A stretch of 55,941 bases of DNA from a virus. Taxonomy: Duplodnaviria; Caudoviricetes. Under the pieces are notes generated by a model. The model did not search any database, was not told the DNA's origin, and saw nothing but the letters and a program-made list of their open reading frames with translations. The translations under genes and the position numbers were made by a program. This document shows positions 1-55,941 of the stretch, piece after piece (position 1 is the stretch's first letter; the number at the start of each line of letters is the position of its first letter). The stretch spans positions 1 through 55,941 of the IMG/VR virus record IMGVR_UViG_3300036715_003593. One strand, given 5' to 3'.

Positions 1-2
1 GG

Positions 3-2741
3 GACTACATGGGTTACATCACCCAAGTGGCTGCCGAAGATCAGTATATAGGATGGGTGTTCAGTGCTTGGCAATTTATTGTCGACGGTACGAATGGCAT
101 TGTCATGCGCCAGTGGGTCAAGTTTGGCGTTGGCTCACCGTTTGTCTATAACGAAGCAACTGTTACGGTAGCGAGTTATCAATCGCTGACCAGTCAGCCG
201 ACATGGACACCGGGTGCGCTGAGCAGCATCGGCATCGGAGGTGATGTACAAGCGGGTGATGCCAATGTCTTTAGCATGACTCACATGAAGGTGTTTAGCC
301 GGTCAACTAAGCCGACTGAAGCTGAAATAAATGCAATCGCGCTGCAAACTTCTGTTGATACTACGGCATGGGGTGATTACCTGATGGAATGGGTATCCGG
401 CGCAGCTGATATATCGGATAGATCAGGCAATGGCAGAAATTTGTCAGTCGGGCTGGGTGCAGTTTCATCTGGTCTTGACGATACAACTTTAGTGCCTGCC
501 GGATATGCGGTCAGACAATCCCCGATCAAAGTTTTTTACGGCGGCACATCTGCCGGCACACTGGCTGCCAGCTTTGAAGTGCCGCCCGTGTCCGGCAATC
601 TCATTGTTGTTGAAGGCGGCTCATCGACAGATAATGGCTCGATTATAATTTCAGACAACAAGGGTAATAATTTTACAGTTATTGTCAGTAATCCAGCGGG
701 CGGAGACCATCCATTTATTGCCTATCTAGTGGTTCCTGCGACATATACCGGAACGTACACGATCACTGCGACAAATCTTGGCGTATCGGCAGGTATGCGC
801 ATATTTGAATGGCAGGGCAATGCGGCTTCCCCGCTAGACTGGGCAGCTACGCCTCGTGATTTAAAAACCTCATTAATCATACCCGCTCCCGATGCAGACA
901 CCTATGCTGGTACACTTATTATCAGCTCGATGGAAACACCCAGTGGCTTTAGTGCTCAGCCTATATATCCGGCAGGATGGTATTGTGATGGCAATGACAA
1001 TGGCGGGAATGGAACTGCTGCTCGCAAAATAACATACGCAGTCGCAACAGAATCAATCTCATGGGCTTTGCAGGCAAGCAGCCCGACGTTTGCTGGCGCG
1101 ATGGTTGGGTTCCGGCCTTATGTTGCCAACCCACCTCCGCTGATTACCCAGCAGCCACAATCGCAGGTCGTGAAAATAGGCGGCACTGCAACATTTAATG
1201 TGATCGACACTTATGCGACTAGTTACCAATGGCAACTTTTCAGCGGGACATGGGGGAATATAAGTGGCGCAACCTCGTCGAGTTATACAACAGGGGCTCT
1301 GACACTGGGAGATGATGGTTCACAGCGGCGTTGTGTGACAACAAATGCATACGGAACGGCAACATCACAGCAAGCTGGGGTAAATGTTCATGCTGCTTAT
1401 AGCCCATGGCGGCGCAGGCAGGCAAGCGGAAAAATAACTAGTAGTAATCTTATTAAATTAAAAGAAGCTGGAGCATCACAGACTGTTGCTGCTAGGTTCT
1501 TTGAAGCGGTCGCGACTGGAACTCAATATAATCAGGCTGTTGCCGGTACACTTTCATTTACCAGTGGTATTGTGTCGCGTGCCACCTCGAAATTTATTAC
1601 GGGCGGATTATCTTTTACTGGAGTCGCCTTAAAACTTACCCGCCGAGCTATAGCAGGCGGCTTGTCATTTTTGGGTACCTTAACCACCAGCCGATTATTC
1701 GTTCGTACAGTTGGCGGTACGCTATCGATGGCTGGTGGTATATCCAAGACTACATCCAAGCTTGCATTCGGCAGCTTGTCATTTACCGGTGGATTAATTA
1801 AGCGCGCTGTAAAATCAATTGCAGGCAGCTTGTCATTTACCGGTGGATTAATTAAGCGCGCTGTAAAATCAATTGCAGGCAGCTTGTCATTTACCGGTGC
1901 GGCGGTAAAGACTACACAAAAAACCATTACCGGCACGCTATCAATATCTGGCGTGCTCGGTGCCATCAAGCAGGCGGGTGGAATGCTTTATACCCGGGCT
2001 GTCGGAGGTGTGCTGGGTTTTTCTGGTGCTAGCACCAAGGCAGTATCTCGTGGTATATCGGGTAGCGTTTCATTCTCTGGCTTGATAGCCAAGAGGTACC
2101 TAAAATCAATACAAGGCGGATTATCATTCACTGGCATCTTGGGCAACATCAAGGCGCGCGTTGTGTCGGTAGGTGGAACGCTTGGGCTTAGTGGTGGAAT
2201 TGGCAAGAAGGTTGGTAAAAAGGTGGCGGGAACTTTAAACCAGATGGGGGTATTGACAAAGCAAACTAGCAAAACTATTGTGGCAAACTTGTCTTTCGCT
2301 GGAGTTCTAACTAGAATAAGAATTCGGTTGCTTTCAATTGGAGGGAGCTTAGGTTTCTCTGGATCCGTTGTGAAAAAAGTGGGAAAAGGTTTGGGTGGAA
2401 CTTTAATCCTTTCCGGAGCAACCGTTAAGAAAATTAATAGAGGCATCATCAGCGGCTTGTCATTTGTAGGGGGAACCTTTAAACTTACTAGCAAGTCAGT
2501 AGTAGGAGGAATATACTTTACTAGCACTCTTTTCAGAATGACCGGTAAAACTGTATCCGGTCAAATTAATTTTATAGGCAATCTAATTACCGCCTTTACA
2601 GGCATGGTAGTTTCTATTGTGAAAAGGATCTTCAAGAGGTCCAGTTTCAAACCTGCCATACTTAGAAAATCGAAATTTGCAGCAGTGGTAGTCCGGAAAG
2701 CTTTTTTCGGTTCCGTTATAAAGAAAACTAGGAGATTCTAA
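3..2741 (+). CDS. Large virion fibre/decoration protein (5'-truncated): LamG-like and beta-sandwich domains, Ig-like domain, C-terminal basic ~18-20 aa beta-repeats
   Basis: Frame open from window start. Ig I-set-like PPLITQQPQSQVV...YQWQ...RRCVTTN; many GxLSFxG repeats. Probably continues the ORF starting at 55675. Confidence 0.7.
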   Translation, partial: DYMGYITQVAAEDQYIGWVFSAWQFIVDGTNGIVMRQWVKFGVGSPFVYNEATVTVASYQSLTSQPTWTPGALSSIGIGGDVQAGDANVFSMTHMKVFSRSTKPTEAEINAIALQTSVDTTAWGDYLMEWVSGAADISDRSGNGRNLSVGLGAVSSGLDDTTLVPAGYAVRQSPIKVFYGGTSAGTLAASFEVPPVSGNLIVVEGGSSTDNGSIIISDNKGNNFTVIVSNPAGGDHPFIAYLVVPATYTGTYTITATNLGVSAGMRIFEWQGNAASPLDWAATPRDLKTSLIIPAPDADTYAGTLIISSMETPSGFSAQPIYPAGWYCDGNDNGGNGTAARKITYAVATESISWALQASSPTFAGAMVGFRPYVANPPPLITQQPQSQVVKIGGTATFNVIDTYATSYQWQLFSGTWGNISGATSSSYTTGALTLGDDGSQRRCVTTNAYGTATSQQAGVNVHAAYSPWRRRQASGKITSSNLIKLKEAGASQTVAARFFEAVATGTQYNQAVAGTLSFTSGIVSRATSKFITGGLSFTGVALKLTRRAIAGGLSFLGTLTTSRLFVRTVGGTLSMAGGISKTTSKLAFGSLSFTGGLIKRAVKSIAGSLSFTGGLIKRAVKSIAGSLSFTGAAVKTTQKTITGTLSISGVLGAIKQAGGMLYTRAVGGVLGFSGASTKAVSRGISGSVSFSGLIAKRYLKSIQGGLSFTGILGNIKARVVSVGGTLGLSGGIGKKVGKKVAGTLNQMGVLTKQTSKTIVANLSFAGVLTRIRIRLLSIGGSLGFSGSVVKKVGKGLGGTLILSGATVKKINRGIISGLSFVGGTFKLTSKSVVGGIYFTSTLFRMTGKTVSGQINFIGNLITAFTGMVVSIVKRIFKRSSFKPAILRKSKFAAVVVRKAFFGSVIKKTRRF
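1770..1899 (+). repeat. 54-bp tandem repeat, 2 exact copies plus a partial third (GSLSFTGGLIKRAVKSIA)
   Basis: ggcagcttgtcatttaccggtggattaattaagcgcgctgtaaaatcaattgca at 1770 and 1824, partial at 1878. Confidence 0.95.
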
Positions 2742-3044
2742 ATGACTTATGATTTGGTAACCGGAGACACTGGATCAACCTTACGTGTTACCTGTTTTGA
2801 TGGGGATACTGGGAATCCTATTAATTTAACAGGAGCAACAGTTAGATTAAACATAGTCGGAGCGACTCCTGGCAAATTAATGACTATCATCAGTGCGCTA
2901 GATGGAACTGTGGAATATAAATTCTTAGCCGATGAAATTGCCGGATCTTTCATGTCGATGGAAGTGGAAATTACAGATTCTCAAGGATCGATTCTCACCT
3001 GTTTGGATCCAATAACATTAGATGTAAGAACTCAACTAGGATAA
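2742..3044 (+). CDS. BppU N-terminal-like small Ig-fold virion protein
   Basis: GDT...PINLTGATV...G.VEY...EVEIT pattern; abuts the upstream stop. Confidence 0.55.
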   Translation: MTYDLVTGDTGSTLRVTCFDGDTGNPINLTGATVRLNIVGATPGKLMTIISALDGTVEYKFLADEIAGSFMSMEVEITDSQGSILTCLDPITLDVRTQLG

Positions 3045-3049
3045 CCAAA

Positions 3050-4255
3050 ATGAAACCAACCATACATATCCACATTAACGTACCGGTCGTTAAGACTCGG
3101 GATGCTGGTTTTTCCGGACCGTTGATTCCTCGTGCAGTGAAGTCGCAATTTAATAACGGGTTTCGTGCAGCTTTGAATTACGAAGGTAGAGAAGTTTGGA
3201 TAAGTCAGTATTCTTGGAAAACAGAAGCTGGGGCAAAGGAAGCCGCTAAAGAAGCCATACCAGCGGTTAGGGTGGGTAGATCCCCAAGTGTGCGCCCATC
3301 CTCAGCTGAAAACGCATCCGCCAAAGATGCCCTCTCCCTAGCTGAAGCCGAGCGCGAACTCAAAGCTGAATTGAAGCTCATCGAAGTCTTCAAGAAGTCC
3401 GGCAAACCTGTTCCGAAGGAAATGATCCAGCGTCAGAAGATGTTGGAGGAAGAAGTCGAGAAGCAGAAGTTTAAGACCGGTGATGCCTTCGCCGAATACA
3501 ACCCTCGCGAAGTAGCCAGGTTGAAGGATCAATTAAAGAAAGCGGACAATGCTCTTTCTTCCGGCAAAATTAATCCAGGTCAGCATTCCAAGTTAGTTGA
3601 GTCGATTGAAAAAGAGCTCAAAGGTTTCAGAGGGGACAAGACTAAGGATACAATTTACCGCTCCCGCTTTCTAAACGAGATCGGTCGCATTAGTCAGAAA
3701 CTTCGCCTCGGTCTCACTGGTGCCGAATTAACAAAGAAGACTGACGGTGAGCTGGAATCCTTGATGAAGGAATTGCAGAAACGTGAAAAGTCATACTCCA
3801 ATGATGCCTCCGTTCCGACCACTTTCTTTGAGGGGTCAGCTGGGCAGTTTAAATCGGAAGTTAAGAATCTCCATCCGGATGCTACTTTTACAGAGTCTCA
3901 GTTCCGCGGAGGATATATGGAAATTACTGCCAAGTCGAAAGGAGAGACGGTCGGTAGTGTTCAGGAGTTGCCCACCGGTAAATTCAGAGGCGGCTTTAGA
4001 AAGGATTTACAAAAGACAAAAGATGCCCTCTCCTCAGCTGAAAACGCACCCGCCAAAGATGCTGAATATCCTCAATGGTTGAAACATGCCAAGAACTCTT
4101 TGTCTCCAACAGACTTTGCAAAAGTGTTGCATGTCATGCAGACCCAAGGTGAAAATGCTGCGATGGTTATGACTAAGAAAATGCTTACCGGTGATGCCTA
4201 CTCAAACTATCCATCTTTCAAGGAAGAGGCCAGACGGAAAAAATCAGGTGACTAA
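3050..4255 (+). CDS. Putative internal-head polyprotein with IHIHI tag and periodic [TSA]-x-D|A junctions
   Basis: 401 aa Lys/Glu-rich ORF in the head module; junction Asp at residues 18, 93, 145, 200, 252, 325, 337, 382 and 401. Confidence 0.7.
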   Translation: MKPTIHIHINVPVVKTRDAGFSGPLIPRAVKSQFNNGFRAALNYEGREVWISQYSWKTEAGAKEAAKEAIPAVRVGRSPSVRPSSAENASAKDALSLAEAERELKAELKLIEVFKKSGKPVPKEMIQRQKMLEEEVEKQKFKTGDAFAEYNPREVARLKDQLKKADNALSSGKINPGQHSKLVESIEKELKGFRGDKTKDTIYRSRFLNEIGRISQKLRLGLTGAELTKKTDGELESLMKELQKREKSYSNDASVPTTFFEGSAGQFKSEVKNLHPDATFTESQFRGGYMEITAKSKGETVGSVQELPTGKFRGGFRKDLQKTKDALSSAENAPAKDAEYPQWLKHAKNSLSPTDFAKVLHVMQTQGENAAMVMTKKMLTGDAYSNYPSFKEEARRKKSGD

Positions 4256-4402
4256 ATTCTCAAAACTATCTCCAAGGCTAACATTGCCAAGAAGTTCAGA
4301 GAGGGAGACTGGGAAGCTATTCCAGTCTTGACTAAGTCTGGTTACTAGGGAGTTCGTGACCTAGCTTCAGGTAAGTGATTTACAGTTGTGGTGACAGAAT
4401 AA
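4256..4402 (+). pseudogene. Possible decayed terminal module of the polyprotein
   Basis: In-frame continuation ILKTISKANIAKKFREGDWEAIPVLTKSGY*GVRDLASGK*FTVVVTE* fills otherwise empty space. Confidence 0.4.
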
Positions 4403-4506
4403 ACAGTGGCATCAACATGGAAGGTGCTAAACGTCCCTGATCCATTTAGACTGCCCTTGGCAGAGAAACATTAGCCTCGATCAATATATAGAGAAAAGGA
4501 ATAGAC

Positions 4507-4941
4507 ATGAAAAAAATGCTTTTAGTATTAGCCTTGTTGTTTGTATCACTGAGTGTCGCAATCGCTGCTCCAACCTATCCATTCTCAAACCCGACTTACA
4601 TCCCCACCGCAGTTAGTGCCCCAGTCGCTTATACCGCTCCTGGCACCTACATCTTTACAGCCAACGGCATTTCAACTCTATCCATGCGAATTACCGGTAC
4701 ATGTACCTCTTTGTCAGGGGTGTTGCAAGGCACTAACGATGATACCAACTGGTCTTCTTTGACATTGCATCCAGTAACTGCTTCTGCCACAACAACCACC
4801 CCAGTCGTAGCAGTAGCTGCTGTCGGGTTTTGGCGGGCAAGTGTTGCAGGCTTTAAATCGGTACGGCTTAACATTACCGCATTGACAGCCACTTGCACGG
4901 TTGCCATGGCAGGTACACAAGCATACGGGTTAATGGAATAA
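4507..4941 (+). CDS. Hypothetical beta-rich protein with a Sec-type signal peptide
   Basis: MKK + hydrophobic stretch + AIA/A; RBS aagga. Confidence 0.7.
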   Translation: MKKMLLVLALLFVSLSVAIAAPTYPFSNPTYIPTAVSAPVAYTAPGTYIFTANGISTLSMRITGTCTSLSGVLQGTNDDTNWSSLTLHPVTASATTTTPVVAVAAVGFWRASVAGFKSVRLNITALTATCTVAMAGTQAYGLME

Positions 4942-4945
4942 CCAC

Positions 4946-6349
4946 ATGGCTACTCCGGCACGCAGACTGTTTCATACTGTTGAGCGCATCAGTGCAAGAC
5001 AGAGCTTGACACAAGAAGGCTACTTACTTTGTGAAGGTGTCCCAATCGCCCGTACTGGCGAGATGCTTTACGGGGGATCAGAGTTGGAAGGGGCAGACGG
5101 CAAACCGGTTGTTACCCCAAACGATGAAGGTCTTGTACGTATTGCCAGAGACGCAGATGAAGTTTTCCGTGCTGAAACGATTGCCAGTTTCAATGGAAAA
5201 TCAGTATCTGATGATCACCCCGAAGATGGCGCAATTGCTCCAAGCAATTGGCAAGAACGTACTGTTGGTATTGTACTCAATCCTCGCAGAGGTGAAGGAG
5301 AACAGCACGATCTTTTGTTGGCGGACTTGTTGATTACGGTTCCCTCAGCAATTGAGGCAGTACGTTCTGGCAAGCGCGAAGTAAGTTGTGGTTATGAAGC
5401 TGACTACGAGGAGGTGGATGTCGGACAGGGTAGACAAAAGAACATAATTGGTAATCATGTAGCGTTAGTCGAATCGGGTCGCTGCGGCTGGCGTTGTGCT
5501 ATCGGCGATCGTAAATTAGAGGAGAAACAAATGAGCAAGAAATTATCTTGGCTCGACCGTGCTAAAGCAGCTTTCCATTCGAAAGATGAAGAAGGCTTCA
5601 ATAAGGCAATGGAAGAAGCTAAAACTGGTGACGAGCTGGGTAGTGAGGGTGAAGAAAACGAGCAGCATATTCATATTCATATGAATAGCAATGGATCAAC
5701 TGATCCAGTTGTCCCAGCATTAGGTGACGAAGATCCTGAAATCAAGAACAATGACGACGATGAACTCGCTACTCATATTGCTCAGAACTCAGCGGAACAC
5801 GAGGCTTTTGCTTCCCGCCTCGCTGCTATTGAAGAGCAATTAGGTATCGGCGCGACTGACGAGATGCCAAGTGAAGAAGTTGAAGATGCTTTGGAAGCTG
5901 AAGCTCCAGTGGGCACAGGTGACAAAGCTCGAAAGTCGACCGACTCTGCATACATGGCTGATAGCTACAAGAATACAGTTGCTCTTGCTGAAATCTTGGC
6001 ACCTGGTATCAAAGTTCCGACATTCGACTTCGCGGCTAACCCGAAGAAAACCTTCAAGGATGTTTGCGGCCTACGCCGTCAAGCATTGGATGCAGCTTAT
6101 GCGCACCAGGATACACGCAACATGATCGAAGACATTATGGGTAGTAAAACCATTAATTTCAAGAACATGTCGTGTGATGCAGTGCGTACGGTTTTCAAAG
6201 CCGCAGGCTCAATCAAACGTGCTTCCAACAACGATGCTGCTCGCGGCAAAGGTGCTCTGGATACACAAACCAACCAACCTGCCAAGAAGCCAACGCTGCG
6301 TGATATGAACAAAGCAGCTGACGCCAAATGGCTTGATAAACAACATTAA
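4946..6349 (+). CDS. Prohead maturation protease/scaffold (DUF2213-like)
   Basis: EGYLLC..VPIARTG, DDHP, GKREVSCGY, IIGNHVALV..GRCG..CAIGD motifs; acidic scaffold-like C-terminal half. Confidence 0.85.
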   Translation: MATPARRLFHTVERISARQSLTQEGYLLCEGVPIARTGEMLYGGSELEGADGKPVVTPNDEGLVRIARDADEVFRAETIASFNGKSVSDDHPEDGAIAPSNWQERTVGIVLNPRRGEGEQHDLLLADLLITVPSAIEAVRSGKREVSCGYEADYEEVDVGQGRQKNIIGNHVALVESGRCGWRCAIGDRKLEEKQMSKKLSWLDRAKAAFHSKDEEGFNKAMEEAKTGDELGSEGEENEQHIHIHMNSNGSTDPVVPALGDEDPEIKNNDDDELATHIAQNSAEHEAFASRLAAIEEQLGIGATDEMPSEEVEDALEAEAPVGTGDKARKSTDSAYMADSYKNTVALAEILAPGIKVPTFDFAANPKKTFKDVCGLRRQALDAAYAHQDTRNMIEDIMGSKTINFKNMSCDAVRTVFKAAGSIKRASNNDAARGKGALDTQTNQPAKKPTLRDMNKAADAKWLDKQH

Positions 6350-6360
6350 GGAGAACTACC

Positions 6361-6885
6361 ATGGTTGCATTTTTGTATCGTATGGGAGCCGGTTTTGCAG
6401 GTGATGTAAACCGTACCCATCCTGTTTCAATTGAAGCAGACTTAATTCACGAACTGTCTCCACCCACCGCTTACGGTCAAGCTGTATTGATCGATCCTAC
6501 TTCACAAGGCGTTCGTCCTTTTGCAGCAGGCGATGTAGCAATTGACAAAGCTTACGGTATAATAGTTCGCACTTTCCCAACTCAACAAACTTCTGCCCCA
6601 ACTGGCAACTTCGCTCCTGCAGCATTGGGCGCCGCGACCCCTCCTTTGTCAGGTGTCATTGACGTATTGCGCTCTGGTTACATCATGGGCAAAGTACCTG
6701 TCGGTCAGACCTGTGTGAAGAATGGCGCAATGTACATCTGGGTTGGCGCAGCAGGTGGCGGTCACGTGCTTGGTGGTTTCGAAACGGTTGATGCCGGTGT
6801 AGATACTACTCCAGCTTTGACCAACGCAGTCTTCAACGGTATCCCCGATGCTGACGGCAATGTTGAAATTCAGTTTAACGTTTAA
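6361..6885 (+). CDS. Capsid cement/decoration protein
   Basis: Position between protease and MCP; YRMxAGFAGDVNR start and DADGNVEI end typical of such proteins. Confidence 0.7.
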   Translation: MVAFLYRMGAGFAGDVNRTHPVSIEADLIHELSPPTAYGQAVLIDPTSQGVRPFAAGDVAIDKAYGIIVRTFPTQQTSAPTGNFAPAALGAATPPLSGVIDVLRSGYIMGKVPVGQTCVKNGAMYIWVGAAGGGHVLGGFETVDAGVDTTPALTNAVFNGIPDADGNVEIQFNV

Positions 6886-6896
6886 GGGGAATCAAT

Positions 6897-7958
6897 ATGA
6901 TGACTTATGATGGAAATCGCGTTGTAGACGCATTGGGTACACAAGCTGGTAAGCAATTGCCAGCCGGTATGGTAACCCGTGATGGTAAAACTGTGGACTC
7001 CACAGGTGCCTTCCTGGTGGGTGAGTTGGAGCGTCTGGATCAGACGTTGCACATGCCTTTGGCTGCTGTTACTTTTGCGCGCGACATTGACTTGCGCGAA
7101 GACGTAACAATCGCAGACGAAGCATCCAGCTTCACCTTATCAAGCTTTGGTTCAGCTGGCGGTTTGGGTATAGGTAACGGTATCGGTAATGGCAAAGCTT
7201 GGATCGGTAAGACAACAGACCAGATTACCGGCGTGAGTGTTGACATCGCCAAGATTCCAAATCCTTTGGATCTGTGGGGTATGGAATTGAAGTATACTAT
7301 ACCTGAAATCGAAAGTGCAGCACGTCTGGGTCGCCCTGTTGACCAGCAAAAGTTCGAAGGTATGCAACTGAAGCACCAGATGGATATCGATGAACAAGTG
7401 TACATTGGTGACACAAGTAAGAAAACTAAAGGTATGGTTAACCATACTCTGGTTACTCCTACCGCTCTACCGAATGGTGTTGGTGGTTCAGCAACATGGG
7501 CAACAAAAACGCCTGACGAAATCCTGGCTGACGTAAACCTGATGTTGGTGACTACATGGAAGAACTCAGCATTGGCAGTCATGCCAGATCGTCTGTTGTT
7601 GCCTCCTAACCAGTTCGGCTATATTGCTACTCAAAAAGTATCATCTGCTGGTAACCTATCTATCCTGAAATATATCCTGGAAAACAACATCCTGGTAACA
7701 TCAGGTCAAGGTAAGTTGAATATCTTCCCCCTCAAGTGGCTACAAGGCGCTGGTGTGGGTGGTACATTGGGCACACCGGGCAACGATCGCGCAGTTGTGT
7801 ACTTGAAAGAGTACCAGCGCATTCGTTATCCAATGACAATGTTGCAACGTACTCCAATCCAGTACGACAGCATCTACCATAAGACGACTTACTATTGCCG
7901 TCTTGGTGGCGTCGAATTGGTCTATCCTGAAACAATGGGTTACTATGACGGTCTGTAA
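6897..7958 (+). CDS. Major capsid protein (DUF2184-like)
   Basis: GAFLVGELERLD, W..KTPDEILAD, YYCRLGGVELVYP motifs; 353 aa. Confidence 0.88.
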   Translation: MMTYDGNRVVDALGTQAGKQLPAGMVTRDGKTVDSTGAFLVGELERLDQTLHMPLAAVTFARDIDLREDVTIADEASSFTLSSFGSAGGLGIGNGIGNGKAWIGKTTDQITGVSVDIAKIPNPLDLWGMELKYTIPEIESAARLGRPVDQQKFEGMQLKHQMDIDEQVYIGDTSKKTKGMVNHTLVTPTALPNGVGGSATWATKTPDEILADVNLMLVTTWKNSALAVMPDRLLLPPNQFGYIATQKVSSAGNLSILKYILENNILVTSGQGKLNIFPLKWLQGAGVGGTLGTPGNDRAVVYLKEYQRIRYPMTMLQRTPIQYDSIYHKTTYYCRLGGVELVYPETMGYYDGL

Positions 7959-7977
7959 CAAGTAGTGTGGTACATGA

Positions 7978-8002
7978 AGGGGTTGGGCAACCTACCTCTT
8001 TG
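7978..8002 (+). terminator. Possible weak intrinsic terminator after the MCP gene
   Basis: aggggttgg-gcaa-cctacctc hairpin followed by ttt. Confidence 0.35.
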
Positions 8003-8041
8003 TGTAACATATTAAAACAACCCCCTTTAGGAGAAACAAAA

Positions 8042-8473
8042 ATGTCTAAAACCGTAACAATGATCCTAGCTACTAAAGTAATTATTACTGACAATGGGCA
8101 CGTTCCTCATTCCTTTGGTCCTGGCATTTGCGAAGTGCCAGCTGAGTTTGCTGATCATTGGTATATGAAGGCTCATGGCGCGGTAAAGTATGACCCCGCT
8201 GCTAAAGCTGCTGAACTGTTGAAAGAAGCTGCAGCACTTGAAGAAGCTGCCAAGATTGAAGCTGAGAAAGCTGCCAAGATTGAAGCTGAGAAAGATGCCA
8301 AGGTTGAAGCTGAGAAAGATGCCAAGGTTGAAGCTGAGAAAGATGCCAAGGTTGAAGCTGAGAAAGATGCAGCAGAAAAAATGGCTCCACTGTCAACAAG
8401 TACAACGCCGACAGTGGAAGCAACCTCAGCAACGGTTGCTGCACCTGCTTCTCAACCATGGGCAAAGAAGTAA
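8042..8473 (+). CDS. Head-associated hypothetical protein with EAEK(A/D)AK repeats
   Basis: ATG 8042 with ggag RBS; A.HWY..AH motif; directly downstream of MCP. Confidence 0.7.
   Translation: MSKTVTMILATKVIITDNGHVPHSFGPGICEVPAEFADHWYMKAHGAVKYDPAAKAAELLKEAAALEEAAKIEAEKAAKIEAEKDAKVEAEKDAKVEAEKDAKVEAEKDAAEKMAPLSTSTTPTVEATSATVAAPASQPWAKK
8249..8368 (+). repeat. Five tandem 24-bp repeats (gccaagRttgaagctgagaaagMt)
   Basis: Read directly from the sequence. Confidence 0.95.
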
Positions 8474-8479
8474 TTTATC

Positions 8480-8950
8480 ATGACTGCCACCTCCGCAACT
8501 TTGCGAGCTCACTTTCCAGAATTCGCCAACGTTATCGACTACCCGAATGCTCAGATCGAGTTCTGGTTAAGCATTGCGGTACAGATGCTTAACGCGGGTC
8601 GATGGGGTACGATGCTGGATGCTGGTGCCGAGCTATATGCTTGCCACCATATTGCCTTGGAAGCTCGAGATATGGTAACGGTAGCTGCTGGTGGATCACC
8701 TGGACAGAATACCGGACCGGTTAATTCCAAATCAGTAGACCGAGTGTCCATCGGCTACGATACCGGTGCGGCTGCGGAAGAACGTGGCGGGCATTGGAAT
8801 TTGACCACATATGGAACTCGGTATCTACGTTTCGCAAGAATGTTCGGGGCTGGCAGTTTACAGGTTGGAGTAGATGGACCGATTCCACCATTGAGTGCGT
8901 CTTCAGCTTGGGGCACACCTTGGTATGTGGCACCCAATCCGAGCAACTGA
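8480..8950 (+). CDS. Head-tail adaptor (DUF4054-like)
   Basis: FPEFA...YP, SKSVD.VS..YD, WNLT.YG motifs. Confidence 0.8.
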   Translation: MTATSATLRAHFPEFANVIDYPNAQIEFWLSIAVQMLNAGRWGTMLDAGAELYACHHIALEARDMVTVAAGGSPGQNTGPVNSKSVDRVSIGYDTGAAAEERGGHWNLTTYGTRYLRFARMFGAGSLQVGVDGPIPPLSASSAWGTPWYVAPNPSN

Positions 8951-9435
8951 TGGCTAAGCCGCTCGAGTACGATGGGCTTCCGGATTTGCTGAGAAACATA
9001 AAGAAGCTGACCAAACAGGAAGTTTTAATAGGTGTACCGTCTGATCACGCTCACCGTAAAGATGAAGATGAAGTTTTAAATAATGCTTCGTTGGCGTACT
9101 TGCATGAACATGGTTCACCTGTTAATAACCTACCAGCTCGTCCGTTTTTAGAGCCAGGTATTAAGGTTGCGAAAGATAAGATTTCGAAACACCTCGGTTT
9201 GGCCGCTGAAGCAAGTCTCAGTGGGCAGAAGGAAAAAATGGGTCAGCAATTAGTATTGGCTGGACTAACTGCTCAGAATGCGACAAGGGCGAAGATCAAT
9301 TCAGGGGTGGAGCCAGCCTTAGCACCTTCCACGATTGCTGCGAGGCAACGAAGAGGTAGAACCGGAACAGTGCCTTTGATCGATACTGGTCAATTGCGAA
9401 ATTCAATTATATATGTAGTCAAGGAGAAAAAGTAA
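8950..9435 (+). CDS. Neck/tail-completion morphogenesis protein
   Basis: HEHG...N.PARPFL.PG and PLIDTGQLRNSI.Y motifs; TGATG overlap. Confidence 0.75.
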   Translation: MAKPLEYDGLPDLLRNIKKLTKQEVLIGVPSDHAHRKDEDEVLNNASLAYLHEHGSPVNNLPARPFLEPGIKVAKDKISKHLGLAAEASLSGQKEKMGQQLVLAGLTAQNATRAKINSGVEPALAPSTIAARQRRGRTGTVPLIDTGQLRNSIIYVVKEKK

Positions 9436-9632
9436 TGGCAAAGATACATGTGCATGTGCATACAAACGATGCGTTCGATGAAGCTGCTTCTCAAGCCCTC
9501 CAACTTATTAACAAAGCCGGTGATATCTTGTACAAAGCTAATTTGCAAAATACAAAAGATCCAAAAGTGGCCGGAAGAGAAGCAGTAATCCGGTCACTTC
9601 TCGAAGCCAAGACTCTCGCTCAAAAAGTTTAA
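9435..9632 (+). CDS. Small helical protein with IHVHVH-TND tag (putative internal head protein)
   Basis: aaggag RBS, TAATG overlap; N-terminus MAKIHVHVHTNDA. Confidence 0.7.
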   Translation: MAKIHVHVHTNDAFDEAASQALQLINKAGDILYKANLQNTKDPKVAGREAVIRSLLEAKTLAQKV

Positions 9633-9635
9633 TCC

Positions 9636-10007
9636 ATGCCCTTCCTCGACGTCACCGAAATACTAACTGATCCGGAATTTCAGGATTCTTTAGTTTGCCA
9701 TCGAATTGTCCAGACCATCGGAGCAAACGGTTTGGCAACAAGTGCGACTACAAACACAAACTTTAGAGGGGTCGTTACCAGTGACCGTGGTGACATTATG
9801 GAACGGATTGCCGGTGGTGAAAGGGTAAGCGGATCAATTACCATTCACACTCGATTCGCATTGGAGGACGGTGCGGGATCAACACGGTCGGCAGACGAAG
9901 TGACTTGGAATGGACGTCTATATATAATCAACAATGTAAACGATTATTTACGTTTTGGTAGAGGCTTTATTGCAGCTACTGCGGAACTCAAACCTTTAGC
10001 AGGTTAA
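9636..10007 (+). CDS. Head closure/head-tail joining protein
   Basis: MPFLDV..L.DP.F start; YxRFGRGF; synteny. Confidence 0.7.
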   Translation: MPFLDVTEILTDPEFQDSLVCHRIVQTIGANGLATSATTNTNFRGVVTSDRGDIMERIAGGERVSGSITIHTRFALEDGAGSTRSADEVTWNGRLYIINNVNDYLRFGRGFIAATAELKPLAG

Positions 10008-10008
10008 C

Positions 10009-10581
10009 ATGGCAGATAGCTCTACAGGTAGTTACTTAAACCCAGCACTTGCCACCCCTCCACTGGAGGACTTGGATCTAGATGCGGAGTTCCAAAAAGC
10101 AGTAGTTGGTATTACTGGGCTAGCAGGAAATTTGGTTCGTCCGAGATGGCAGGCCACTCCACCAAAGCAACCAGAGCCTTCCGTGAATTGGTGCTCAATT
10201 GGAGTCACTTCACAAGTACCGGACGCCGGACCTTTGATCGACCATGTCGGAATTGGCAACGGAACAGATGAGTTGCAACGGCACGAAGATATTGTTTTAG
10301 AGAGCACGTTTTACGGACCTTTGGGTCAGAGATATGCAGCACTGTTTCGAGATGGTTTAGGGTTGCCACAGAACATGGAAGGTTTGAGTGCCGTTTTAAT
10401 TTCCTTGACAGAGGTAGGTGAAATTGTAACCGCACCCGAGTTGTTTAATCAACAATGGATTAGAAGATTCGATATTACAGTGAAGTTTCGCAGGCAGGTA
10501 AAACGGACTTATGCTATTTTGAACGTGCTATATGCTGACCCTGTGCTTTCGTTCGAAGATGTTAGCGGGGCACCAGTTTAA
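10009..10581 (+). CDS. Neck/tail terminator protein
   Basis: GITGL...VRPRWQ, FYGP, PEL.NQQW.RR.D motifs; precedes the sheath gene. Confidence 0.7.
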   Translation: MADSSTGSYLNPALATPPLEDLDLDAEFQKAVVGITGLAGNLVRPRWQATPPKQPEPSVNWCSIGVTSQVPDAGPLIDHVGIGNGTDELQRHEDIVLESTFYGPLGQRYAALFRDGLGLPQNMEGLSAVLISLTEVGEIVTAPELFNQQWIRRFDITVKFRRQVKRTYAILNVLYADPVLSFEDVSGAPV

Positions 10582-10602
10582 TAATTAAAGAAGGAGAAGA
10601 GA

Positions 10603-12420
10603 ATGACCACTCAGCTTGACGTATCAGGTATTGTAAATGTTCAAATTGTAATGTCTCCACTGGCTGCGGCTACGAGATCTTTCGGTAACCTATTGATCCT
10701 TGGTGACAGTAACGTCATCGACACCAACGAACGTTTACGTTTGTACACCACTTTAGCTGGCATAGCCACTGACTTCGGTACAGCTTCACCTGAATATGCT
10801 GCGGCAGCTTTGTACTTCGGTCAATCTCCAACTCCTACGAACTGTTATGTTGGTAAATGGGTGCGCGTTGCAACTTCTGCGGTAATGCATGGTGGCATCA
10901 TGTCCACCTTGCAACAAACTATGTCGAACTTTACCACCATTACAAGTGGTGGATTCCAGATTACTGTGGATGGAGTTGTCAAGTCTCTCACTGGTTTGGA
11001 CTTCTCCGGAGCAACCAATCTAAACGGTGTGGCATCAATAATTGACTCAGCATTGGCAGGTGCCTCCTGTATATGGGATTCAGTGCTCGGACGTTTCAAT
11101 ATCACCAGTGACACATCCGGCGCTGGTGTCAAAGCATCTGGCACCATTACCCTCGCAACGAATCCAGTTGCCAATAACACGGTAACTATCGGGGGTGTTG
11201 CAATCACCTTCGTTGCGACTGCCCCAGTGGGTAACCAAGTGCTGATCGGGGCAACTGCTGGAGATACCGCGGCGAACCTACAAGCCTTCCTGACCGCTAC
11301 TGCGGAAGCTGCATTGTTATTGGCCGATTACTCCACAGTTGGAAACGTAACTACTATTACCTATGCTACTGTTGGCACCACTGGTAATTCTTACACACTG
11401 GCAAAAACCGGGACGAACGTTACCATATCCGGTGCGACTTTGGCAGGCGGCGTAGCGGCTTCGAGTTTGGGTTATGCGGTAGCACCAGTTTCTGGCACGA
11501 ATATCTCAGGTTTGTTGCGTCTGGTCACAGGGGTAGCTTCCGTTCCAGTTAACGGCGTAACAGCTGAGACCCTTGTGTCTGCAGTTAACACCATGGCTTC
11601 CATGTCGCTGGATTGGTACGGGCTATATGTGTCCTCTTCAGTTGCACCAAGTACGGATGATTACTTGGCGGTAGCTGCTAACATAGAAGGGCAATCAGCT
11701 TCACGCATCTTCGGTATAACCACTCAGGATGCTGCAACTACCTTATCAACTTCAACCACAGATCTGGCAAGCCAGCTGAAGGCGTTGGGTTATAAACGCA
11801 CGTTCGTTCAGTATTCTAGCAATAGTGCTTATGCTGCGGCTTCAATATTCGGTCGCGCGTTCACCGTCAACTTCTTGGGCACCAATACTACACTAACTAT
11901 CAAGTTTAAACAAGAACCAGGTGTTGTGGCTGAGAACATTACCGAAAGCCAAGCTTCAGTATTGCGCGGCAAGAACTGTAACGTGTTTGTGGCTTACAAC
12001 AACAATACAAACATTGTTCAAGAAGGTGTGATGGTAAACGGTTACTTCTTCGACGAAGTGCACGGTACTGATTGGCTCCAGAACGATGTGCAGACAGCTG
12101 TTTATAACCAGTTGTACACTAGTGCTACTAAAGTCCCACAAACAGACGCTGGCGTCAATTCCATTCTGGCAACCATTAGCCAACGTTTGGACCAAGCGGT
12201 AGCCAACGGATTAGTGGCTCCTGGCGTCTGGGCAGCAAGCGGATTCGGTGTCTTGAACGAGGGCGACTTCCTATCCAAAGGATATTATGTCTATGCCCCA
12301 CCTGTGGCCACTCAGTCTTCTGCCACTCGCGCTCAACGCCGTGCTCCAGTGATTCAGGCGGCTATCAAACTTGCAGGCGCAATCCACTTTGTGGATGTTA
12401 TTATCAACGTTAACCGATAA
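10603..12420 (+). CDS. Contractile tail sheath protein (DUF3383-like) with an inserted domain
   Basis: DFG..SPEY.AA..YF.Q, T.KFKQEPG, FFDE.HG.DWLQN, KLAGAIH.V motifs. Confidence 0.88.
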   Translation: MTTQLDVSGIVNVQIVMSPLAAATRSFGNLLILGDSNVIDTNERLRLYTTLAGIATDFGTASPEYAAAALYFGQSPTPTNCYVGKWVRVATSAVMHGGIMSTLQQTMSNFTTITSGGFQITVDGVVKSLTGLDFSGATNLNGVASIIDSALAGASCIWDSVLGRFNITSDTSGAGVKASGTITLATNPVANNTVTIGGVAITFVATAPVGNQVLIGATAGDTAANLQAFLTATAEAALLLADYSTVGNVTTITYATVGTTGNSYTLAKTGTNVTISGATLAGGVAASSLGYAVAPVSGTNISGLLRLVTGVASVPVNGVTAETLVSAVNTMASMSLDWYGLYVSSSVAPSTDDYLAVAANIEGQSASRIFGITTQDAATTLSTSTTDLASQLKALGYKRTFVQYSSNSAYAAASIFGRAFTVNFLGTNTTLTIKFKQEPGVVAENITESQASVLRGKNCNVFVAYNNNTNIVQEGVMVNGYFFDEVHGTDWLQNDVQTAVYNQLYTSATKVPQTDAGVNSILATISQRLDQAVANGLVAPGVWAASGFGVLNEGDFLSKGYYVYAPPVATQSSATRAQRRAPVIQAAIKLAGAIHFVDVIINVNR

Positions 12421-12435
12421 GAGGGAGCATTCACT

Positions 12436-12876
12436 ATGCCAAGCTATTCATTTCAAAACGTAACCGCAACTTTGATCGGTCCAACCGGAATCATTGATCT
12501 CGGTTACGGTGCGGCAGTGGCCGAAGAGGGTATTACCATTGCGATGGCAGAAGACAAAAACACCATGTTGATCGGTGCAGACGGTGAAGGTATGCACAGT
12601 TTACATGCCGGCAAATCTGGACAGGTTACTGTTCGATTGCTGAAAACCTCTTCTGCCAATGCGAAACTAATGCTGGCTTATGATGTGCAAACAGCCGATG
12701 CTACTTTGCATGGTCAAAACCTCATTGCAATCTCAATGCCAAATGTTGGTGACGTGTCAACTGCTCGTAGTTGTGCATTCAAGAAGAAGCCCGATCTGGA
12801 ATATGCAAAAGATGGTCAGGTGGTAGAGTGGGTATTTGACGCTCTGAAGATTGACACTCTGTTGGGTAAATTCTAA
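12436..12876 (+). CDS. Tail tube protein (DUF3277-like)
   Basis: YSF..V.A, EEGI, NTM.IGADG.GMHSL motifs; follows the sheath gene. Confidence 0.85.
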   Translation: MPSYSFQNVTATLIGPTGIIDLGYGAAVAEEGITIAMAEDKNTMLIGADGEGMHSLHAGKSGQVTVRLLKTSSANAKLMLAYDVQTADATLHGQNLIAISMPNVGDVSTARSCAFKKKPDLEYAKDGQVVEWVFDALKIDTLLGKF

Positions 12877-12886
12877 GGAGTAGAAC

Positions 12887-13315
12887 GTGGTCGAATTCGA
12901 AATAGCTGGACAAAATTATCGCGCGGAAAAACTGGATGCCATGAAGCAATGGCATATCAGCCGCAAGATCGCTCCACTCATCCCAGCCATGTTACCTGCT
13001 TTCTTGGCTATTAAGGATCTGAACAATCTAGAAGAAGACTTACCGGCCTTGGCGACAGTGCTTCAGCCTTTGGCCGAAGGTTTGGCCAGTATGTCGGATG
13101 AGAGCAGTGAGTACTTGATAGCCACATGTTTATCCGTAGTTCAACGTCAGGTCGGTAATACGTGGGGTCGGGTTTGGGATGCCCCTACTAAGACCACTAC
13201 ATTTACTGACATCGACATGGGCGTAATGATGAAGATTGTCATCCAAGTCATTCAAGATAGCTTAGGTTCTTTTATCGCAGGTCTGTCTATCAACCAACAG
13301 AGCGCGCAGGAATAA
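12887..13315 (+). CDS. Tail assembly chaperone
   Basis: GTG start with aaggag RBS; KL.A..Q.H.SRKI.P motif; lies between tube and tape measure. Confidence 0.75.
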   Translation: MVEFEIAGQNYRAEKLDAMKQWHISRKIAPLIPAMLPAFLAIKDLNNLEEDLPALATVLQPLAEGLASMSDESSEYLIATCLSVVQRQVGNTWGRVWDAPTKTTTFTDIDMGVMMKIVIQVIQDSLGSFIAGLSINQQSAQE

Positions 13316-13515
13316 GGTCTATCAGTTGGCGGAGTTTGCCAACTGGCGAAGATTGGTTGATGGCTCCAGTTATAGCCGGCATGTGCCGGTTCGAGAGTCT
13401 CAAAGACGGTTCGATCGATCTGGCAGATATAGGTCTAATGAACGATGCCCTAGCTGTCAAGAGTGACAACGAACACTTATTCAGAGAGTGGGAAAAAGAG
13501 CAAAATGGCAACTAA
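13261..13515 (+). CDS. Tail assembly chaperone C-terminal ORF (-1 frame; not in the ORF track)
   Basis: WRSLPTGEDWLMAPV...ESLKDGSIDLADI.LMNDAL; frame open 13261-13515. Confidence 0.7.
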   Translation, partial: LRFFYRRSVYQPTERAGIRSISWRSLPTGEDWLMAPVIAGMCRFESLKDGSIDLADIGLMNDALAVKSDNEHLFREWEKEQNGN

Positions 13516-14989
13516 CCTCAGAGAGTATCTGGTTAACTTAGGCTTCAAGGTCGATGAAAAGACTTTGAAGAATTTTGTTGCCGGCACAAAAACTGCAGCA
13601 AAGGGTGTTGCCACTTTGGTAGCAGCTGTCGGCGGTGCTGCGCTGGGTGTAGCCACAGGTGTGGCTGTCTTTGCTGCCAATCTCGAAGACCTATATTTCG
13701 CTGCCAAGAAAGCCGGATCTACTGCCCTCAACCTCAAAGCCTTTGGGCAAGCCTCCCAAAACTTCGGTGTGTCGGCAGATGAAGCCCTCGGGTCTGTCCA
13801 AGCTCTTGCTAGATTCATGCGTGAAACTCCGGGTGCTGAAGGCTATCTAGCATCTCTTGGCGTACAGGCGCGCAACGCCAATGGTGAGATGCGAGACACT
13901 ACCGATATCATGCAAGATGTCGGTAAAGAGCTCGCTAAGAAACCGTATGCTTTATCTAAACAGTATGGCGACTTGCTTGGAATAAGCGAAGATACTTTGC
14001 GAGCAGTTATGACAGGTGACTTTGCTGCCGCGATGGCGAAACAAAAAGGCATTCTGAAAAATTCAGGTTTCAATAAGGCCGCAGCTGATGCCCACAAATT
14101 CATGGTGGGTTTACGTAATCTTCAAACTCAGCTTGAGGTGTTTGCCATTCAGGTTCAGGATGCCCTTCTCAAGAAGTTTGGAACTAGCCTCGATAAAATA
14201 GGAGTCTGGTTCGAAAAGAACGGACCGATGATGGCGGCGCGAATAGCTGATGTGATTAAAGGTTTCCTAGAACTGGCTGAGAAAGTTATTCCGGCTATCG
14301 GTTGGTTGGTTCAGAAATTCATGGATCTGGATAACGCAACGGATGGCGCCAGCACCAAGGCGGCTCTCGCGGTGGCAGCTTTCACCTTGTTGGGCGGAGC
14401 TTCAGTAGTATCCGGCATTATGGGTGTAGTGAAAGCAGTGGGCATGCTTGGTGGAGCCTTGATGTCCACTGCTACGGCAACTTCGGCCGCTGGGATAACT
14501 TCTTCTCTAGGTGCTCTTGCCAAGTCAGCTGGCTTGCTCGGAGCAGCAGCAACAGTGGGCTATGCCATAGGCACAGCCATTAATGATGCTTTCATAAGCG
14601 GGACCGACTTTGGCGACTGGATAGGTGAAAATGTCGCCAAAGTGTTAGCTTTCTTTGGAAATGATGAAGCTCAAGCAGCCTTGGATGGGGGAAAGAAAAA
14701 GGCTCCGTCGACCCTTGAGAATATTGCGGCCTTGGACGGAGGAAAGAAAAAGTCTCAGTTGACCCTTGAGAATATTGCGGCCAATTGGGGAAAAAGCGGA
14801 GCTGATTTGACCCATGAGGCATATAGTCCAGCTATGCCTCATGGGTCTTCAAAAAGCGCTACCGTTAACCAAACCACTAATATCAATATAAACGGAGGCG
14901 AAGCAGCTTCAACTGGTAAAGCTGTTGCGAGATCTCAGGATCGAGTTAATGAAGATATCGTCCGTAACCTCAGCCTGAGGGTATATTAA
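13505..14989 (+). CDS. Tape measure protein
   Basis: L.EYLV.LGF.VD start; Ala/Gly-rich helical sequence; NQTTNINING near the C-terminus. Confidence 0.85.
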   Translation: MATNLREYLVNLGFKVDEKTLKNFVAGTKTAAKGVATLVAAVGGAALGVATGVAVFAANLEDLYFAAKKAGSTALNLKAFGQASQNFGVSADEALGSVQALARFMRETPGAEGYLASLGVQARNANGEMRDTTDIMQDVGKELAKKPYALSKQYGDLLGISEDTLRAVMTGDFAAAMAKQKGILKNSGFNKAAADAHKFMVGLRNLQTQLEVFAIQVQDALLKKFGTSLDKIGVWFEKNGPMMAARIADVIKGFLELAEKVIPAIGWLVQKFMDLDNATDGASTKAALAVAAFTLLGGASVVSGIMGVVKAVGMLGGALMSTATATSAAGITSSLGALAKSAGLLGAAATVGYAIGTAINDAFISGTDFGDWIGENVAKVLAFFGNDEAQAALDGGKKKAPSTLENIAALDGGKKKSQLTLENIAANWGKSGADLTHEAYSPAMPHGSSKSATVNQTTNININGGEAASTGKAVARSQDRVNEDIVRNLSLRVY

Positions 14990-15528
14990 TGGGACTATTC
15001 ACATTGTTTTCCACTCCCGCTAATGCCATTGGAGAATTGATTATTCCAGCAACATTGGAAGAAAACCACAATGACTCGTTGACCATTACTGAGCACCCTG
15101 TGGAATTCGGCGCGCCAATAACCGACCATTCTTATAAGAATCCTCCAGAATTGATAATGAGGTGTGGTTGGACGAATAGCAGTTTTGCTGCTATAAAGGC
15201 CATTTTTTCATCTCTCTTAGCGGATGGAGATTTGCCTGGCGATAATTACATTGATAGCATCTATTTCAAGCTGTTGAAAATGCAAGAAGATCGTTTACCC
15301 ATTACTGTTCAGTCCACCAAACGGTGGTATAAAAATATGATGATCACAGGTCTTCAGGTTACTACTGATGACAAGACTTCTAATATTTTACTGATTGTGA
15401 TTACTTTAAAGAAGATCAATATTGTAAAAACACAAGCGACTGTTTTGCCTCCAAAGGAGAACCAAAAAAATGCCGCCGATACAAGTTCACCCACTAGTTC
15501 CGGACAAAAACAACTGGTAGCTAAATAA
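14989..15528 (+). CDS. Baseplate/tail-tube initiator (Dit-like)
   Basis: EE.H.D.L.ITEHPVE.GA.I.DH.Y..P motif. Confidence 0.75.
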   Translation: MGLFTLFSTPANAIGELIIPATLEENHNDSLTITEHPVEFGAPITDHSYKNPPELIMRCGWTNSSFAAIKAIFSSLLADGDLPGDNYIDSIYFKLLKMQEDRLPITVQSTKRWYKNMMITGLQVTTDDKTSNILLIVITLKKINIVKTQATVLPPKENQKNAADTSSPTSSGQKQLVAK

Positions 15529-15532
15529 AAAT

Positions 15533-15844
15533 ATGCCATCTTACTACATACCTTTAACTCCGGAGCCTCAACGTTTTCCGATAACATTGGGAGGCATCGA
15601 CTACCAGATTTTACTTACCTATAAAAACGTAACAGAAGGTGGGTGGGTGATAGATATTGCGGATAAAACAGGGGTTAATCTGGTGGCAGGATTACCGCTG
15701 ATTACTGGAGCAGATATTCTCGGGCAGCATCAACATCATGGATTTAAAGGGTCACTGACCATTGAATCTTCTGACGGTCTTGATCACATTCCGACTTTCG
15801 ATAATTTAGGTATTGATACACTTTTGATTTGGACAACAACGTGA
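15533..15844 (+). CDS. Small baseplate protein
   Basis: IPL.P.PQ.F...L, GW..DI.D, PL.TG.D.L.Q motifs. Confidence 0.7.
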   Translation: MPSYYIPLTPEPQRFPITLGGIDYQILLTYKNVTEGGWVIDIADKTGVNLVAGLPLITGADILGQHQHHGFKGSLTIESSDGLDHIPTFDNLGIDTLLIWTTT

Positions 15845-16815
15845 GCGTTCAACAATATCTCAGGAAAGCTAGTTTGATCATTGGACCCAGTGAGGGGACA
15901 GGTCTCGACCTATCAACCTTGAGGTTCAAGTTTGATATTAGACGCGGAGATCTTGAGACCCCGAACTCTGCTGATATACGGGTATACAACGTTAGTGACC
16001 AAACCTCCAAGAGTGTTGAGAATGTAGAATTTTCCAGAGTAGTTATCCAAGCTGGATATGAAGGCAACTACGGAGTCATTTTCGACGGACAGATCAAACA
16101 GGTTCGACGAGGGCGTGAGTCTCAGGTGGATACTTATCTAGATATTACTGCTGCAGATGGAGACTCTGTTTATAACTTTTCGATGACCGCTTTGTCATTG
16201 GCGGCAGAGAATAGCAGCCCAGTGGATTCGGTGTCTGCTGTGATAAAAGGAATGGCAGAATTCGGAGTGGAGCGAGGTTATATTCCGGACTTGCCTGGTG
16301 ATCCCCCCACTCGCGGGAAAGTCTTATTTGGAATGTCCAGAGATGAAATGCGCAAGTTGGCTAGGAATACCCAAACGTCTTGGAGTATTCAAGATGGAAA
16401 AGTGGTCATGATTCCTTTGACTGCTTACGTGCCAGGTGAGATTCCGGTACTGAGTGCTGAGACCGGTGTGATAGGAATGCCAGAGCAAACCTCTAATGGA
16501 ATTAACTTAAGGCTGTTACTCAACCCGAACATTAAGATAGGGCAATGCGTCAAGTTGAATAACTCTAGTATTCAGAAGATGAAATTTGGCATAAATCTTT
16601 CTCAAACTAAGACTAATTTATTGACCGAGCAAAGCAATAAAATAAATAAAGAAGAACTGTATTACGTAATGATAGCAGAGCATGTTGGCGATACGCGCGG
16701 GAACGAATGGTATACTGAATTAAACTGTTTGGCGGTGAACGCGGATATCCCACCGAGCTATATTCCCAAACAGGGGGTTTACGGTGCAGTTGGGACTATA
16801 AAACGTTATGGATAG
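15841..16815 (+). CDS. Baseplate hub protein
   Basis: PNSA.I..YN, AGY....G.IF.G.I, WSIQDG, GDTRG..WY motifs. Confidence 0.8.
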   Translation: MSVQQYLRKASLIIGPSEGTGLDLSTLRFKFDIRRGDLETPNSADIRVYNVSDQTSKSVENVEFSRVVIQAGYEGNYGVIFDGQIKQVRRGRESQVDTYLDITAADGDSVYNFSMTALSLAAENSSPVDSVSAVIKGMAEFGVERGYIPDLPGDPPTRGKVLFGMSRDEMRKLARNTQTSWSIQDGKVVMIPLTAYVPGEIPVLSAETGVIGMPEQTSNGINLRLLLNPNIKIGQCVKLNNSSIQKMKFGINLSQTKTNLLTEQSNKINKEELYYVMIAEHVGDTRGNEWYTELNCLAVNADIPPSYIPKQGVYGAVGTIKRYG

Positions 16816-17668
16816 AAGAGAACGATACTCTGACCCGCAGGAAGCCTTGCGCGCTGCCATGGAGGGTCATCAAAGCAAATTGTGGACAGCTTTGCCTGGC
16901 ATAATAGTGGCTTTTGATCCAGTGCGCCAAACTTGTGATGTGCAACCTTCTATCTCAGCAACCGTCATTCAACAGGATGGATCGTTCAAAGAGTTGAAGA
17001 TACCAATACTTTTGGATTGCCCGATACAGTTTCCTTCAGGTGGCGGTGTAACTCTTACTTTCCCGATTGCCATAGGCGATGAAGTCTTGGTGGTGTTCTC
17101 TTCACGCTGCATCGATGCTTGGTGGTCTCAAGGCGGAGTCCACATGCAGCCGGAATTCAGAATGCACGACCTAAGCGATGGTTTCGTGTTGCCCGGAGTC
17201 AAGTCTCAGGCCACCAAGTTCACTGTTAGTACAACCGCTGCCCAATTGCGAACAAATGACGGTCAGACTTACATTGAACTTGATCCCGCTACCCATAATG
17301 TAAAGATTAACACCTCCAGCGACTTGACTGCAATAGTCGGCGGCAAAGTTACCGCCACCGTAACCGGAGACTTAGAAGCCACTGCCGCCAGTGCTAAGGT
17401 CACTACAAGCGGTAATACAGAAATAATTGCCCCGACCATTAAATTGACCGGAGCTGTCAATATTAGCGGGCTTTTAACGCTCGCTGCTGGGTTTGCAATG
17501 ACAGGTGGTGCTGCTGCCCTAGGCGCAGGTAATCTTAGCACCACTGGAGATATAGGGGCTTCTAACGTGACTGCTGCAGTTGGGGTAAGTTCTGGAGGCA
17601 AACCATTCAACACCCATACACATGGCGGCGTTCAAACCGGCACAGGCACCTCAGGAGTTCCTTCATGA
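16808..17668 (+). CDS. Central baseplate spike (Gp138-like N-terminus)
   Basis: RCID.WW..G, RMHDLSDG; C-terminal HTHGGV iron-binding tip. Confidence 0.85.
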   Translation: MDRRERYSDPQEALRAAMEGHQSKLWTALPGIIVAFDPVRQTCDVQPSISATVIQQDGSFKELKIPILLDCPIQFPSGGGVTLTFPIAIGDEVLVVFSSRCIDAWWSQGGVHMQPEFRMHDLSDGFVLPGVKSQATKFTVSTTAAQLRTNDGQTYIELDPATHNVKINTSSDLTAIVGGKVTATVTGDLEATAASAKVTTSGNTEIIAPTIKLTGAVNISGLLTLAAGFAMTGGAAALGAGNLSTTGDIGASNVTAAVGVSSGGKPFNTHTHGGVQTGTGTSGVPS

Positions 17669-18018
17669 AATATAGAAAACTAGACACCGCTGGGGATTAT
17701 ACCTTGGGCACCGGCGCAGACTTTTTAACAGACACCCCCGAAGCAGTCGGACAAGCCATATCTACCCGATTGAAACTGTGGCAAGGGGAGTGGTTTATTG
17801 ATACCTCTAAAGGAATGGCTTGGGCTACCGAAGTCTTAGGTAAGCGTTTTCAAAATACAAGTCTCGATAGCGCTATTCAGAGATGTATTCTAGGCACACA
17901 GGGGGTTATTGAGATCGAAGAATATTCCAGCACCTATGAGGGTAACACTCGAAAATTAACAGTGACTGCTACCGTAAGCACTATTTACGGGTCTGTTGCT
18001 TTACAGGAGACCGTATAA
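17665..18018 (+). CDS. Baseplate wedge protein (gp25-like)
   Basis: YR.LD..GDY, RL.LW.GEWF.D motifs. Confidence 0.75.
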   Translation: MKYRKLDTAGDYTLGTGADFLTDTPEAVGQAISTRLKLWQGEWFIDTSKGMAWATEVLGKRFQNTSLDSAIQRCILGTQGVIEIEEYSSTYEGNTRKLTVTATVSTIYGSVALQETV

Positions 18019-19200
18019 ATGACATCACCAACTGCAGCAACAATATCCCCAACTGGGATTACCGCGCCTTCTTATTCCGATATTCTAACTTGGTTAAAAA
18101 ACCAATATCGGCTGATCTATGGTCCAGATATTTATCTGGAGAGCGATTCTCAGGATGGGCAATTTTTAGCTATTATTGCCTCAGCGATGAACGATAGTAA
18201 TTCTGCCACCGTGGCAGCTTATAACTCGTTTAGTCCGGCTACGGCACAAGGCCAGAGCTTGTCATCGAACGTGAAGATTAATGGAATTTCTCGTCTGGTA
18301 GCGACGAATTCTACTGCAGATATTCTCATCATAGGTGTAGCAGGAACGGTTATCACTAATGGGGTAATTGGTCCGGATGTAACTGACCACAAGTGGAATC
18401 TACCAGCTTCGGTTACCATTCCAGCAGGTGGAGCAATAACTATTACTGCTACTTGCCAAGATCTAGGTGCAATAACTGCAGCTATTGGAACATTGAATAA
18501 AATTGCTACCCCTGTTTATGGATGGCAATCCGCGAACAATCCAGCGGCAGCTTCTGTTGGAAATCCAGTGGAATCAGATGCGGAGTTGAGAATACGTCAA
18601 GGGTTGGCCACAACCTTGAGAGCTTTAACAGTCATGGAGGCCATTACTGCAGCGGTGGCGGCAATAACCGGTGTGTCCAGATCAATAGGTTACGAGAATG
18701 ATAGTAATATAACTGATGCAAACGGAGTGCCGGCTCATAATATTTCGATGGTGGTAGAAGGAGGTGATTCTCAAGTCATTGGTAATACTATAGCCAGTAA
18801 GAAAACGCCAGGCACTGGGACTTACGGCACGACTCCTATATTTACCTACGATAGCAGAGGGGTGCTGAATGTAATTAATTTCTTCAGACCTATTGTGGCC
18901 ACAATAGGAGTTGAAGTTACTATTACAGCACTGTCTGGCTACATTTCAAGTTACGCTAACCAGATCAAAACGGCGGTGGCGGATACTTTGAACAATCTGA
19001 CAATTGGTGATGATGTATTGCTTACCAAACTATATGTACCTGCTAACTTGCCAACTTTGGCGGCTGGGGCAACGTTTGATATTTCGCTAATTCGCATAAA
19101 AAAGAACGCCGGAGCATTCGGTACAACTAACATAGTTCTCGCATTCAACGAAGTAGCTGAATGTACTCCAACTGTTGACGTAACGGTGATAGTATTATGA
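18019..19200 (+). CDS. Baseplate J-like wedge protein
   Basis: DSQDGQ, P.TA.G..L, ESDAELR.RQ motifs. Confidence 0.85.
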   Translation: MTSPTAATISPTGITAPSYSDILTWLKNQYRLIYGPDIYLESDSQDGQFLAIIASAMNDSNSATVAAYNSFSPATAQGQSLSSNVKINGISRLVATNSTADILIIGVAGTVITNGVIGPDVTDHKWNLPASVTIPAGGAITITATCQDLGAITAAIGTLNKIATPVYGWQSANNPAAASVGNPVESDAELRIRQGLATTLRALTVMEAITAAVAAITGVSRSIGYENDSNITDANGVPAHNISMVVEGGDSQVIGNTIASKKTPGTGTYGTTPIFTYDSRGVLNVINFFRPIVATIGVEVTITALSGYISSYANQIKTAVADTLNNLTIGDDVLLTKLYVPANLPTLAAGATFDISLIRIKKNAGAFGTTNIVLAFNEVAECTPTVDVTVIVL

Positions 19201-19862
19201 TAGCCAACTACTTAGAGCTCGTTACGAGTGAGCATCGAAATAAGCCAAAGTTCGAAGCCATGTTATCGGCAGTGGTATCCGCGTTTGTAGATCAGCAATC
19301 TACTTTAACCAGCATGCCAGCTAAGTTTGATATCAACACCGCTCTCGGTTCTCAATTGGACGTACTTGGACTATGGATTGGGCGCAGTAGGCACGTCTCT
19401 GTTCCTCTCACTGATGTTTATTTAACTTGGGATTCCTTAACGATTAACGGTTGGGATTCTGGAACTTGGCAAGATCTATATGATCCTTCATCCGGGCTGG
19501 TCACGTTGCCGGATGACTCATACCGAGTCCTGCTAAAAGCAGTTATAGCATCCAATAACTGGGACGGCACTATCCCACATGCTTACTCCATCTGGGAATC
19601 AGTGTTCGGCACATCTAGCATTATCTTAATCCAAGATAATCAAGATATGAGCATGGTGGTGGGGTTAGGTGGACAGCCGCTCGGAGCAGTCAATCAGGCA
19701 TTACTGCTCGAGGGATCGCTCTCTCTTAAGCCAACAGGTGTGCGTGTCAGCTATTACGCCGTTGCACCTACACCGGGTCCATTGCTGCTATGGGATGCTG
19801 TGAGTGGACCAGGTGCGGATGGATGGGATCTTGGGCAATGGCCAGTTGAAATAATGCCTTAA
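19197..19862 (+). CDS. Baseplate wedge protein (DUF2612-like)
   Basis: FDI..A.G.QLD.LG.WIG, L.D..YR, IQDNQDMSM motifs. Confidence 0.8.
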   Translation: MIANYLELVTSEHRNKPKFEAMLSAVVSAFVDQQSTLTSMPAKFDINTALGSQLDVLGLWIGRSRHVSVPLTDVYLTWDSLTINGWDSGTWQDLYDPSSGLVTLPDDSYRVLLKAVIASNNWDGTIPHAYSIWESVFGTSSIILIQDNQDMSMVVGLGGQPLGAVNQALLLEGSLSLKPTGVRVSYYAVAPTPGPLLLWDAVSGPGADGWDLGQWPVEIMP

Positions 19863-19925
19863 TAAGGATCTTAACAAAAGCCCATGTTATTTTAAAATGA
19901 CATATAATTAGGAAAAGGGGATCAC

Positions 19926-20888
19926 ATGCCAACCAATGATTTTTTAAAGTTTTCGGAAACCGATATCGTTACCAATCTGCTTACTCAAGCAGAGTATTTG
20001 GCAGACACGCAGCGTTTAATTGGAAATCAGCCTGGAATAGCACGTTCAAAACTTGTCAATAAAGCACTTCGACAAAGCTCTTTGATTACCTCAAGCGTTG
20101 CGCAGCTGATAGCTGATGTGGCAGGGCAAGACGTTCTAGATACCGGAGCTAATACTGAGATTCTGAAAGATCTTTTGGCATCCCTGTTGATGGCCGGATA
20201 TGCTGTCGATAACGGCATAGCAAATGCCTATTCAATATCCATGCTACCAGCACTAACAGTACTTGGCGTAGGCATGGAGTTTAAGTTTATCGTAGCCAAC
20301 GCGAACACCAGTGCTGCCACTCTTTCTGTTAACGGATTGACTCCTGTCGCCATCACTAAAGGTGGTAGCACTCCATTAAGTGCCGGCGATCTACCTCTCG
20401 GGGGATTGGCTAAAGTAGTTTATGACGGAGTACAATTCCAAATCGTAGCAAGCCCTGCCAGCCCCGGTGCGGCAGGTGGTGGTGCTGACAAGGTATTCTA
20501 CGAGAACGATGCAACCATCACAACTTCATACACAATAGGTCAAGCCGGTCTAATCTCAGGTGCTACTGTAACTATAGCGACTCCTGGTGTGGTTACTCTA
20601 ACCGGTCACGGCTTTATCGCTGGTTCGCAAGTATTCTTCAAAACTACCGGAGCTTTACCTACGGGACTTTTAGTAGACACAGGATACTGGGTTATCGCCA
20701 ATGGATTAACCGCTAACACTTTTCAGTTGAGTTTAACTCAAGGCGGTGTAGCTATTAATACCACGGGGACTCAGAGTGGTACTCATTCGTGTGGGAAGTT
20801 AAAGAATGCTACGAGTGCTGGAACAGTGACGATAGCAACGGGTGTGACGGTAACTATACCTACTAATGCAACTTGGAGTATTGGTTAA
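19926..20888 (+). CDS. Tail fibre protein (proximal)
   Basis: G.ARS..VNKALRQ baseplate-attachment N-terminus; ANT.A.TL.VNG; VFYEND...TVTIP..ATW C-terminus. Confidence 0.75.
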   Translation: MPTNDFLKFSETDIVTNLLTQAEYLADTQRLIGNQPGIARSKLVNKALRQSSLITSSVAQLIADVAGQDVLDTGANTEILKDLLASLLMAGYAVDNGIANAYSISMLPALTVLGVGMEFKFIVANANTSAATLSVNGLTPVAITKGGSTPLSAGDLPLGGLAKVVYDGVQFQIVASPASPGAAGGGADKVFYENDATITTSYTIGQAGLISGATVTIATPGVVTLTGHGFIAGSQVFFKTTGALPTGLLVDTGYWVIANGLTANTFQLSLTQGGVAINTTGTQSGTHSCGKLKNATSAGTVTIATGVTVTIPTNATWSIG

Positions 20889-21073
20889 TGAGCGCACAAA
20901 TAAAAGGAACAGGAAATTCAGTATTGGGTGGTGCAGACTTAGGTATACCGTTATCTGAAGCTAGTGGTGGTACGAGCGTATCTACATTTTTAGCAGCTAC
21001 TAAGACAGCATTGAATGCTTCTGGTTCTGCAATTAGTGTGTCTGAGTTGAAGTTGATTGTTGAGGGTCTATGA
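20888..21073 (+). CDS. Small fibre-associated protein, possibly a deletion chimera
   Basis: TAATG overlap; 61 aa. Confidence 0.45.
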   Translation: MSAQIKGTGNSVLGGADLGIPLSEASGGTSVSTFLAATKTALNASGSAISVSELKLIVEGL

Positions 21074-21104
21074 CTAATAAATTAAAATCAGATAAAGGAC
21101 AATC

Positions 21105-21422
21105 ATGCCAGTCATCTCAGGATTAGAAACTAACGCAGTAACAATCGGTACATCAGCTATAGATACGAATAATTTTCAACTACGATCTAACGCAGATGGT
21201 ACAGCAACTCTAGCACGTAAGAGTGATGGTAGTGGTGGGGATGTATTGTCTATTGATTCTGCTAATAATATAAAGGCTGCTACATGCCTAATAGTTCCTA
21301 GTTATACGACTACACAGAAAAATGCTCTCACTCCATTAGCGGGGATGGTTATTTTAGACACCACTCTATCGAAAGTTTGTATTTACACTGGTTCTGCTTG
21401 GCAAACAGTAACAAGCACTTAA
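21105..21422 (+). CDS. Small tail-fibre-related protein
   Basis: P.YTTTQ.NAL...AGMV..DTT..K...Y.G.AW motif common in fibre proteins. Confidence 0.65.
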   Translation: MPVISGLETNAVTIGTSAIDTNNFQLRSNADGTATLARKSDGSGGDVLSIDSANNIKAATCLIVPSYTTTQKNALTPLAGMVILDTTLSKVCIYTGSAWQTVTST

Positions 21423-21432
21423 AGGATAAAAA

Positions 21433-22305
21433 ATGTCACTCTCATTTACAGACGATGGATCACAAGGATCATTATCAATAGGAGGTGTTCAATCCTTGGT
21501 TTTTAATAAACAAGGTCTGACAACTACCCCGATAACTATTAGACAAACTGTTGAACTTGGTACAGTAGATTCTAATGGATTCGCTGCATTCGGTGGGTCA
21601 ACTGGCTCAACAATTGTAACGACTGCAACTACACTTTATCTTAATGCCGCTAATGGCATGGTAAACCGTAGAGGGTCAATTACTAACCCTTCCTGGACTG
21701 GCTTATCTACTAACGGCACGATGTACGCTTACTTAGATATTGCTGCCGATGGTACTTGTACTACTGGCTCAACTACCTTAGCTCCTGTATATCAATTTGG
21801 CGGTACTTACTCAGTTACTTCAGGACAGTTTACTTTCAACATCCAAGAAATGACTGGCAAGGTAGGTAACGGTGCAACTGCTGCTCAAACTTATAGAGTG
21901 TTTGTTGGTGAAGTGACGGTAGCAGGTAACGTGGTTACGGCTATTACTTGGTATGCGTTGATGGGTAGATTTGTATCTACAGCGCAAACTATAGTATCTG
22001 CCACAGTGACTACGCTAAATCATAATATTGGAGTCAATCCACCCGAAGTGAAGCAAACAATTCTTACTTGTCTTACTGCTGAATTTAATTACTCTATTGG
22101 TGACAAAATACAGATGGCAATCGGTGGTATAAGCGTAGGAGGTGACAATGGATTGGGTATATCGACTACCAATAAAACCCTTAGCGCAATAACAGGATCA
22201 TCAGCGGGTTCATCTTTTCGATATATAAATAAAACAACTGGTATAAATATTGGCTTGGCTAACGCAAATTGGAATATTGTATATATAGCAGGTAGGGATT
22301 GGTAA
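21433..22305 (+). CDS. Tail fibre / receptor-binding protein
   Basis: Thr/Gly-rich beta sequence; HNIGV.P and L.C.TAE..Y..GD C-terminal domain. Confidence 0.7.
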   Translation: MSLSFTDDGSQGSLSIGGVQSLVFNKQGLTTTPITIRQTVELGTVDSNGFAAFGGSTGSTIVTTATTLYLNAANGMVNRRGSITNPSWTGLSTNGTMYAYLDIAADGTCTTGSTTLAPVYQFGGTYSVTSGQFTFNIQEMTGKVGNGATAAQTYRVFVGEVTVAGNVVTAITWYALMGRFVSTAQTIVSATVTTLNHNIGVNPPEVKQTILTCLTAEFNYSIGDKIQMAIGGISVGGDNGLGISTTNKTLSAITGSSAGSSFRYINKTTGINIGLANANWNIVYIAGRDW

Positions 22306-22307
22306 TC

Positions 22308-22709
22308 ATGGGATACATATCAAGCAAAGACGGCAGCTACTATGAAGGTGATAAACAGTATGGGGATATTGATGTACCTCAACGACCATCACCTAGTAAT
22401 ATTTGGCAGGATGGATGGGTTCTAGTTCCTCCTACGCCTCAAGAGCTATTAAAAGCCATAGAGCAAGCTATTGAAAAGCACATGGATGAAGTTGCTCAAG
22501 ATAAGAAATATGACAACCGCGACTCATGCAGATTGTATGCTGGTTATGCTAATCCATTCCAAGCCGAAGCAATTGCGTTTGGTCAATGGGTATCGGCTTG
22601 CTGGGTGGCTAGTAACCAAGCACAGGCTGATATTGTAAAGGGGGTCAGAACTATTCCTACACCTGAAGAAGCTGTTGCTGCATTGCCTATTATGGGATGG
22701 CCTGTATGA
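22308..22709 (+). CDS. Tail fibre assembly-type protein
   Basis: YYEGD..GD..VPQRP; H.D.VA....YD...S...YA...N.FQ.EA..F..W motifs. Confidence 0.65.
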   Translation: MGYISSKDGSYYEGDKQYGDIDVPQRPSPSNIWQDGWVLVPPTPQELLKAIEQAIEKHMDEVAQDKKYDNRDSCRLYAGYANPFQAEAIAFGQWVSACWVASNQAQADIVKGVRTIPTPEEAVAALPIMGWPV

Positions 22710-23056
22710 AACATATTATTTTAGATTGGGTGTTAATCAGTTTGTTTTTGTTTATATCAACGTTCGTTTTCTTTGTAGCAATTATGAAGATGAGGGAAAT
22801 TAAATATGAAATTCTTGCGCTGCACTGGTCTGTTCGGTGGGTATGTTATTTTATTTTGTTTATCGGTTTACTTCTTGATACGCTCCTTAATTGGGTATTA
22901 CTTACCGTAGTATTTATGGAGTTTCCTAAAGAGTTTCTTTCGACAGCCCGTGTAATTAGACACAAGTATTATTCAAGGGGGTGGAGACAAGATCAGGCTT
23001 TGTGGTGGTGTAAGAATTTCTTAACCCCTTTTGATCCTAAGCACTGCGAGGAATAA
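22706..23056 (+). CDS. Membrane protein
   Basis: Two to three hydrophobic segments; ATGA overlap. Confidence 0.65.
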   Translation: MKHIILDWVLISLFLFISTFVFFVAIMKMREIKYEILALHWSVRWVCYFILFIGLLLDTLLNWVLLTVVFMEFPKEFLSTARVIRHKYYSRGWRQDQALWWCKNFLTPFDPKHCEE

Positions 23057-23485
23057 ATGACTCTCACTTTATCATTTGAGCAGATACTAGCGATAGTCGG
23101 TATGTTACTGGCGGGCGGATTTGGCATTCTAAAATTAGCAGGTTCACATTTTATAAAGAACATAGCTTCCAAATTTTCTGAGATTGAAGCCGACATGAAG
23201 AAACAAGCTGTCGATCTAAACTTGGCTTTAGACAATAAGCTCAACGGCATGGCGTTAACCACAAAAGATAAAATCGAACATGAGTCTGTAAAAATAAGAC
23301 TGGCGAACGAGGAACGGCATTCCGCATACCTCGAAAAGTTCAGCACGAAAGATGAGCTGCTCTCAATGTCGGCCAAACATGATAAACACATGGATGATAT
23401 ATTCAAATTGTTACGCAGCATTGACAACAAGGTCGCCAACTCTGTTACTCGTGAAGAGTTTAACGCCATAAAGGACCGATCATGA
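23057..23485 (+). CDS. N-anchored membrane/coiled-coil protein (possible lysis regulator or holin-like)
   Basis: Single N-terminal TM segment; immediately upstream of the endolysin. Confidence 0.55.
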   Translation: MTLTLSFEQILAIVGMLLAGGFGILKLAGSHFIKNIASKFSEIEADMKKQAVDLNLALDNKLNGMALTTKDKIEHESVKIRLANEERHSAYLEKFSTKDELLSMSAKHDKHMDDIFKLLRSIDNKVANSVTREEFNAIKDRS

Positions 23486-23967
23486 AACCAACCTGGCTAC
23501 TTGAAGCAGAAAAATACATTGGGTTGAAAGAAATTCCAGGACTTAAACACGAATCTAAAATACTGAACTTCTGGCAAGTAATCAAGATGGGCGGAATCAA
23601 GGATGACGAAACACCCTGGTGTGCAGCTTTCGTTGGTGCCATGTTGGAGGCATCCCGGATAACTAGTACTGAGTCAGGTTGGGCAAAGTCATACTTAAAA
23701 TGGGGAGTGCTTTTAACAAAACCTGCTTTAGGTTGCATCGTTGTATTTGACCGGGCAGGAGGGGGAGGACATGTCGGTTTCGTAGTCGGGCTCACCACCG
23801 ATGGAAGAATAAATGTGCTGGGTGGAAACCAAGAGGATGGGGTTAACATTAAGCCATTTCCATTAACCCGCGTGCTTGGGTATAGATGGCCAAAAGGATA
23901 TAGCATCCCCATGTTAACATTAAGTGAAGTTGACAACAATGAAGTTTCATCAACAAACGAGGCATAA
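23482..23967 (+). CDS. Endolysin, TIGR02594/NlpC-P60-like peptidase
   Basis: DDETPWCAAFV, GGGHVGFV, VLGGNQ motifs (Cys-His). Confidence 0.85.
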   Translation: MKPTWLLEAEKYIGLKEIPGLKHESKILNFWQVIKMGGIKDDETPWCAAFVGAMLEASRITSTESGWAKSYLKWGVLLTKPALGCIVVFDRAGGGGHVGFVVGLTTDGRINVLGGNQEDGVNIKPFPLTRVLGYRWPKGYSIPMLTLSEVDNNEVSSTNEA

Positions 23968-23970
23968 GAA

Positions 23971-24354
23971 ATGATCGAAGAAATCAAAAGCTACATATCA
24001 ATAGCGAGCGAATATCTACTCTTAATCTTCACAGCATCGCAATGGCATATTCTTTTTCTGATAGTGTTGTGCGTGTCATTTATGACATGGGGTATTAAGA
24101 ATATGCTCCCTTATACTGGGAAGAAACGTGATCGATACATCATTGCAATATCCTGGATACTCGGTATCGTAGCTGTGATAGTTGCCGCTAATTATGCCAG
24201 CAAACCGCAACCCATGTGGTACTGGTTTGTAGTTGGAGCAGTGACCGGTCCTGTAACTAACATTCTGTATAGGTATACTATGCCGATGATCAAACGGTTT
24301 GCAATAGCTAGATTTCCAATGCTGGACAGCAGGAAAACACAAAGGCCATCGTGA
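23971..24354 (+). CDS. Putative holin
   Basis: Three or more TM segments, basic C-terminus, next to the endolysin. Confidence 0.55.
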   Translation: MIEEIKSYISIASEYLLLIFTASQWHILFLIVLCVSFMTWGIKNMLPYTGKKRDRYIIAISWILGIVAVIVAANYASKPQPMWYWFVVGAVTGPVTNILYRYTMPMIKRFAIARFPMLDSRKTQRPS

Positions 24355-24887
24355 TTAATTTACTAACAGCAATTGCGATTTTCATAACAGGTCTCTTGGC
24401 CGGGATTTATTGGCAAGGTTCATACGATCCCTCAGTCTCATCCGCTCCGGCTATGGTTACACCTGAAGTGGCAAAGATCGAAAAGGAAGAGATCAAACCT
24501 GCAAAATTGAAAGTGTATAAACAGGAGGCCAAGGATAAGCTACCTTTGCCCGAAAAGATCAAAGACGATAAAGACGAGCACGTCATCTCTGCTTCCCAGA
24601 TAAAAGGCGATGGTCAAGATCATACTGTTATTACTGTGGTCAATGCAGCAACCGGAGAAGCTACCACTATTGACCACAAGAAGCCTCTGCCGTGGTTGGC
24701 GCAGGAAAAGAAAAGCGAATTTCGTCTGGATTACGGGTTAAAAGGATATATAGCCCCGACTCCAGTTGGCAGATTATCTTTTCGTTCAGAATTGGTTAGA
24801 GTTAAAGGACTGGTACTCGGTCTAAACACTTCCCTTGATTTTGACGGGGAATACTTCTTAGGTGGCGGGGTTGGATATCGTTGGTAA
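24351..24887 (+). CDS. Putative spanin-like/outer-membrane lysis protein
   Basis: N-terminal TM, charged linker, C-terminal amphipathic beta strands ending GVGYRW. Confidence 0.45.
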   Translation: MINLLTAIAIFITGLLAGIYWQGSYDPSVSSAPAMVTPEVAKIEKEEIKPAKLKVYKQEAKDKLPLPEKIKDDKDEHVISASQIKGDGQDHTVITVVNAATGEATTIDHKKPLPWLAQEKKSEFRLDYGLKGYIAPTPVGRLSFRSELVRVKGLVLGLNTSLDFDGEYFLGGGVGYRW

Positions 24888-24911
24888 AACTTTTGCCGTG
24901 GCGGCGTTTAT

Positions 24912-24934
24912 CACCCTCTCCCGAGGGTGTTTTT
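24912..24934 (+). terminator. Intrinsic terminator at the convergence of the two transcription arms
   Basis: caccctc-tccc-gagggtg followed by ttttt. Confidence 0.75.
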
Positions 24935-24936
24935 AT

Positions 24937-25200
24937 TTATAGGAAGTGTTTGTTCTTCAGCCAGGTTTTAAAATGCTGGACGGTGCCTTTATGGGTTCGC
25001 CCGTGATGCTGCCACGTACCGGAAGTTGGATAATACATCACCGCACCGTGTTGGGTATCCATTCTAAACACATTCTTACTTTGCTCATAGACCTCAATAC
25101 CCTGTTGCTTCAAGGTTTCGAGATTGGCAGCAGCATCTTCGTTTCTCCAATGTTTACGTGCTTCTTTCAAAGCATTCATATCGTCGATTGTTTCACTCAC
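24937..25200 (-). CDS. Hypothetical protein
   Basis: 87 aa ORF, YYPTSGTW motif, last gene of the - arm. Confidence 0.65.
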   Translation of the reverse strand: MSETIDDMNALKEARKHWRNEDAAANLETLKQQGIEVYEQSKNVFRMDTQHGAVMYYPTSGTWQHHGRTHKGTVQHFKTWLKNKHFL

Positions 25201-25201
25201 C

Positions 25202-25900
25202 TTAACCCCCTATTTTTAATTGATTGCGACCAGTTACTTGGTTATTCAAACCGATCCCGTTACCGTATTCTTTACCGGCAGCATAAGCCTTCATATTGAC
25301 ATGAGTGCTTCTACTTGCTTTTGACACCAATTCCGTTCCAGATGCTTTGATGAATGCTTCGTTGGCGTCTTGCTCGGTTTTGTAAAGCCCCACGACTACC
25401 AATGAGGTTGAATCGGAACCTTCTGGTTTGGCTTCCTTAATCATTTCAGCAATCCGCTCGCGAATCTTAGCGGCGACCCCCATTGAAAAAGAACGGGACT
25501 CCGGAGCCAGGTTATGCCCCCAGTTCTTGCGGCACTCTTTTAATACCGAAGCGATTACGTAGTCGGACATGAGTGCCGCGGTGGCCGCGTTGGAAGCCTT
25601 ACCTACGAAGTGGTGCTCAATCTTTGTCCCGTTAATTTTTCGACCGAAATAGTACTTGCAGAAAAATAATTGAGCAATGCCAGACGAAATATTGCGACAC
25701 CAGAGCATCCCATAAGTAGCGTTTACATAATCTTCGCGACCTTCCATCTGACAATGTGCATTCAAGTCTGCCATGTCTAAGTTATGTTTTGCCAACATGC
25801 CGTGTGCCATGCGAAGGGCATTGTCGCGCTCACCTTCAGAAGCACCAGCATCGTTGGCAAGCGCCAGGAGTTTTTTGACTTTTTCGAGTATTGGGTTCAT
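25202..25900 (-). CDS. DUF2786-domain protein
   Basis: ILEKVKKLLALA...EGERDNALRMA..MLAKHNL N-terminus; AY.AG..YG C-terminus. Confidence 0.75.
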   Translation of the reverse strand: MNPILEKVKKLLALANDAGASEGERDNALRMAHGMLAKHNLDMADLNAHCQMEGREDYVNATYGMLWCRNISSGIAQLFFCKYYFGRKINGTKIEHHFVGKASNAATAALMSDYVIASVLKECRKNWGHNLAPESRSFSMGVAAKIRERIAEMIKEAKPEGSDSTSLVVVGLYKTEQDANEAFIKASGTELVSKASRSTHVNMKAYAAGKEYGNGIGLNNQVTGRNQLKIGG

Positions 25901-26241
25901 TTTGATTCTCCTGAAATAAGACTACCGTTTTTATTGATTCCACTAAAGTTATCGTCTTCACATAATGCAAACTGACGACTTTGAACAAACTGAATCGAAG
26001 CTGTATTTGGATTGTAACCTTCCCTTACTGCAGCCTCGATGAACTCTTTTTTGGTGGCATCCGGATTAATTGCAGCAACATATCTAAGTAAAGGTGAGAT
26101 ATGTTTGAAATCGTCAGTGCATTCTTTCGCAAACCAAAAGTCAGCCTGGATAGATGATACAGTTACTCCCATTTCGTTCTCCTCATTCACTCTTGTTCGA
26201 ATGATTAGATTATCAGACTTCGTCTTCTTCGTGGCACGCAC
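25897..26241 (-). CDS. Hypothetical protein with a GxNxxTAxxQF helical domain
   Basis: AVREGYNPNTASIQF resembles the domain in the 34.4-36.2 kb genes; start uncertain. Confidence 0.55.
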   Translation of the reverse strand: MRATKKTKSDNLIIRTRVNEENEMGVTVSSIQADFWFAKECTDDFKHISPLLRYVAAINPDATKKEFIEAAVREGYNPNTASIQFVQSRQFALCEDDNFSGINKNGSLISGESK

Positions 26242-28291
26242 TTTCGTCTTCTTTTTCGTCTTTTTTTAGATAGCCAATATCATATAGAATTCTTGTTGCC
26301 ATGGCCTCGTATTTAAGGTAATCAACGTCATCAGGGAATGTGTCCGGCAGATTCATACAAGGTCTGGCGCCTTCGCTCAACGCGACCTTGTTACCGGTTT
26401 TAGCGTAAACGATATCACCTTGGACTTGGCTAGAATAATACCATCGGATTAGTTTTCCAAGGAACACACCACTAGTCACCTGTTCACCTAACCCAACCAG
26501 ATCGCCCTTCACCGCACCGCCAGACACAGCTCGCATGGTTGTGAACTGTGTAATGTCTCGGCATTCTGCAATGGTCTCAATCAAAGGCTTACCTGTGGCA
26601 ATAAAGTTTTTAACTGCCTCAACACATATTTCATTGACCGCGTTCTTCTTGGGGGCAGTCGGACCGTAGGCACCTTTTAGTTTAAACAACTTTCCCTTCT
26701 GGGGGGTTTCATACACCGCGATGTAATTATTGATATCGCGGGAATAAGTGGCTTTGTACCGAATCTCTTCTGTAATGAAACCAGTATCTCTTTCCCACTG
26801 CTTGACGATAGCGTTAAATTCGGATTCTTTAGATCGCAAGCATTTAACTACGATACCATCAGTATTGATTGAGGTTACTTCTATCCCAGCTAATTCAAAT
26901 CTCTCCGCCAGCATGAGAATTGAAAGCTGACCGGTAACCGTCACTTGAATCAATAAATTCGGGGCGTAAACAATTGACCACATGCTGCCCAGCTTACCGA
27001 AAGTTCCGTTCGCAACAATCTTCAAGCACTCTGCTACAATAATGTTGCCAGCTTCCTTGGCGCTAATTCGCTCTACCACTATGCCATTGTAGACCAGCAG
27101 GAAATCGTGCCCAAGATTCTCCGGAGCAAGACCTGCATTCAAAATCAACTTCGGGTAATAGGAAGTAGCATCAGTATCCGCGATAAAGTAATCTTCATCC
27201 GCAACATGGGCAACGCTTTTCTCTTGACTATGTAATCCACCGATACCGATTTTATACTTGCTGTTGCCCATCTCGATGACTAATTTTGCCAACTCAGGTG
27301 GCATAACAATCGCGCCATGGAAAGGATCAACCTCGAAAGTAGCATTCCGAACAATGTCCAGAATATGATTCATCAACGGGGTTGAATACTTGATAAAGAT
27401 GGGCACTTGAAACTTGTAAGAGGTGCCAGGAGGTAAGGTGGTCCGCTTTAAGAACTTACGACCAGTAGTGCGTTTAACTTCTGCTGAAATAATAGATTCA
27501 GCCATCTGAGCATCAGAATGAGATCGCAAGTCAACATGGAACCTAGTACTCATCTGTTCGCGGAGTTCGATTTGCTTAATGGTGGCATTATACAAGATTT
27601 CAGTATTATCTAGATCGTTAACACAATATCGACGTAAGATGGTAATCTGATCTTCTGTAAGATAGGTTCCAGGCTTGAAGGGCAGGTCTTGTAACTTCGG
27701 GGCATGAAGTCTTCCTGCACATACTTTCAAGCCCGGTGCCAAGGCGGTCAGTTCGATCAAGTCAATTTGATCGACTTGCAACTTCTTAACCTTGAATTTT
27801 TTATAGACTTCTTTCTCGCGCAATTGCTGGGCGATAATCATATCGGTAGCCGCCCAAAGGGCTTCGGAGTCATGACCTGCTAGAGCAACCGCGGTTACTG
27901 GAAAGTCATAACTTAGACCGTTGAAGTTAACGATAAGGAAGTTTTCAAGAATCCACTTTAGTTTTGGAATATCCAACGTTCTTCCGAGCGGTTGGTTATC
28001 CACTTCGAAATAAACCACCTTCTTTGATTGGATACCTTTGAAAGCGAACAGGGCATAGTTCGGGTAAGACTCGATGTCAAATACTAATCGTTCTCGGGTT
28101 TGGCTGGCTTGATATAGTTCTTGGTCAGAATACAGGTTAGGTCGCCAGGCACGCGCCTCCTCCAAGTCAGGTAGGTAGGCAGGGCTTTCCCAGAACCTCA
28201 AAGGTGGGATGGCTTTCGGCTTTTCTTTTTTTGGTGGCTTTGGCGCCGGCGTGTCGTCCCACCAAAATCCTTTCACGTCAGTACGTGCCAT
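26213..28291 (-). CDS. Family B-type DNA polymerase with 3'-5' exonuclease
   Basis: DIE, NFNG..YD, YC.ND exonuclease motifs; D.TSYYP, K..ANG.FGK, NTDG polymerase motifs. Confidence 0.85.
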   Translation of the reverse strand: MARTDVKGFWWDDTPAPKPPKKEKPKAIPPLRFWESPAYLPDLEEARAWRPNLYSDQELYQASQTRERLVFDIESYPNYALFAFKGIQSKKVVYFEVDNQPLGRTLDIPKLKWILENFLIVNFNGLSYDFPVTAVALAGHDSEALWAATDMIIAQQLREKEVYKKFKVKKLQVDQIDLIELTALAPGLKVCAGRLHAPKLQDLPFKPGTYLTEDQITILRRYCVNDLDNTEILYNATIKQIELREQMSTRFHVDLRSHSDAQMAESIISAEVKRTTGRKFLKRTTLPPGTSYKFQVPIFIKYSTPLMNHILDIVRNATFEVDPFHGAIVMPPELAKLVIEMGNSKYKIGIGGLHSQEKSVAHVADEDYFIADTDATSYYPKLILNAGLAPENLGHDFLLVYNGIVVERISAKEAGNIIVAECLKIVANGTFGKLGSMWSIVYAPNLLIQVTVTGQLSILMLAERFELAGIEVTSINTDGIVVKCLRSKESEFNAIVKQWERDTGFITEEIRYKATYSRDINNYIAVYETPQKGKLFKLKGAYGPTAPKKNAVNEICVEAVKNFIATGKPLIETIAECRDITQFTTMRAVSGGAVKGDLVGLGEQVTSGVFLGKLIRWYYSSQVQGDIVYAKTGNKVALSEGARPCMNLPDTFPDDVDYLKYEAMATRILYDIGYLKKDEKEDESACHEEDEV

Positions 28292-29244
28292 TATGCTCTC
28301 ATCCCAACAATAGCGCCGCGCACTTTGTCTCCTACAAACAAACAAGGCGCTGGATAGGCATTCAGATCAATTGAAGTCGCTACTTTTTCCAACAAGAGAA
28401 TCTGTTTAAAATGATAGCAGCCTTCTGAAATCACTTCAGGGAGCTCGACCGATGCACCAACCCCTTCATATTGACCGGTCGAGATTGATCCATCTTGTTT
28501 CAAAAAGATTCGACCTAGATCATCCACGAATGGCGACAGGTCGGTTATAGCTTCAAACAGACCAGCAGGTATTGGCAAGCGATTACATCCTACATTTAAG
28601 ATTCGTTCCAAGTCTGGCCATTCTGTCGAATAGGTTTGAGTGCGCAGCCATCTACCTTCCGGATAATGGAAAGTAACACTTTGATCAGTAGCCTGGATGC
28701 TAATTGGTTCAACTCCGATTCTGATTAATTCCAACACAGCAGAACGAGGAAGATTAACCTCGACTGGAAATACTTGATCTAACCAATGCTCGATTACACA
28801 GATGTTATTTGTGGCAAAAGCAGATTGCCCTCGAAGGAGAATACCCCGCGCCCAAGGCCTTGAAGCGTCTTCGGCAATGAAAGGGGCAAGGGTCTTAAGA
28901 ACTCTCAATAACGAGCCGGATAACGGGGTGGTGACCCCTTCCGGTGGCCTATCTGGAAACTCCGCTTCAATACAGTCAATAAAGGCTTTAAACTTACCAG
29001 ATTTGACAGCCAGCTTGCCTGCTGGGGTAACATGAAGCTGCACTGTATCTTTACAGGTCTGAATCGCTTTGATGAACGGTACAGCTTTCGGGCTAACGTT
29101 CAAGTCAAGTGCGATGGGGCAACACAAGCCAAGCATGCCATTGTATCCGCGGATAGTACCGTTCTCGATTTTGAAGTGCATGAGCTCGGGTACAAAATCT
29201 TTTGAAGCGACCGACCCCTGCACAAATTTTAAAGCATCAAGCAT
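28291..29244 (-). CDS. DNA polymerase III beta-clamp-like protein
   Basis: ~317 aa; EFP and WPD..RIL linkers, D.SRPW..G...ATN motif; TAATG-coupled to the polymerase. Confidence 0.7.
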   Translation of the reverse strand: MLDALKFVQGSVASKDFVPELMHFKIENGTIRGYNGMLGLCCPIALDLNVSPKAVPFIKAIQTCKDTVQLHVTPAGKLAVKSGKFKAFIDCIEAEFPDRPPEGVTTPLSGSLLRVLKTLAPFIAEDASRPWARGILLRGQSAFATNNICVIEHWLDQVFPVEVNLPRSAVLELIRIGVEPISIQATDQSVTFHYPEGRWLRTQTYSTEWPDLERILNVGCNRLPIPAGLFEAITDLSPFVDDLGRIFLKQDGSISTGQYEGVGASVELPEVISEGCYHFKQILLLEKVATSIDLNAYPAPCLFVGDKVRGAIVGMRA

Positions 29245-29503
29245 CTTTTTCTCCAACATAACGGTTATGTAAGAACATAGCTGAGATCATCCCCAACGCG
29301 GCTCCGGTACCAGAAGATAATACCAAACCCCACCCATGTCGGACAACCAATCCAATGAAGATAATATCGGTAAGAGTCATAACATAGGAGGTGATGACCA
29401 CAAGTTTGTAATGATGTCCTGTTACATTCTTCTGCTGAAAAGCTTTCATTCCGATTGCGATAAAACTAATCGCAAAAGCCAAAAAGTGAGTATAGATTGT
29501 CAT
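29237..29503 (-). CDS. Small membrane protein (about 3 TM)
   Basis: 88 aa hydrophobic ORF from ATG 29503. Confidence 0.65.
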   Translation of the reverse strand: MTIYTHFLAFAISFIAIGMKAFQQKNVTGHHYKLVVITSYVMTLTDIIFIGLVVRHGWGLVLSSGTGAALGMISAMFLHNRYVGEKDA

Positions 29504-29504
29504 T

Positions 29505-30440
29505 TTAAAAAAGTCCCAGTTGGTCGGGAATAAATTTTGGCTCAGATCCTTTTTCTTCCGAAACCATTTTACCAAGTTTATCGAAAGCGAACATGTTATA
29601 TGTCCAACGCCCGAGATAAGTTTCTTGCATACGTTCCAAGTCAACCCCTTCGTTAGTTAATTTGTCCTCAACTGCTTGACGTAAAATGGGAGGCAAGGTA
29701 GTTATATGTTGCCCTTCCACCTTTCGTTGCGGAGATTGGTTTGAAACGTTAATGACTCTGGCTTCCGGTAATAGGAGCATTCCACCCACTCTCGCAATCT
29801 GAACCCATGAAGACGAGTCTACAGAGTACCATGGGTAGCGCCGCATCAAAATTGGCGTGGTTAAGCCGAAGCCATGGACTTTGAGTTTGGGTCTACCTGA
29901 ACCATCGGTTAAATATTTTCCCCAGATTTCATCCAGCCATAAAAGTAATTGCGGAGTAGACTGAGCTACCATTCCTCCCAAGGTTATGTACTTATAGTTC
30001 TTAATGTAGTGCTCAAGGTAACGGGGATCCTCGCCAAAGTGATAGCACGGCAAAGGTCGGACCCCCATCGATTCCATATGAAGCTGATTCTCATAGGTAC
30101 CTTGGGCATCCCCGATCGCGTCCATCACGGAAGCCAAAATATCCCCATCGTCTTTCCGGATTATGTCATCATTCTTTTTGATATAATCACAATAAGCCAC
30201 CATGTCAACTTTGGCACCCAGTGACCAAGCAGAGAACGCACCACTGTCTAGGAAGACCTGAATTCCGTCCGCCCGAATCATGTCAACCGATCTTTGTCTT
30301 CCAATGTAGTGGTAACTCTCCAAAAGGTTACCAGCGCCGGCACAGAGACGTTGGTATTTTTCGTTTTCAGTTAGACGTTCCCAAAGGGTGCCCCCAATAC
30401 AGAAACCAGCAGTATAGATTCCGGCATTATAAAGTTTCAT
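29505..30440 (-). CDS. dpdA: DpdA-like DNA-guanine transglycosylase (TGT fold)
   Basis: FLDSGAFS, LGGMV, VHGFG, WYSVDSSSW motifs; lies in the queCDE/folE cluster. Confidence 0.75.
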   Translation of the reverse strand: MKLYNAGIYTAGFCIGGTLWERLTENEKYQRLCAGAGNLLESYHYIGRQRSVDMIRADGIQVFLDSGAFSAWSLGAKVDMVAYCDYIKKNDDIIRKDDGDILASVMDAIGDAQGTYENQLHMESMGVRPLPCYHFGEDPRYLEHYIKNYKYITLGGMVAQSTPQLLLWLDEIWGKYLTDGSGRPKLKVHGFGLTTPILMRRYPWYSVDSSSWVQIARVGGMLLLPEARVINVSNQSPQRKVEGQHITTLPPILRQAVEDKLTNEGVDLERMQETYLGRWTYNMFAFDKLGKMVSEEKGSEPKFIPDQLGLF

Positions 30441-31026
30441 GTTTTACCAGCCTGATAATATTTCCATCTATTATTTTATCATATCCACGGTGCTTATGTT
30501 TATCACTTAGAACACTTTTGATCGCTTTAAAATAAGAACGATCCGGCAAGAAAACAGTTTTAAGGAAAGCATCTAAATCCTCAACTGTGCCACCTGAATC
30601 TTGAAAAAAGTCCAAGGTTATCTGTCGAATTGATCTTGGAGGATTTCCAGAAAAATACAACTCTCTGGATGCGAAATCTGCTTTCAATCTGTTGATGGCA
30701 CTTTCCGCTAACCCATATGTCATCTTCGGTAACAATCGTTGGTATTGGTCAGGGGCATCTGAAAAATAATCATCCGATCCAAACCAGTAACCTGAGCCTT
30801 CTGGATATTCTCCGAGCAATCTGTTTTGTGCCCGATGATCATAAATCTCGATTTGAGTTTCGGGAAGAATGAAACCGTAGACAGCTGACCGAATCCATAA
30901 AGTAAAACCCTGAATAGCGGCCAGCTCATCCAAATGTCGAAACATCTTCGAACCTGAATAAATTTCCCGAGCTGTGCTACCCTCAATTTTTGTTTTGGGG
31001 CAGGTTATAAGTAGATTGGGTTTCAT
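30427..31026 (-). CDS. DUF6884/YaaA-like protein
   Basis: ITC.K.K...AREIY.G..F...W.RSA.YG.I.P...I..YD pattern. Confidence 0.55.
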   Translation of the reverse strand: MKPNLLITCPKTKIEGSTAREIYSGSKMFRHLDELAAIQGFTLWIRSAVYGFILPETQIEIYDHRAQNRLLGEYPEGSGYWFGSDDYFSDAPDQYQRLLPKMTYGLAESAINRLKADFASRELYFSGNPPRSIRQITLDFFQDSGGTVEDLDAFLKTVFLPDRSYFKAIKSVLSDKHKHRGYDKIIDGNIIRLVKHETL

Positions 31027-31940
31027 TTACGCTTCGGTATCAACGACATGAACTCTGCGCGAGTTGCTGCCTCAGCCATGAAGAGACCTCGCATCGAAGA
31101 TGTTGTGGTCATTGTGCCATGCACACGAGCACCGCGAGAGCTCATACAAGTATGTTCACATTGAACTACTACAGCTACCCCTCGCGCTTCCAGATGCTCT
31201 GCCAAGGCATCTGCGATTTGATTAGTCAAACGTTCCTGAACCTGAAGGCGGTGGCTGAATGCCTTTACCAACTTTGGTATCTTGGATAGACCAACAATGC
31301 GACCATTTGGTATGTACGCAACATGGGCAACTCCGTGGAAACGAGCCATGTGGTGCTCACAGAAACTTTCCACAGGGATGCTATCGATAATAATCATCTC
31401 ATCACAACCTTCTGCACCGTCCGTGAAGGTCTTGAACAAGCCAGCGATGTCGGTGGTATAACCATCGAACCATTCCTGATATGCCTTGGCTACTCGCTTC
31501 GGGGTTTCTAGTAAGCCTTCACGGTTTGGATCCTCGCCGATGAACTGAAGCAGGCGACGAATATTGTCTTCGATGCTGCTTTCTGAATCGCCTTCCCAAG
31601 GAAACACCACCCAATCATATGCCTCTCTGTAAATCGGATCGGTCTTATCGATTAGAGCATAAAATGATTTGCCTGGATACATATCGCAATAACGTTCCAT
31701 AGTTGCGCCGGAGTCAATAATGTCGTCGACAAAAATGTCCGCCTCTTCTGGGGTGAGCGCAATCCTGATGTCCAGGTGCGTATAGTTAGCAGCAGCTATC
31801 ACCGCATATAAAGCAGGTATACCACCTCGAGGAATTGCGTAAGCTCGAATATGATCTTTGCCATTCATCTGGATCTTGCTGGCAACGATTACCGCTAGAT
31901 CCATAATATCGTTGTGGTTTAAAATTGTTTTTGCGGACAT
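31023..31940 (-). CDS. folE: GTP cyclohydrolase I fused to an N-terminal purine phosphoribosyltransferase-like domain
   Basis: REGL.ETP.RV, S.CEHH, GLSK, QVQERLT, H.CM..RG; N-terminal IPRGG, VDDIIDSGAT, WVVFPWE. Confidence 0.9.
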   Translation of the reverse strand: MSAKTILNHNDIMDLAVIVASKIQMNGKDHIRAYAIPRGGIPALYAVIAAANYTHLDIRIALTPEEADIFVDDIIDSGATMERYCDMYPGKSFYALIDKTDPIYREAYDWVVFPWEGDSESSIEDNIRRLLQFIGEDPNREGLLETPKRVAKAYQEWFDGYTTDIAGLFKTFTDGAEGCDEMIIIDSIPVESFCEHHMARFHGVAHVAYIPNGRIVGLSKIPKLVKAFSHRLQVQERLTNQIADALAEHLEARGVAVVVQCEHTCMSSRGARVHGTMTTTSSMRGLFMAEAATRAEFMSLIPKRK

Positions 31941-31942
31941 GG

Positions 31943-32368
31943 TTATTCCTTTATAAATGATGCTGCACATTTGCGAGTTTCTTCGAATCGCACCGAGATA
32001 AGAACTGCCCCTGTTCCAGCCAATTGAACTGGTCCAACCACTTCGACCAAATACTTGGCGAGATTTTCTGCGGTAGGATTGAAAGGGACTATTACTGTCC
32101 CGACCGGATCGATCTCCGGCAAGGTCTTTGACCATGGATCATTCTCCCACAAAAGGAATTTATGATCCCAGTTATCTTCGAGCCATTGAGCCAGCAACGT
32201 TTTCATCACCGAAAAGTCAAGAACCCGCCCTACTGAATCCAAACCATCGGAAGTAATTGTAAAATGAACACGGCCGTTATGACCATGCATCATGCTGCAT
32301 TTTGATTCGTGTTGGTATACCCGATGACCGTACGAAAAGTCATGATATCTATCTGCGGTGAAAGTCAT
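31943..32368 (-). CDS. queD: 6-carboxytetrahydropterin synthase
   Basis: GHR...KC..MHGHN, DF, WDH, PTAENLA, EET motifs. Confidence 0.9.
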   Translation of the reverse strand: MTFTADRYHDFSYGHRVYQHESKCSMMHGHNGRVHFTITSDGLDSVGRVLDFSVMKTLLAQWLEDNWDHKFLLWENDPWSKTLPEIDPVGTVIVPFNPTAENLAKYLVEVVGPVQLAGTGAVLISVRFEETRKCAASFIKE

Positions 32369-33138
32369 GCTAATACTCCTTTGCGATATGAATCATAGTT
32401 GGAAGATAAAGGGAGATTCATCAAACCCTCAGTGTGTGCGCGCAGCACCAACGGATCAGGCTGACCAGCATCCTCAAATCCTTTGGCGCGCAGCACATTG
32501 GCATGATTCATGTCGGTGGGAGGATACTTGCCATCGTAACTTGTATGAGAATAGGCTAGTGCTTCCCAGCAGCCGGGCAATGAGCGCGCCATGTCCACAG
32601 TTTCAGCTTTCGATAAATTCATCAGTGGGGTATGGATAAAGATTTCAGGAGTTCCCCTGTGGTCATGGCCAAGGGCGGTATTGATATATTGCTCAGTAGT
32701 ATAAATGAAGTTTGGGCGACAATCATCGTAGTTAGCACCGTCCATTTGGCACACGCCGGTCATAAGATTAGGAATGCCAAGAGCTTCAGCCCGGTTGGCT
32801 GCGATCGTCAAAAAAAGAGCGTTGCGCATTGGCACAAAAGTCAGCTCTCTGCGATTGCCGATTTTGTTACCCATCTGTTCAGCGTTCTCATATTGCTCCA
32901 AACTTGAATTGCTGGTTAAAGGAGACATGGAGATCAAGCAATTCGGAACCTCGACAATTTCATGGGAGGATACGTTAGCCAGCTGTGCCACCTTTATTGC
33001 AGCCTCAATTTCGATAGCATGGCGCTGGCCATAATCAAAAGTGATGGCATGCACTTCAGAGTACTGTTGCTTTGCCAAAAAGAGGCAAGTGGTTGAATCC
33101 TGCCCTCCCGATAAGACAACTAAAACCTTTGTTTTCAT
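32365..33138 (-). CDS. queC: 7-cyano-7-deazaguanine synthase
   Basis: LSGGQDSTT, FDYGQRH, FVP.RN, Y.DCR, TPL..LSKA motifs; canonical C-terminal Zn cysteine cluster appears altered. Confidence 0.88.
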   Translation of the reverse strand: MKTKVLVVLSGGQDSTTCLFLAKQQYSEVHAITFDYGQRHAIEIEAAIKVAQLANVSSHEIVEVPNCLISMSPLTSNSSLEQYENAEQMGNKIGNRRELTFVPMRNALFLTIAANRAEALGIPNLMTGVCQMDGANYDDCRPNFIYTTEQYINTALGHDHRGTPEIFIHTPLMNLSKAETVDMARSLPGCWEALAYSHTSYDGKYPPTDMNHANVLRAKGFEDAGQPDPLVLRAHTEGLMNLPLSSNYDSYRKGVLA

Positions 33139-33139
33139 T

Positions 33140-33847
33140 TCATTCGACTCCTATGATTTTGTGAACTTGTAATTGTAAAAGGTAACCATATTTTAACACA
33201 CTTTCTGTTATTGCCTTTAGATTAGATAGATTCTTTTCATCATCTTGCTCATCGGCAGGTTGCAGATAAATCGGACCATCAAATCCTGCCGGTGGGCGTG
33301 CGAGGCGAGGGTTTGCGGGGTGATCGAGTGCTGACAGGGGTAATCCATCATCCTCTGCTAAGTCTCCCGCTTTGCCCACGTATTTAAGGGCGGAGATATA
33401 CGGTGCCAAGTTTTTATTAATTGTGCCAGTCTTTGGACTACAAACCACTGTGATTCCATCATAAGGCAAATCGCGATATAATGATCCATTGGTTTCAATT
33501 TGAACGTCGAAGTTGAATTCCAATAAAATGGAAACGGTTGGTTTAACGTTTTGCCGAAGGGGCTCCCCGCCAGTGATTACCACTAACTGTCTTTCCTGAC
33601 CAGGCTCCCAATCTTCCGGCAAAAGAGAATTGACTTCTTCCAACAGTTGACGGGGGGAAAGCCAAACACGCTCCGAGGTATAATTTGTATCACAAAGAGG
33701 GCAAGCCAAGTTACAGCCAGCTAGACGGATGAAAACTGCTCGCCTGCCAGTAAAAGGACCTTCTCCTTGAATGGTATTGAAAACACTATGGACTGCTAAA
33801 ATTCCAGAGTCATCGTGAGTGGATTTTTCTATTTTTTGCGTATTCAT
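33140..33847 (-). CDS. queE: 7-carboxy-7-deazaguanine synthase (radical SAM)
   Basis: TIQGEG, CNLAC..CDT, ITGGEP, IETNG, SPK, LQVHK motifs. Confidence 0.92.
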   Translation of the reverse strand: MNTQKIEKSTHDDSGILAVHSVFNTIQGEGPFTGRRAVFIRLAGCNLACPLCDTNYTSERVWLSPRQLLEEVNSLLPEDWEPGQERQLVVITGGEPLRQNVKPTVSILLEFNFDVQIETNGSLYRDLPYDGITVVCSPKTGTINKNLAPYISALKYVGKAGDLAEDDGLPLSALDHPANPRLARPPAGFDGPIYLQPADEQDDEKNLSNLKAITESVLKYGYLLQLQVHKIIGVE

Positions 33848-33868
33848 AAGATCTCCGTAGGTGTATCC

Positions 33869-33896
33869 ATTATAACACAATCTCCTTGGTACCCAA
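33869..33896 (-). promoter_or_regulatory. Extended -10 sigma70-like promoter for the que/dpd operon
   Basis: TGTGTTATAAT on the - strand just upstream of the queE RBS. Confidence 0.5.
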
Positions 33897-33916
33897 TGAG
33901 ATCAATGAACCCTTTA

Positions 33917-33944
33917 TAAAAAGAGACCGCCACATGGCGGTCTT
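33917..33944 (-). terminator. Intrinsic terminator
   Basis: - strand agaccgcc-atgt-ggcggtct followed by cttttt. Confidence 0.8.
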
Positions 33945-33945
33945 A

Positions 33946-34437
33946 AAGTGCAGCAGCAAATTGAAGTTGATGTTTCGACAGTTGTTCAACTCCCCGATAT
34001 TTCAAAAGACCTTCGGCGCTATCTTGCGATATGAAAGGACGCTTGCGTCTTTGCCCTCGGGGTGAGCGGGGCTACCTGAGTCTTTCCTACTCCAGAGCGT
34101 CCTCCGGATTAATGGGGTTTTCGATCCCCCGCAGATTTGACACCACGTCAGGCACTTGAAACACCAACAGGTCGGAAACGCTTTAATCAGCACGCTGAGT
34201 GCTACTGACATCCTTTGGATAGTCTTCGCTATCAAACGTTCCCGCCTCTTGGTGCTACTTTTGAAGACCTTCCTGTTTCATTTAAGCTGCCCTGAAGCTC
34301 ATCTGCTTAAAACGCATTCCATATAGGTGCTAGTTCCAAGTTCTATTGCTGCGGAGGAATCACTTAATCTATACACAGGGAGGTCTTCAAAAGGGACTGG
34401 CCGAAACCAATCCCACCTCAACAACCACGTCGAAGGT
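33946..34437 (-). ncRNA. Putative large structured non-coding RNA
   Basis: No convincing ORF; nested long stems (34258-34276/34375-34393; 34162-34184/34234-34254; 34036-34043/34096-34103); UUCG and GCAA tetraloops and G-U pairs mostly favour the - strand. Confidence 0.55.
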
Positions 34438-34438
34438 A

Positions 34439-34783
34439 TTACTGTGCCGGTACTGCTTCAGCTGCCGGTACTGCTTCGGCCTTAGCTTTTTTAGCCTTTG
34501 GCTCTTTTGGTGCCTTTGGTGCCTTTGGTGCAGCCACGATACCGTGGAACTTGCACCAGCGACCAAACTGAGTTGCAGCAGTGGTAATGTTGATACCTTC
34601 GGCTTCAGCTTTGCTCAACACTTCTGCGCGCTTGGCAGGTGCGCCAGCTGTTGCAGAAATTTCATCCGCAATTACCCAGATACGTTCTGTGGCAGTACCT
34701 TTGCCAGGACGGGATACACCATTTTGTTCGATTTTTGGTGCCTTAGGTTCTTTTACTTCAGGTGCTGTGGCGGTTTGTGTCAT
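34439..34783 (-). CDS. Small basic protein with the W.IAD...GIN..TA.TQF..W domain and a PKAPK tail
   Basis: Strong aaggag RBS; paralogous to the two upstream genes. Confidence 0.8.
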   Translation of the reverse strand: MTQTATAPEVKEPKAPKIEQNGVSRPGKGTATERIWVIADEISATAGAPAKRAEVLSKAEAEGINITTAATQFGRWCKFHGIVAAPKAPKAPKEPKAKKAKAEAVPAAEAVPAQ

Positions 34784-34841
34784 GTTGAAACTCCTTATTT
34801 ATTGTTTATGAAATATCGTTTTTGCTTACTACGGATTGGAT

Positions 34842-34868
34842 ATTATAGACCTACCTAACAAAGGTCAA
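34842..34868 (-). promoter_or_regulatory. Possible promoter TTGACC-15-TATAAT with an internal GACCT/AGGTC inverted repeat
   Basis: Read directly; spacing is suboptimal. Confidence 0.35.
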
Positions 34869-34886
34869 GATCCAAAATTTGTTCTT

Positions 34887-35489
34887 TTAGATCCCAGTGA
34901 TAGTTTTCTTCCACTTGGCGAATTGTGTAGCAGCCGTGGCAGAATTGATTCCAGTTGCTGCACATTCTTCCATCACTAATTTACGATCAGGCATACTGTT
35001 ACCTGCTGCCTGATAAAGCCGGTCTGCAATTTCCCAGACTTGACCGGTGACACCTTTTGCTTTTGGTCGCTCTGCTTGCGGAGCAGGAATCCGACCTCCT
35101 TCAGTTGAACTGGGAGGAGGTACGGAGCCTGAATCGTTTATGGCAAGGGATGTCCACAATTCCGCTACTTTCGCAATCAGGTCATCTAGCGACTCAGTAT
35201 CGGTCTGGAACTTCTTAGCCAACTCAAAACACCCTTGTGCAAGCTCGTGATAATCCTCTGGAGGGGTTTGACCGCCAGATAATTGATAATACAAATACTG
35301 AAGTTGTAATTTATAAAGTTTCGAGAAGCTGCGCCCTTCCAAAGGTGGGGCAATCACTTGACGACCGGCAGCTTTCAAAATATATCCGCGGTGTACTGCC
35401 CTGCGGATATCTGTTATATAAAGCAGTTTTATTTCCACAACATTGGTGACATCCAGAATCATATACCAGTAAACAGCAGCTGTGCTCAT
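34887..35489 (-). CDS. Hypothetical protein with a C-terminal W.IAD...GIN..TA.TQF..W domain
   Basis: VWEIAD...GINSATAATQFAKW. Confidence 0.75.
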   Translation of the reverse strand: MSTAAVYWYMILDVTNVVEIKLLYITDIRRAVHRGYILKAAGRQVIAPPLEGRSFSKLYKLQLQYLYYQLSGGQTPPEDYHELAQGCFELAKKFQTDTESLDDLIAKVAELWTSLAINDSGSVPPPSSTEGGRIPAPQAERPKAKGVTGQVWEIADRLYQAAGNSMPDRKLVMEECAATGINSATAATQFAKWKKTITGI

Positions 35490-35525
35490 TTCATTCTCCC
35501 AAAGAGGTTTCCCCCTTTCGTTTAA

Positions 35526-36200
35526 TTATTTAGATTTGGCTTCATTAGCAAGACGGGTTGCTTCTTCTTCCTTGCAAACGCTTAACCATGCTTGATACTG
35601 GGTACGGGCAGTATAGTAAGCTATACCTTGTTTAACGCATTCTGCTAGAACTGCGCCGCGCTTAACCAGTGGGTTAGCAGCCTTCATATCTATTGCGATG
35701 CCCCATACGGTTTTGCAAGGATTTTCGATTGTGGAAACGTGGGTGATCGGTGTGCTGGATTTCTTGGCACTATGATTAAACGACCAATCACATTGGTGAC
35801 AACCACCAACCGTATCCTCGTTAATAATGCGACCCATACTGGCATTTGAATTTTCAGCTTCACCTTGATACAATTCAGTCGAACCGCATTTTGGGCAGCA
35901 AGCGTGACCTTCTTCATTTATTGCGAAGTCGTCCAAGTTAACTTCTTTTTTTGCAGCTTCCGCAGCTTCGAGGGCGGCGAGCAGGTCAAGGGCGGTTTTC
36001 TTAGCTGGAACTTGTTGATCAATTATTTCAAACTCGATTTCAGATTTGTTTTTAACTGATCCAGCTAATCCGGTTGCTTTAGCTTCGCGAGCTAACGTAC
36101 GACTTTTATAGCTACCGACAGCACAGTCTTCGTTGACAATAACCCATGAATCTGTTTCCAAGAGAAGGGCGAAAGCTGCTGTGATTTTAACTGTTTTCAT
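35526..36200 (-). CDS. Zn-ribbon protein with the same C-terminal paralogous domain
   Basis: CPKC...CHQC; VWGIA...GIAYYTARTQYQAW; aaggag RBS. Confidence 0.75.
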   Translation of the reverse strand: MKTVKITAAFALLLETDSWVIVNEDCAVGSYKSRTLAREAKATGLAGSVKNKSEIEFEIIDQQVPAKKTALDLLAALEAAEAAKKEVNLDDFAINEEGHACCPKCGSTELYQGEAENSNASMGRIINEDTVGGCHQCDWSFNHSAKKSSTPITHVSTIENPCKTVWGIAIDMKAANPLVKRGAVLAECVKQGIAYYTARTQYQAWLSVCKEEEATRLANEAKSK

Positions 36201-36259
36201 TTTGAAGCTCCTTATAATGTGGTTGTTGTATCGATCAGGTTCTCCCAATCGATGTACCC

Positions 36260-36288
36260 ATTATAAAGATGCCCTATCGGGTTAGCAA
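36260..36288 (-). promoter_or_regulatory. Sigma70-like (early) promoter TTGCTA-17-TATAAT
   Basis: Consensus boxes with 17-nt spacing upstream of the paralog genes. Confidence 0.7.
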
Positions 36289-36352
36289 CAGGTTTCTCAT
36301 CTATTTTCAATAAAAAGTCTTCTTTTTAGATCCTTTTCACTAACCTGTTGAA

Positions 36353-36553
36353 CTAAAACGGAATATCGTCTTCCCAACCTGCGCCGCATGAATAAAGAAT
36401 GATTTCAATAGGCGGGACAACGTTATATTTAAGGCATTTAGTGCTGGCAGATAACATCTGTGAACAATTGGCACAACTCTTTAATTCCCCATTGCGAATA
36501 AATGATTTAATAATAAATGTTGCAGCTTCTTGGTTAGTCATCTTGCGGTTCAT
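36353..36553 (-). CDS. Small Cys-rich protein ending in EDDIPF
   Basis: CANC...C...C; overlaps the helicase stop; start uncertain. Confidence 0.6.
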   Translation of the reverse strand: MNRKMTNQEAATFIIKSFIRNGELKSCANCSQMLSASTKCLKYNVVPPIEIILYSCGAGWEDDIPF

Positions 36554-38228
36554 GTTCGGCCTCATTGTATATGTAAGAAAGAATTTCATCATACTTGTGC
36601 GTCTGTCCACTCTTCAACCAGATTCGGACATGGGTGGGAGTACGTAAACCGTTTAACAGCTCAAATGCTTCTGCAGTGGTATCAGGAGGAGGTATATCGG
36701 TACGCTCCCGCCATAAATCCCGAGCCTTCTTTCTGGCAAAGCCTTCGTGCTCCAAACATAAGTATCCATGGAATACTCGAAGCCCGCAATAATAGCTGAT
36801 CTTAATAGAAGGGGGTCGGTCTGCTTTATCATAGCGAGTATAGGTAACCCTATCCACTTTAAAGGTCTCGGTAACCGGTGCCGCGCTTGCGTTTGCTGCG
36901 ATCAATACATCTGTGCTGGCTGAGTTTACAATCTTAACCTGACGAGGAAACTCATGGCCACAGTTAACACAGAACCTAACGCTGGCATGATTGTAAACTC
37001 CGCAAGCATCGCAAACCTTGACCGGTGCCATCCCGCCGCCTTTGTCACCTTTAGTCTTAGGAAGTACCACATCATTAATTGGACCGAGCCTTTTAGTATT
37101 GCTAGCGAAGTCCAGAACTAAGCAATGCTGCTTGGAACTATTAGCTATGGCCTCCAACCGCCCTTCTTTTGTACCCAGATCATATCCCTTGACGTAATTT
37201 GGTCGCGTGCCCCTGCCGAGCATTTGGACCCATAGCGAAGGCGATTGAGTGGGTCGAAGCATACCAATCAAATCTACAGGAGGGTGATCGAAACCGGTTG
37301 TCAGGATTCCATTGTTTACTATGGCGCGGTATTTGCCTGATTTATAATCAGCCAAATTGGCATCTCGTTCACCCCCAGACATTTTAGAATGCACATAGGT
37401 GGATGCTATTCCCATTCTATTAAGCATTTCGTTTACATGGATAGTGTGCTCGATACCAGAAGCAAAGATTAACCAGCATCTGCGATCTTCTCCGAATTCG
37501 ATCATTTCCTGAACCGCGGCAGCGGTCACGCCATCTATGTCAACAGCTTGTTGGAGCTCATTCTGTTTATACTCCCCACCTGATTTGTGGACACCTGAAA
37601 CATCCAACTCCGTTTTGGTTCGCTTCGGGATGAGGGGGGCTAGATATCCTTCAGACACAAACCAATTGAATGCTTCGAGGGTAGTGGCATCAAAGCAGAT
37701 ATCCGTAAACAGGCCACCTGGATCAGTAAGCATACCCTGTCCGAGCCTGTAATGAGTGGCGGTGAATCCGATCACTTTCAAATATGGGTTAATCGCTTTG
37801 AGGGCGTTTATTATTTTTCGATATTGGGTACTCTCAGAAGGGGATACCAGATGGCATTCATCAATGAGCAATAAATCCACCCTACCGAACTTCGCAAGGT
37901 CTTGTTTAGCGACCGACCCGACTCCACCAAAGGTAATCGGAAAACTAGATTCTTTTCGTTTAAGACCTGAAGAATAAACGCCAGCGGGAGCAGTCGGCCA
38001 AATTGCTAGAAGTTTATTTAGATTTTGTTCGATTAATTCTTTGGAGTGAACCAACTTCATAATTCGGGTGTATGGATACTGTTCGAAAGCCTGGCGGATG
38101 AATTCTGCAATCACTATGCTTTTACCCACTCCAGTGGGCATGGCCACCACGGGGAATCCACTATTACCTTTTATGAAATAGTCGAAGATGCTTTTTACAG
38201 CAGCATATTGGTACTCACGGGGTTTCAT
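36534..38228 (-). CDS. Superfamily 2 helicase (RadD-like) with Zn finger
   Basis: PTGVGKS, DECH, TAT, LTTGFD, QMLGRG.R, CxxC...CxxC. Confidence 0.9.
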   Translation of the reverse strand: MKPREYQYAAVKSIFDYFIKGNSGFPVVAMPTGVGKSIVIAEFIRQAFEQYPYTRIMKLVHSKELIEQNLNKLLAIWPTAPAGVYSSGLKRKESSFPITFGGVGSVAKQDLAKFGRVDLLLIDECHLVSPSESTQYRKIINALKAINPYLKVIGFTATHYRLGQGMLTDPGGLFTDICFDATTLEAFNWFVSEGYLAPLIPKRTKTELDVSGVHKSGGEYKQNELQQAVDIDGVTAAAVQEMIEFGEDRRCWLIFASGIEHTIHVNEMLNRMGIASTYVHSKMSGGERDANLADYKSGKYRAIVNNGILTTGFDHPPVDLIGMLRPTQSPSLWVQMLGRGTRPNYVKGYDLGTKEGRLEAIANSSKQHCLVLDFASNTKRLGPINDVVLPKTKGDKGGGMAPVKVCDACGVYNHASVRFCVNCGHEFPRQVKIVNSASTDVLIAANASAAPVTETFKVDRVTYTRYDKADRPPSIKISYYCGLRVFHGYLCLEHEGFARKKARDLWRERTDIPPPDTTAEAFELLNGLRTPTHVRIWLKSGQTHKYDEILSYIYNEAEHEPQDD

Positions 38229-39154
38229 TGTGCTGACTTAATAACAGGATTCATTTCCCAGAAATCACATTCCGCGCGCTGCTCTTCCGGTGTTAAGATT
38301 TCAGAATCTCCGGCAAGTTTGGCAACCGGATGAACGCATGCCCACTTACCTTCATCCAATATCCGACTCGATATACAAGTGCGGCAATTTTTAACCGGCA
38401 ACATGTCTAGGTGGCAGAGCTTAATATGCGAGCAGAACTTACACTTAAAGAAGCCAGGAGTGTTCGAGATACGAGGAGGTGGAGTAGCCGAATCTATGAT
38501 CATGGCGGAGCGATCCAAGTATCTTTGATATTGAGTGGGATCGAAAGGGATGAGCTCGGCATGCAACTCATCCGTATTCTTATTCACCGCCATATAGAAC
38601 GCCCAAGTCAGACTATTCTTCCCCATATAGATATTCATCTGGGTTACATGCTCCGGCTTGGCAACACGAACGCCGTCCGCAACCAACTTAACGAAAGATT
38701 TTTCTCCGTGAGTTTTAAATTCAGTTATGGCAGCAAGACCTTCGGGGAGGTCCGGAATACCGACTGCTACCCCGTCCATTGATCCACCGAAATGCCCTCT
38801 GTGGCCATTAATTCGAAATTGCTTACCATTGGCGTCTATTTGCCACACTTGGCAACCGATTAGCTTTAACAAGGCTACCATCTTGGGCTCAGCCAGGTGC
38901 CCAGTATTAAATAGTCTTAACATGCGGCCGTCGAATCTTTCGAGGGTGCACCAATGGAAGGAAAACCAAAGTTCACGTGCACATTCTCTACCAATTAACG
39001 ATGCACCCAAGTGATTGCGGAAGTCTTCTTCTTTGGTCGAATAGGCATCTGAAGCAGTGGGCATCAAGTCTTTCAATAACCCGCGATACTTGGCGCCCTG
39101 ATCTTTAATTAAAGCGGCCTCAATGGCAGCTAACGTTTTAGTTGCAATTTGCAT
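38225..39154 (-). CDS. Cas4-like PD-(D/E)XK exonuclease
   Basis: HLGASLIG.EC.R, G..DG, EFKT, Q...YM, C-terminal Cys cluster. Confidence 0.8.
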   Translation of the reverse strand: MQIATKTLAAIEAALIKDQGAKYRGLLKDLMPTASDAYSTKEEDFRNHLGASLIGRECARELWFSFHWCTLERFDGRMLRLFNTGHLAEPKMVALLKLIGCQVWQIDANGKQFRINGHRGHFGGSMDGVAVGIPDLPEGLAAITEFKTHGEKSFVKLVADGVRVAKPEHVTQMNIYMGKNSLTWAFYMAVNKNTDELHAELIPFDPTQYQRYLDRSAMIIDSATPPPRISNTPGFFKCKFCSHIKLCHLDMLPVKNCRTCISSRILDEGKWACVHPVAKLAGDSEILTPEEQRAECDFWEMNPVIKSAQ

Positions 39155-39171
39155 AGCTATTCCTTCGTTAT

Positions 39172-39311
39172 AGTTTAGTGAGGACTCCGAACCTTGTGTA
39201 CCTTAGTCGATCCGGCTACTGAGCTCTCGGCGATCTCAAAGTCCCACCCGTCAAGCTAGTGGCTTATTTATCCGGAGCCCTCACTAAACTGCCCTTCTCA
39301 TAAAAAGGCAG
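39172..39311 (-). ncRNA. Structured intergenic element: hairpin followed by a 20-bp stem enclosing 79 nt
   Basis: 39172-39191 pairs with 39271-39290 (2 G-U pairs on the - strand). Confidence 0.45.
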
Positions 39312-39320
39312 GCTGTTACT

Positions 39321-40070
39321 TTATGCTGCAGGTGCTGCTGGTCTTTGAGCCCAAGGTGGTACCTCTGATGGGGCTTGAGGGGCTACTGGGGCTACTGGTG
39401 CCGGTACTGGGGCAATCGGGGCTACTGGTGCCGGTGCTGCTGCCCACGCTGGTTGTGCTGGTGCCTGCGGGGCTACTGGGGCTACTGGGGCAATCGGGGC
39501 AATCGGGGCTACTGGTGCTGGTGCCTGCGGGGCTACTGGGGCTACTGGTGCCGCTACTGGGGGTTGCCAGGCAGGGGCAGCAGGTGGTGTCCAAGCTGCG
39601 GCTGGTGCAGCAGGTGGCATTCCAGCAGGTGGCATTCCAGGAACCACAACAGTGGTGGCTGCTTGAATTGCCTTATAACCTTTAACCTCGTTACTGGCAT
39701 CATACATATTGCCATCTGGACCTTTACCAGCAGCACGCATTCCCACTTTAACTTGCAGTGGGATGTTATGTAACTGAGCACTGTCTTGAACTTGAATAAC
39801 GCCGGTGGCATGGCAAATAGCTGACAAGGCAGCGTAAGCGATTTCCTGAGCAACCGGATTCTTGTTTTGCAGATTCAAGTTGGTAAAGATTTTGCGTTTT
39901 GCAAACTGACCATCGAGGATGGTGAATTCACAAGCCAGATAGCTACCGTCCGCGGCAGTAGTCGGTTTCATTTCTGAAGCGGTCATCATCATGTTATACC
40001 AGCCTGCCGGAATTACTTCCATGGGTTGTTGCGGTGCTACGTTAGTTGAATCAAAATTAAGTATAGCCAT
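39321..40070 (-). CDS. Single-stranded DNA-binding protein (DUF669-like) with a Pro/Ala-rich repeat tail
   Basis: IPAGWY, L..ICHA.G, N.VKGY motifs; PVAP repeats and PPW. Confidence 0.75.
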   Translation of the reverse strand: MAILNFDSTNVAPQQPMEVIPAGWYNMMMTASEMKPTTAADGSYLACEFTILDGQFAKRKIFTNLNLQNKNPVAQEIAYAALSAICHATGVIQVQDSAQLHNIPLQVKVGMRAAGKGPDGNMYDASNEVKGYKAIQAATTVVVPGMPPAGMPPAAPAAAWTPPAAPAWQPPVAAPVAPVAPQAPAPVAPIAPIAPVAPVAPQAPAQPAWAAAPAPVAPIAPVPAPVAPVAPQAPSEVPPWAQRPAAPAA

Positions 40071-40118
40071 TTTTAATACTCCTTCGTTATGAGACCTCGG
40101 TCTCGGTTAATAAAACTG

Positions 40119-40958
40119 TTAAATGTCGCGATTGAAGTAATCCAAACCACTTGAATTATACACCTCATGAGCTAACGAATTCCACCCTCCAGTCTTTGGA
40201 ATTGAGATGTCATTGAGCATTCCATAGCGGTTGCCGGCAACAAAGCCAGGTGTTCTATTTACACCCAGAATGCGACCTTTGTTGGCAGAGATGCCCCTCA
40301 TTAAAGACTTGCCTTCCACTTCAGCTACAAATAAAGGCTCATGTAAGAAACCGATCAAGTCTGCCCACTGAGTCAACATTTCGCGCTTACCGTGAGTCTT
40401 TTGGTTCTTAGGGGAATGTAACAACAAGTCCCAAGTGTCGAACTCACCGAAAGCTGGATCCATAACCTTGGCAGCAAATACGTGACAGGTCAAGATGATG
40501 TTAATCCCGCCATGCGTGGCAAGCCAGTCACATTGTTGCAAGAAGCCATGGAAAAGCTCGTTGGAATATTGATAAGCCTTTCCATATCCCCCGAGTGCGC
40601 TTTCCATAGTTAGGGCTTTCTTGTTTCCTTTACCATAGGTCGGATCAGCTTGGAGCACTGCGTCATGGATCATACGCTCCAAAGCGGTGGCACTATCAAA
40701 TACCAACGTCTGGTAAGGGAACTCGCCCGTTTGAACCTTGGCAACGATCTCACCTAAAAGAATCATCAAGTCACCATATGTGGTCAACAATGGGGTCTTG
40801 TTAACTACAACGCCAGCAAAGCCCTGTTCGAGAGGTACCAGCAAGGCACGTGGAGCATTGCATGCCAAAGTGGTTTTACCCACTTTCTCAATACCAGAGA
40901 TGACGGCTCGAATGCCGACCTTCTGGTTACTGCTGTTTACATAGTCGAGAATTCCCAT
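40119..40958 (-). CDS. AAA_24/Sak4-like ATPase (recombination)
   Basis: G.EKVGKTT Walker A, TLVFDS, GYGK.Y, QWAD motifs. Confidence 0.8.
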   Translation of the reverse strand: MGILDYVNSSNQKVGIRAVISGIEKVGKTTLACNAPRALLVPLEQGFAGVVVNKTPLLTTYGDLMILLGEIVAKVQTGEFPYQTLVFDSATALERMIHDAVLQADPTYGKGNKKALTMESALGGYGKAYQYSNELFHGFLQQCDWLATHGGINIILTCHVFAAKVMDPAFGEFDTWDLLLHSPKNQKTHGKREMLTQWADLIGFLHEPLFVAEVEGKSLMRGISANKGRILGVNRTPGFVAGNRYGMLNDISIPKTGGWNSLAHEVYNSSGLDYFNRDI

Positions 40959-40960
40959 GA

Positions 40961-41197
40961 TTAACCTCCGACGAGGTCAAGAACTGCACAGTTGGTCATA
41001 ACACTATGGAGACCTGATTCCAACGCTGAACCAGCTTTTAAATAAGCATCTCTAGCCTCCATGAAATCGCGATCTGCTTGGATTTTAATATCCTGAGTAA
41101 TACGCAGGTTTTCAGCTGCCTGCTCACAACGGATTTGAAGAGCACCCAGATCCGTTGTGTTTGCTTTTGATACGGTCTTACGTTTCGATTTAGACAT
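40961..41197 (-). CDS. Hypothetical protein
   Basis: aaggag RBS; 78 aa. Confidence 0.6.
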   Translation of the reverse strand: MSKSKRKTVSKANTTDLGALQIRCEQAAENLRITQDIKIQADRDFMEARDAYLKAGSALESGLHSVMTNCAVLDLVGG

Positions 41198-41225
41198 CTT
41201 GTTTCTCCTTATTAAAGTTTACAAA

Positions 41226-41450
41226 TTAGAACGACCATGACCCCGACCATGACCGCGACCATGACCATGACCATGACTGTGACCCCGACAGTGACCATGA
41301 CCCCGACCGTGACCGCGACCGCGACCATGACCGCGACCGCGACCATGACCCCGACCGTGACCCCGACCGCGACAGTGACCCCGACAGTGACCCCGACAGT
41401 GACCCCGACAGTGACCGTGACCATTGTTCTCGCAACATAATGGCGTTCAT
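41226..41450 (-). CDS. Ser-X (X = R/W/G/L) dipeptide-repeat protein
   Basis: TAATG coupling to the upstream gene selects this frame; hexamer repeat NNG-TCR. Confidence 0.6.
   Translation of the reverse strand: MNAIMLREQWSRSLSGSLSGSLSGSLSRSGSRSGSWSRSRSWSRSRSRSGSWSLSGSQSWSWSWSRSWSGSWSF
41233..41422. repeat. Degenerate hexanucleotide repeat (about 30 units)
   Basis: gaccat/gaccgc/gacccc/gacagt units on the + strand. Confidence 0.95.
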
Positions 41451-41791
41451 TACTTTTGGCTCCGAGGAAGATCTTTCTTCAACTCACACATATCCAGCAG
41501 AGCACCGCGATTGATATATACCGGCAATCCTTCAGGGTAAGGCTCGCACTCTCTAACCGACCCATTTGCTACAAACTGCATGAAACGATCGGTTTCTGGA
41601 ATCCAGGAGCAGTCAACAAGTATCAGATCGCTTTCGGTTACTTCTTGCAGCCGACCTGTATAAATCATAGTCACTGTGCGTACAATTACATTCTTGCCAA
41701 CCGGATAATTGCTTACGACTTGCGCCGGAGCAACAATGCTCATGGCTAGTATTTCACGCAATTGCTTAAGAGTTAAATCTTCAATGTTCAT
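41450..41791 (-). CDS. Hypothetical protein, possible Sm/SH3-like beta barrel
   Basis: GK.V.VRTVT...TG.L..V....L.L.D..W pattern. Confidence 0.65.
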   Translation of the reverse strand: MNIEDLTLKQLREILAMSIVAPAQVVSNYPVGKNVIVRTVTMIYTGRLQEVTESDLILVDCSWIPETDRFMQFVANGSVRECEPYPEGLPVYINRGALLDMCELKKDLPRSQK

Positions 41792-41804
41792 CTTGTTTCT
41801 CCTT

Positions 41805-41984
41805 TTAGTATGTTATTAAATCTATTACCCAATCGGGTTCAAGTCCGAATTGTTCCATCAAAATCTTTTCCGGATCGGCACCGGCAGCAACTTGTTCTCT
41901 TGCCCAGTTAACTGCTTCTTCGGCATCTGCGCGAGATAGATGATCACGTTTCATCAATACCTCAAACAATTGATCGCTTGTCAT
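41805..41984 (-). CDS. Small hypothetical protein, 59 aa (not in the ORF track)
   Basis: MTSDQLFEVLMKRD...DPEKILMEQFGLEPDWVIDLITY; aaggag RBS. Confidence 0.65.
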   Translation of the reverse strand: MTSDQLFEVLMKRDHLSRADAEEAVNWAREQVAAGADPEKILMEQFGLEPDWVIDLITY

Positions 41985-41985
41985 A

Positions 41986-42417
41986 TTACTTCTCCTTAGG
42001 TTCTACAAGTTCCATTGTAGGGGAAGCCGGCTTAATAGTCAAACAAGTGTCGAACACTTTTACAGCTTCTTTATTACTAATCATCATAGCCTTGTAAGTT
42101 TTAGTAGCCAGCTCCGGTTTCATATTAACCACTGTATCGAAATTGATACCTTTAGATCGCAGTTCAGTTAATACCTCTTGCAAAACGGTTTCATCAATCT
42201 TACGATCGATCTTGTGGGTAAGTTTTAACTTCCAACCACTGGGCAATTCAATAGTATTAACACCTTCAACTGGGTCCGGAAAGAACATGGCTGAAACTTC
42301 CTTGCGAAGGGCTTGCTCTTTTTCGACCAGAGGCTTGGCAGCGGCGGCAGCTTGAAGGGCTTCATACCATTCTTGCAACTTGGCTTGCTTCGGCTCAAGA
42401 TTAAAAGGAATGGTCAT
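41986..42417 (-). CDS. Hypothetical coiled-coil phage protein (recombination module)
   Basis: E..LRK.....FP.P.EG.NT..L..GW.LK; ATGA overlap. Confidence 0.65.
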   Translation of the reverse strand: MTIPFNLEPKQAKLQEWYEALQAAAAAKPLVEKEQALRKEVSAMFFPDPVEGVNTIELPSGWKLKLTHKIDRKIDETVLQEVLTELRSKGINFDTVVNMKPELATKTYKAMMISNKEAVKVFDTCLTIKPASPTMELVEPKEK

Positions 42418-42884
42418 GATTTATCTCCTTCCAACTCTATTTTGACATTCAAAGGAGATTGTAACGTTTTGAGCAGCAATAGCTCACGTATTTTTGTTTC
42501 AGGTTTCCAATAATTAGGACCCTTCAAGAACTTACCTTGTTCGTTATAAATAGGCTCACCATCTGCTCCAAGTTTACTTTCGTTACTATCCATGATGATT
42601 TCCAAAACTTCCTCCAGAGGAATACCATACTTCAGTGCTTCAGAGCGGCAGTAAACTACAATGTCACCAAGCCAGTCTGCTATCATAGTTAGAGCCTCGA
42701 GGTCATCGATACCATTATCCATAGCATCTACTATATCTCTACCTTCGCCGATCTCATCCGCTAAGGTCACCCCAAAATTGTCAATTCTTTGTATGGTATT
42801 AGCACCCAATGTGGGTACAAACTTAATTGGCAATTTATACATTTCATTCATTGCCAGGATACGTTGTGCAAAAGTCTTACTCAT
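42414..42884 (-). CDS. MazG-like/PRA-PH nucleotide pyrophosphohydrolase
   Basis: DE..E, D.LGD, SN.SKL..DG.PIY...GK.LKGPNY..P. Confidence 0.8.
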   Translation of the reverse strand: MSKTFAQRILAMNEMYKLPIKFVPTLGANTIQRIDNFGVTLADEIGEGRDIVDAMDNGIDDLEALTMIADWLGDIVVYCRSEALKYGIPLEEVLEIIMDSNESKLGADGEPIYNEQGKFLKGPNYWKPETKIRELLLLKTLQSPLNVKIELEGDKS

Positions 42885-43603
42885 TTTTGTTGCTCCTTTT
42901 CTTGTTTAAATAATTTCCAAGTCTGAGGGAATCTTTCTGCAATCAATGTTCCAACTGCATCGGCATATACTCGAATCTCCCACTGTGCGGACGGATGAGA
43001 ACGCAGGGTTAAGAATGCCATCCAATTGCGCAGGTTGGCACTAGCACGCATCCGGGAATATCGCGCCACCGGAACAGGAAGACGAGCCAGTTCTTTAGGC
43101 ATACCAATTCGGAGTCCGTATTCATAAGTCTCTTGGGCATCCTCATAAGAACGGATTAATTTGTCGCGCCAAACTTCTGCTTGAATACAAGTCAATCCGC
43201 CTGAACCTTGAGCCTGCTTGTTCGCGGTTATAATATTGGCTCCGTCCATCATGCGCTCAATGCTCGGAATGTAATTCTCATCCGGCAATGGAATATAACG
43301 AGCTGACATTTCGTTGTAGCTTTGAGTGCGGTGGCGATGCCATTCACGGAATACAAAGATCGGCGCCTTGATCTCAATAATCATGCCGGCCATCTCGAAA
43401 GGGGTATGGTGTTTGTTGTTGTAGAGATAGCCAAGCAATTTTTCATCGCCAGGTTGGCCAGGAGTTCCCCAACCGTTGAAGCCTTTACCGGTGGACATGC
43501 GAGCCGCTTCAATAACAGACTCGTCGCTACCCCAAGATTCAACTAACTTAATATAACCTTTGTCGAGGATTTGAATAGACTCTTTTTCAACTAGCTGTAT
43601 CAT
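42881..43603 (-). CDS. thyX: Flavin-dependent thymidylate synthase
   Basis: AARMS, H.TPFE, RHR..SYNE.SARY, E.AR..P, AQWEIR. Confidence 0.92.
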   Translation of the reverse strand: MIQLVEKESIQILDKGYIKLVESWGSDESVIEAARMSTGKGFNGWGTPGQPGDEKLLGYLYNNKHHTPFEMAGMIIEIKAPIFVFREWHRHRTQSYNEMSARYIPLPDENYIPSIERMMDGANIITANKQAQGSGGLTCIQAEVWRDKLIRSYEDAQETYEYGLRIGMPKELARLPVPVARYSRMRASANLRNWMAFLTLRSHPSAQWEIRVYADAVGTLIAERFPQTWKLFKQEKEQQK

Positions 43604-43880
43604 TGGTAATTACTCCTTTAGTTCCTTTAATAGTCGGTACAACATATTCTTCAGCCCGCATCTCACTATAGCGTTCCAGACTCAATTGAGCTTCGTAAAT
43701 ATCCTGGCTGATATCTTTGCCTGCGCCTCGACCGCCAGCAACCAACAACTTCTTAATCGCATGTTGTAAACACGGATCGGTAACTTCAAACATTTTAAGG
43801 ACGCGGTATACATCAACGGTCTCTGTGCCAGGTGGGACGGTTTTATAGTAATGAGGATTCTTCTCTGCGGCTTGTGACAT
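43587..43880 (-). CDS. Conserved phage hypothetical protein
   Basis: DVYRVL..F.VTDP.LQHAIKKLL..G.RG.KD motif. Confidence 0.7.
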   Translation of the reverse strand: MSQAAEKNPHYYKTVPPGTETVDVYRVLKMFEVTDPCLQHAIKKLLVAGGRGAGKDISQDIYEAQLSLERYSEMRAEEYVVPTIKGTKGVITNDTAS

Positions 43881-43910
43881 TTTATTTCCCTTCTTGGTTA
43901 AGGTGGAGCC

Positions 43911-43997
43911 ATTATATTGAATAGGGAGAAGGATCTTCAACCCCTATTTAGTTCCCCTTAAAAGGGGGTGGTGAATAAAATTATTACCCTATATAAT
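43911..43997. promoter_or_regulatory. Divergent promoter region
   Basis: - strand TTGAAG-18-TATAAT (43940-43911); + strand TATAAT at 43992. Confidence 0.5.
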
Positions 43998-44028
43998 TGC
44001 CCGGTCAAATTTCACTCAAGGGGGCACC

Positions 44029-44241
44029 ATGTCAAGCAAAGAAGGACTATTCGATCAACCGAATTCGTTAATGGTAGAAACCATTAAGCTGGTTAAGAAA
44101 GCTGACCTAATTAAAATCAGTTATGAAACTGGAATTCCTTTTTACTGGTTACGGAAATTCAAAGAAGGGGTGTATCAAAATCCTAGCTGTAATAGAGTAC
44201 AGTATCTATATGAGCATCTTTCCAACACTAAATTAGTTTAA
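44029..44241 (+). CDS. Small HTH (Cro-like) protein
   Basis: IS.ETGI...WL.KF..G...NP....VQ.L. Confidence 0.65.
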   Translation: MSSKEGLFDQPNSLMVETIKLVKKADLIKISYETGIPFYWLRKFKEGVYQNPSCNRVQYLYEHLSNTKLV

Positions 44242-44249
44242 AGGCAACC

Positions 44250-46484
44250 ATGAATCCAAATTGGAATAATGTGCCTTTCGAGTTGAGGCAGCTTAAACAA
44301 TGGGTCTGTACCAATACAGACAAAGTTCCACTTAATCCGATAACCAAGAAAGGTGCCTCACCGACCGATCCGAAAACATGGGGCACCTTTCAACAGGCTT
44401 GCGAAGCTGGGATGCCAGCAATCGGTTTTGTAATAACAGCACAAGATCCATACACTTTTATAGACTTAGATCATACAGACGACCTAACCCAGTTAACCCG
44501 TCAGACTAAGATATATGAATCTTTCAATAGTTATTCTGAAAGATCAGTCTCCGGCAAAGGTGCCCATATAATAGTCAAGGGCAGAATCCCAGCCGGTGTT
44601 CGTCGGGACAAAGTAGAAGTCTATTCAGCGGAACGATATATGATCTGCACCGGAGACATTCTACGCAATGCCCCAATCAATGATTATCAAGCCCTACTTG
44701 ATGTCTTGTATAATGAGATGCAAAATACGGCTCCAGTGGTTGAGTTACAAGAAACGGAAGCCGACCTCAACGATGAAGATATTGTGGACAGAGCCATGCG
44801 CGCGAGCAATGCGGACAAATTCAATTCGCTTTGCTCTGGCGAGATAGCCGAATACCCAAGCCAGTCGGAAGCAGACTTCGCTCTCCTCAGTATCATTGCT
44901 TTCTATACCAAGAGCAATGAACAAGTGCGACGCATTTTCCGGATGACTAAACTCGGCAAGCGGGAAAAGGCAATCAAGAATAATACTTATCTAGACTTCG
45001 CACTTCGCAAGGTACGCGCGCAGCAACCCGAGCCAATAGATATGGCACAAGTGTCTGCGAATGCTATAGCGATAATGAAGCCTAAGATCGTTCTGATGCC
45101 AGCACAAAACGTTCCAATGGAAACCCCACAGGTTCCAATAAAATCTGACTGCCAGCCAATCCCAATTGAACTTCCACCTGGACTTGTCGGCGAGATAGCC
45201 CAATACTTTTATCAATCCTCCATTCGACCGGTAGCCGAGATATCCATGGTTGCGGCTATTGCTTGCGTTGCCGGAGTAGCTGGCAGGGCTTACAACATTT
45301 CTGGTCAAGGGCTTTCTCAGTATCTTATTCTACTAGCGCGAACCGGTACCGGTAAAGAAGCAGCCTCCTCAGGTATATCTAGATTGTTTCAATCTATTCG
45401 ACCCATGTTACCAATGTCAGACCAGTTTCTCGGACCATCTGTGTTTGCATCTGGACCTGCCCTTCAGCGAGTGCTATCAGAACGACCCTGCTTTGTTTCC
45501 ATCTTAGGAGAATTCGGATATACCGTTCAAAGGCTATCCAGTCCAAATGCAAACTCCGCCGAACTGACCTTGAAGCAATTGCTTCTCGATGTGTATGGTA
45601 AATCCGGTTTCGGTCAAACCTTACAGGCTTCAGTCTATTCTGATAAAGAAAAGAACGTTAATCCAGTTGCCAGTCCTAATATAACTATCTTGGGTGAAAG
45701 CACCCCGGAATCATTTTACGAAGGTTTGGACCAATCTCATATTGCATCCGGTTTTCTCAGCCGGTTTTTGATTTTGGAATACACCGGCGACCGACCAGAG
45801 CTTAATGATAACCACAATATGCCACCATCCGATCAGTTAAAACAAAAGTTCGCAGATCTAATGACAGTGGTTATTACCACTACGAACAACAATACTTGTC
45901 TTCAGGTGAAACAGGATAAAGAAGCTCAAGATTTGTTAACTAAGTTTAATTTGAAAGTGGATGGCAAAATTAGAGCGGCTGGCGGAGACGCTATTCGGGA
46001 AATATGGAATCGTGCTCACCTCAAGGCTTTAAAGTTGGCAGCATTAATATCCGTGGGTAATAACCCTCATATGCCGCTCGTGGACGCGCTTTCAGCCAGG
46101 TGGGCAATACATATGGTGGAATCGGATTGTCAAGCCCTACAAAAGCGTTTTTCAGCCGGCGACATCGGTACTGGGGACAGTAAGCAGATTAACGATGTCA
46201 AGCGAATTATCGAAAATTACTTGAGTTTGCCATTTGGAGACGTTGTCAAATACGGTGCCACGGAAAAGTTATACAAAGCCCACGTGGTTCCATACCAATT
46301 CGTTATCAAAAAAACCTATAGCTTATCCTCGTTCAAGAACGATAGATCGGGTAGTACTGTGGCACTGAAGCGAACTATCCAAACCATGATGGATATGGGC
46401 ATGCTGAAAGAAATTCCGAAAGCCCAACTAGAACAAGCTTATGAATATACTGGTGGTGCCTACTCGATCGGCAGGCATTGGTAG
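44250..46484 (+). CDS. Primase-polymerase/helicase (NrS-1-like prim-pol plus C-terminal helicase-like domain)
   Basis: WV...KVP, IDLD, E.S.SG.G.HI, SEAD..L, TGTGKE Walker-A-like motif. Confidence 0.82.
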   Translation: MNPNWNNVPFELRQLKQWVCTNTDKVPLNPITKKGASPTDPKTWGTFQQACEAGMPAIGFVITAQDPYTFIDLDHTDDLTQLTRQTKIYESFNSYSERSVSGKGAHIIVKGRIPAGVRRDKVEVYSAERYMICTGDILRNAPINDYQALLDVLYNEMQNTAPVVELQETEADLNDEDIVDRAMRASNADKFNSLCSGEIAEYPSQSEADFALLSIIAFYTKSNEQVRRIFRMTKLGKREKAIKNNTYLDFALRKVRAQQPEPIDMAQVSANAIAIMKPKIVLMPAQNVPMETPQVPIKSDCQPIPIELPPGLVGEIAQYFYQSSIRPVAEISMVAAIACVAGVAGRAYNISGQGLSQYLILLARTGTGKEAASSGISRLFQSIRPMLPMSDQFLGPSVFASGPALQRVLSERPCFVSILGEFGYTVQRLSSPNANSAELTLKQLLLDVYGKSGFGQTLQASVYSDKEKNVNPVASPNITILGESTPESFYEGLDQSHIASGFLSRFLILEYTGDRPELNDNHNMPPSDQLKQKFADLMTVVITTTNNNTCLQVKQDKEAQDLLTKFNLKVDGKIRAAGGDAIREIWNRAHLKALKLAALISVGNNPHMPLVDALSARWAIHMVESDCQALQKRFSAGDIGTGDSKQINDVKRIIENYLSLPFGDVVKYGATEKLYKAHVVPYQFVIKKTYSLSSFKNDRSGSTVALKRTIQTMMDMGMLKEIPKAQLEQAYEYTGGAYSIGRHW

Positions 46485-46489
46485 TAATC

Positions 46490-46715
46490 AAAAGTTAATG
46501 AAAAAATTTGCTTTTAAGGGCAGTTTAGGGGGTAACCCGTTGAGTTCATTAACTGTTTATGGATTTAAGGGGTTAAGGGGGACCCCTAAAGGAAAAGGAA
46601 AGAATTAGAAGCAATCCCTAATAAGAAATATATATACCCCATTAACATTATTAACTCATTAACATATATAATTATAAAGGCTTTTTTTGAAACAATTGCA
46701 TTAACCACTAGTAAC
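46490..46715. other. Putative replication origin
   Basis: AT-rich non-coding stretch after the primase; repeated TT(A/T)AGGG and ATTAAC in both orientations. Confidence 0.45.
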
Positions 46716-46816
46716 AGGAGATTAGATTATGGAAATTAAGGTAGTAGTGGAAGGAAAGATTATGATAGTGGAATTCGATCTTAAACAAACAGCAGAAAAC
46801 GAATGGAGTAATCACA

Positions 46817-47239
46817 ATGGCTAAAAGTTTCGCACAATCAAAAGGGGCTCGCGGCGAACGAGAGATTATAAACATACTACAACCCATTGTGGATAAAGTC
46901 TGTATCGAATGCGGGAAGGAACAAATTAGTCTGCTTCGAAATAGTTTACAATCTAGGCAGGGTGGCTACGACATGCTCGGGCTGGATTGGCTGGCGCTGG
47001 AAATAAAGAGATGTGAAACTTTGAACATCCCCGCATGGACTAGACAATGCCTTGAGCAAGCATCTAATCAGCAAGTACCTGTTCTAATCTATAAACAGAA
47101 CAATCGAGCTTGGAAAGTTATGATGCATGGACTATTGGTTCCAGGCGGATCAACTAACCTGAAAGTCTGGTGTGAAATTAGTGTAGAATCATTCCTGGCT
47201 TATTTCGAACTGAGATTAAAACATGAGGTGTGTAAATGA
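46817..47239 (+). CDS. PD-(D/E)XK nuclease, Holliday junction resolvase-like
   Basis: KG.RGERE, G.D, EIKR.E, W..Q motifs. Confidence 0.75.
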   Translation: MAKSFAQSKGARGEREIINILQPIVDKVCIECGKEQISLLRNSLQSRQGGYDMLGLDWLALEIKRCETLNIPAWTRQCLEQASNQQVPVLIYKQNNRAWKVMMHGLLVPGGSTNLKVWCEISVESFLAYFELRLKHEVCK

Positions 47240-47433
47240 GTAGCGCTGATCCAATAGATCAAGGATGTGAACACGAACAACAAGATCGGGATGCTGGTAT
47301 TGAGGAAGTTCGGAAACTGGCTGCAGCTTTCGAAAAAGGAGAACCTGGAATCTGTATCCATTGTGGTTATGACTTCATTCGCTTGGTCAGAGGTCGGTGC
47401 GGTAAGTGCAGAGATGAATTGGGGTTACCTTGA
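47236..47433 (+). CDS. TraR/DksA-like Zn-finger protein
   Basis: D.ID...E N-terminus, CxxC...CxxC. Confidence 0.55.
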   Translation: MSSADPIDQGCEHEQQDRDAGIEEVRKLAAAFEKGEPGICIHCGYDFIRLVRGRCGKCRDELGLP

Positions 47434-47639
47434 AACTGAGGATTGTTAATCTGCCAGACCATTCTACTTTGGTTTATCTGGAGCAGAAGGCCAACGGAAA
47501 AATATATGCCCTCCAGATCATATCCACTTGGGCAGAGCAGCGTAACTGCATAAACGGGTGGCGAAAGTTAATTTATGATCATATCCGCCAGGGTCGTCGT
47601 TACATCAGAAGGAGTATTGAAAATGATAGCAAAGATTAA
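47430..47639 (+). CDS. Hypothetical protein
   Basis: TTGA overlap; part of a gene chain. Confidence 0.45.
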   Translation: MKLRIVNLPDHSTLVYLEQKANGKIYALQIISTWAEQRNCINGWRKLIYDHIRQGRRYIRRSIENDSKD

Positions 47640-47844
47640 ACAATGGTTCAAAGATGCAGATGAAAAAGATCTCGCTCGGCTCAAGAGAAGTGGTTATAAT
47701 TATGCAGCCGGTAGATTGTTGAAGGAGGGTAATGCAGCTATTACCCCTTTGTGTTATGAATCGGATAACCCTTTCGATGGAAACGAATTCGATATCGGTA
47801 TAGTGGAAGCGTTGCTGGATTTTGAGAGGCGGGGTAAGAAATGA
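47623..47844 (+). CDS. Hypothetical protein
   Basis: aaggag RBS; GY.YAAG.LL...FD.G. Confidence 0.6.
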   Translation: MIAKIKQWFKDADEKDLARLKRSGYNYAAGRLLKEGNAAITPLCYESDNPFDGNEFDIGIVEALLDFERRGKK

Positions 47845-48053
47845 ATCTTAATGGTTGCCATAACAGACCACACTTGAAACATTTCGCAACTGTTCAAATT
47901 GGATGGATACCTAGCTTGCATCCTATCCAGACTCGGTACCCGCTTTTGAAATCGATCCCCGACCCCATGTCGAAGGATTGCCAGTATCAGAAGCTGAGGA
48001 AAGACGATCCGAAGTGTGCTGGATGCAAACATTTAGTGGAGGAAGTGAAATGA
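47841..48053 (+). CDS. Small Cys-rich hypothetical protein
   Basis: GCHNRP...MS.DCQY...D..C.GC. Confidence 0.6.
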   Translation: MNLNGCHNRPHLKHFATVQIGWIPSLHPIQTRYPLLKSIPDPMSKDCQYQKLRKDDPKCAGCKHLVEEVK

Positions 48054-48400
48054 AAACATTTGATCAATATCAAGCCGCGCGCGATACTCTTGTGGCAGCA
48101 GAGATCCAAGATCTACTTAAAGGTGACTACTCACCATTTAATCGTGATAATTTCGAACAGTATTTGAGAGAACTAGCGGAAGACGACGAACTGAATAAAA
48201 CAATGTTTCGTTATGCGGAAGCCTATTCTCAGCAAATCGAGCCTCATCATATGAACCTAGCACTACTGGGCGAATCTGTAATAATCGGACTTCGCAAGTA
48301 TTGGGAATCGCAAGCAGCACTGAGGGCTGATGCAGGAATTCCTAGTGTGGTTGATATGATGGGAGACGATCGCGGAACACATGGATGTTATGGAAGGTAG
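48050..48400 (+). CDS. Hypothetical protein
   Basis: ggagg RBS; ATGA overlap. Confidence 0.6.
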   Translation: MKTFDQYQAARDTLVAAEIQDLLKGDYSPFNRDNFEQYLRELAEDDELNKTMFRYAEAYSQQIEPHHMNLALLGESVIIGLRKYWESQAALRADAGIPSVVDMMGDDRGTHGCYGR

Positions 48401-48792
48401 TATGAAAGTATCGCATTATGTTCAAATCATTTATATTCGCTATCTCAAAGGTCTGCGAAAATGAAGCGGGTCTGGTTAATCTGGATGCTGGCGATGAATC
48501 CATTGGGATCTGCTGAAATGAATATCTTCTGCATTGGTGCACCTTTATACAATAAACCATGCAGTTATAACGTAGAAGATATAAAATGCGATCCAGTGGT
48601 GCTAACTAAAGAAAGGGTGAGACGAAAATGAAACGATTGATAGACGTCATGTTGTTTTATGGCATTAGTCCTAGCATGTTAGTGCTTATTGTAGGTTTAA
48701 CAGGCGTGTTACTTTTCAGATACCTTTAAAAGGTGGCAGCGAATGCTAGGGTCTGTATATCGATGAATAACTTTAAATCATAGGGATAAATT

Positions 48793-49158
48793 ATGAGTAA
48801 TCAAGAATCAGCAGTGGATCAAGAAGCGTTAGCTCGTCATAAAAAAGTGCTCGAAGACTTCAGGGGACTCGAGCATCACATGTCAGCTGAATTGCGTGCT
48901 AACCTTGAAGCCACCATCCCGCAGGAAGCGCGTGAGCACCTGTTAACTGTTTGCCTCCTGGCTATCCAATACGGTCGCAGTCTTGAGCAGCATGATATGA
49001 TTGCTCAAGTTGCCAAGGCTCCGGAACACATGCAAGTTTTGATCAAAGAGGTATTGACCGGTACAACTGAGCGTAAAATAATCATCGGTGAAACAAACGC
49101 AGGTGCTTCATCTCTAGTGCGTCAGCTCATGGCCAATATGGATCGCACTAAACATTAG
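48793..49158 (+). CDS. Hypothetical protein
   Basis: 121 aa ORF with RBS. Confidence 0.6.
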   Translation: MSNQESAVDQEALARHKKVLEDFRGLEHHMSAELRANLEATIPQEAREHLLTVCLLAIQYGRSLEQHDMIAQVAKAPEHMQVLIKEVLTGTTERKIIIGETNAGASSLVRQLMANMDRTKH

Positions 49159-49229
49159 GATCTACTGCCGGTTGACCTGTTCGATCCTTCTCGGGTATCT
49201 TAATCCCATTAAATTATCTGAGCCACGAT

Positions 49230-49850
49230 ATGTCCGAAGAATCCATCGCTGAATTAAGGAAACGGCCTAAGTTGCCATACGAGGATGCCGCCGTCAAGGC
49301 TGGCATGCAGTATGAGCGCCGCCGTCATATCCTTGCAGAAAGAGTGAAGGGGGTTAGCTTCCCGAAGATTGCTGCTGAATTGGGTCTAACCCAAGGTTAT
49401 GTGTTTAAGCAATATAAGCTCGCTCTAAAGTCAGCCATCACCGAAGATGTGTCGCAAGTCCGTAAAATAGAACTTGCTCGGTTAGATGAATTACAAGAAG
49501 AAGTTATCAAGATCATGCATTCTTTCAATCCGATGGTTAGTGGTGGCAGAGTGGTCTATGATGTAGTGGAAGGTGAAGTAGAACCTCGAGATGGGGAGGA
49601 TGAAGTAACTGAGCGCGTTCTGAAAAAGCTCGAAGACCCTAAAGTTAAGTTTGACGCAGTTAACACGGCTCTACGTATCATGGATCGCCGTGCTAAGTTA
49701 CTGGGACTGGATGCCCCTGTCAAAGCCGAATTGTCCGGTCCAGATGGTGGTCCGATTCAACAATACACCGTACCTAGACCAATGACCCGCGAAGAGTTAG
49801 TTGCAGAAGCAGCTGCACGCGGATTACCAACTACTATTTTTAAAATATGA
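49230..49850 (+). CDS. terS: Terminase small subunit
   Basis: HTH (G.SF..IA..LG), EL.RLD.L, RRAKLLGLDAP.K.ELSGPDGGPI. Confidence 0.75.
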   Translation: MSEESIAELRKRPKLPYEDAAVKAGMQYERRRHILAERVKGVSFPKIAAELGLTQGYVFKQYKLALKSAITEDVSQVRKIELARLDELQEEVIKIMHSFNPMVSGGRVVYDVVEGEVEPRDGEDEVTERVLKKLEDPKVKFDAVNTALRIMDRRAKLLGLDAPVKAELSGPDGGPIQQYTVPRPMTREELVAEAAARGLPTTIFKI

Positions 49851-50260
49851 ATCTACCTGTTTATAAATTTGTACTCTTTACAACCTGCGCCTTGCTCTTG
49901 GCCAAGTGTGCCACTCAAGAAGTTCGGGCGGAAGGTATCTATGAGGAAAATCGATACGAGGTCAGCACTCTTCGGAATGCTGACGGGTCTTATGCTCGCT
50001 CAAAGAAAGTGGCCAGAGAGTTCCAAAAAATTCACCCTTGCCCGTCCACCGGATTACAGACTGGCGCTTGTCCAGGTTGGGCAAAAGACCATGTTATTCC
50101 GAGAGCATGTGGTGGAATAGATGCTGTCTGGAATATGCAATGGTTGCCAGATGACATTAAACATTCTGTTGGAGATCATGCCAAGGACAGCTTTGAGAGG
50201 AAGATTTATTCTTTATCCGATCTCCCGATGCCTAACTGCAAGTCTGCTAAAGTTGAATGA
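49847..50260 (+). CDS. HNH endonuclease-like protein with a hydrophobic N-terminus
   Basis: HPCPSTG...GACPG...DHVIP.ACGG.D...NMQW. Confidence 0.7.
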   Translation: MNLPVYKFVLFTTCALLLAKCATQEVRAEGIYEENRYEVSTLRNADGSYARSKKVAREFQKIHPCPSTGLQTGACPGWAKDHVIPRACGGIDAVWNMQWLPDDIKHSVGDHAKDSFERKIYSLSDLPMPNCKSAKVE

Positions 50261-51651
50261 AGCCCTCAGACGTTGACATTCTCGAGCAGCTAGCTATTGC
50301 AGAAGCTCGATGGAGCTTCTATGCATACCGCCAGTACATTAACCCGAAACTGAAACTAGGTTGGTGGCAGCGAGAGAGTGCTTACGAGCTGCAACGGTTC
50401 TATGAAGACCTGATCGCAGGGAAACGCCCGAGACTGATTATCGAAGCCCCTCCTCAACATGGTAAGAGTTTACTTATTGTGGACTTCATATCCTGGCTAG
50501 CTGGCAGGCACCCCGAACTCCGTACCATTTACACCTCTTTCAGCGAGCGCCTTGGAGTACGTGCCAACTTAAGATTACAGCGCACATATGCTTCAGATAA
50601 ATACAAAAAGACTTTCCCAGATACTAAAACAGGGGCTACAGTCAATCGTGATTTGATTGAATACGAAGGTGCGGATGGCTACTTCCGTAACACTACTGTT
50701 CGAGGTAGCATTACCGGTGAAGGTTTGGATCTGGGGGTTATAGACGATCCGATTAAAGGTCGTGAACAAGCGCGCAGTGCTACCGTACGTGATGCAACAT
50801 GGGATTGGCTGACCGACGATTTCATGACCCGCTTTGCAGATGATGCAGGTCTGCTTATTATTTTAACTCGGTGGCACATTGATGACCCAGTCGGGCGCTT
50901 AAAAGAGATAGACCCTAACATTCGCTGCGTTTCACACCCTGCCATTGCCACAGAGGATGAACAGTTCCGTAAGAAGGGTGAGCCGCTTTTCCCCGAACAT
51001 AAGAGTCTGGAATTCTTGCTGGGTATCAAAAAGATTATGGCAGCGTCTTCATGGGAGTCGTTGTATCAGCAGCGTCCGTTTATCGAGGATGGCGAATTCT
51101 TTAAGCCAGATATGATTCCAATTGTGGATGCCATCCCTGCGGGCATTAAACAGATTACCCGAGCATGGGATCTGGCCGCAACCAAGGATGGAGGAGACTG
51201 GACTGTTGGATTTAAGTTTGGCAAACTACCAGACGGTCGTGGTATTATTCTGGATATAGTGAGATTCCAAAGAGGTCCAGATCAGGTTCGATTAGCATTG
51301 AAAAATACCGCTGACTTAGATGGCAAGCAGGTTAAGATTAGAGGTCCACAAGATCCTGGTCAAGCCGGTAAAGATCAAGCTCAACAGTTGACTATGCTGC
51401 TTACTGGTTATAAGGTAGAATTCAAAACGGTATCCGGAGACAAGACCATCCGAGCCGAAGGATTTGCCTCGCAAGCGAACGTGGGTAATGTGGTCATGTT
51501 GCGTGGATCTTGGAACCATGCTCTAATAGAAGAGTTGAGGTCTTTCCCGAATGGAGTACATGATGACCAGGTGGATGCTGGCTCCGATGCCTTCAATGAC
51601 TTAATGGGATCACCTGACGTGTTGTCGATGTGGGAGAAATTGGGTAAATAA
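50257..51651 (+). CDS. terL: Terminase large subunit
   Basis: PPQHGKS Walker A, IDDP.K, TRWH.DD, WDLA, HDDQVDA nuclease motif. Confidence 0.92.
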   Translation: MKPSDVDILEQLAIAEARWSFYAYRQYINPKLKLGWWQRESAYELQRFYEDLIAGKRPRLIIEAPPQHGKSLLIVDFISWLAGRHPELRTIYTSFSERLGVRANLRLQRTYASDKYKKTFPDTKTGATVNRDLIEYEGADGYFRNTTVRGSITGEGLDLGVIDDPIKGREQARSATVRDATWDWLTDDFMTRFADDAGLLIILTRWHIDDPVGRLKEIDPNIRCVSHPAIATEDEQFRKKGEPLFPEHKSLEFLLGIKKIMAASSWESLYQQRPFIEDGEFFKPDMIPIVDAIPAGIKQITRAWDLAATKDGGDWTVGFKFGKLPDGRGIILDIVRFQRGPDQVRLALKNTADLDGKQVKIRGPQDPGQAGKDQAQQLTMLLTGYKVEFKTVSGDKTIRAEGFASQANVGNVVMLRGSWNHALIEELRSFPNGVHDDQVDAGSDAFNDLMGSPDVLSMWEKLGK

Positions 51652-51654
51652 GGG

Positions 51655-51683
51655 TTGCCCCACTGAAAATCCTGACTTACAAT
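51655..51683 (+). promoter_or_regulatory. Sigma70-like promoter TTGCCC-17-TACAAT upstream of the portal gene
   Basis: Near-consensus boxes with 17-nt spacing. Confidence 0.6.
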
Positions 51684-51689
51684 TGCCTG

Positions 51690-51785
51690 GCAGTGAAAGC
51701 CGAGGGGATCGATCTCGGATTGTCCAAAGGGGGGCAAGTCGCAGGTTTGCGTCAAACCGAGTACCACCTCACGCCGGTTCACTGC
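51690..51785 (+). ncRNA. Structured multi-hairpin leader of the structural operon
   Basis: gcagtgaa/ttcactgc closing stem around three hairpins (51700-51718, 51720-51737, 51744-51758). Confidence 0.45.
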
Positions 51786-51804
51786 TTCAAATTTGAGGAT
51801 CATA

Positions 51805-53274
51805 ATGGCTAAACGTGACATTACCAAGACTGTAGACAAAGCTTTCGCAACTGACGAAGCCGCACGCCTTGCTGCCACAGTCAATGATTCGTTCAACAAC
51901 TTCGCACAGAAGATGGGTGTCGGTGCAGACAACCCTCTTTCCACTTCTTCTTACGGCTTCAATCCAGTTACGCGCGTTCGTACCTTGCTCGAATGGATCC
52001 ATCGCGGCTCATGGGTGGGCGGAGTAGCGGTTGACGTAATTGCAGATGATATGACTCGCGAAGGAGTCGATCTGGACGGTGAGCTCGACCCTGATGATAT
52101 TTCCCGTTTGCACCGCGAAGCCAATCAACTGAACATCTGGGCACAGGTTCGCGATACTGTTGCCTGGTCGCGTCTTTATGGTGGATGTCTGGCTGTCATG
52201 TTGATAGACGGTCAGGATTCTTCTACCCCCTTGCGATTAGATACCATCGGCAAAGGCGATTTCAAAGGCTTGCTAGTTTTAGACCGTTGGATGGTTGAAC
52301 CGTCCATGGGTGATCTGGTAACAGAATACGGTCCTCATTTAGGTCTGCCAAAATATTACAAAGTCACTGCGGATGCGCCAGCCTTGCCCCGCATGAAGAT
52401 TCATTATTCCCGTTGTATTCGATTGGAAGGCGTTCGCTTGCCCTATTGGCAACGGGTCATGGAAAACCTTTGGGGTATTTCCATTTATGAGCGTATATAT
52501 GACCGCATGCAAGCCTTCGATTCAGCAACGACTGGTGCAGCCCAATTGGTTTACAAAGCATACATCCGGACTTACAAGATCAAGGATATGAAAGAGGTAG
52601 TTGCTGCCGGTGGTCCTGCTTTGGATGGCTTAGTTAAGTATACAGAAATGATGCGTCGCTTCCAAGGCGTGGAAGGTATTACCTTAATGGACGCCGATGA
52701 TGAGTTCGAAGGCCATTCACATACCGCCTTCTCTGGCTTGTCTGATGCCTTGACCCAGTTCGGCCAACAGCTCTCCGGCGCGCTTCAAATCCCGCTAGTT
52801 AGATTGTTTGGCCAATCTCCTGCTGGCTTCAGCACCGGTGAAACAGACCTACGCAATTATTACGACAACGTCAAGACTCAGCAGGAGCGAGAACTTGGCG
52901 TACCACTGGTTACCATTTTCCGTGCCTTGGCGGCATCTTGTGATATCAAACTTCCCGACGATTTCGGGGTAACCTTCCGATCATTGTGGCAACTGAGTGA
53001 TACTGAAAAATCGACTATTGCTCAAACTACTTCCGGTTCGATTCTGGCTGCTGAAAGTGCTGGTATAATTGATCATGCGACTGCGCTCAAAGAGTTGAAA
53101 CAATCAAGTCGTATCACTGGGGTGTTTACTAATATCACTGAAGAGATGATCCAGGATGCTGAAGGTGAAGAAGCTCCGGACGCAAGCGACCTGATTGTTA
53201 ATCCTCCGGTTGATCCAGCTCAGAAGATTGGGGATACTCGGTGGCAACGTATTCTTAAAAAGGTAAGACTATGA
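51805..53274 (+). CDS. Portal protein (DUF1073-like)
   Basis: VD.IA.DMTR, W.RLYGG, H.SR, IPLVRLFGQSPAG..TGE.D..NYYD. Confidence 0.88.
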   Translation: MAKRDITKTVDKAFATDEAARLAATVNDSFNNFAQKMGVGADNPLSTSSYGFNPVTRVRTLLEWIHRGSWVGGVAVDVIADDMTREGVDLDGELDPDDISRLHREANQLNIWAQVRDTVAWSRLYGGCLAVMLIDGQDSSTPLRLDTIGKGDFKGLLVLDRWMVEPSMGDLVTEYGPHLGLPKYYKVTADAPALPRMKIHYSRCIRLEGVRLPYWQRVMENLWGISIYERIYDRMQAFDSATTGAAQLVYKAYIRTYKIKDMKEVVAAGGPALDGLVKYTEMMRRFQGVEGITLMDADDEFEGHSHTAFSGLSDALTQFGQQLSGALQIPLVRLFGQSPAGFSTGETDLRNYYDNVKTQQERELGVPLVTIFRALAASCDIKLPDDFGVTFRSLWQLSDTEKSTIAQTTSGSILAAESAGIIDHATALKELKQSSRITGVFTNITEEMIQDAEGEEAPDASDLIVNPPVDPAQKIGDTRWQRILKKVRL

Positions 53275-53486
53275 AAAACACACATATCCATGTTCACGTT
53301 GGAACGAAAGATGGCGACAGAGAAGATTCTTCCAATATCACTTCTTTGAAAGGTGATTTGGTTCGGCTTGCTTCAAAAATATCCGCCTTGGGTTCTACCA
53401 CTTCAAATCCGCAATTGAAAAAAGCCTGCAAGGGGGCAGAGCAGAAAGTGGATGAAGCACGGTCGCTTCTCCATGATGCCCAATAA
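53271..53486 (+). CDS. Small helical protein with HIHVH-VGTKD tag (putative internal head protein)
   Basis: ATGA overlap with portal; N-terminus MKNTHIHVHVGTKD. Confidence 0.7.
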   Translation: MKNTHIHVHVGTKDGDREDSSNITSLKGDLVRLASKISALGSTTSNPQLKKACKGAEQKVDEARSLLHDAQ

Positions 53487-53491
53487 ATGAT

Positions 53492-54259
53492 ATGCAAAGA
53501 ATTAATGACCGTAAGCCGAAGAACTTTAGACTGGCTCAACAACGGTTTTTAAAGAGCCGTAAAGCCGAGATCGAGTATGCCCGTAAGCTAAGATCCATCG
53601 CGAAACAGGTTGGCCATATTGTGCAGGGATTTGCCCCAAAAGGGGTGGTGTTGAATCAAGAGGCTTTGTTATCATCCTTGCGAAAGTATGCGGAGATGAT
53701 AACTCCATGGGCAAAGACGGTTGCCAAGACCATGCTAGAGGATATTGCACGGCGCGATGAATCTATGTGGTCACAAATGGGCGAGGATATTGGTCGGAAC
53801 TTAAAAGCCGAGATTATGGTGACTCCGACCGGTACTTTGATGGCTGAAGCGTTAAACGAACAGGTGAGGTTAATTACCAGTTTGCCACTTGAAGCAGCTG
53901 AACGGGTGCATGGGCTGGTTTTGATGGGTATGACGGATAGCACCCGAGCAAAGCAAGTTGCCGAAGATATTTTGGCGACTGGGCAAGTGACCAAAGGCCG
54001 CGCCAATTTAATAGCTCGCACCGAGGTTTCTAGGGCGGCTACTGAGCTGACGAAGGCACGGGCTACCCAAGCAGGGGTAACGCATTACATATGGCGTACG
54101 AGCGGGGATAGCGATGTTCGGACTAGCCACAAACACATGAACGGAAAGGTGGTGGCTTTTGCAGAGCCTCCTGAAGTGGAGCCAGGTAAGTTTTATCATG
54201 CAGGTAGCTTTCCCAATTGTAGATGTTATATTGAACCAATAATTTCAGAAGAGGAGTAG
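53492..54259 (+). CDS. Minor head morphogenesis protein (MuF/SPP1 gp7-like)
   Basis: RA.LIARTE, Y.WRT..D..VR.SH, G..PNCRC. Confidence 0.88.
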   Translation: MQRINDRKPKNFRLAQQRFLKSRKAEIEYARKLRSIAKQVGHIVQGFAPKGVVLNQEALLSSLRKYAEMITPWAKTVAKTMLEDIARRDESMWSQMGEDIGRNLKAEIMVTPTGTLMAEALNEQVRLITSLPLEAAERVHGLVLMGMTDSTRAKQVAEDILATGQVTKGRANLIARTEVSRAATELTKARATQAGVTHYIWRTSGDSDVRTSHKHMNGKVVAFAEPPEVEPGKFYHAGSFPNCRCYIEPIISEEE

Positions 54260-54263
54260 TAAA

Positions 54264-54875
54264 ATGAACATGGAAAAAATTACCTACGCAATACGTAACT
54301 GGAAAGCTCATTGGAGAGCGTTCTATCTTGGCTCTTACATCGTAATCGAATGCGCGATTGCTCGCACCCTTGGCGCTTATGAAGGCCGCATAGCCGCATT
54401 CGGTACTGTGGATGCGATACTGACTCGCGCAAATCCTAAATGGTATCAATCCAAGCATGTTGACCTTGGATGTATCGGAAAGCGCGTCGTCACAACTGCG
54501 TTCGTCAACTACTTGCGCGACGACATGAACGCCGCTGCCGGCGCTGCTGACGTATCCACGTTTAAATATCATGGATGCGGAACAGGTGCCGTGGCCGAGG
54601 CAATTGGTGATACAGCTTTGGGCGCTGAATGCACTACCGTTTTAAACCCAGACTCCACCCGCTCAATTGGAACTCAGGTTGGCTCTACTGCGAAAACGTA
54701 TCAATCTGTAGGTACATTGACATTTGACGGTGTTGCCGCTGTAACCGAACACGGGATATTTAATGCTGCTGCGGCTGGTATTTTGCTTGACCGTACTGTA
54801 TTTGCTGCAATTAATACGGCATCCGGTGACTCAATTCAGTTTACATATACTCTGACCATAGCTGATGGTGGTTAA
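54264..54875 (+). CDS. Virion structural protein (fibre-base-like)
   Basis: GTG......DTAL..E; TE.GIFNA...G.LLDR.VF..IN..SGDSIQFTY. Confidence 0.65.
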   Translation: MNMEKITYAIRNWKAHWRAFYLGSYIVIECAIARTLGAYEGRIAAFGTVDAILTRANPKWYQSKHVDLGCIGKRVVTTAFVNYLRDDMNAAAGAADVSTFKYHGCGTGAVAEAIGDTALGAECTTVLNPDSTRSIGTQVGSTAKTYQSVGTLTFDGVAAVTEHGIFNAAAAGILLDRTVFAAINTASGDSIQFTYTLTIADGG

Positions 54876-54878
54876 GCC

Positions 54879-55673
54879 ATGACAATTACGACAGTAGACG
54901 GAATCATCGCTGCCGCAAAACAGCGAGTATTGATAAATAGATCAGCCTCACGCACCGCAGTTGCAGCTGCACCATTCAGTGTGTTTGATCTGGCAGGTGT
55001 TCCTGGCAGCGGTGTGCTTGCTGGAACAAGTACCACAACTGGTGTAGTTCCTACAGATGCAACAGCCGGATGCCCAACGATCAATGCTTTTGGCGGAAGC
55101 AATACCGGATATATCTCGCGCATAGAAGGAAACAGCCAAGTGTCCTGCCGCATTCAGCTTTATGACATGCTATGGAAGGCTGGCGCTTATGCATTCAACG
55201 TCAGCACGTCCGGTAATAGTCCGACTAGTTATTCTAGTAGAGTGCCGGGTGGTACGGACTATACTGGGCTTGAGCTGTGGCTTGAACAAGTCACAGCGGG
55301 TACGCTGGTGCAGAACGTCAACGTAAACTACAACAACGAATCAGGTGCGGCTCACAGCACAGGGGTAATTGCCTGCCCTGCCGCCATGATAGTAGGCCGC
55401 ATGTTTCAACTTCCTTTATTGGCTGGTGACAAGGGCATACAGGGCGTTACCGGTGTGGCAGGTTCGGTAGCTTCTGCTGGTACATTTAACTTGCTGGTGA
55501 TGAGGCCATTGGGAGAAGTTCGCATCCGTGTTGCCAACGATGGAATTGTACAGGATGCGCTATCGACCGGCCTGCCGATTGTGTTCACGGATAGTGCGCT
55601 GGTGATGATTGTAAGTGCTGATAGCACGGCAACCAGTGTGCCTGAATTGGTTATTGATGTAATCAACGGATAA
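54879..55673 (+). CDS. Virion structural protein (beta-rich)
   Basis: L.D.LW, PL.AGD.GI, F.L...RPL motifs; in the same cassette. Confidence 0.6.
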   Translation: MTITTVDGIIAAAKQRVLINRSASRTAVAAAPFSVFDLAGVPGSGVLAGTSTTTGVVPTDATAGCPTINAFGGSNTGYISRIEGNSQVSCRIQLYDMLWKAGAYAFNVSTSGNSPTSYSSRVPGGTDYTGLELWLEQVTAGTLVQNVNVNYNNESGAAHSTGVIACPAAMIVGRMFQLPLLAGDKGIQGVTGVAGSVASAGTFNLLVMRPLGEVRIRVANDGIVQDALSTGLPIVFTDSALVMIVSADSTATSVPELVIDVING

Positions 55674-55674
55674 G

Positions 55675-55941
55675 ATGAGCAATAGCCTTTTACTGGGCGC
55701 TGGAGGTAATAACAACATACTCCAGCTATCCGCCACTGTACCGGACATCACTGCTGGAGTGCTGCTGACGTGCTGGACAAAAAATCCTGTTCAATCTGGA
55801 TATCCCTACTCGGCGCCTAATAAGTACCCATTCACCGTAAAAGGAACTAACTGGGGCATCTGGTGCGTGACGGGGAATATGTTTGCGACGAACTCGCCGA
55901 CAGATTCCTATTTCAACCAGAACGTAACTGTGCTCGGCATA
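55675..55941 (+). CDS. N-terminus of a large virion protein (3'-truncated), probably continuous with 3-2741
   Basis: ATG 55675; 89 open codons to the window end. Confidence 0.6.
   Translation, partial: MSNSLLLGAGGNNNILQLSATVPDITAGVLLTCWTKNPVQSGYPYSAPNKYPFTVKGTNWGIWCVTGNMFATNSPTDSYFNQNVTVLGI

Follow-up and report, generated by a model that had tools for sequence, protein, structure and literature searches.

An N-terminal histidine strand and its copy in a DUF2213 protease-scaffold linker as a candidate capsid-targeting signal of tailed phages

How does a tailed phage choose which proteins enter its prohead? To our knowledge, very few systems have been worked out in detail in this respect, T4 chief among them. 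The question is raised here by a 56 kb myovirus, the window being the whole stretch of 55,941 nucleotides analysed (IMG/VR record IMGVR_UViG_3300036715_003593). Four of its proteins carry the motif H-[IV]-H-[IV]-H or I-H-I-H-I: three have it N-terminally, and the fourth, a DUF2213 protease-scaffold, has it in its linker. A preliminary description had placed the motif at four dispersed sites (3050, about 5660-5705, 9435 and 53271) and compared it with the capsid-targeting sequence of T4; all four were found at these positions. No description of such a His tag was found in a literature search of sources outside subscription journals. We lean slightly towards reading the tag as a cleavable capsid-targeting propeptide that would load unrelated proteins into the prohead via the matching strand of the scaffold.

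The histidine strand in the window

The first tag opens P0001, a 401-aa K/E-rich cassette polyprotein (3050..4255, + strand; the translation starts with MKPTIHIHINVPVVKTRD). This tag covers residues 1-18 (nt 3050-3103) and has the shorter form I-H-I-H-I at residues 5-9. The second opens P0003, a 65-aa protein encoded among the neck genes (9435..9632, + strand; start of translation MAKIHVHVHTND), where it covers residues 1-12 (nt 9435-9470) and closes in T-N-D / A. The third, closing in T-K-D / G, covers residues 1-14 (nt 53271-53312) of the 71-aa protein P0004 (53271..53486, + strand; start of translation MKNTHIHVHVGTKD). The P0004 gene lies between the portal protein gene directly upstream (51793..53274, + strand; Pfam PF06381, E 5.5e-97) and the gene of a MuF-like head morphogenesis protein directly downstream (53492..54259, + strand; Pfam PF04233, E 3.6e-16; PHROG 324). 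A purine-rich Shine-Dalgarno-like stretch was present 7-9 nt upstream of each tagged ORF. All three tags are N-terminal, closed by T-x-D and followed by unrelated sequence, as had been proposed, and similarity between the 65-aa and 71-aa proteins was limited to the tag. P0001, P0003 and P0004 matched no Pfam or PHROG family, and no polyvalent-protein domain was recognised in them, such domains being found in relatives only. The 65-aa and 71-aa proteins may be cargo; they could equally be small components of the core or scaffold.

The fourth copy is internal to P0002, a 467-aa DUF2213 prohead protease fused to a scaffold (4946..6349, + strand; Pfam PF09979, E 1.7e-45, 155.5 bits against a gathering cut-off of 22; PHROG head maturation protease). 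It consists of a protease domain at about residues 1-190 and, C-terminal to this, a helical scaffold domain at about residues 271-466; both have pLDDT >90 in the AF2 model. H91, S147 and H171 were invariant across 69 protease sequences and are, we assume by analogy, the candidate catalytic triad. The tag copy (5660..5704, residues 239-253, + strand; sequence EQHIHIHMNSNGSTD) reads E-Q-H-I-H-I-H-M and ends in S-T-D. A T-G-D stands upstream of the strand at residues 227-229 (nt 5624-5632), and a second S-T-D at residues 331-333 (nt 5936-5944) is just ahead of the conserved scaffold domain. Residues 230-269, with the His strand, had pLDDT <50 in the AF2 monomer, so the linker is predicted to be disordered. 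The strand is an insertion: four of six aligned proteases have it, and two show a gap in its place.

A six-frame scan of the window for H-phi-H-phi-H gave four matches, comprising three of the four sites and one non-coding minus-strand frame. About 0.0014 H-[IV]-H-[IV]-H sites were expected by chance in a control set of 83 crudely called ORFs (17,930 residues, His 1.7%). Neither at least four proteins with the motif nor at least three N-terminal motifs appeared in any of 5000 within-protein shuffles (0/5000 each). The recurrence of the His strand in the window is real, and chance is excluded as its source. The copies use different codons (CAT/CAC, ATC/ATT/GTG/GTT), and the repeat is therefore at the protein level; a DNA- or RNA-level motif was ruled out by the same differences.

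Tag endings and the putative cleavage motif

The endings were compared over 31 credible tags across relatives. These tags were 9-22 residues long, with the consensus M-x-K-H-I-H-[IV]-H-[IV]-G-T-K-D, and closed in [T/V]-[K/R]-D with a small residue next (P3 Thr in 23/31, P1' A/S/G/T in 27/31). The first Asp past the His strand was 0-12 residues away in every tag, and acidic residues inside the tags were found in none of the 31. The major capsid protein of the window (6897..7958, + strand; Pfam PF09950, E 1.4e-76) has V-T-R-D / G at residues 26-29 (T-R-D, nt 6975-6983). Among the 67 distinct capsid proteins found in relatives, 53 had a matching N-terminal site, typically R-[AV]-x-T-[RK]-D / [GAS], and this junction was the same with and without the linker strand. 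In the proteases themselves, T-x-D stood at most 30 aa ahead of AEILxPG in 43 of the 48 with the exact AEILxPG motif, out of 69 in alignment A2. Because the conserved peptide at the start of the capsid protein ends in the same motif, the tag ending is probably a protease site, and [T/V]-[K/R]-D is probably the sequence recognised by the DUF2213 protease, with a putative cut after Asp. The preliminary description had each tag closed by a protease site; the T-x-D end agrees with the conserved capsid junction, and the cut itself stays putative. No account of cleavage after Asp by a DUF2213 protease was found in the literature searched, and the available text of the E217 and Pa193 papers held no cleavage data.

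The polyprotein carries eight [T/A/S]-x-D / [A/T] sites (Asp at 18, 93, 145, 200, 252, 325, 337 and 382), a density of 2.0 per 100 aa against 0.21 in the proteome. Its homolog in a near-identical relative is a mosaic whose breaks fall at D/A junctions. In a relative with flanking genes 91-99% identical, the tag was retained and the cassette behind it swapped, and residues 257-364 of P0001 matched a module directly behind the tag in relative L059 (E 8e-14). The 401-aa protein gave no usable match as a query to the Protein Atlas, and the Atlas model of it had a pTM of 0.23.

These sites bear on an explanation in which the tag is a propeptide directed at the protease, docking substrates or keeping proteins inactive until the head is sealed, while the proteins enter the head otherwise or never. 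The putative cleavage motif closes every tag and likewise flanks the linker copy, and protease and His strand share one polypeptide. However, the internal junctions of the polyprotein and the capsid junction have the motif without a His strand, and the strand is therefore not needed for protease recognition. The tag is also the sole feature common to otherwise unrelated proteins, and docking on a scaffold-fused protease would in practice target the prohead too. We consider this explanation quite unlikely.

Less probable still, in our judgement very unlikely, is that mature virion or non-virion proteins keep the tag as a working N-terminus, one that might bind Zn/Ni or act on membranes, its likeness to the linker being convergent. 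Peptides of alternating His and aliphatic residues bind metals, according to the available text of PMC8431744, and cleavage of the tag is putative, predicted from its sequence. Against a retained N-terminus, the first Asp always follows at the short distance given above, and its surroundings, T-[KR]-D / small, are those of the capsid junction; all 31 tags are free of acidic residues; and the tag is strictly tied to the linker insertion.

Joint occurrence of tag and linker strand in relatives

Relatives were reached via the protease because tblastn against GenBank phages with the three tagged proteins and a 40-aa linker segment gave no useful match. P0003 had no homolog in GenBank phages; small tagged proteins of 63-64 aa, matched to it by size and tag, were found in relatives L011, L013 and L015. 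The family of P0004 had six members in a search of 5.8 billion proteins, all six with the His strand and then T-K-D, and the MuF-adjacent position of the 71-aa tagged gene was retained in L005.

Of 86 sources that encode a DUF2213 protease, 35 carried the linker His strand (linker-positive). On the strand of the head genes, 13-14 of these 35, counting L051 and leaving L069 doubtful, had a credible N-terminal tag, versus one doubtful case in the 51 linker-negative sources. On the protease tree, each of the four lineages with the linker strand included tags, and the three lineages without it had none. Gain or loss of the linker strand needs only about two changes on this tree, and the co-occurrence therefore rests on two to three independent events, not 86. 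Even where protease identity had fallen to 34-45%, tag and linker strand were still kept jointly. Unrelated proteins followed the tag, among them helical proteins of 63-77 aa, polyproteins, proteins of 455 aa and 290 aa, and proteins with an LPD3 domain in L004, L006 and L068 (Pfam E 1e-27 to 8e-30). This joint conservation and joint absence, with unrelated proteins behind the tag, supports the core of the earlier proposal, a portable N-terminal tag tied to a copy in the scaffold. Four linker-positive loci had no tag despite 10 kb of flank on each side (L049, L071, L079 and L085), so the linker strand must serve a purpose independent of tags.

The search was also run in reverse, with a degenerate DNA pattern of the tag against IMG/VR and a Gln decoy pattern as control. 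The tag pattern gave 20 stretches and the decoy 26, and the raw count was rejected as enrichment evidence since the decoy was as frequent. ORFs of at least 45 aa were begun by 16 of 18 unique tag peptides versus 2 of 15 decoy peptides, and [TV]-x-D followed the peptide in 14/18 versus 0/15. Only gene-likeness and context set the tag matches apart from the decoy matches. A DUF2213 protease was found in 8 of 10 new contigs tested from the tag scan, and the linker strand in all eight of those.

Tag and linker strand might instead bind a shared third receptor, such as the inner face of the capsid, the portal or MuF, and never touch each other; the tag would still be a cleavable targeting signal. 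We think this unlikely. It accounts for their co-occurrence equally well, the 71-aa tagged gene sits between portal and MuF, and linker-positive phages without tags exist. The hairpin protein of Pa193 is, we presume, a DUF2213 homolog. According to the available text of PMC11456595, a scaffold hairpin of a PB1-like phage binds under the capsid vertex, which also favours a shared receptor. On the other side, no feature that follows the linker strand was found in capsid or portal, where the capsid junction is the same either way, and the opposite flank charges suit mutual pairing better than competition for one site.

Two candidates were set aside. The opening MVKLHVH or MPKIHVH of a conserved post-capsid gene (L006, L071) was rejected as a tag and taken as part of a folded family, because linker-negative relatives have the same family without His. 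PB1 was rejected as an experimentally studied stand-in: the His strand is missing from its protease, and no tag was found in the 18 kb of head and tail region covered. No virion proteomics of the two isolated phages BgManors32 and vB_EpM_ZHS was found in a literature search limited to the available text of its sources.

Proposed loading route and known systems

For the reading that we prefer, a cleavable propeptide recognised by the scaffold's strand, four steps are proposed. The basic-flanked tag would first pair with the acidic-flanked His strand of the disordered protease-scaffold linker, as a charge-complementary beta-strand possibly reinforced by Zn2+ across the His faces. The tagged protein would thereby be incorporated in the scaffold core. 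The protease would then cut after the Asp of the [T/V]-[K/R]-D that closes every tag. Further cuts would fall to either side of the linker strand, at the N-terminal junction of the capsid protein and at the borders of the polyprotein cassettes. Mature proteins would finally be free in the head, and small His peptides let go.

The net flank charge of the 31 tags was +1 to +4, and the net charge of the linker was negative in 36 of 37 (mean -4.1); acidic linkers are general in the DUF2213 family and the basic P2 lies within the cleavage motif, so charge complementarity is weaker evidence than it looks. For a role of metal, the designed Zn2+-dependent catalytic amyloid peptides IHIHIQI and IHVHLQI self-assemble into Zn2+-bridged parallel beta-sheets in which Zn2+ joins His residues of neighbouring strands, as far as the available text of the source goes (PMC8431744). 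The phage strands meet the alternating His/aliphatic heptad pattern of such peptides, and the P0001 tag holds I-H-I-H-I-N-V. The sequence logic is the same, but the designed peptides are synthetic 7-mers, and the likeness of the phage strands to them is one of sequence. We know of no natural role of IHIHIQI or IHVHLQI. Thanks to this likeness to designed zinc amyloids, peptides offer a direct way to probe the binding chemistry. A bolder version, a 'histidine zipper', is in our view less likely than not: basic-flanked tags and the acidic-flanked linker copy would together build a small cross-beta core, perhaps joined by Zn2+ bridges, which would control how much unrelated cargo enters the prohead and would be dissolved when the protease excises every His strand at T-K-D. 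If true, it would be a functional, reversible amyloid-like step in virus morphogenesis and would provide a portable, self-removing packaging tag of 10-15 residues.

The targeting sequence of T4 (IPI-III) is likewise a short N-terminal peptide on diverse head-internal proteins, directs them into the scaffolding core and ends at a prohead protease site, and the T4 internal proteins share only this sequence, according to the available text of PMC3012670. As in T4, the proteins behind the phage tag are diverse, and they change by cassette replacement. In contrast, the two signals have no sequence similarity, and family matches place the protease here in another family (DUF2213, not gp21). The T4 prohead protease gp21, which removes the targeting sequence, cuts after Glu, unlike the putative cut here after Asp in T-[KR]-D. 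The tag here is an alternating His strand with a copy in the scaffold itself, and we know of no copy of the targeting sequence in the T4 scaffold. Judged by these family matches, the phage tag is an analogue of the T4 targeting sequence and not homologous to it; the analogy drawn earlier is supported by the shared N-terminal tag, its T-x-D end and the unrelated proteins behind it.

Encapsulin cargo-loading peptides are also short and portable and load cargo into an HK97-fold shell. They are usually C-terminal, bind the shell directly and stay uncleaved, whereas the phage tag is N-terminal and putatively removed. In SPN3US and the phiKZ group of giant phages, many head proteins are trimmed at a short consensus by the prohead protease and packaged with DNA, according to the available text of PMC7411985 and PMC10052503. 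These phages differ in their T=27 capsids and in having another protease family. The propeptides of giant-phage ejection and inner-body proteins are long and are not known to form a common short tag.

The tag of 9-22 residues, the matching scaffold element and the shared cleavage motif suggest a packaging rule readable from sequence alone. Packaged, possibly injected, proteins would become predictable for a whole group of uncultivated and temperate myoviruses. The predicted packaged set includes the fast-changing cassette proteins and LPD3-domain proteins, which are good candidates for anti-defence. A specificity, after Asp in T-[K/R]-D, is proposed for the uncharacterised DUF2213 protease family. 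If sufficient, the tag would be a very small self-removing handle to load foreign proteins into HK97-fold capsids.

Polyvalent-protein domains, LPD3 included, are predicted to be packaged and injected, according to the available text of PMC5512222, and the occurrence of LPD3 behind tags in relatives counts in favour of the preferred reading. The passenger, LPD3 being one example, is of the kind seen in polyvalent proteins and in effectors fused to MuF or portal (Iyer et al. 2017). In the fusions, however, the passenger is covalently attached to a structural protein, whereas here a gene of its own encodes it, behind a small tag that would be cut off. In L083, a relative without the linker strand, the portal was fused to a PBECR1 nuclease.

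His strands in the window and among relatives

Translation of the ORFs recovered all four His strands of the preliminary description, exactly at the places it gave. Three of them begin a protein: the 401-aa ORF starting at 3050 (3050-4255) has the N-terminus MKPTIHIHINVPVVKTRD, the 65-aa ORF starting at 9435 (9435-9632) has MAKIHVHVHTND, and the 71-aa ORF starting at 53271 (53271-53486) has MKNTHIHVHVGTKD. We call this N-terminal peptide, H-[IV]-H-[IV]-H or I-H-I-H-I closed by a T-x-D site, the tag. The fourth, the linker strand, is EQHIHIHMNSNGSTD at residues 239-253 (nt 5660-5704) of the 467-aa DUF2213 protease-scaffold (ORF 4946-6349). Only one more H-phi-H-phi-H was found in a six-frame scan of the window, in a non-coding frame. 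About 0.0014 H-[IV]-H-[IV]-H sites are expected by chance in the crude proteome of 83 ORFs, and 0 of 5000 within-protein shuffles gave four motif proteins, as did 0 of 5000 for three N-terminal motifs. The copies differ in codon choice, indicating that the feature is at the protein level. A Shine-Dalgarno-like stretch lies upstream of all three tagged ORFs. A 74-aa ORF on the minus strand (41226-41450) contains the repeat SLSGSLSGSLSGSLS.

Relatives were collected through the protease, giving 86 sources (the window, five GenBank phages and 80 IMG/VR loci, numbered with L), which include near-copies and one contig twice, as L002 and L005; genes in the loci were crude ORF calls. An alignment of six proteases shows the His strand to be inserted into the acidic linker: four of them have it and the other two have a gap there. 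The strand was found in 35 of the 86 sources, usually as T-H-[IV]-H-[IV]-H-x-G or Q-H-I-H-I-H-M-P-G. Of these 35 sources, 13-14 also have N-terminal tags on the head-gene strand; several of the others are short fragments. The 51 sources without a linker strand include a single tagged case, which is doubtful. Because the relaxed four-residue motif gives an opposite-strand background (6 in linker-positive and 10 in linker-negative sources), tags were called from their position, the Asp site after them and their context. In a tree of the protease and scaffold domains, calculated without the linker, as few as about two changes explain the linker label. The independent events behind the association of tag and linker strand are therefore few. 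Each of the four linker-positive lineages includes tags, and the three linker-negative lineages have none. Both features occur in two isolated phages, Burkholderia phage BgManors32 (gp73) and Edwardsiella phage vB_EpM_ZHS (ZHS_5), and both are absent from Burkholderia phage Magia, Bordetella phage IFTN9 and Pseudomonas phage PB1. The linker-positive phages without detectable tags imply some independent function of the linker strand, most likely scaffold self-association.

In the reverse direction, IMG/VR was scanned for M-x-K-H-I-H-[IV]-H-[IV] by means of a degenerate DNA pattern. The raw count was not enriched, with 20 stretches in 19 contigs against 26 stretches for a decoy in which Gln codons replaced His. 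The His pattern gave 18 unique peptides, 16 of which start an ORF of at least 45 aa and 14 of which are followed by [TV]-x-D; the corresponding numbers for the decoy were 15, 2 and 0. A protease profile search, from which two short contigs were left out, detected the DUF2213 protease in eight of ten new tag-bearing contigs, and all eight proteases carry the linker strand. Estimated completeness of the two contigs without a match is 29% and 16%. Of the remaining matches, three lie on contigs already known to be linker-positive and the other four are short frames judged spurious. Phages differ widely in how many tagged proteins they have; L103 and L089, which are one IMG/VR contig, hold at least four tagged ORFs (72, 92, 142 and 145 aa) within ~6 kb.

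Putative cleavage motif and proposed pairing with the scaffold

Functional statements on the tag, the linker strand and the protease are drawn here from sequence. After five of 36 regex-defined tag candidates had been set aside for acidic residues or an atypical ending, none of the 31 analysed had an acidic residue ahead of the first Asp. P3 is Thr in 23 of them, P1' is A, S, G or T in 27, and the Asp follows the His core at a distance of 0-12 residues. The strict geometry of this Asp site argues against the rival reading of the tag as a metal-binding N-terminus that is retained.

The junction that ends the tags, T-[RK]-D/[GAS], is also conserved close to the start of the major capsid protein, where 53 of 67 distinct sequences have it whether or not a linker strand is present. 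In the window (6897-7958) and 66 relatives, the capsid N-terminal peptide closes with the strongly conserved R-[AV]-x-T-[RK]-D/[GAS]-[LM]-x-T-[FY]-D; the window copy is V-T-R-D/G at residues 26-29. In the window's clade a second copy of this junction lies ~30 residues downstream, and the first copy is lost. T-x-D also occurs within 30 residues ahead of the conserved scaffold domain in 43 of 48 proteases, namely those with an exact AEILxPG motif among 69 in the alignment, and eight sites of this kind stand in the 401-aa protein, a density of 2.0 per 100 residues versus 0.21 in the proteome. We infer cleavage by DUF2213 proteases after Asp in a T-[RK]-D context. No experimental statement of DUF2213 cleavage after Asp was found in the literature searched; the E217 paper describes the first 65 residues of the E217 capsid protein as invisible and possibly cleaved. 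The tag could also be a protease-docking or latency propeptide and not an address, but the same cleavage motif stands at junctions without a His strand, so the strand is needless for recognition.

The reading of the tag as a partner of the linker strand is consistent with the flanking charges. In the AF2 model of the protease-scaffold, the protease domain (~1-190) and the helical scaffold domain (271-466) are confident, whereas residues 230-269, including the His strand, have pLDDT <50; the strand, disordered in the model, would thus be free to pair in trans. Tag flanks carry a net charge of +1 to +4 in 31 of 31 tags, and the ten residues on either side of the linker strand sum to a negative charge in 36 of 37 distinct linkers (mean -4.1). 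Such opposite charges fit a heterotypic, charge-complementary pairing, although the argument is weakened by acidic linkers being general in the protease family and by the basic P2 belonging to the cleavage motif. Alternatively, tag and linker strand may both have a third partner, a site on the shell or portal. Heptapeptides with alternating His and aliphatic residues, among them IHIHIQI and IHVHLQI, assemble into parallel beta-sheets with Zn2+ bridging the His residues of adjacent strands (PMC8431744), and I-H-I-H-I-N-V of the window has the same design. Should scaffold self-association be the linker strand's own function, the tagged proteins would exploit it. The window's linker strand is bracketed by T-G-D and S-T-D sites, so that on maturation every His strand would end as a free peptide of 9-25 residues.

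As far as its sequence tells, the tag system would work like the T4 capsid-targeting sequence (PMC3012670). It is not a member of the T4 system, however, because the protease family and the putative cleavage rule differ and the tag has a copy in the scaffold. No description of it was found in the literature searched, subscription journals lying outside coverage.

Proteins that carry the tag

One class of tagged proteins is small and helical (63-77 aa); a large protein search gave six members of the 71-aa family, and all six have the His strand followed by T-K-D. A second class comprises K/E-rich polyproteins of cassettes parted by x-D/A junctions. The homolog of the 401-aa protein in L005 (10001-10756) keeps the tag and one cassette, the other cassettes being replaced or rearranged with borders that coincide with these junctions, while the genes on either side share 91-99% identity with those of the window. 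Whole-cassette rebuilding beside near-identical neighbours is a pattern that would be expected of an arms-race protein. In L059 the window cassette of residues 257-364 immediately follows the tag. Three relatives have tagged LPD3-domain proteins (173-177 aa); LPD3 is one of the polyvalent-protein domains predicted to be packaged and injected, whose solo forms adjoin structural genes (Iyer et al., PMC5512222). One further tagged protein, of 455 aa, belongs to no known family. In L083, which has no linker strand, the portal is fused to a PBECR1 nuclease, which would be a covalent route to the same job as the tag.

A second motif, approximately W-x-E-x-x-H-P-R-x(2-4)-G-x-F-x-x-G-G-G, directly follows the tag's Asp in many tagged proteins and also occurs untagged, at the portal/PBECR1 nuclease domain junction and inside a NUDIX-headed polyprotein. 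Its loci are L004:9238-9762, L006:9187-9720, L068:9232-9753, L008:2712-3071, L051:8894-9232, tagged ORFs in L086, L095, L100, L101 and L102, L083:6839-8713 and L015:1664-3259. Possible roles are those of a linker or of a second delivery signal.

Phage type and gene context

The window spans an entire virus record of 55,941 bases. The source phage is contractile-tailed, with a head module of the E217, XM1 and Pam3 type: terminase, portal (PF06381), MuF, DUF2213 protease fused to scaffold, cement protein (PF22758 / PF23982), major capsid protein (PF09950), neck, sheath and tube. Its protease is only 30-41% identical to those of the closest GenBank phages, and no GenBank phage homologs of the three tagged window proteins were found. 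Between the polyprotein and the protease lies a 144-aa ORF (4507-4941) with a signal-peptide-like N-terminus, 94% identical in L005 and of no family found; this would be an odd spot for an exported protein. L005 lacks the genes between MuF and polyprotein, and has large fibre-like ORFs upstream of the 71-aa gene instead. ORFs are open at both record ends, 89 aa at the 3' end (55675-55941) and 912 aa at the 5' end (3-2741), the latter with a PHROG tail-protein match; they are in different frames when the ends are simply joined. On the minus strand (31023-33880), GTP cyclohydrolase I with a fused N-terminal extension, QueC and a radical-SAM protein are clustered, an indication of a 7-deazaguanine DNA modification pathway and so of an anti-restriction lifestyle.

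Follow-up and report, generated by a model that had tools for sequence, protein, structure and literature searches.

The internal proteins IPI-III and Alt of phage T4 carry a short N-terminal address, the CTS, on otherwise unrelated and diverse small proteins, and the address is followed by a protease site, which for T4 gp21 has the motif I/L-x-E. In the phiKZ-like jumbo phages the processing motif is S/A/G-x-E, and we know of no shared tag or cassette shuffling among their inner-body proteins. Cargo-loading peptides of encapsulins and the segment at the C-terminus of the HK97 protease that targets it to the procapsid are short terminal addresses into a shell of the HK97 fold, and effector domains or toxins fused to MuF likewise enter the head by way of the address of a head protein. 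PMC3012670 deals with the T4 CTS and the diversity of the internal proteins, and PMC5512222 with the packaging of Alt in the T4 head and its injection. The latter paper (Iyer et al. 2017, PMC5512222) describes polyvalent proteins with 2 to 15 conflict-related domains per polypeptide, for which co-delivery with the DNA and processing into single units by an MPTase domain of their own were proposed.

The window, by which we mean the whole stretch of 55,941 nucleotides that was analysed, holds a gene whose product, P0001, shares with the T4 internal proteins the basic cargo, an ADP-ribosyltransferase among the tagged cargo and a protease of the same fold. It has no sequence relation to them: P0001 matched 0 PHROG families, nothing above the cut-off in Pfam (the sole match was DUF6611, with 17.7 bits vs 27) and nothing by tblastn against 50,697 phage records. 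Unlike in T4, the tag is of the type HxHxH, the predicted P1 residue is Asp instead of Glu, several cargoes are joined in one chain, and the tag is found also on the protease and the scaffold. On the best reading of the sequences, the tag, the predicted specificity and the cassette architecture would be what is new compared with the T4 proteins. The inner-body or ejection proteins of phiKZ, 201phi2-1 and SPN3US resemble P0001, as it is read here, in lying inside the head and in being cut several times by a gp21-like protease that takes an acidic residue at P1, but they are large and dedicated and belong to phages of 200+ kb. LPD3 and DUF5710 in sister tagged proteins are a likeness to the polyvalent proteins. 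Those, however, are large and bear enzymatic domains of known kinds, whereas P0001 has cassettes of 5-8 kDa and would be cut in trans by a capsid protease at explicit joints; a Pfam search found no peptidase family in it, and none of its 6-8 cassettes was assigned to a described family by Pfam, PHROG or structure searches. In contrast to the MuF fusions, the address is a strand of 5-9 residues with a predicted cleavage site and no fused MuF domain. Split proteases of this clade have a C-terminal tag, much as the HK97 protease has its segment, but the encapsulin and HK97 signals differ in sequence, and the tag described here would be removable by the predicted cleavage and is common to scaffold, protease and cargo. 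Since basic cassettes joined by Asp-Ala and a His-Ile tag lie beside a capsid protease, P0001 is probably loaded into the head and cut there, and we propose, with a probability of roughly 0.6, that it is a polyprotein targeted to the capsid, which the prohead protease cuts after Asp.

The reading frame is a real gene, placed in the head module two genes upstream of the DUF2213 protease, and it would be a late head-module gene of an uncultured myovirus of ~56 kb. Its parts are given below, with ↓ for a predicted cut and pLDDT from the AF2 model.

3050..4255, (+): P0001 gene, ATG start, AGGA 9 nt upstream, 401 aa, ending ...KKSGD and stop
3050..3103, (+): putative N-terminal tag/propeptide MKPTIHIHINVPVVKTRD, aa 1-18, ends at the first T-R-D↓A site
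3104..3328, (+): module A, aa 19-93, ends AKD↓A, pI 9.9, low-confidence fold
3329..3484, (+): module B, aa 94-145, helical hairpin, ends TGD↓A, pLDDT 64-90 over 91-140
3485..3649, (+): module C, aa 146-196/200, helical, double site RGD↓KTKD↓T, pLDDT 66-74 over 151-190
3650..3805, (+): module D, aa 201-252, ends SND↓A, pLDDT <50
3806..4024, (+): module E, aa 253-325, helix and beta sheet, ends TKD↓A, pLDDT 64-88 over 261-310
4025..4060, (+): 12-aa scar, aa 326-337, start of B and end of A, repeats D1 (97%) and D2
4061..4195, (+): module G, aa 338-382, helical, ends TGD↓A, pLDDT 79-83 over 341-380
4196..4255, (+): remnant module H and stop codon, aa 383-401, terminal SGD

Asp is followed by Ala at 8 of the 16 Asp residues of P0001, where 1.5 would be expected (p about 5e-5, 20,000 shuffles), and the pattern [TSA]-x-D-[AT] occurs 8 times vs 0.55 expected, with at least 8 in 0 of the 20,000 shuffles. 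The periodic [TSA]-x-D↓A joints that a preliminary description of this DNA had reported are confirmed by this count, and all nine sites in its list lie at the residues it gave. D277 (HPD↓A) also matches D↓A and is internal to module E; it is a chance match, since P0005, P0008 and P0011 have Thr there. The larger segments are basic, as had been claimed (pI 8.3-9.9), and the idea that they are separate mini-domains holds for them, while the 12-aa and 19-aa pieces are recombination scars instead. The stretch 2500-5000 has 0 Rfam matches, promoter-like and terminator-like matches around the gene are at or below the shuffle expectation, and the gap 4256-4506 (251 nt) folds no better than shuffles (z -1.05), on which grounds an RNA or regulatory element was rejected for this region. 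Antisense ORFs of 64-66 aa within the gene are without support. A circular joining of the 55,941-nt stretch was also rejected: its ends do not overlap, and the tail-fibre ORFs that lie there are not joinable in frame.

Module A has a homologous block in P0009, where it is preceded by KKTGD↓A (module family Q). The most widespread cassette of all is module B, which in an alignment of eight proteins has Asp at both borders in 8/8 and unrelated flanks. Relatives of module C stand at other positions in P0002, P0003, P0007 and L134:5908-6435, and besides D200 the module has a second probable end at D196 (GFRGD↓K), because P0003 stops with GFRS at the corresponding place, where P0007 reads YRAED↓A. 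Module D has no relative and no module family among the compared tagged proteins. Module E is related to parts of P0005 and P0011 and occurs alone as a 79-aa protein, P0008. The 12-aa piece begins with the first residues of module B, and its DNA (4031-4062) matches the last part of module A (3299-3330) at 97% identity; as judged from these repeats, it is a recombination scar and no domain. Over the region of module G a phmmer match to P0011 spans P0001 256-376. Remnant H (19 aa) is what an internal deletion has left of a module that has 68 aa in P0004, and the full module continues there as SGD↓AIGETF, at exactly the SGD where P0001 terminates.

The AF2 model of P0001 is weak, with a mean pLDDT of 57 and 52% of the residues below 50. 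Its confident blocks (about 93-143, 151-193, 262-309 and 339-382) each lie within one module, and all 8 joints are in, or at most 1 residue from, stretches with pLDDT <50. The preliminary description had asked whether domain boundaries coincide with the joints in AlphaFold: the four confident blocks inside single modules agree with this, and the low-confidence helices that cross 3/8 joints (93, 200 and 325) do not. Among viral predicted structures the model had 0 matches at E <= 0.001, and for module E the ESM Atlas yielded no usable feature match, just generic small-sheet structural neighbours.

Among 1.84 billion representatives, phmmer found 11 non-self relatives of P0001, and 9/11 have the tag, with P0002, P0003 and P0004 carrying it at the N-terminus as well. 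The untagged ones are P0008, the lone module E, and P0010, a fragment of a protein that has a degenerate tag in its full form. The order of the modules varies. In P0001 B is followed by C, in L134:5908-6435 and P0007 C is followed by B; P0002 and P0003 hold module G in their interior, P0004 at its end; and a module I is the final cassette in L109 and a lone tagged protein of 72 aa in L098. The collinear match of P0001 and P0004 stops at GD145/GD118, and BLAST HSPs start at most 3 aa from D↓A in 32/106 cases (13% expected) and end there in 32/137 (10.6% expected), in sequences that are non-independent. One related locus, L001, has a protease 99% identical to that of the window and a different cassette set. 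By these comparisons the cassettes have been swapped between phages by recombination at the joints. Segments shuffled or standing alone behind the same tag in related phages are what the preliminary description had named as support, and such segments are found. Searches for homologues shorter (30-219 aa) or longer (703-2005 aa) than P0001 gave none, which is weak evidence, and stand-alone and short forms were reached by other routes (P0008, L098, L122).

Identical DNA stretches of 13 nt and 32 nt lie at the joints of P0001, and such microhomology would also fit a purely recombinational role. Together with the recombination scars in P0001 and the low-confidence helices over three of eight joints, it could mean that P0001 is an uncut multi-domain chain in or on the head, in which x-x-D-A marks linkers, helix caps or recombination joints at the level of DNA; T/S-x-D-A could partly reflect a helix N-cap preference. 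We consider this quite unlikely, as the amino-acid motif x-x-D-A is kept in distant relatives of high GC (L003) despite different codons, as an Asp site follows the tag in 44/48 tagged ORFs, as the motif borders the leaders of capsid proteins and lies upstream of the tag with which the split proteases L141 and L154 end, and as P0001 stops at SGD where the module of P0004 goes on with SGD↓A.

The tag of P0001 and its tagged relatives follows the pattern M..HIHIH. The preliminary description had named the tag of P0001 but missed that in the window it is common to the protease, the scaffold and two further small proteins, the latter of which are the following.

9435..9632, (+): second tagged protein, 65 aa, MAKIHVHVHTND↓A...
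53271..53486, (+): third tagged protein, 71 aa, MKNTHIHVHVGTKD↓G..., flanked by the portal and a MuF-like gene

The third of these is also present in L001. Related loci contain 48 tagged ORFs on the same strand, besides the 3 of the window, and in 44/48 an Asp follows at most 13 aa after the tag (a count drawn from all 52 candidates, with none excluded). At these 44 sites P1' is Ala in 21 and A/S/G/T in 32, and P3 is Thr in 21. The spacing from tag to site is 1 to 13 aa in a count from which 10 ORFs were excluded by eye, those of L026, L053, L113, L128, L159 and L161 and four identified by their first residues. The motif lies within the first 14 aa in 43 non-protease ORFs vs 11.4 expected. The tagged ORFs occupy fixed slots in the head module, on the strand of the head genes and often adjoining a MuF-like gene; in L003 and L145 the LPD3 cargo comes directly after MuF. 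Other tagged proteins have domains of the kind borne by effectors that are packaged or injected, namely ADPrib_exo_Tox (1.2e-24, L036) and LPD3 (8e-30, L003 and L145), and DUF5710 is also found in sister tagged proteins. Internally, the tag is present in 81/129 distinct full-length proteases. An N-tagged ORF lies in the locus of 25/81 tag-bearing proteases vs 1/48 untagged ones (Fisher p 2.6e-5), and is absent from the fetched locus in 56/81, many of these loci being short. The closest cultured relatives (IFTN9, Magia, Ab105-1phi, YP3, yong1 and GZ7) are without the tag, and prophages of Xanthobacter sp. VTT E-85239 and E-85242 and of Kaistia dalseonensis B6-8, although their proteases bear the tag, have no N-tagged ORF within loci of ~20 kb. 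A literature search found nothing that joins HIHIH with 'capsid', and HIHIH-like strings were unrelated to phages among the matches listed.

We infer that the tag behaves as a shared address of head proteins. The split forms are instructive in this respect, for in L141 and L154 the protease ORF ends in ...IHLHVHL, with a KTRD↓S site upstream of this C-terminal tag, in L150 it ends in IHLHF, and in all three the scaffold ORF has a tag of its own. The tag could instead be an exosite that recruits substrate, or an inhibitory propeptide, without being a capsid address, and the cutting might then take place outside the prohead. Both the variable spacing between tag and site and the tagged homologue of Neck1/tail-completion proteins in L024, which is a poor fit to interior cargo, point that way, as does the fact that the tag adjoins sites in the linker of the protease itself. 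For split proteases that end in a tag, a co-localisation signal is nevertheless an easier reading than a substrate handle, and capsid proteases of the gp21-like fold are, to our knowledge, active inside proheads in the known cases, so we find the exosite or propeptide very unlikely.

The protease and the capsid protein are encoded downstream of P0001.

4946..6349, (+): DUF2213 prohead protease (aa ~10-190) fused to scaffold, PF09979 1.7e-45, phrog_530
6897..7958, (+): major capsid protein, PF09950, begins at an MTYD box

The DUF2213-type protease named in the preliminary description is borne out by these family matches and by its fold. The AF2 model (pLDDT 83.7) aligns in VIA-align with T4 gp21 (5jbl_B) over 129 residues at Z 11.1 and rmsd 2.6 A, followed by herpesvirus proteases at Z 8.8 to 5.5; Foldseek alone gave no match at E <= 0.001. 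Candidates for the catalytic His and Ser are H91, S147 and H171, which are invariant in 75 protease sequences, and the H91-S147 spacing of 56 resembles that of T4 H85/S140. The two T4 residues are named in PMC12991175. By family and model, then, the product of 4946-6349 is a real capsid protease. It matches proteins in 241 phage records, with phages of Klebsiella, Vibrio, Acinetobacter, Burkholderia and Pseudomonas. Cleavage by DUF2213 or DUF2184 proteins was not found as a topic in titles or the beginnings of abstracts, and the passages used from the Pa193 paper give no cleavage site. The internal tag of the protease-scaffold, HIHIHM (aa 241-246, nt 5666-5683), has TGD229↓ on one side and STD253↓ on the other and belongs to a linker that is disordered in the model (residues 231-267).

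Over the scaffold halves of 123 distinct related DUF2213 protease-scaffold proteins T-x-D is found 837 times vs 217 expected (3.9-fold; median 7 each), with Ala at P1' in 254 and Ser in 179, while T-x-E is depleted (0.56x). The enrichment is the same in proteins that bear the tag (3.85x, n=76) and in those that lack it (4.15x, n=47). As the folded protease domain is also enriched, 1.95x for T-x-D and 2.47x for T-x-E, a part of the T-x-D signal is inflated by conserved structural motifs such as PTFD. Among capsid proteins, 67/105 distinct ones have T-x-D just before a conserved xxT[FY]D box, 8 have another x-x-D before it, and 14 start at the box. The capsid protein of the window is one of these 14 and starts at its MTYD box, where relatives have a leader bounded by T-x-D; a second candidate site in it is VTRD29↓G (nt 6975-6983). 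Cultured relatives with a leader are Bordetella phage IFTN9, Burkholderia phage Magia and Acinetobacter Ab105-1phi, in which the mature capsid protein is predicted to begin after T-R-D. The link between P0001 and the DUF2213 protease is strengthened by T-x-D in scaffolds and capsid leaders, by the gp21-like fold and by the common tag.

The T-x-D punctuation that P0001 has in common with the scaffold linkers, and the same tag on the scaffold, would also suit an accessory scaffold or core protein, loaded by its tag, cut at T-x-D and then expelled or degraded in fragments after aiding assembly, and P0001 is indeed mostly helical and encoded two genes upstream of the protease. We think this unlikely. 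The content of P0001 is not conserved, as the window and L001 show with other cassettes beside a protease that is 99% identical; its pieces are basic (pI 8.3-9.9), whereas the scaffold linker is acidic; and sister tagged proteins have enzyme or effector domains.

If P0001 is a capsid-targeted polyprotein, its N-terminal HxHxH beta-strand tag would bring it into the assembling prohead, as suggested by the same tag on protease and scaffold. The gp21/assemblin-like DUF2213 serine protease would cut it after Asp, at [T/S/A]-x-D↓[A/S/G/T] according to the sequence statistics, which would remove the tag and free about six basic cassettes of 5-8 kDa and two scraps. The cassettes might stay with the DNA and probably be ejected into the host, in analogy with the T4 internal proteins. 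As the comparisons show, they are exchanged between phages by recombination at joints that share short identical DNA. The cassettes of P0001 may have an anti-defence role, by the same analogy and by the ADP-ribosyltransferase and LPD3 domains, which are found in other tagged proteins only. Possible, if doubtful, is the broader idea that HxHxH strands are a co-assembly code, made of contacts between His/Ile strands that are perhaps bridged by metal, and that the Asp-specific protease erases this code and dices the polyproteins. Protease, scaffold and any cargo that bears the strand would then associate and be swept into the prohead, as a natural programmable protein-packaging system with plug-in cassettes and a changeable set of small injected proteins. 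Designed peptides of the IHIHI type are reported to form strand contacts with alternating faces.

If the proposed reading of P0001 is true, it would give a first cleavage rule, after Asp at T-x-D↓A/S, for the widespread DUF2213 prohead proteases, and mature capsid, scaffold and cargo proteins would become predictable from sequence. It would also mean a second capsid-address system, unrelated to the T4 CTS, and as the tag is short enough for fusion to foreign proteins, these could be loaded into phage heads by means of it. The injected proteins of a tailed phage could then be strung together in a polyprotein whose cassettes are exchangeable, which would be a compact means of varying the cargo for host takeover or anti-defence, and a source of many small uncharacterised proteins.

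P0001, the 401-aa protein considered here, is encoded in the head module of an uncultured myovirus (about 56 kb, contig nearly complete) whose genes include terminase, portal, a MuF-like protein, tail sheath, baseplate genes, DNA polymerase, primase and a 7-deazaguanine cluster. Its gene is on the same strand as the head genes; tail-fibre-like genes and then a 100-aa ORF precede it, and it is followed in turn by a 144-aa ORF, a 467-aa DUF2213 protein (PF09979 at 1.7e-45; phrog_530 'head maturation protease'), a cement protein and the PF09950 major capsid protein. For P0001 there was no PHROG family, no Pfam match above cut-off and no match in cultured phages. Three ORFs of the window carry an N-terminal HxHxH-type tag, and a fourth tag is internal:

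3050-4255, + strand, P0001, N-tagged, 401 aa, C-terminus ...KKSGD and stop, plausible ribosome-binding site
9435-9632, N-tagged ORF
53271-53486, N-tagged ORF
4946-6349, + strand, DUF2213 protease-scaffold, internal tag HIHIHM at aa 241-246, in a disordered linker flanked by TGD229 and STD253

The neighbourhood has some features of its own. The big tail-fibre-like ORFs (55675-55941 and 3-2741, both +), with many GGLSFTG-type repeats, have an unusual location between the MuF-like gene and the head genes, and show no in-frame join across the two contig ends; in the related locus L134 a 708-aa ORF occupies the same slot, preceding its polyprotein. The 144-aa ORF (4507-4941, +), immediately 5' of the protease gene, has a signal-peptide-like N-terminus, which is odd in a head module; its position is conserved (31 ORFs of related loci), and it matched no Pfam or PHROG family. 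A 168-aa ORF 3' of the capsid gene (7967-8473, +; phrog_2619, function unknown) has four tandem AEKDAKVE-like repeats, and its slot holds a short protein in relatives (Magia gp08, IFTN9 gp09). The queuosine/7-deazaguanine pathway cluster (29505-33880, -; TGT-like, GTP cyclohydrolase, QueC-like, QueE-like) suggests modified DNA.

All junctions listed in the preliminary description could be located in P0001. Ala follows 8 of its 16 Asp residues, against 1.5 expected, and the pattern [TSA]-x-D-[AT] occurs 8 times where 0.55 is expected, with at least 8 in 0 of 20,000 shuffles. A further D/A (the slash marks the candidate cut) at D277, within a module, is a chance match, since relatives carry Thr there, and D196 is most likely a further end point of module C. 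The protein stops exactly on SGD, where its relative P0004 reads on as SGD/AIGETF. The 12-aa piece is a junction scar (DNA 4031-4062 is 97% identical to 3299-3330) and the 19-aa end piece is a copy of a 68-aa cassette with an internal deletion, so that neither is the separate mini-domain it had been taken for. Both TGD/A joints are encoded by identical 13-nt stretches, which suggests that recombination at joint microhomology shuttles the cassettes.

Three relatives were found among 5.8 billion clustered proteins, and phmmer, run exhaustively against 1.84 billion representatives, gave 11 non-self matches, 9 of them with an M..HIHIH-like N-terminal tag. The other two are P0010, a fragment (its full-length form, in L134, has the degenerate tag MTIHIYVN), and P0008, a stand-alone copy of module E (79 aa). 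The segments listed in the preliminary description recur in relatives in differing orders and combinations: tag-A-B-C-D-E-(scar)-G-H in P0001, tag-x-x-B-X-C in P0003, tag-x-B-x-H-X in P0004, tag-C-B-Y in L134, and C preceding B in P0007. The last cassette of the polyprotein in locus L109 is a stand-alone tagged protein of 72 aa in L098. Module B, aligned from eight proteins, has Asp at both borders in 8/8 and unrelated sequence outside them, and the collinear match of P0001 with P0004 breaks at GD145/GD118 and restarts at TGD/AYSNYPSF. BLAST HSPs start (32/106, against 13% for random placement) and end (32/137, against 10.6%) at most 3 residues from a D/A about twice as often as random, which is only supportive because the sequences are related to each other. 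Sequence comparison confirms the preliminary observation, less the two short pieces, and shows an architecture of Asp-bordered cassettes; the interpretation as a cleaved polyprotein is supported in part.

In the AlphaFold model of the protease-scaffold (75 sequences, mean pLDDT 83.7), residues 11-193 resemble T4 gp21 (Z 11.1, rmsd 2.6 Å, 129 residues) and herpesvirus proteases (Z 6-9); Foldseek alone gave weak E-values. H91, S147 and H171 are invariant, likewise R68, R114 and R179, and it is speculation that Arg forms an Asp-binding pocket. The profile also matches gp24 of Pseudomonas phage Pa193 (PDB 9b40 chain G, E 4e-14), deposited as 'scaffolding protein'. The main text of the Pa193 paper has 0 occurrences of the word 'protease', and gp24 may be a fusion of protease and scaffold that has gone unrecognised.

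Indirect evidence that the joint is a protease site comes from three independent features of the sequences. First, T-x-D is frequent in the scaffold half of the DUF2213 protease-scaffold proteins: 123 distinct sequences contain 837 copies where shuffling predicts 217 (3.9x; a median of 7 in each protein), most often with Ala (254) or Ser (179) as the next residue; the ratio is 0.56x for T-x-E and 0.73x for S-x-D, both rarer than expected. The enrichment is alike with (3.85x) and without (4.15x) the tag, and the cultured Hafnia phage yong1 has seven T-G-D within about 220 residues. Part of these counts stems from conserved structural motifs, since the folded protease domain shows a 1.95x enrichment of T-x-D as well. 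Second, among the clade's major capsid proteins (105 distinct sequences), 67 have T-x-D immediately ahead of the conserved box xxT[FY]D, preceded by leaders variable in length and sequence, which looks like a removable leader; 8 have another x-x-D there and 14, the window's included, begin at the box. Third, the split proteases of loci L141 and L154 have KTRD/S upstream of a C-terminal tag. We infer, with good support and a probability of about 75%, that the DUF2213 protease cuts P0001 at its joints.

Among about 160 related loci the internal tag is found in 81 of 129 distinct full-length proteases, and an N-tagged ORF accompanies 25 of these 81 in the fetched locus, against 1 of the 48 without tag (Fisher p 2.6e-5). 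Outside the proteases, 43 distinct ORFs have the motif within their first 14 residues (11.4 expected). Candidate tagged ORFs are on the head-gene strand in 48 of 52 cases, and 44 of these 48 have an Asp at most 13 residues from the tag, with P1' Ala in 21, P1' Ala, Ser, Gly or Thr in 32 and P3 Thr in 21; only one of the four opposite-strand candidates has the Asp, and none the P1'/P3 residues. Tagged genes recur between portal and MuF, MuF and protease, and capsid and DUF4054, and after DUF4054. In L141, L150 and L154, which have one gene for the protease and another for the scaffold, a tag (IHLHVHL or IHLHF) forms the C-terminus of the protease and the scaffold has an internal one (HMHVHL/HIHLHM). 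As protease, scaffold and a variable set of small proteins have the tag in common, and it would be removed at the candidate protease site, it is best read, and rather probably so, as a capsid (prohead) address. One exception does not fit cargo of the head interior, a tagged homologue in L024 (14555-15115; N-terminus MPNHIHMHLHLHTD) of the window's Neck1/tail-completion-like ORF (8794-9435). Prophages with the internal protease tag in genome contigs of cultured Xanthobacter sp. VTT E-85242 and E-85239 and Kaistia dalseonensis B6-8 (L172, L174, L177) are possible experimental systems.

Some head proteins of phiKZ-like phages are processed multiple times. The system proposed for the window works like these and like T4 internal proteins, and recalls the idea of polyvalent proteins, belonging to none of them by descent. 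It differs from all three in the HxHxH address, present also on protease and scaffold, in the predicted Asp specificity, and in exchangeable 5-8 kDa cassettes in one chain, predicted to be cut in trans. Neither the tag nor the Asp cleavage rule turned up in the literature that could be searched; virion proteomes of PB1-like and Bcep781-like phages could hold relevant N-termini.

The cassettes are basic, as claimed (pI 8.3-9.9), and in the predicted structure four are confident as separate small units, with no confident block across a joint; structure searches gave no likeness to anything known. Other tagged proteins have ADP-ribosyltransferase (1.2e-24), LPD3 (8e-30) and DUF5710 (1e-16) domains. 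A 228-aa tagged ADP-ribosyltransferase protein directly 3' of the MuF-like gene in two loci (L036:9013-9696, L037:7901-8584) is likely an Alt-like packaged enzyme. PMC5512222 places T4 Alt (itself an ADP-ribosyltransferase) and domains of the LPD type in proteins that are packaged into heads, or are transferred along with DNA, and undergo processing into units, and T4 internal proteins are described as diverse and defence-countering, with a capsid targeting sequence as sole common feature (PMC3012670). By analogy, the cassettes would be proteins of the head interior that accompany the DNA and, more tentatively, might be ejected and act in the host.

Follow-up and report, generated by a model that had tools for sequence, protein, structure and literature searches.

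The window, the whole stretch of DNA that was analysed, is the 55,941-nt complete virus record IMGVR_UViG_3300036715_003593, and the RNA described here is encoded on its minus strand in the region 33920-34440, within a block of replication and nucleotide-metabolism genes. A gene for a 114-aa protein with a Lys/Pro/Ala-rich tail lies upstream, and queE, which encodes a 7-carboxy-7-deazaguanine synthase-like protein and likely starts at the ATG at 33847, lies downstream. The C-terminus of the 114-aa protein is complete, as similar tails are found at the ends of its homologues in L005 and L006. Similarities of the terminase and of QueE point towards Proteobacteria. The original prediction described the space between these genes as the largest gene-free gap in a compact genome, which is plausible; two other long stretches that hold no ORF reaching 100 aa, 40958-41450 and 47239-47978, were examined, and both are occupied by successive small ORFs on the same strand. 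Most of the features that it listed are present on the minus strand where it placed them. The locus is laid out below, with three relatives of the RNA named L009, L010 and L013.

34840-34868, minus strand: promoter-like TTGACC-17-TAATAT upstream of the 114-aa gene (9 of 12 matches); likely transcript start, a lead only
34439-34783, minus strand: 114-aa gene, the upstream neighbour (phrog_18634, 7.6e-20)
34415-34437, minus strand: H0, a tentative small hairpin just past the stop codon; loop region GUGGUUGU common to the window, L009 and L013
34389-34414, minus strand: H1, a 9-bp UUCG-loop hairpin (34414-34393) followed by UUUU; terminator-like
34259-34392, minus strand: H2, a long stem of 12+5 bp (34392-34375 with 34276-34259) enclosing a variable 98 nt (34374-34277)
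34160-34256, minus strand: H3, whose main stem, about 22 bp long (8+3+11; 34256-34234 with 34183-34160), closes a junction with two hairpins
34256-34249, minus strand: seg2, the 5' base strand of H3, AGCACCAA
33918-33943, minus strand: intrinsic terminator ending the RNA (stem 33943-33924, 8 bp, 6 G-C, loop of 4), then CTTTTTATAA
33869-33896, minus strand: probable separate promoter of the queE operon, TTGGGT-16-TGTTATAAT, with an extended -10; recognised by eye and unflagged by the promoter scan
33140-33847, minus strand: queE, the downstream neighbour (phrog_2076, 5e-50)

The UUCG hairpin, the strong terminator and the roughly 20-bp stem closing a multi-hairpin junction, all three of them predicted, correspond to H1, the terminator at 33943-33924 and H3, respectively, and a GCAA loop lies at about 34027-34024. 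The predicted 19-bp stem does enclose 98 nt, but we counted it as 12+5 bp (H2). The sequence gaaggtctt recurs at 34014-34006, as had been claimed, and is a copy of the long stem's 3' arm (34272-34264 region), but it belongs to a variable stretch and is not conserved in the relatives.

The RNA would be read as the 3' continuation of an early transcript carrying the 114-aa gene, and this transcript would end at the intrinsic terminator (33943-33924). We infer transcription and stability of the RNA from gene direction, terminators and wobble pairs, and among the sequencing runs listed as containing the stretch none is recorded as RNA. Promoter-like sites were not commoner in the region than expected by chance (4 found, 5.1 expected in shuffles). 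L009 has a terminator at the same place as the window, followed by a matching promoter site (TTGAAT-16-TATAAT) that was flagged by the promoter scan. In L013, tRNA-like genes come between the RNA and a hairpin with a U run. H1, the terminator look-alike, stands before most of the RNA; it was flagged as a likely terminator in L009 and L013 and went unflagged in the window, where only 4 U follow; the U run forms the base of H2 by pairing with AAAA. No sigma-70-like promoter was detected after H1 in the window.

Relatives of the RNA and catalogued families

Three full-length relatives of the window RNA were found. L009 (the same contig as L012) and L013 are IMG/VR phage contigs that are syntenic with the window, and L010 is a metagenome contig with neighbouring genes unlike those around the window RNA. 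The RNA is thus represented by four full sequences from three public collections, and with n = 4 and three of the members syntenic, the pattern that they share is partly due to shared descent. A covariance model of the core, R1, matched only the window, L009, L010 and L013 (177-210 bits, the window at 177 bits; next best, 8 bits).

Wider searches did not enlarge the family. R1 was run over the full length of three more distantly related phage records (two of the three complete) and had no match, and BLASTN of the RNA region at a distant setting had none in 50,697 phage records. IMG/VR scans with the 22-nt H1 hairpin and with a 20-mer reaching into a variable stem gave 0 matches each; in JGI metagenome contigs, a scan anchored on the 114-aa protein gave 599 pattern matches, of which 0 were confirmed. 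In the records from which L002, L003, L005 and L006 come, a BLAST search with the RNA returned chance matches of 17-21 nt only. Some candidates were rejected: 15 loci from an 18-mer scan of 185,579 species (one genome per species) match over just 18-27 nt and none scores with R1 (best 5.6 bits), and L011, L031, L034 and L037, from IMG/VR pattern scans, are chance matches in coding sequences.

The RNA lies outside catalogued families, in keeping with the prediction that it could not be assigned to a known one. Rfam 15 (4227 models) gave 0 matches in the whole window at gathering thresholds and 0 matches in 33800-34600 at E<=10, the latter including ribozyme and intron models and preQ1 or any other riboswitch model; in L009, L010 and L013 nothing was matched inside the RNA region at E<=1. 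Excerpts of PMC12286853 state that Rfam holds a GOLLD profile; neither GOLLD nor ROOL, nor any other Rfam covariance model, matched the RNA in the window, L009, L010 or L013. ARAGORN detected no tRNA or tmRNA in these four sequences, and the Rfam tRNA model matched only a separate gene downstream of the RNA in L013.

We also examined coding potential. No ORF is common to the members across the RNA: the invariant block described below is read in different frames in a 77-aa ORF of the window (34002-34235) and a 68-aa ORF of L010, and no ORF over the core reaches 60 aa in L009 or L013. The window's 77-aa ORF had no match in a PHROGs search. No description of the RNA was found in the literature. 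The supplements of PMC10690425 hold 10,006 candidate structured viral RNAs; in those searched, which exclude three large files, a 13-nt core motif and two IMG/VR sample numbers had 0 matches, and the RNA may be listed there. The gap encodes a real, undescribed family of phage non-coding RNA, as had been proposed from the window alone: it has no Rfam match and no common ORF, it shows compensatory changes in four sequences, and its core outlasts the drift of the flanking genes.

The minus-strand fold and its conserved core

The 521-nt window RNA folds with a minimum free energy of -189.8 kcal/mol, compared with -156.2 +/- 6.3 for 100 dinucleotide shuffles (z -5.32), none of which folded as well (0/100); this bears out the prediction that folding would be better than in shuffled controls. 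The z values of the relatives were -4.63, -4.22 and -3.48, again with 0/100 shuffles as good in each. The RNA is on the minus strand. The minus-strand fold is 20 kcal/mol more stable than that of the opposite strand (-170.0, z -4.56), and 28 of the 164 paired cells in the core alignment, by our tally, are G-U wobbles that would be A-C mismatches on the other strand.

That the plus strand also beats its shuffles, as any set of inverted repeats would, and that the region sits among replication and nucleotide-metabolism genes, could mean that the inverted repeats only resemble RNA stems and belong to a DNA-level element such as a replication origin or a packaging or recombination site. We regard this as extremely improbable. 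The 28 wobbles, together with several changes from G-C to G-U to A-U, are sensible only in a minus-strand RNA, no iterons or direct repeats were found touching or flanking the region, and the element has tetraloop-like loops and is framed as a unit by a terminator.

A core of about 200 nt (34168-33966) is common to all four members. RNAalifold folds it as a four-way junction of 41 pairs in seven helices, with the following elements.

34141-34169, minus strand: invariant stretch of 29 nt in 4/4 members, UGUUGGUGUUUCAAGUGCCUGACGUGGUG (alignment columns 94-122), which includes seg3 (34168-34158)
34168-34158 with 33976-33966, minus strand: closing helix, 11 bp (seg3 with seg4)
34154-34148 with 34079-34073, minus strand: P_b, with the bulge CGUGGU at 34147-34142
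34141-34139 with 34082-34080, minus strand: P_b2
34135-34131 with 34090-34086, minus strand: P_c
34114-34130, minus strand: extra hairpin GGGG...CCCC inserted in P_c, in the window lineage only
34108-34091, minus strand: covarying hairpin with a GACG loop
34072-34053, minus strand: P_d
34049-34046 with 33980-33977, minus strand: P_e
33992-34000, minus strand: conserved AUAUCGGGG, in which UCGGGG could pair with CCCCGA (34062-34057) of the P_d loop; tentative pseudoknot

Standard pairs occupy 161 of the 164 cells of the core alignment. Six of the 41 pairs have changed on both sides, 8 vary on one side, and 27 never vary and are uninformative either way. The covariation score was 0.280, compared with 0.165 +/- 0.028 in shuffles, and none of the 500 shuffles reached 0.280. 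When the partners were slid by 1-3 columns, just 34-43% of the cells remained paired, a control that favours the structure in that it was derived from the same alignment used for scoring. The closing helix contains no pair changed on both sides, and the three one-sided changes in seg4 are weak evidence, because by count 10 of the 11 possible transitions there would keep pairing.

Two further contacts are candidates. The tentative P_d-loop pseudoknot is complementary as CCGA/UCGG in 4/4 members, with one mismatch in L013 in the longer version, and CCCCGA/UCGGGG shows no covariation among the four. The CGUGGU bulge is complementary to seg2, seg4 or the GACG loop, yet no covariation was seen among the four members.

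Natural variation agrees with the model. At least 10 substitutions from runs X4-X6 fall inside 33946-34437, among the 40 listed of 238 over a 2.4-kb stretch. None of the 10 listed breaks a model pair, the one at 34089 turns G-U into G-C, and five fall in the lineage-specific hairpin inserted in P_c or its linker; L009, L010 and L013 lack this hairpin and show about 22 gap columns in its place. The variants are taken from X4-X6; runs X7-X13, with shares of 0.04-0.07, were left aside. The original domain map was right that the region is structured, but the conserved part is a four-way junction closed by 34168-34158 with 33976-33966. The third domain that it had closed by aggacgct/agcgtcct has its 8-mers in place (34103-34096 and 34043-34036), but this closure, which conflicts with the covarying GACG-loop hairpin, is not conserved in the relatives.

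Outside the core the domains vary. The H0 stems, by reading, are ACCU/AGGU, UGCC/GGCA and CUCUC/GAGGG. The lower stems of H2 have different sequences in the window, L009 and L013, the domain is absent from L010, and one run X5 contig joins 34271 to 34370, skipping exactly the enclosed 98 nt. The main stem of H3 measures 19-23 bp in the own fold of each of the four members, with unrelated sequences in its distal part; across H2 and H3, stem lengths of 17-23 bp are maintained by sequences that are unrelated to one another. The best explanation treats H0, H1 and H2, along with the H3 tip, as decoration that varies or can be dispensed with; the RNA measures about 520 nt in the window, about 300 nt in its minimal form (L010), and about 300-550 nt overall. 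The suggestion that the transcript is a precursor of several small RNAs finds no support, with conservation sitting in one integrated core and the 5' domains absent from L010.

The 5' half of the core is 86-98% identical among L009, L010 and L013, compared with 53-66% for the flanking 114-aa gene and queE. This difference bears on whether the structures do no more than shield the upstream early mRNA from 3' exonucleases or label the sites where an RNase cuts. The RNA does follow directly on the stop codon with no promoter detected between them in the window, and it has many stable hairpins with a terminator at the end. However, stabilising hairpins need neither an invariant block of 29 nt nor a junction held at 86-98% while the gene drifts to 53-66%, and L010 has an unrelated gene upstream and a promoter-like site ahead of the RNA. 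We consider such a protective or processing 3' UTR improbable.

Possible alternative pairing and the proposed mode of action

The invariant strand has two possible partners. In 4/4 members seg3 is complementary to both seg2 and seg4, so that its pairing could either extend H3 (with seg2) or close the core (with seg4). Duplex energies were -13.6 to -17.1 kcal/mol for seg2:seg3 and -15.2 to -19.2 kcal/mol for seg3:seg4, and constrained folds of the two states differed by 0.7-2.2 kcal/mol in 3/4 members and by 8.3 in the window; such near-equal nearest-neighbour energies leave out tertiary contacts. In L010 a further strand pairs with seg2 (-17.6), giving the layout 1:2 + 3:4 versus 2:3, and in L013, by our reading, seg4 can also pair with a downstream strand overlapping the 5' end of a tRNA-like gene. 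These predicted energies suggest that the RNA may pass through or switch between two folds.

One could envisage from this that the core senses a ligand or tRNA, and that the choice between seg2:seg3 and seg3:seg4 sets termination, read-through or processing downstream, that is, of the queE operon or of the tRNA-like genes of L013. Both pairings at similar energies in every member, the small difference between states in three of four, the classic layout in L010 and the L013 strand overlap all fit a cis-acting riboswitch or attenuator, as does the position of three of the four members just upstream of 7-deazaguanine synthesis genes. Nevertheless we find it unlikely. In the window and L009 a strong terminator and then a separate promoter stand between the RNA and queE, and the terminator stem lies outside the conserved alternative pairings and plays no part in them. 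The 1.9 kb of L010 include no que gene next to the RNA, no riboswitch model matches, an aptamer of such dimensions (a core of about 200 nt and 100-300 nt of decoration) would be very large, and the near-equal energies carry the limit given above.

The RNA is autonomous from its gene context. In L010 the core lies behind a DNA methylase gene, a promoter-like TTGACA-17-TAGAGT is found just upstream of the RNA, and the three proteins of the contig have no homologue in the window, L009 or L013 loci. A tRNA-like gene lies directly after the RNA in L013 (46.7 bits), the only one of the four members to adjoin one.

Taken together, we favour, with slightly better than even confidence, the explanation that the locus encodes a stable, highly structured non-coding RNA that belongs to a new family and has a core acting in trans. 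The functional part would be the core of about 200 nt, with its long invariant single-stranded and bulge segments, and the folded core would serve as a binding surface for a conserved partner, which might be a protein, an RNA such as tRNA, or further copies of the RNA itself; the RNA would not be a regulator of neighbouring genes. Action in trans as a folded RNA is most likely; the main grounds for choosing it are the differing gene contexts of the members and the terminator and promoter that stand between the RNA and queE.

Differences in gene context could also reflect movement of the RNA. The 5' half of the core is 97.9% identical over 97 nt between L013 and L010, loci that share no related gene, which fits horizontal spread, and phage records related to the window lack the element at the syntenic site. 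It might then be a self-cleaving ribozyme that releases itself from the mRNA, or an ORF-less intron-like element spreading between phages. Against this, no ribozyme or intron model matched at E<=10 and no gene is interrupted; the 114-aa protein upstream is complete, which rules out an intron of its gene. No repeats flank the element, and among the neighbouring genes scanned none was seen to encode a homing endonuclease, a transposase or another mobility function. A catalytic or mobile RNA of this kind is quite improbable.

A bolder model can be added to the trans-acting explanation, and we hold it only as doubtful speculation. The RNA would represent a new class of large phage RNA in which the invariant 29-nt strand is a two-state switch, pairing with seg2 or seg4, with the core closed in one state only. 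That state could be favoured by a bound partner, for example a host protein, the end of a tRNA, a 7-deazapurine precursor or further copies of the RNA, so that the RNA could act as a sensor or a self-assembling particle and not as a passive structure, and the whole could be a self-contained module that moves between unrelated phages.

Comparison with known systems

Large, intricately folded non-coding RNAs are rare, and to our knowledge nearly every class studied (RNase P, tmRNA, OLE, ROOL, GOLLD) has revealed unexpected biochemistry. GOLLD and ROOL are large non-coding RNAs of phages and prophages, ROOL being a cage in cryo-EM, and both are thought to act in trans through a folded RNA surface. 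The RNA described here is a tractable example, with a compact core of about 200 nt, an invariant 29-nt strand and a dispensable periphery. Several helices are backed by compensatory changes (6/41 core pairs, plus stems from unrelated sequences) and the rest by conserved complementarity alone, and a competing pair of helices is built in and open to mutagenesis. A phage lineage with 7-deazaguanine genes and an unrelated contig share an RNA module that is held tighter than proteins, and this conservation above that of the proteins implies strong selection for function during infection. The covariance model R1 now exists for the family.

Like GOLLD, the RNA is phage-encoded, large and, in its predicted fold, ornate; unlike GOLLD, it matches no Rfam model even at E<=10, and its motifs are unrelated as far as models tell. 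Like ROOL, it is phage-encoded with a complex predicted multi-domain fold, possible pseudoknots and a similar size class; unlike ROOL, it has no Rfam model match. We know of no protein partner of ROOL, and likewise of none here. According to excerpts of PMC12286853, the 3' region of GOLLD is well conserved and the 5' less so, many GOLLD RNAs exceed 800 nt, ROOL and GOLLD lie near tRNAs, and a broad range of phages and prophages encode ROOL. Measured against these excerpts, the conserved 3' core with H0-H2 varying or absent resembles GOLLD, as does the tRNA-like gene beside the RNA in one of four members, which also recalls the frequent position of ROOL near tRNA islands; in contrast, a length of about 300-550 nt is well below 800 nt, and four full sequences make the RNA very rare where ROOL is widespread.

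The pairing of seg3 with two conserved partners at similar predicted energy is a likeness to riboswitches and attenuators. Attenuator logic consists of mutually exclusive helices, 1:2 + 3:4 versus 2:3. Here, however, the alternative helices do not involve the terminator stem, a promoter precedes the next operon, and no ligand or aptamer family was recognised. ORF-less group I introns of phages are of like size, with many GNRA-like or stable loops and the same phage setting, but our RNA interrupts no gene and has no Rfam match at E<=10. In the case of tRNA, ARAGORN and the Rfam model find nothing in the core, which has no recognisable T-loop or CCA end and a closing helix of 11 bp instead of 7; by our own comparison, it nonetheless shares the topology of the tRNA cloverleaf, with a closing helix and three arms connected by linkers of 0-3 nt.

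Setting of the gap and predicted structural elements

The window, of 55,941 bp, makes up one complete virus record, and the phage is far from cultured ones: QueE shares no more than 54% identity with any phage record (51% with the Seuratvirus phages of Queuovirinae), and the terminase no more than 48.5%. The gap carrying the RNA sits in a minus-strand block whose genes are early ones or serve replication and nucleotide metabolism. The block contains genes for a helicase and a Cas4-like exonuclease, three small paralogues whose function is unknown, and after these queE, queC and other 7-deazaguanine synthesis genes. On the minus strand the gap begins at the stop codon of the 114-aa gene located at 34439-34783 and extends to queE, the start of which was read by eye as the ATG at 33847. 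In the 7-deazaguanine cluster (31023-33847, minus strand), queE and queC are assigned by profile match, and ORFs similar to queD and folE come next; the cluster suggests that this phage, like Queuovirinae, modifies its DNA. ARAGORN detected no tRNA in the window.

The three paralogous neighbours of 114, 200 and 240 aa (34439-34783, 34887-35489 and 35526-36248, minus strand) have a common C-terminal domain, W.IAD...GIN..TA.TQ[FY]..W, and match phrog_18634 and phrog_7864, PHROGs of unknown function; the terminus of the 114-aa protein consists of KAPKAPK-type repeats. Repeats were also seen elsewhere in the window. At least 11 tandem copies of the 6-nt unit GACCNN lie at 41203-41448, within small minus-strand ORFs (41212-41424 and 41226-41450), and may represent a low-complexity repeat peptide or a hypervariable repeat. 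A plus-strand gene contains a 24-nt unit repeated six times in tandem (8215-8394), which would encode a repeated 8-residue motif.

The structural elements that the original prediction described on the minus strand were all found in the sequence.

34414-34393, minus strand: H1, a UUCG hairpin
34392-34259, minus strand: H2, a long stem around 98 nt
34256-34160, minus strand: H3, a stem of ~22 bp closing a junction with two hairpins
33943-33924, minus strand: terminator

The 8-mers aggacgct and agcgtcct and the gaaggtctt repeat are likewise present on this strand, but a domain closed by the two 8-mers is not supported: the closure overlaps the covarying GACG hairpin described below and has no counterpart in the relatives. 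Folding of the 521-nt RNA gave -189.8 kcal/mol versus -156.2 +/- 6.3 in shuffles (z -5.32; 0 of 100 as stable); the opposite strand of the same stretch gave -170.0 (z -4.56). An Rfam search of the whole window gave zero matches at gathering thresholds, and one of 33800-34600 gave zero at E<=10.

Relatives and the conserved core

A similarity search of 50,697 phage records returned no match to the RNA region, and in phages with a related QueE or 114-aa protein the syntenic position lacks a gap of this kind (spacers of 69 nt in Seurat and of 52, 280, 87 and 162 nt in the related loci L003, L002, L005 and L006). A public run index listed 13 DNA runs from 11 studies with all or part of the stretch, none recorded as RNA; four of the 13 were compared with it and revealed relatives at three distances. 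Run X4 yielded a 445-nt contig spanning 33999-34443 with 13 differences, X5 pieces of ~90% identity, and X6 a 3,495-nt contig that covers 33989-35088 and carries 168 differences and 33 gaps. In one of the X5 contigs position 34271 is joined to 34370, and exactly the 98 nt enclosed by H2 are missing.

Full-length relatives were found on two JGI metagenome contigs, L009 and L010, with a 20-mer taken from the part of the stretch best kept in X5, and on the IMG/VR contig L013 with an 18-mer, which also matched L012, the contig of L009. Three more IMG/VR patterns gave the same contigs only, besides chance matches, and 15 loci from an 18-mer scan of 185,579 species genomes were rejected as chance, their match length being only 18-27 nt. 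Like the window RNA, the RNAs of the three relatives are more stable than their shuffled controls (z -4.63, -4.22 and -3.48). The following features are common to the window and these three contigs, with the helices predicted by RNAalifold, in which the stretch between the closing strands forms a four-way junction.

34169-34141, minus strand: 29-nt invariant block
34079-34065, minus strand: conserved block TCAGGTAGCCCCGCT
34061-34053, minus strand: conserved block CCCGAGGGC
no coordinates given: conserved block TATCGG
33976-33966, minus strand: 3' element GAARCRYCAAC
34168-34158 (seg3) with 33976-33966 (seg4), minus strand: closing helix, 11 bp
P_b: helix with a 6-nt bulge, CGUGGU, running on into P_b2, P_c and a hairpin with an invariable GACG loop
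P_d: small hairpin
P_e: helix stacked directly on the closing helix

The core model has 41 pairs in seven helices, and 161 of the 164 cells in the four sequences hold standard pairs; when partners were slid by 1-3 columns, 34-43% of cells were paired. Twenty-seven pairs never vary, eight vary on one side and six are changed on both sides, the last in P_b2, P_c, P_e and, twice, in the GACG hairpin, where one pair occurs as four pair types. The covariation score was 0.280 versus 0.165 +/- 0.028 in shuffles and was reached by 0 of 500 of these, for a set of four sequences, three of them kin, and a structure derived from the alignment on which it is scored. A DNA-level element is a rival reading of the stretch. 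By hand tally 28 of the 164 paired cells are G-U wobbles, which fits a minus-strand RNA and neither a DNA element nor a plus-strand transcript.

The 5' half of the core is 86-98% identical among the three relatives, including 97.9% between L013 and L010, whose contexts are unrelated, and ~68% identical between these and the window, because of a hairpin inserted in the latter; for comparison, H3 is 53-69% and the flanking genes are 53-66% identical. The core covariance model scored 177-210 bits on the four members, and over 28 sources (152 kb) the best hits after these scored 8 and 5.6 bits. The model found a single copy in the record of L013, and nothing in three related phage records (two complete, the third 52% complete).

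Competing helices and variable peripheral domains

In all four members the invariant seg3 is complementary both to seg4 and to seg2 (34256-34249), the 5' strand of the H3 base, with duplex energies of -15.2 to -19.2 and -13.6 to -17.1 kcal/mol, respectively.

Forced-state totals for the two pairings of seg3
Member; seg3:seg4; seg2:seg3
Window; -164.1; -172.4
L009; -184.3; -186.5
L010; -116.7; -116.0
L013; -164.7; -165.5

L010 has an additional strand, upstream, that pairs with seg2 (-17.6), and its unconstrained fold then has a closed core. Double pairing duty would explain the invariance of seg3; we offer this as a hypothesis, because neither helix has a both-sided change among the four members and most seg4 transitions would keep pairing.

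H3 is present in all four members with a main stem of 19-23 bp, a distal part built from unrelated sequences and one or two hairpins on top. H2 occurs in the window, L009 and L013 with differing stem sequences and variable tips, and L010 is without it. H1 (34389-34414; L009 2781-2764; L013 1776-1757) is the UUCG hairpin with its U's; both the L009 and the L013 copy were flagged as terminator-like, whereas the window copy was not. Its U run is the 5' strand of the H2 base, pairing with an A run there; termination at H1, which resembles a terminator placed ahead of most of the RNA, may compete with H2 formation. The window lineage has the extra hairpin at 34130-34114, within P_c. Among the 40 of 238 substitutions over the compared stretch that were listed for the runs, ten lie inside the RNA region: five belong to the extra hairpin or to its linker, another three to loops or linkers, and of the last two one (34089) turns G-U into G-C and one (34305) could add a pair. 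None of the ten breaks a model pair.

Gene context, proposed mode of action and known phage RNAs

L009 and L013 share the window's gene order: a homologue of the 200-aa gene, a homologue of the 114-aa gene, the RNA, and queE. In L010 a DNA methylase gene (PF01555, 5e-22) lies upstream of the RNA and 71- and 157-aa genes lie downstream, and no homologue of these three proteins is encoded in the window or at the loci of L009 and L013. Further elements beside the RNA are as follows.

L010 1331-1303, minus strand: promoter-like TTGACA-17-TAGAGT, at the end of the DNA methylase gene and directly upstream of the RNA
L013 1325-1245, minus strand: tRNA-like gene directly 3' of the RNA (46.7 bits, Rfam tRNA)
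L013 1170-1153, minus strand: second T-arm-like element, after the tRNA-like gene

The L010 site suggests that on this contig the RNA is transcribed as a unit of its own. In the anticodon-loop region the L013 tRNA-like gene carries 18 nt against 9 in the model, and ARAGORN did not call it; the second T-arm-like element is followed by a hairpin with a U run.

Further rival readings are a cis-acting switch, a stabilising 3' untranslated region, and a ribozyme or mobile RNA. In this phage the RNA would be made by read-through from the 114-aa gene, with a promoter-like site at 34868-34840. Its 3' end would be set by the terminator, or in L013 probably by tRNA processing, in which RNase P has an established role. 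We favour a stand-alone RNA acting in trans, presumably through its conserved core, because the gene context is not conserved, because a terminator and a separate promoter (found by promoter scan in L009 and read by eye in the window) lie between the RNA and queE, and because the RNA is conserved far more strongly than its neighbouring genes. Most likely it is a structured non-coding RNA that stands alone and represents a new family. No description of it was found in literature searches or in the searchable supplements of PMC10690425 (all but three files).

In kind, the RNA comes closest to ROOL and GOLLD, although no Rfam model matches it and it therefore falls in neither family. According to PMC12286853, both are ornate RNAs carried by phages and frequently located near tRNAs, and GOLLD combines a well-conserved 3' region with a more variable 5' region. 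We file the RNA as a new family within a known kind, the large structured phage RNAs of unknown function.
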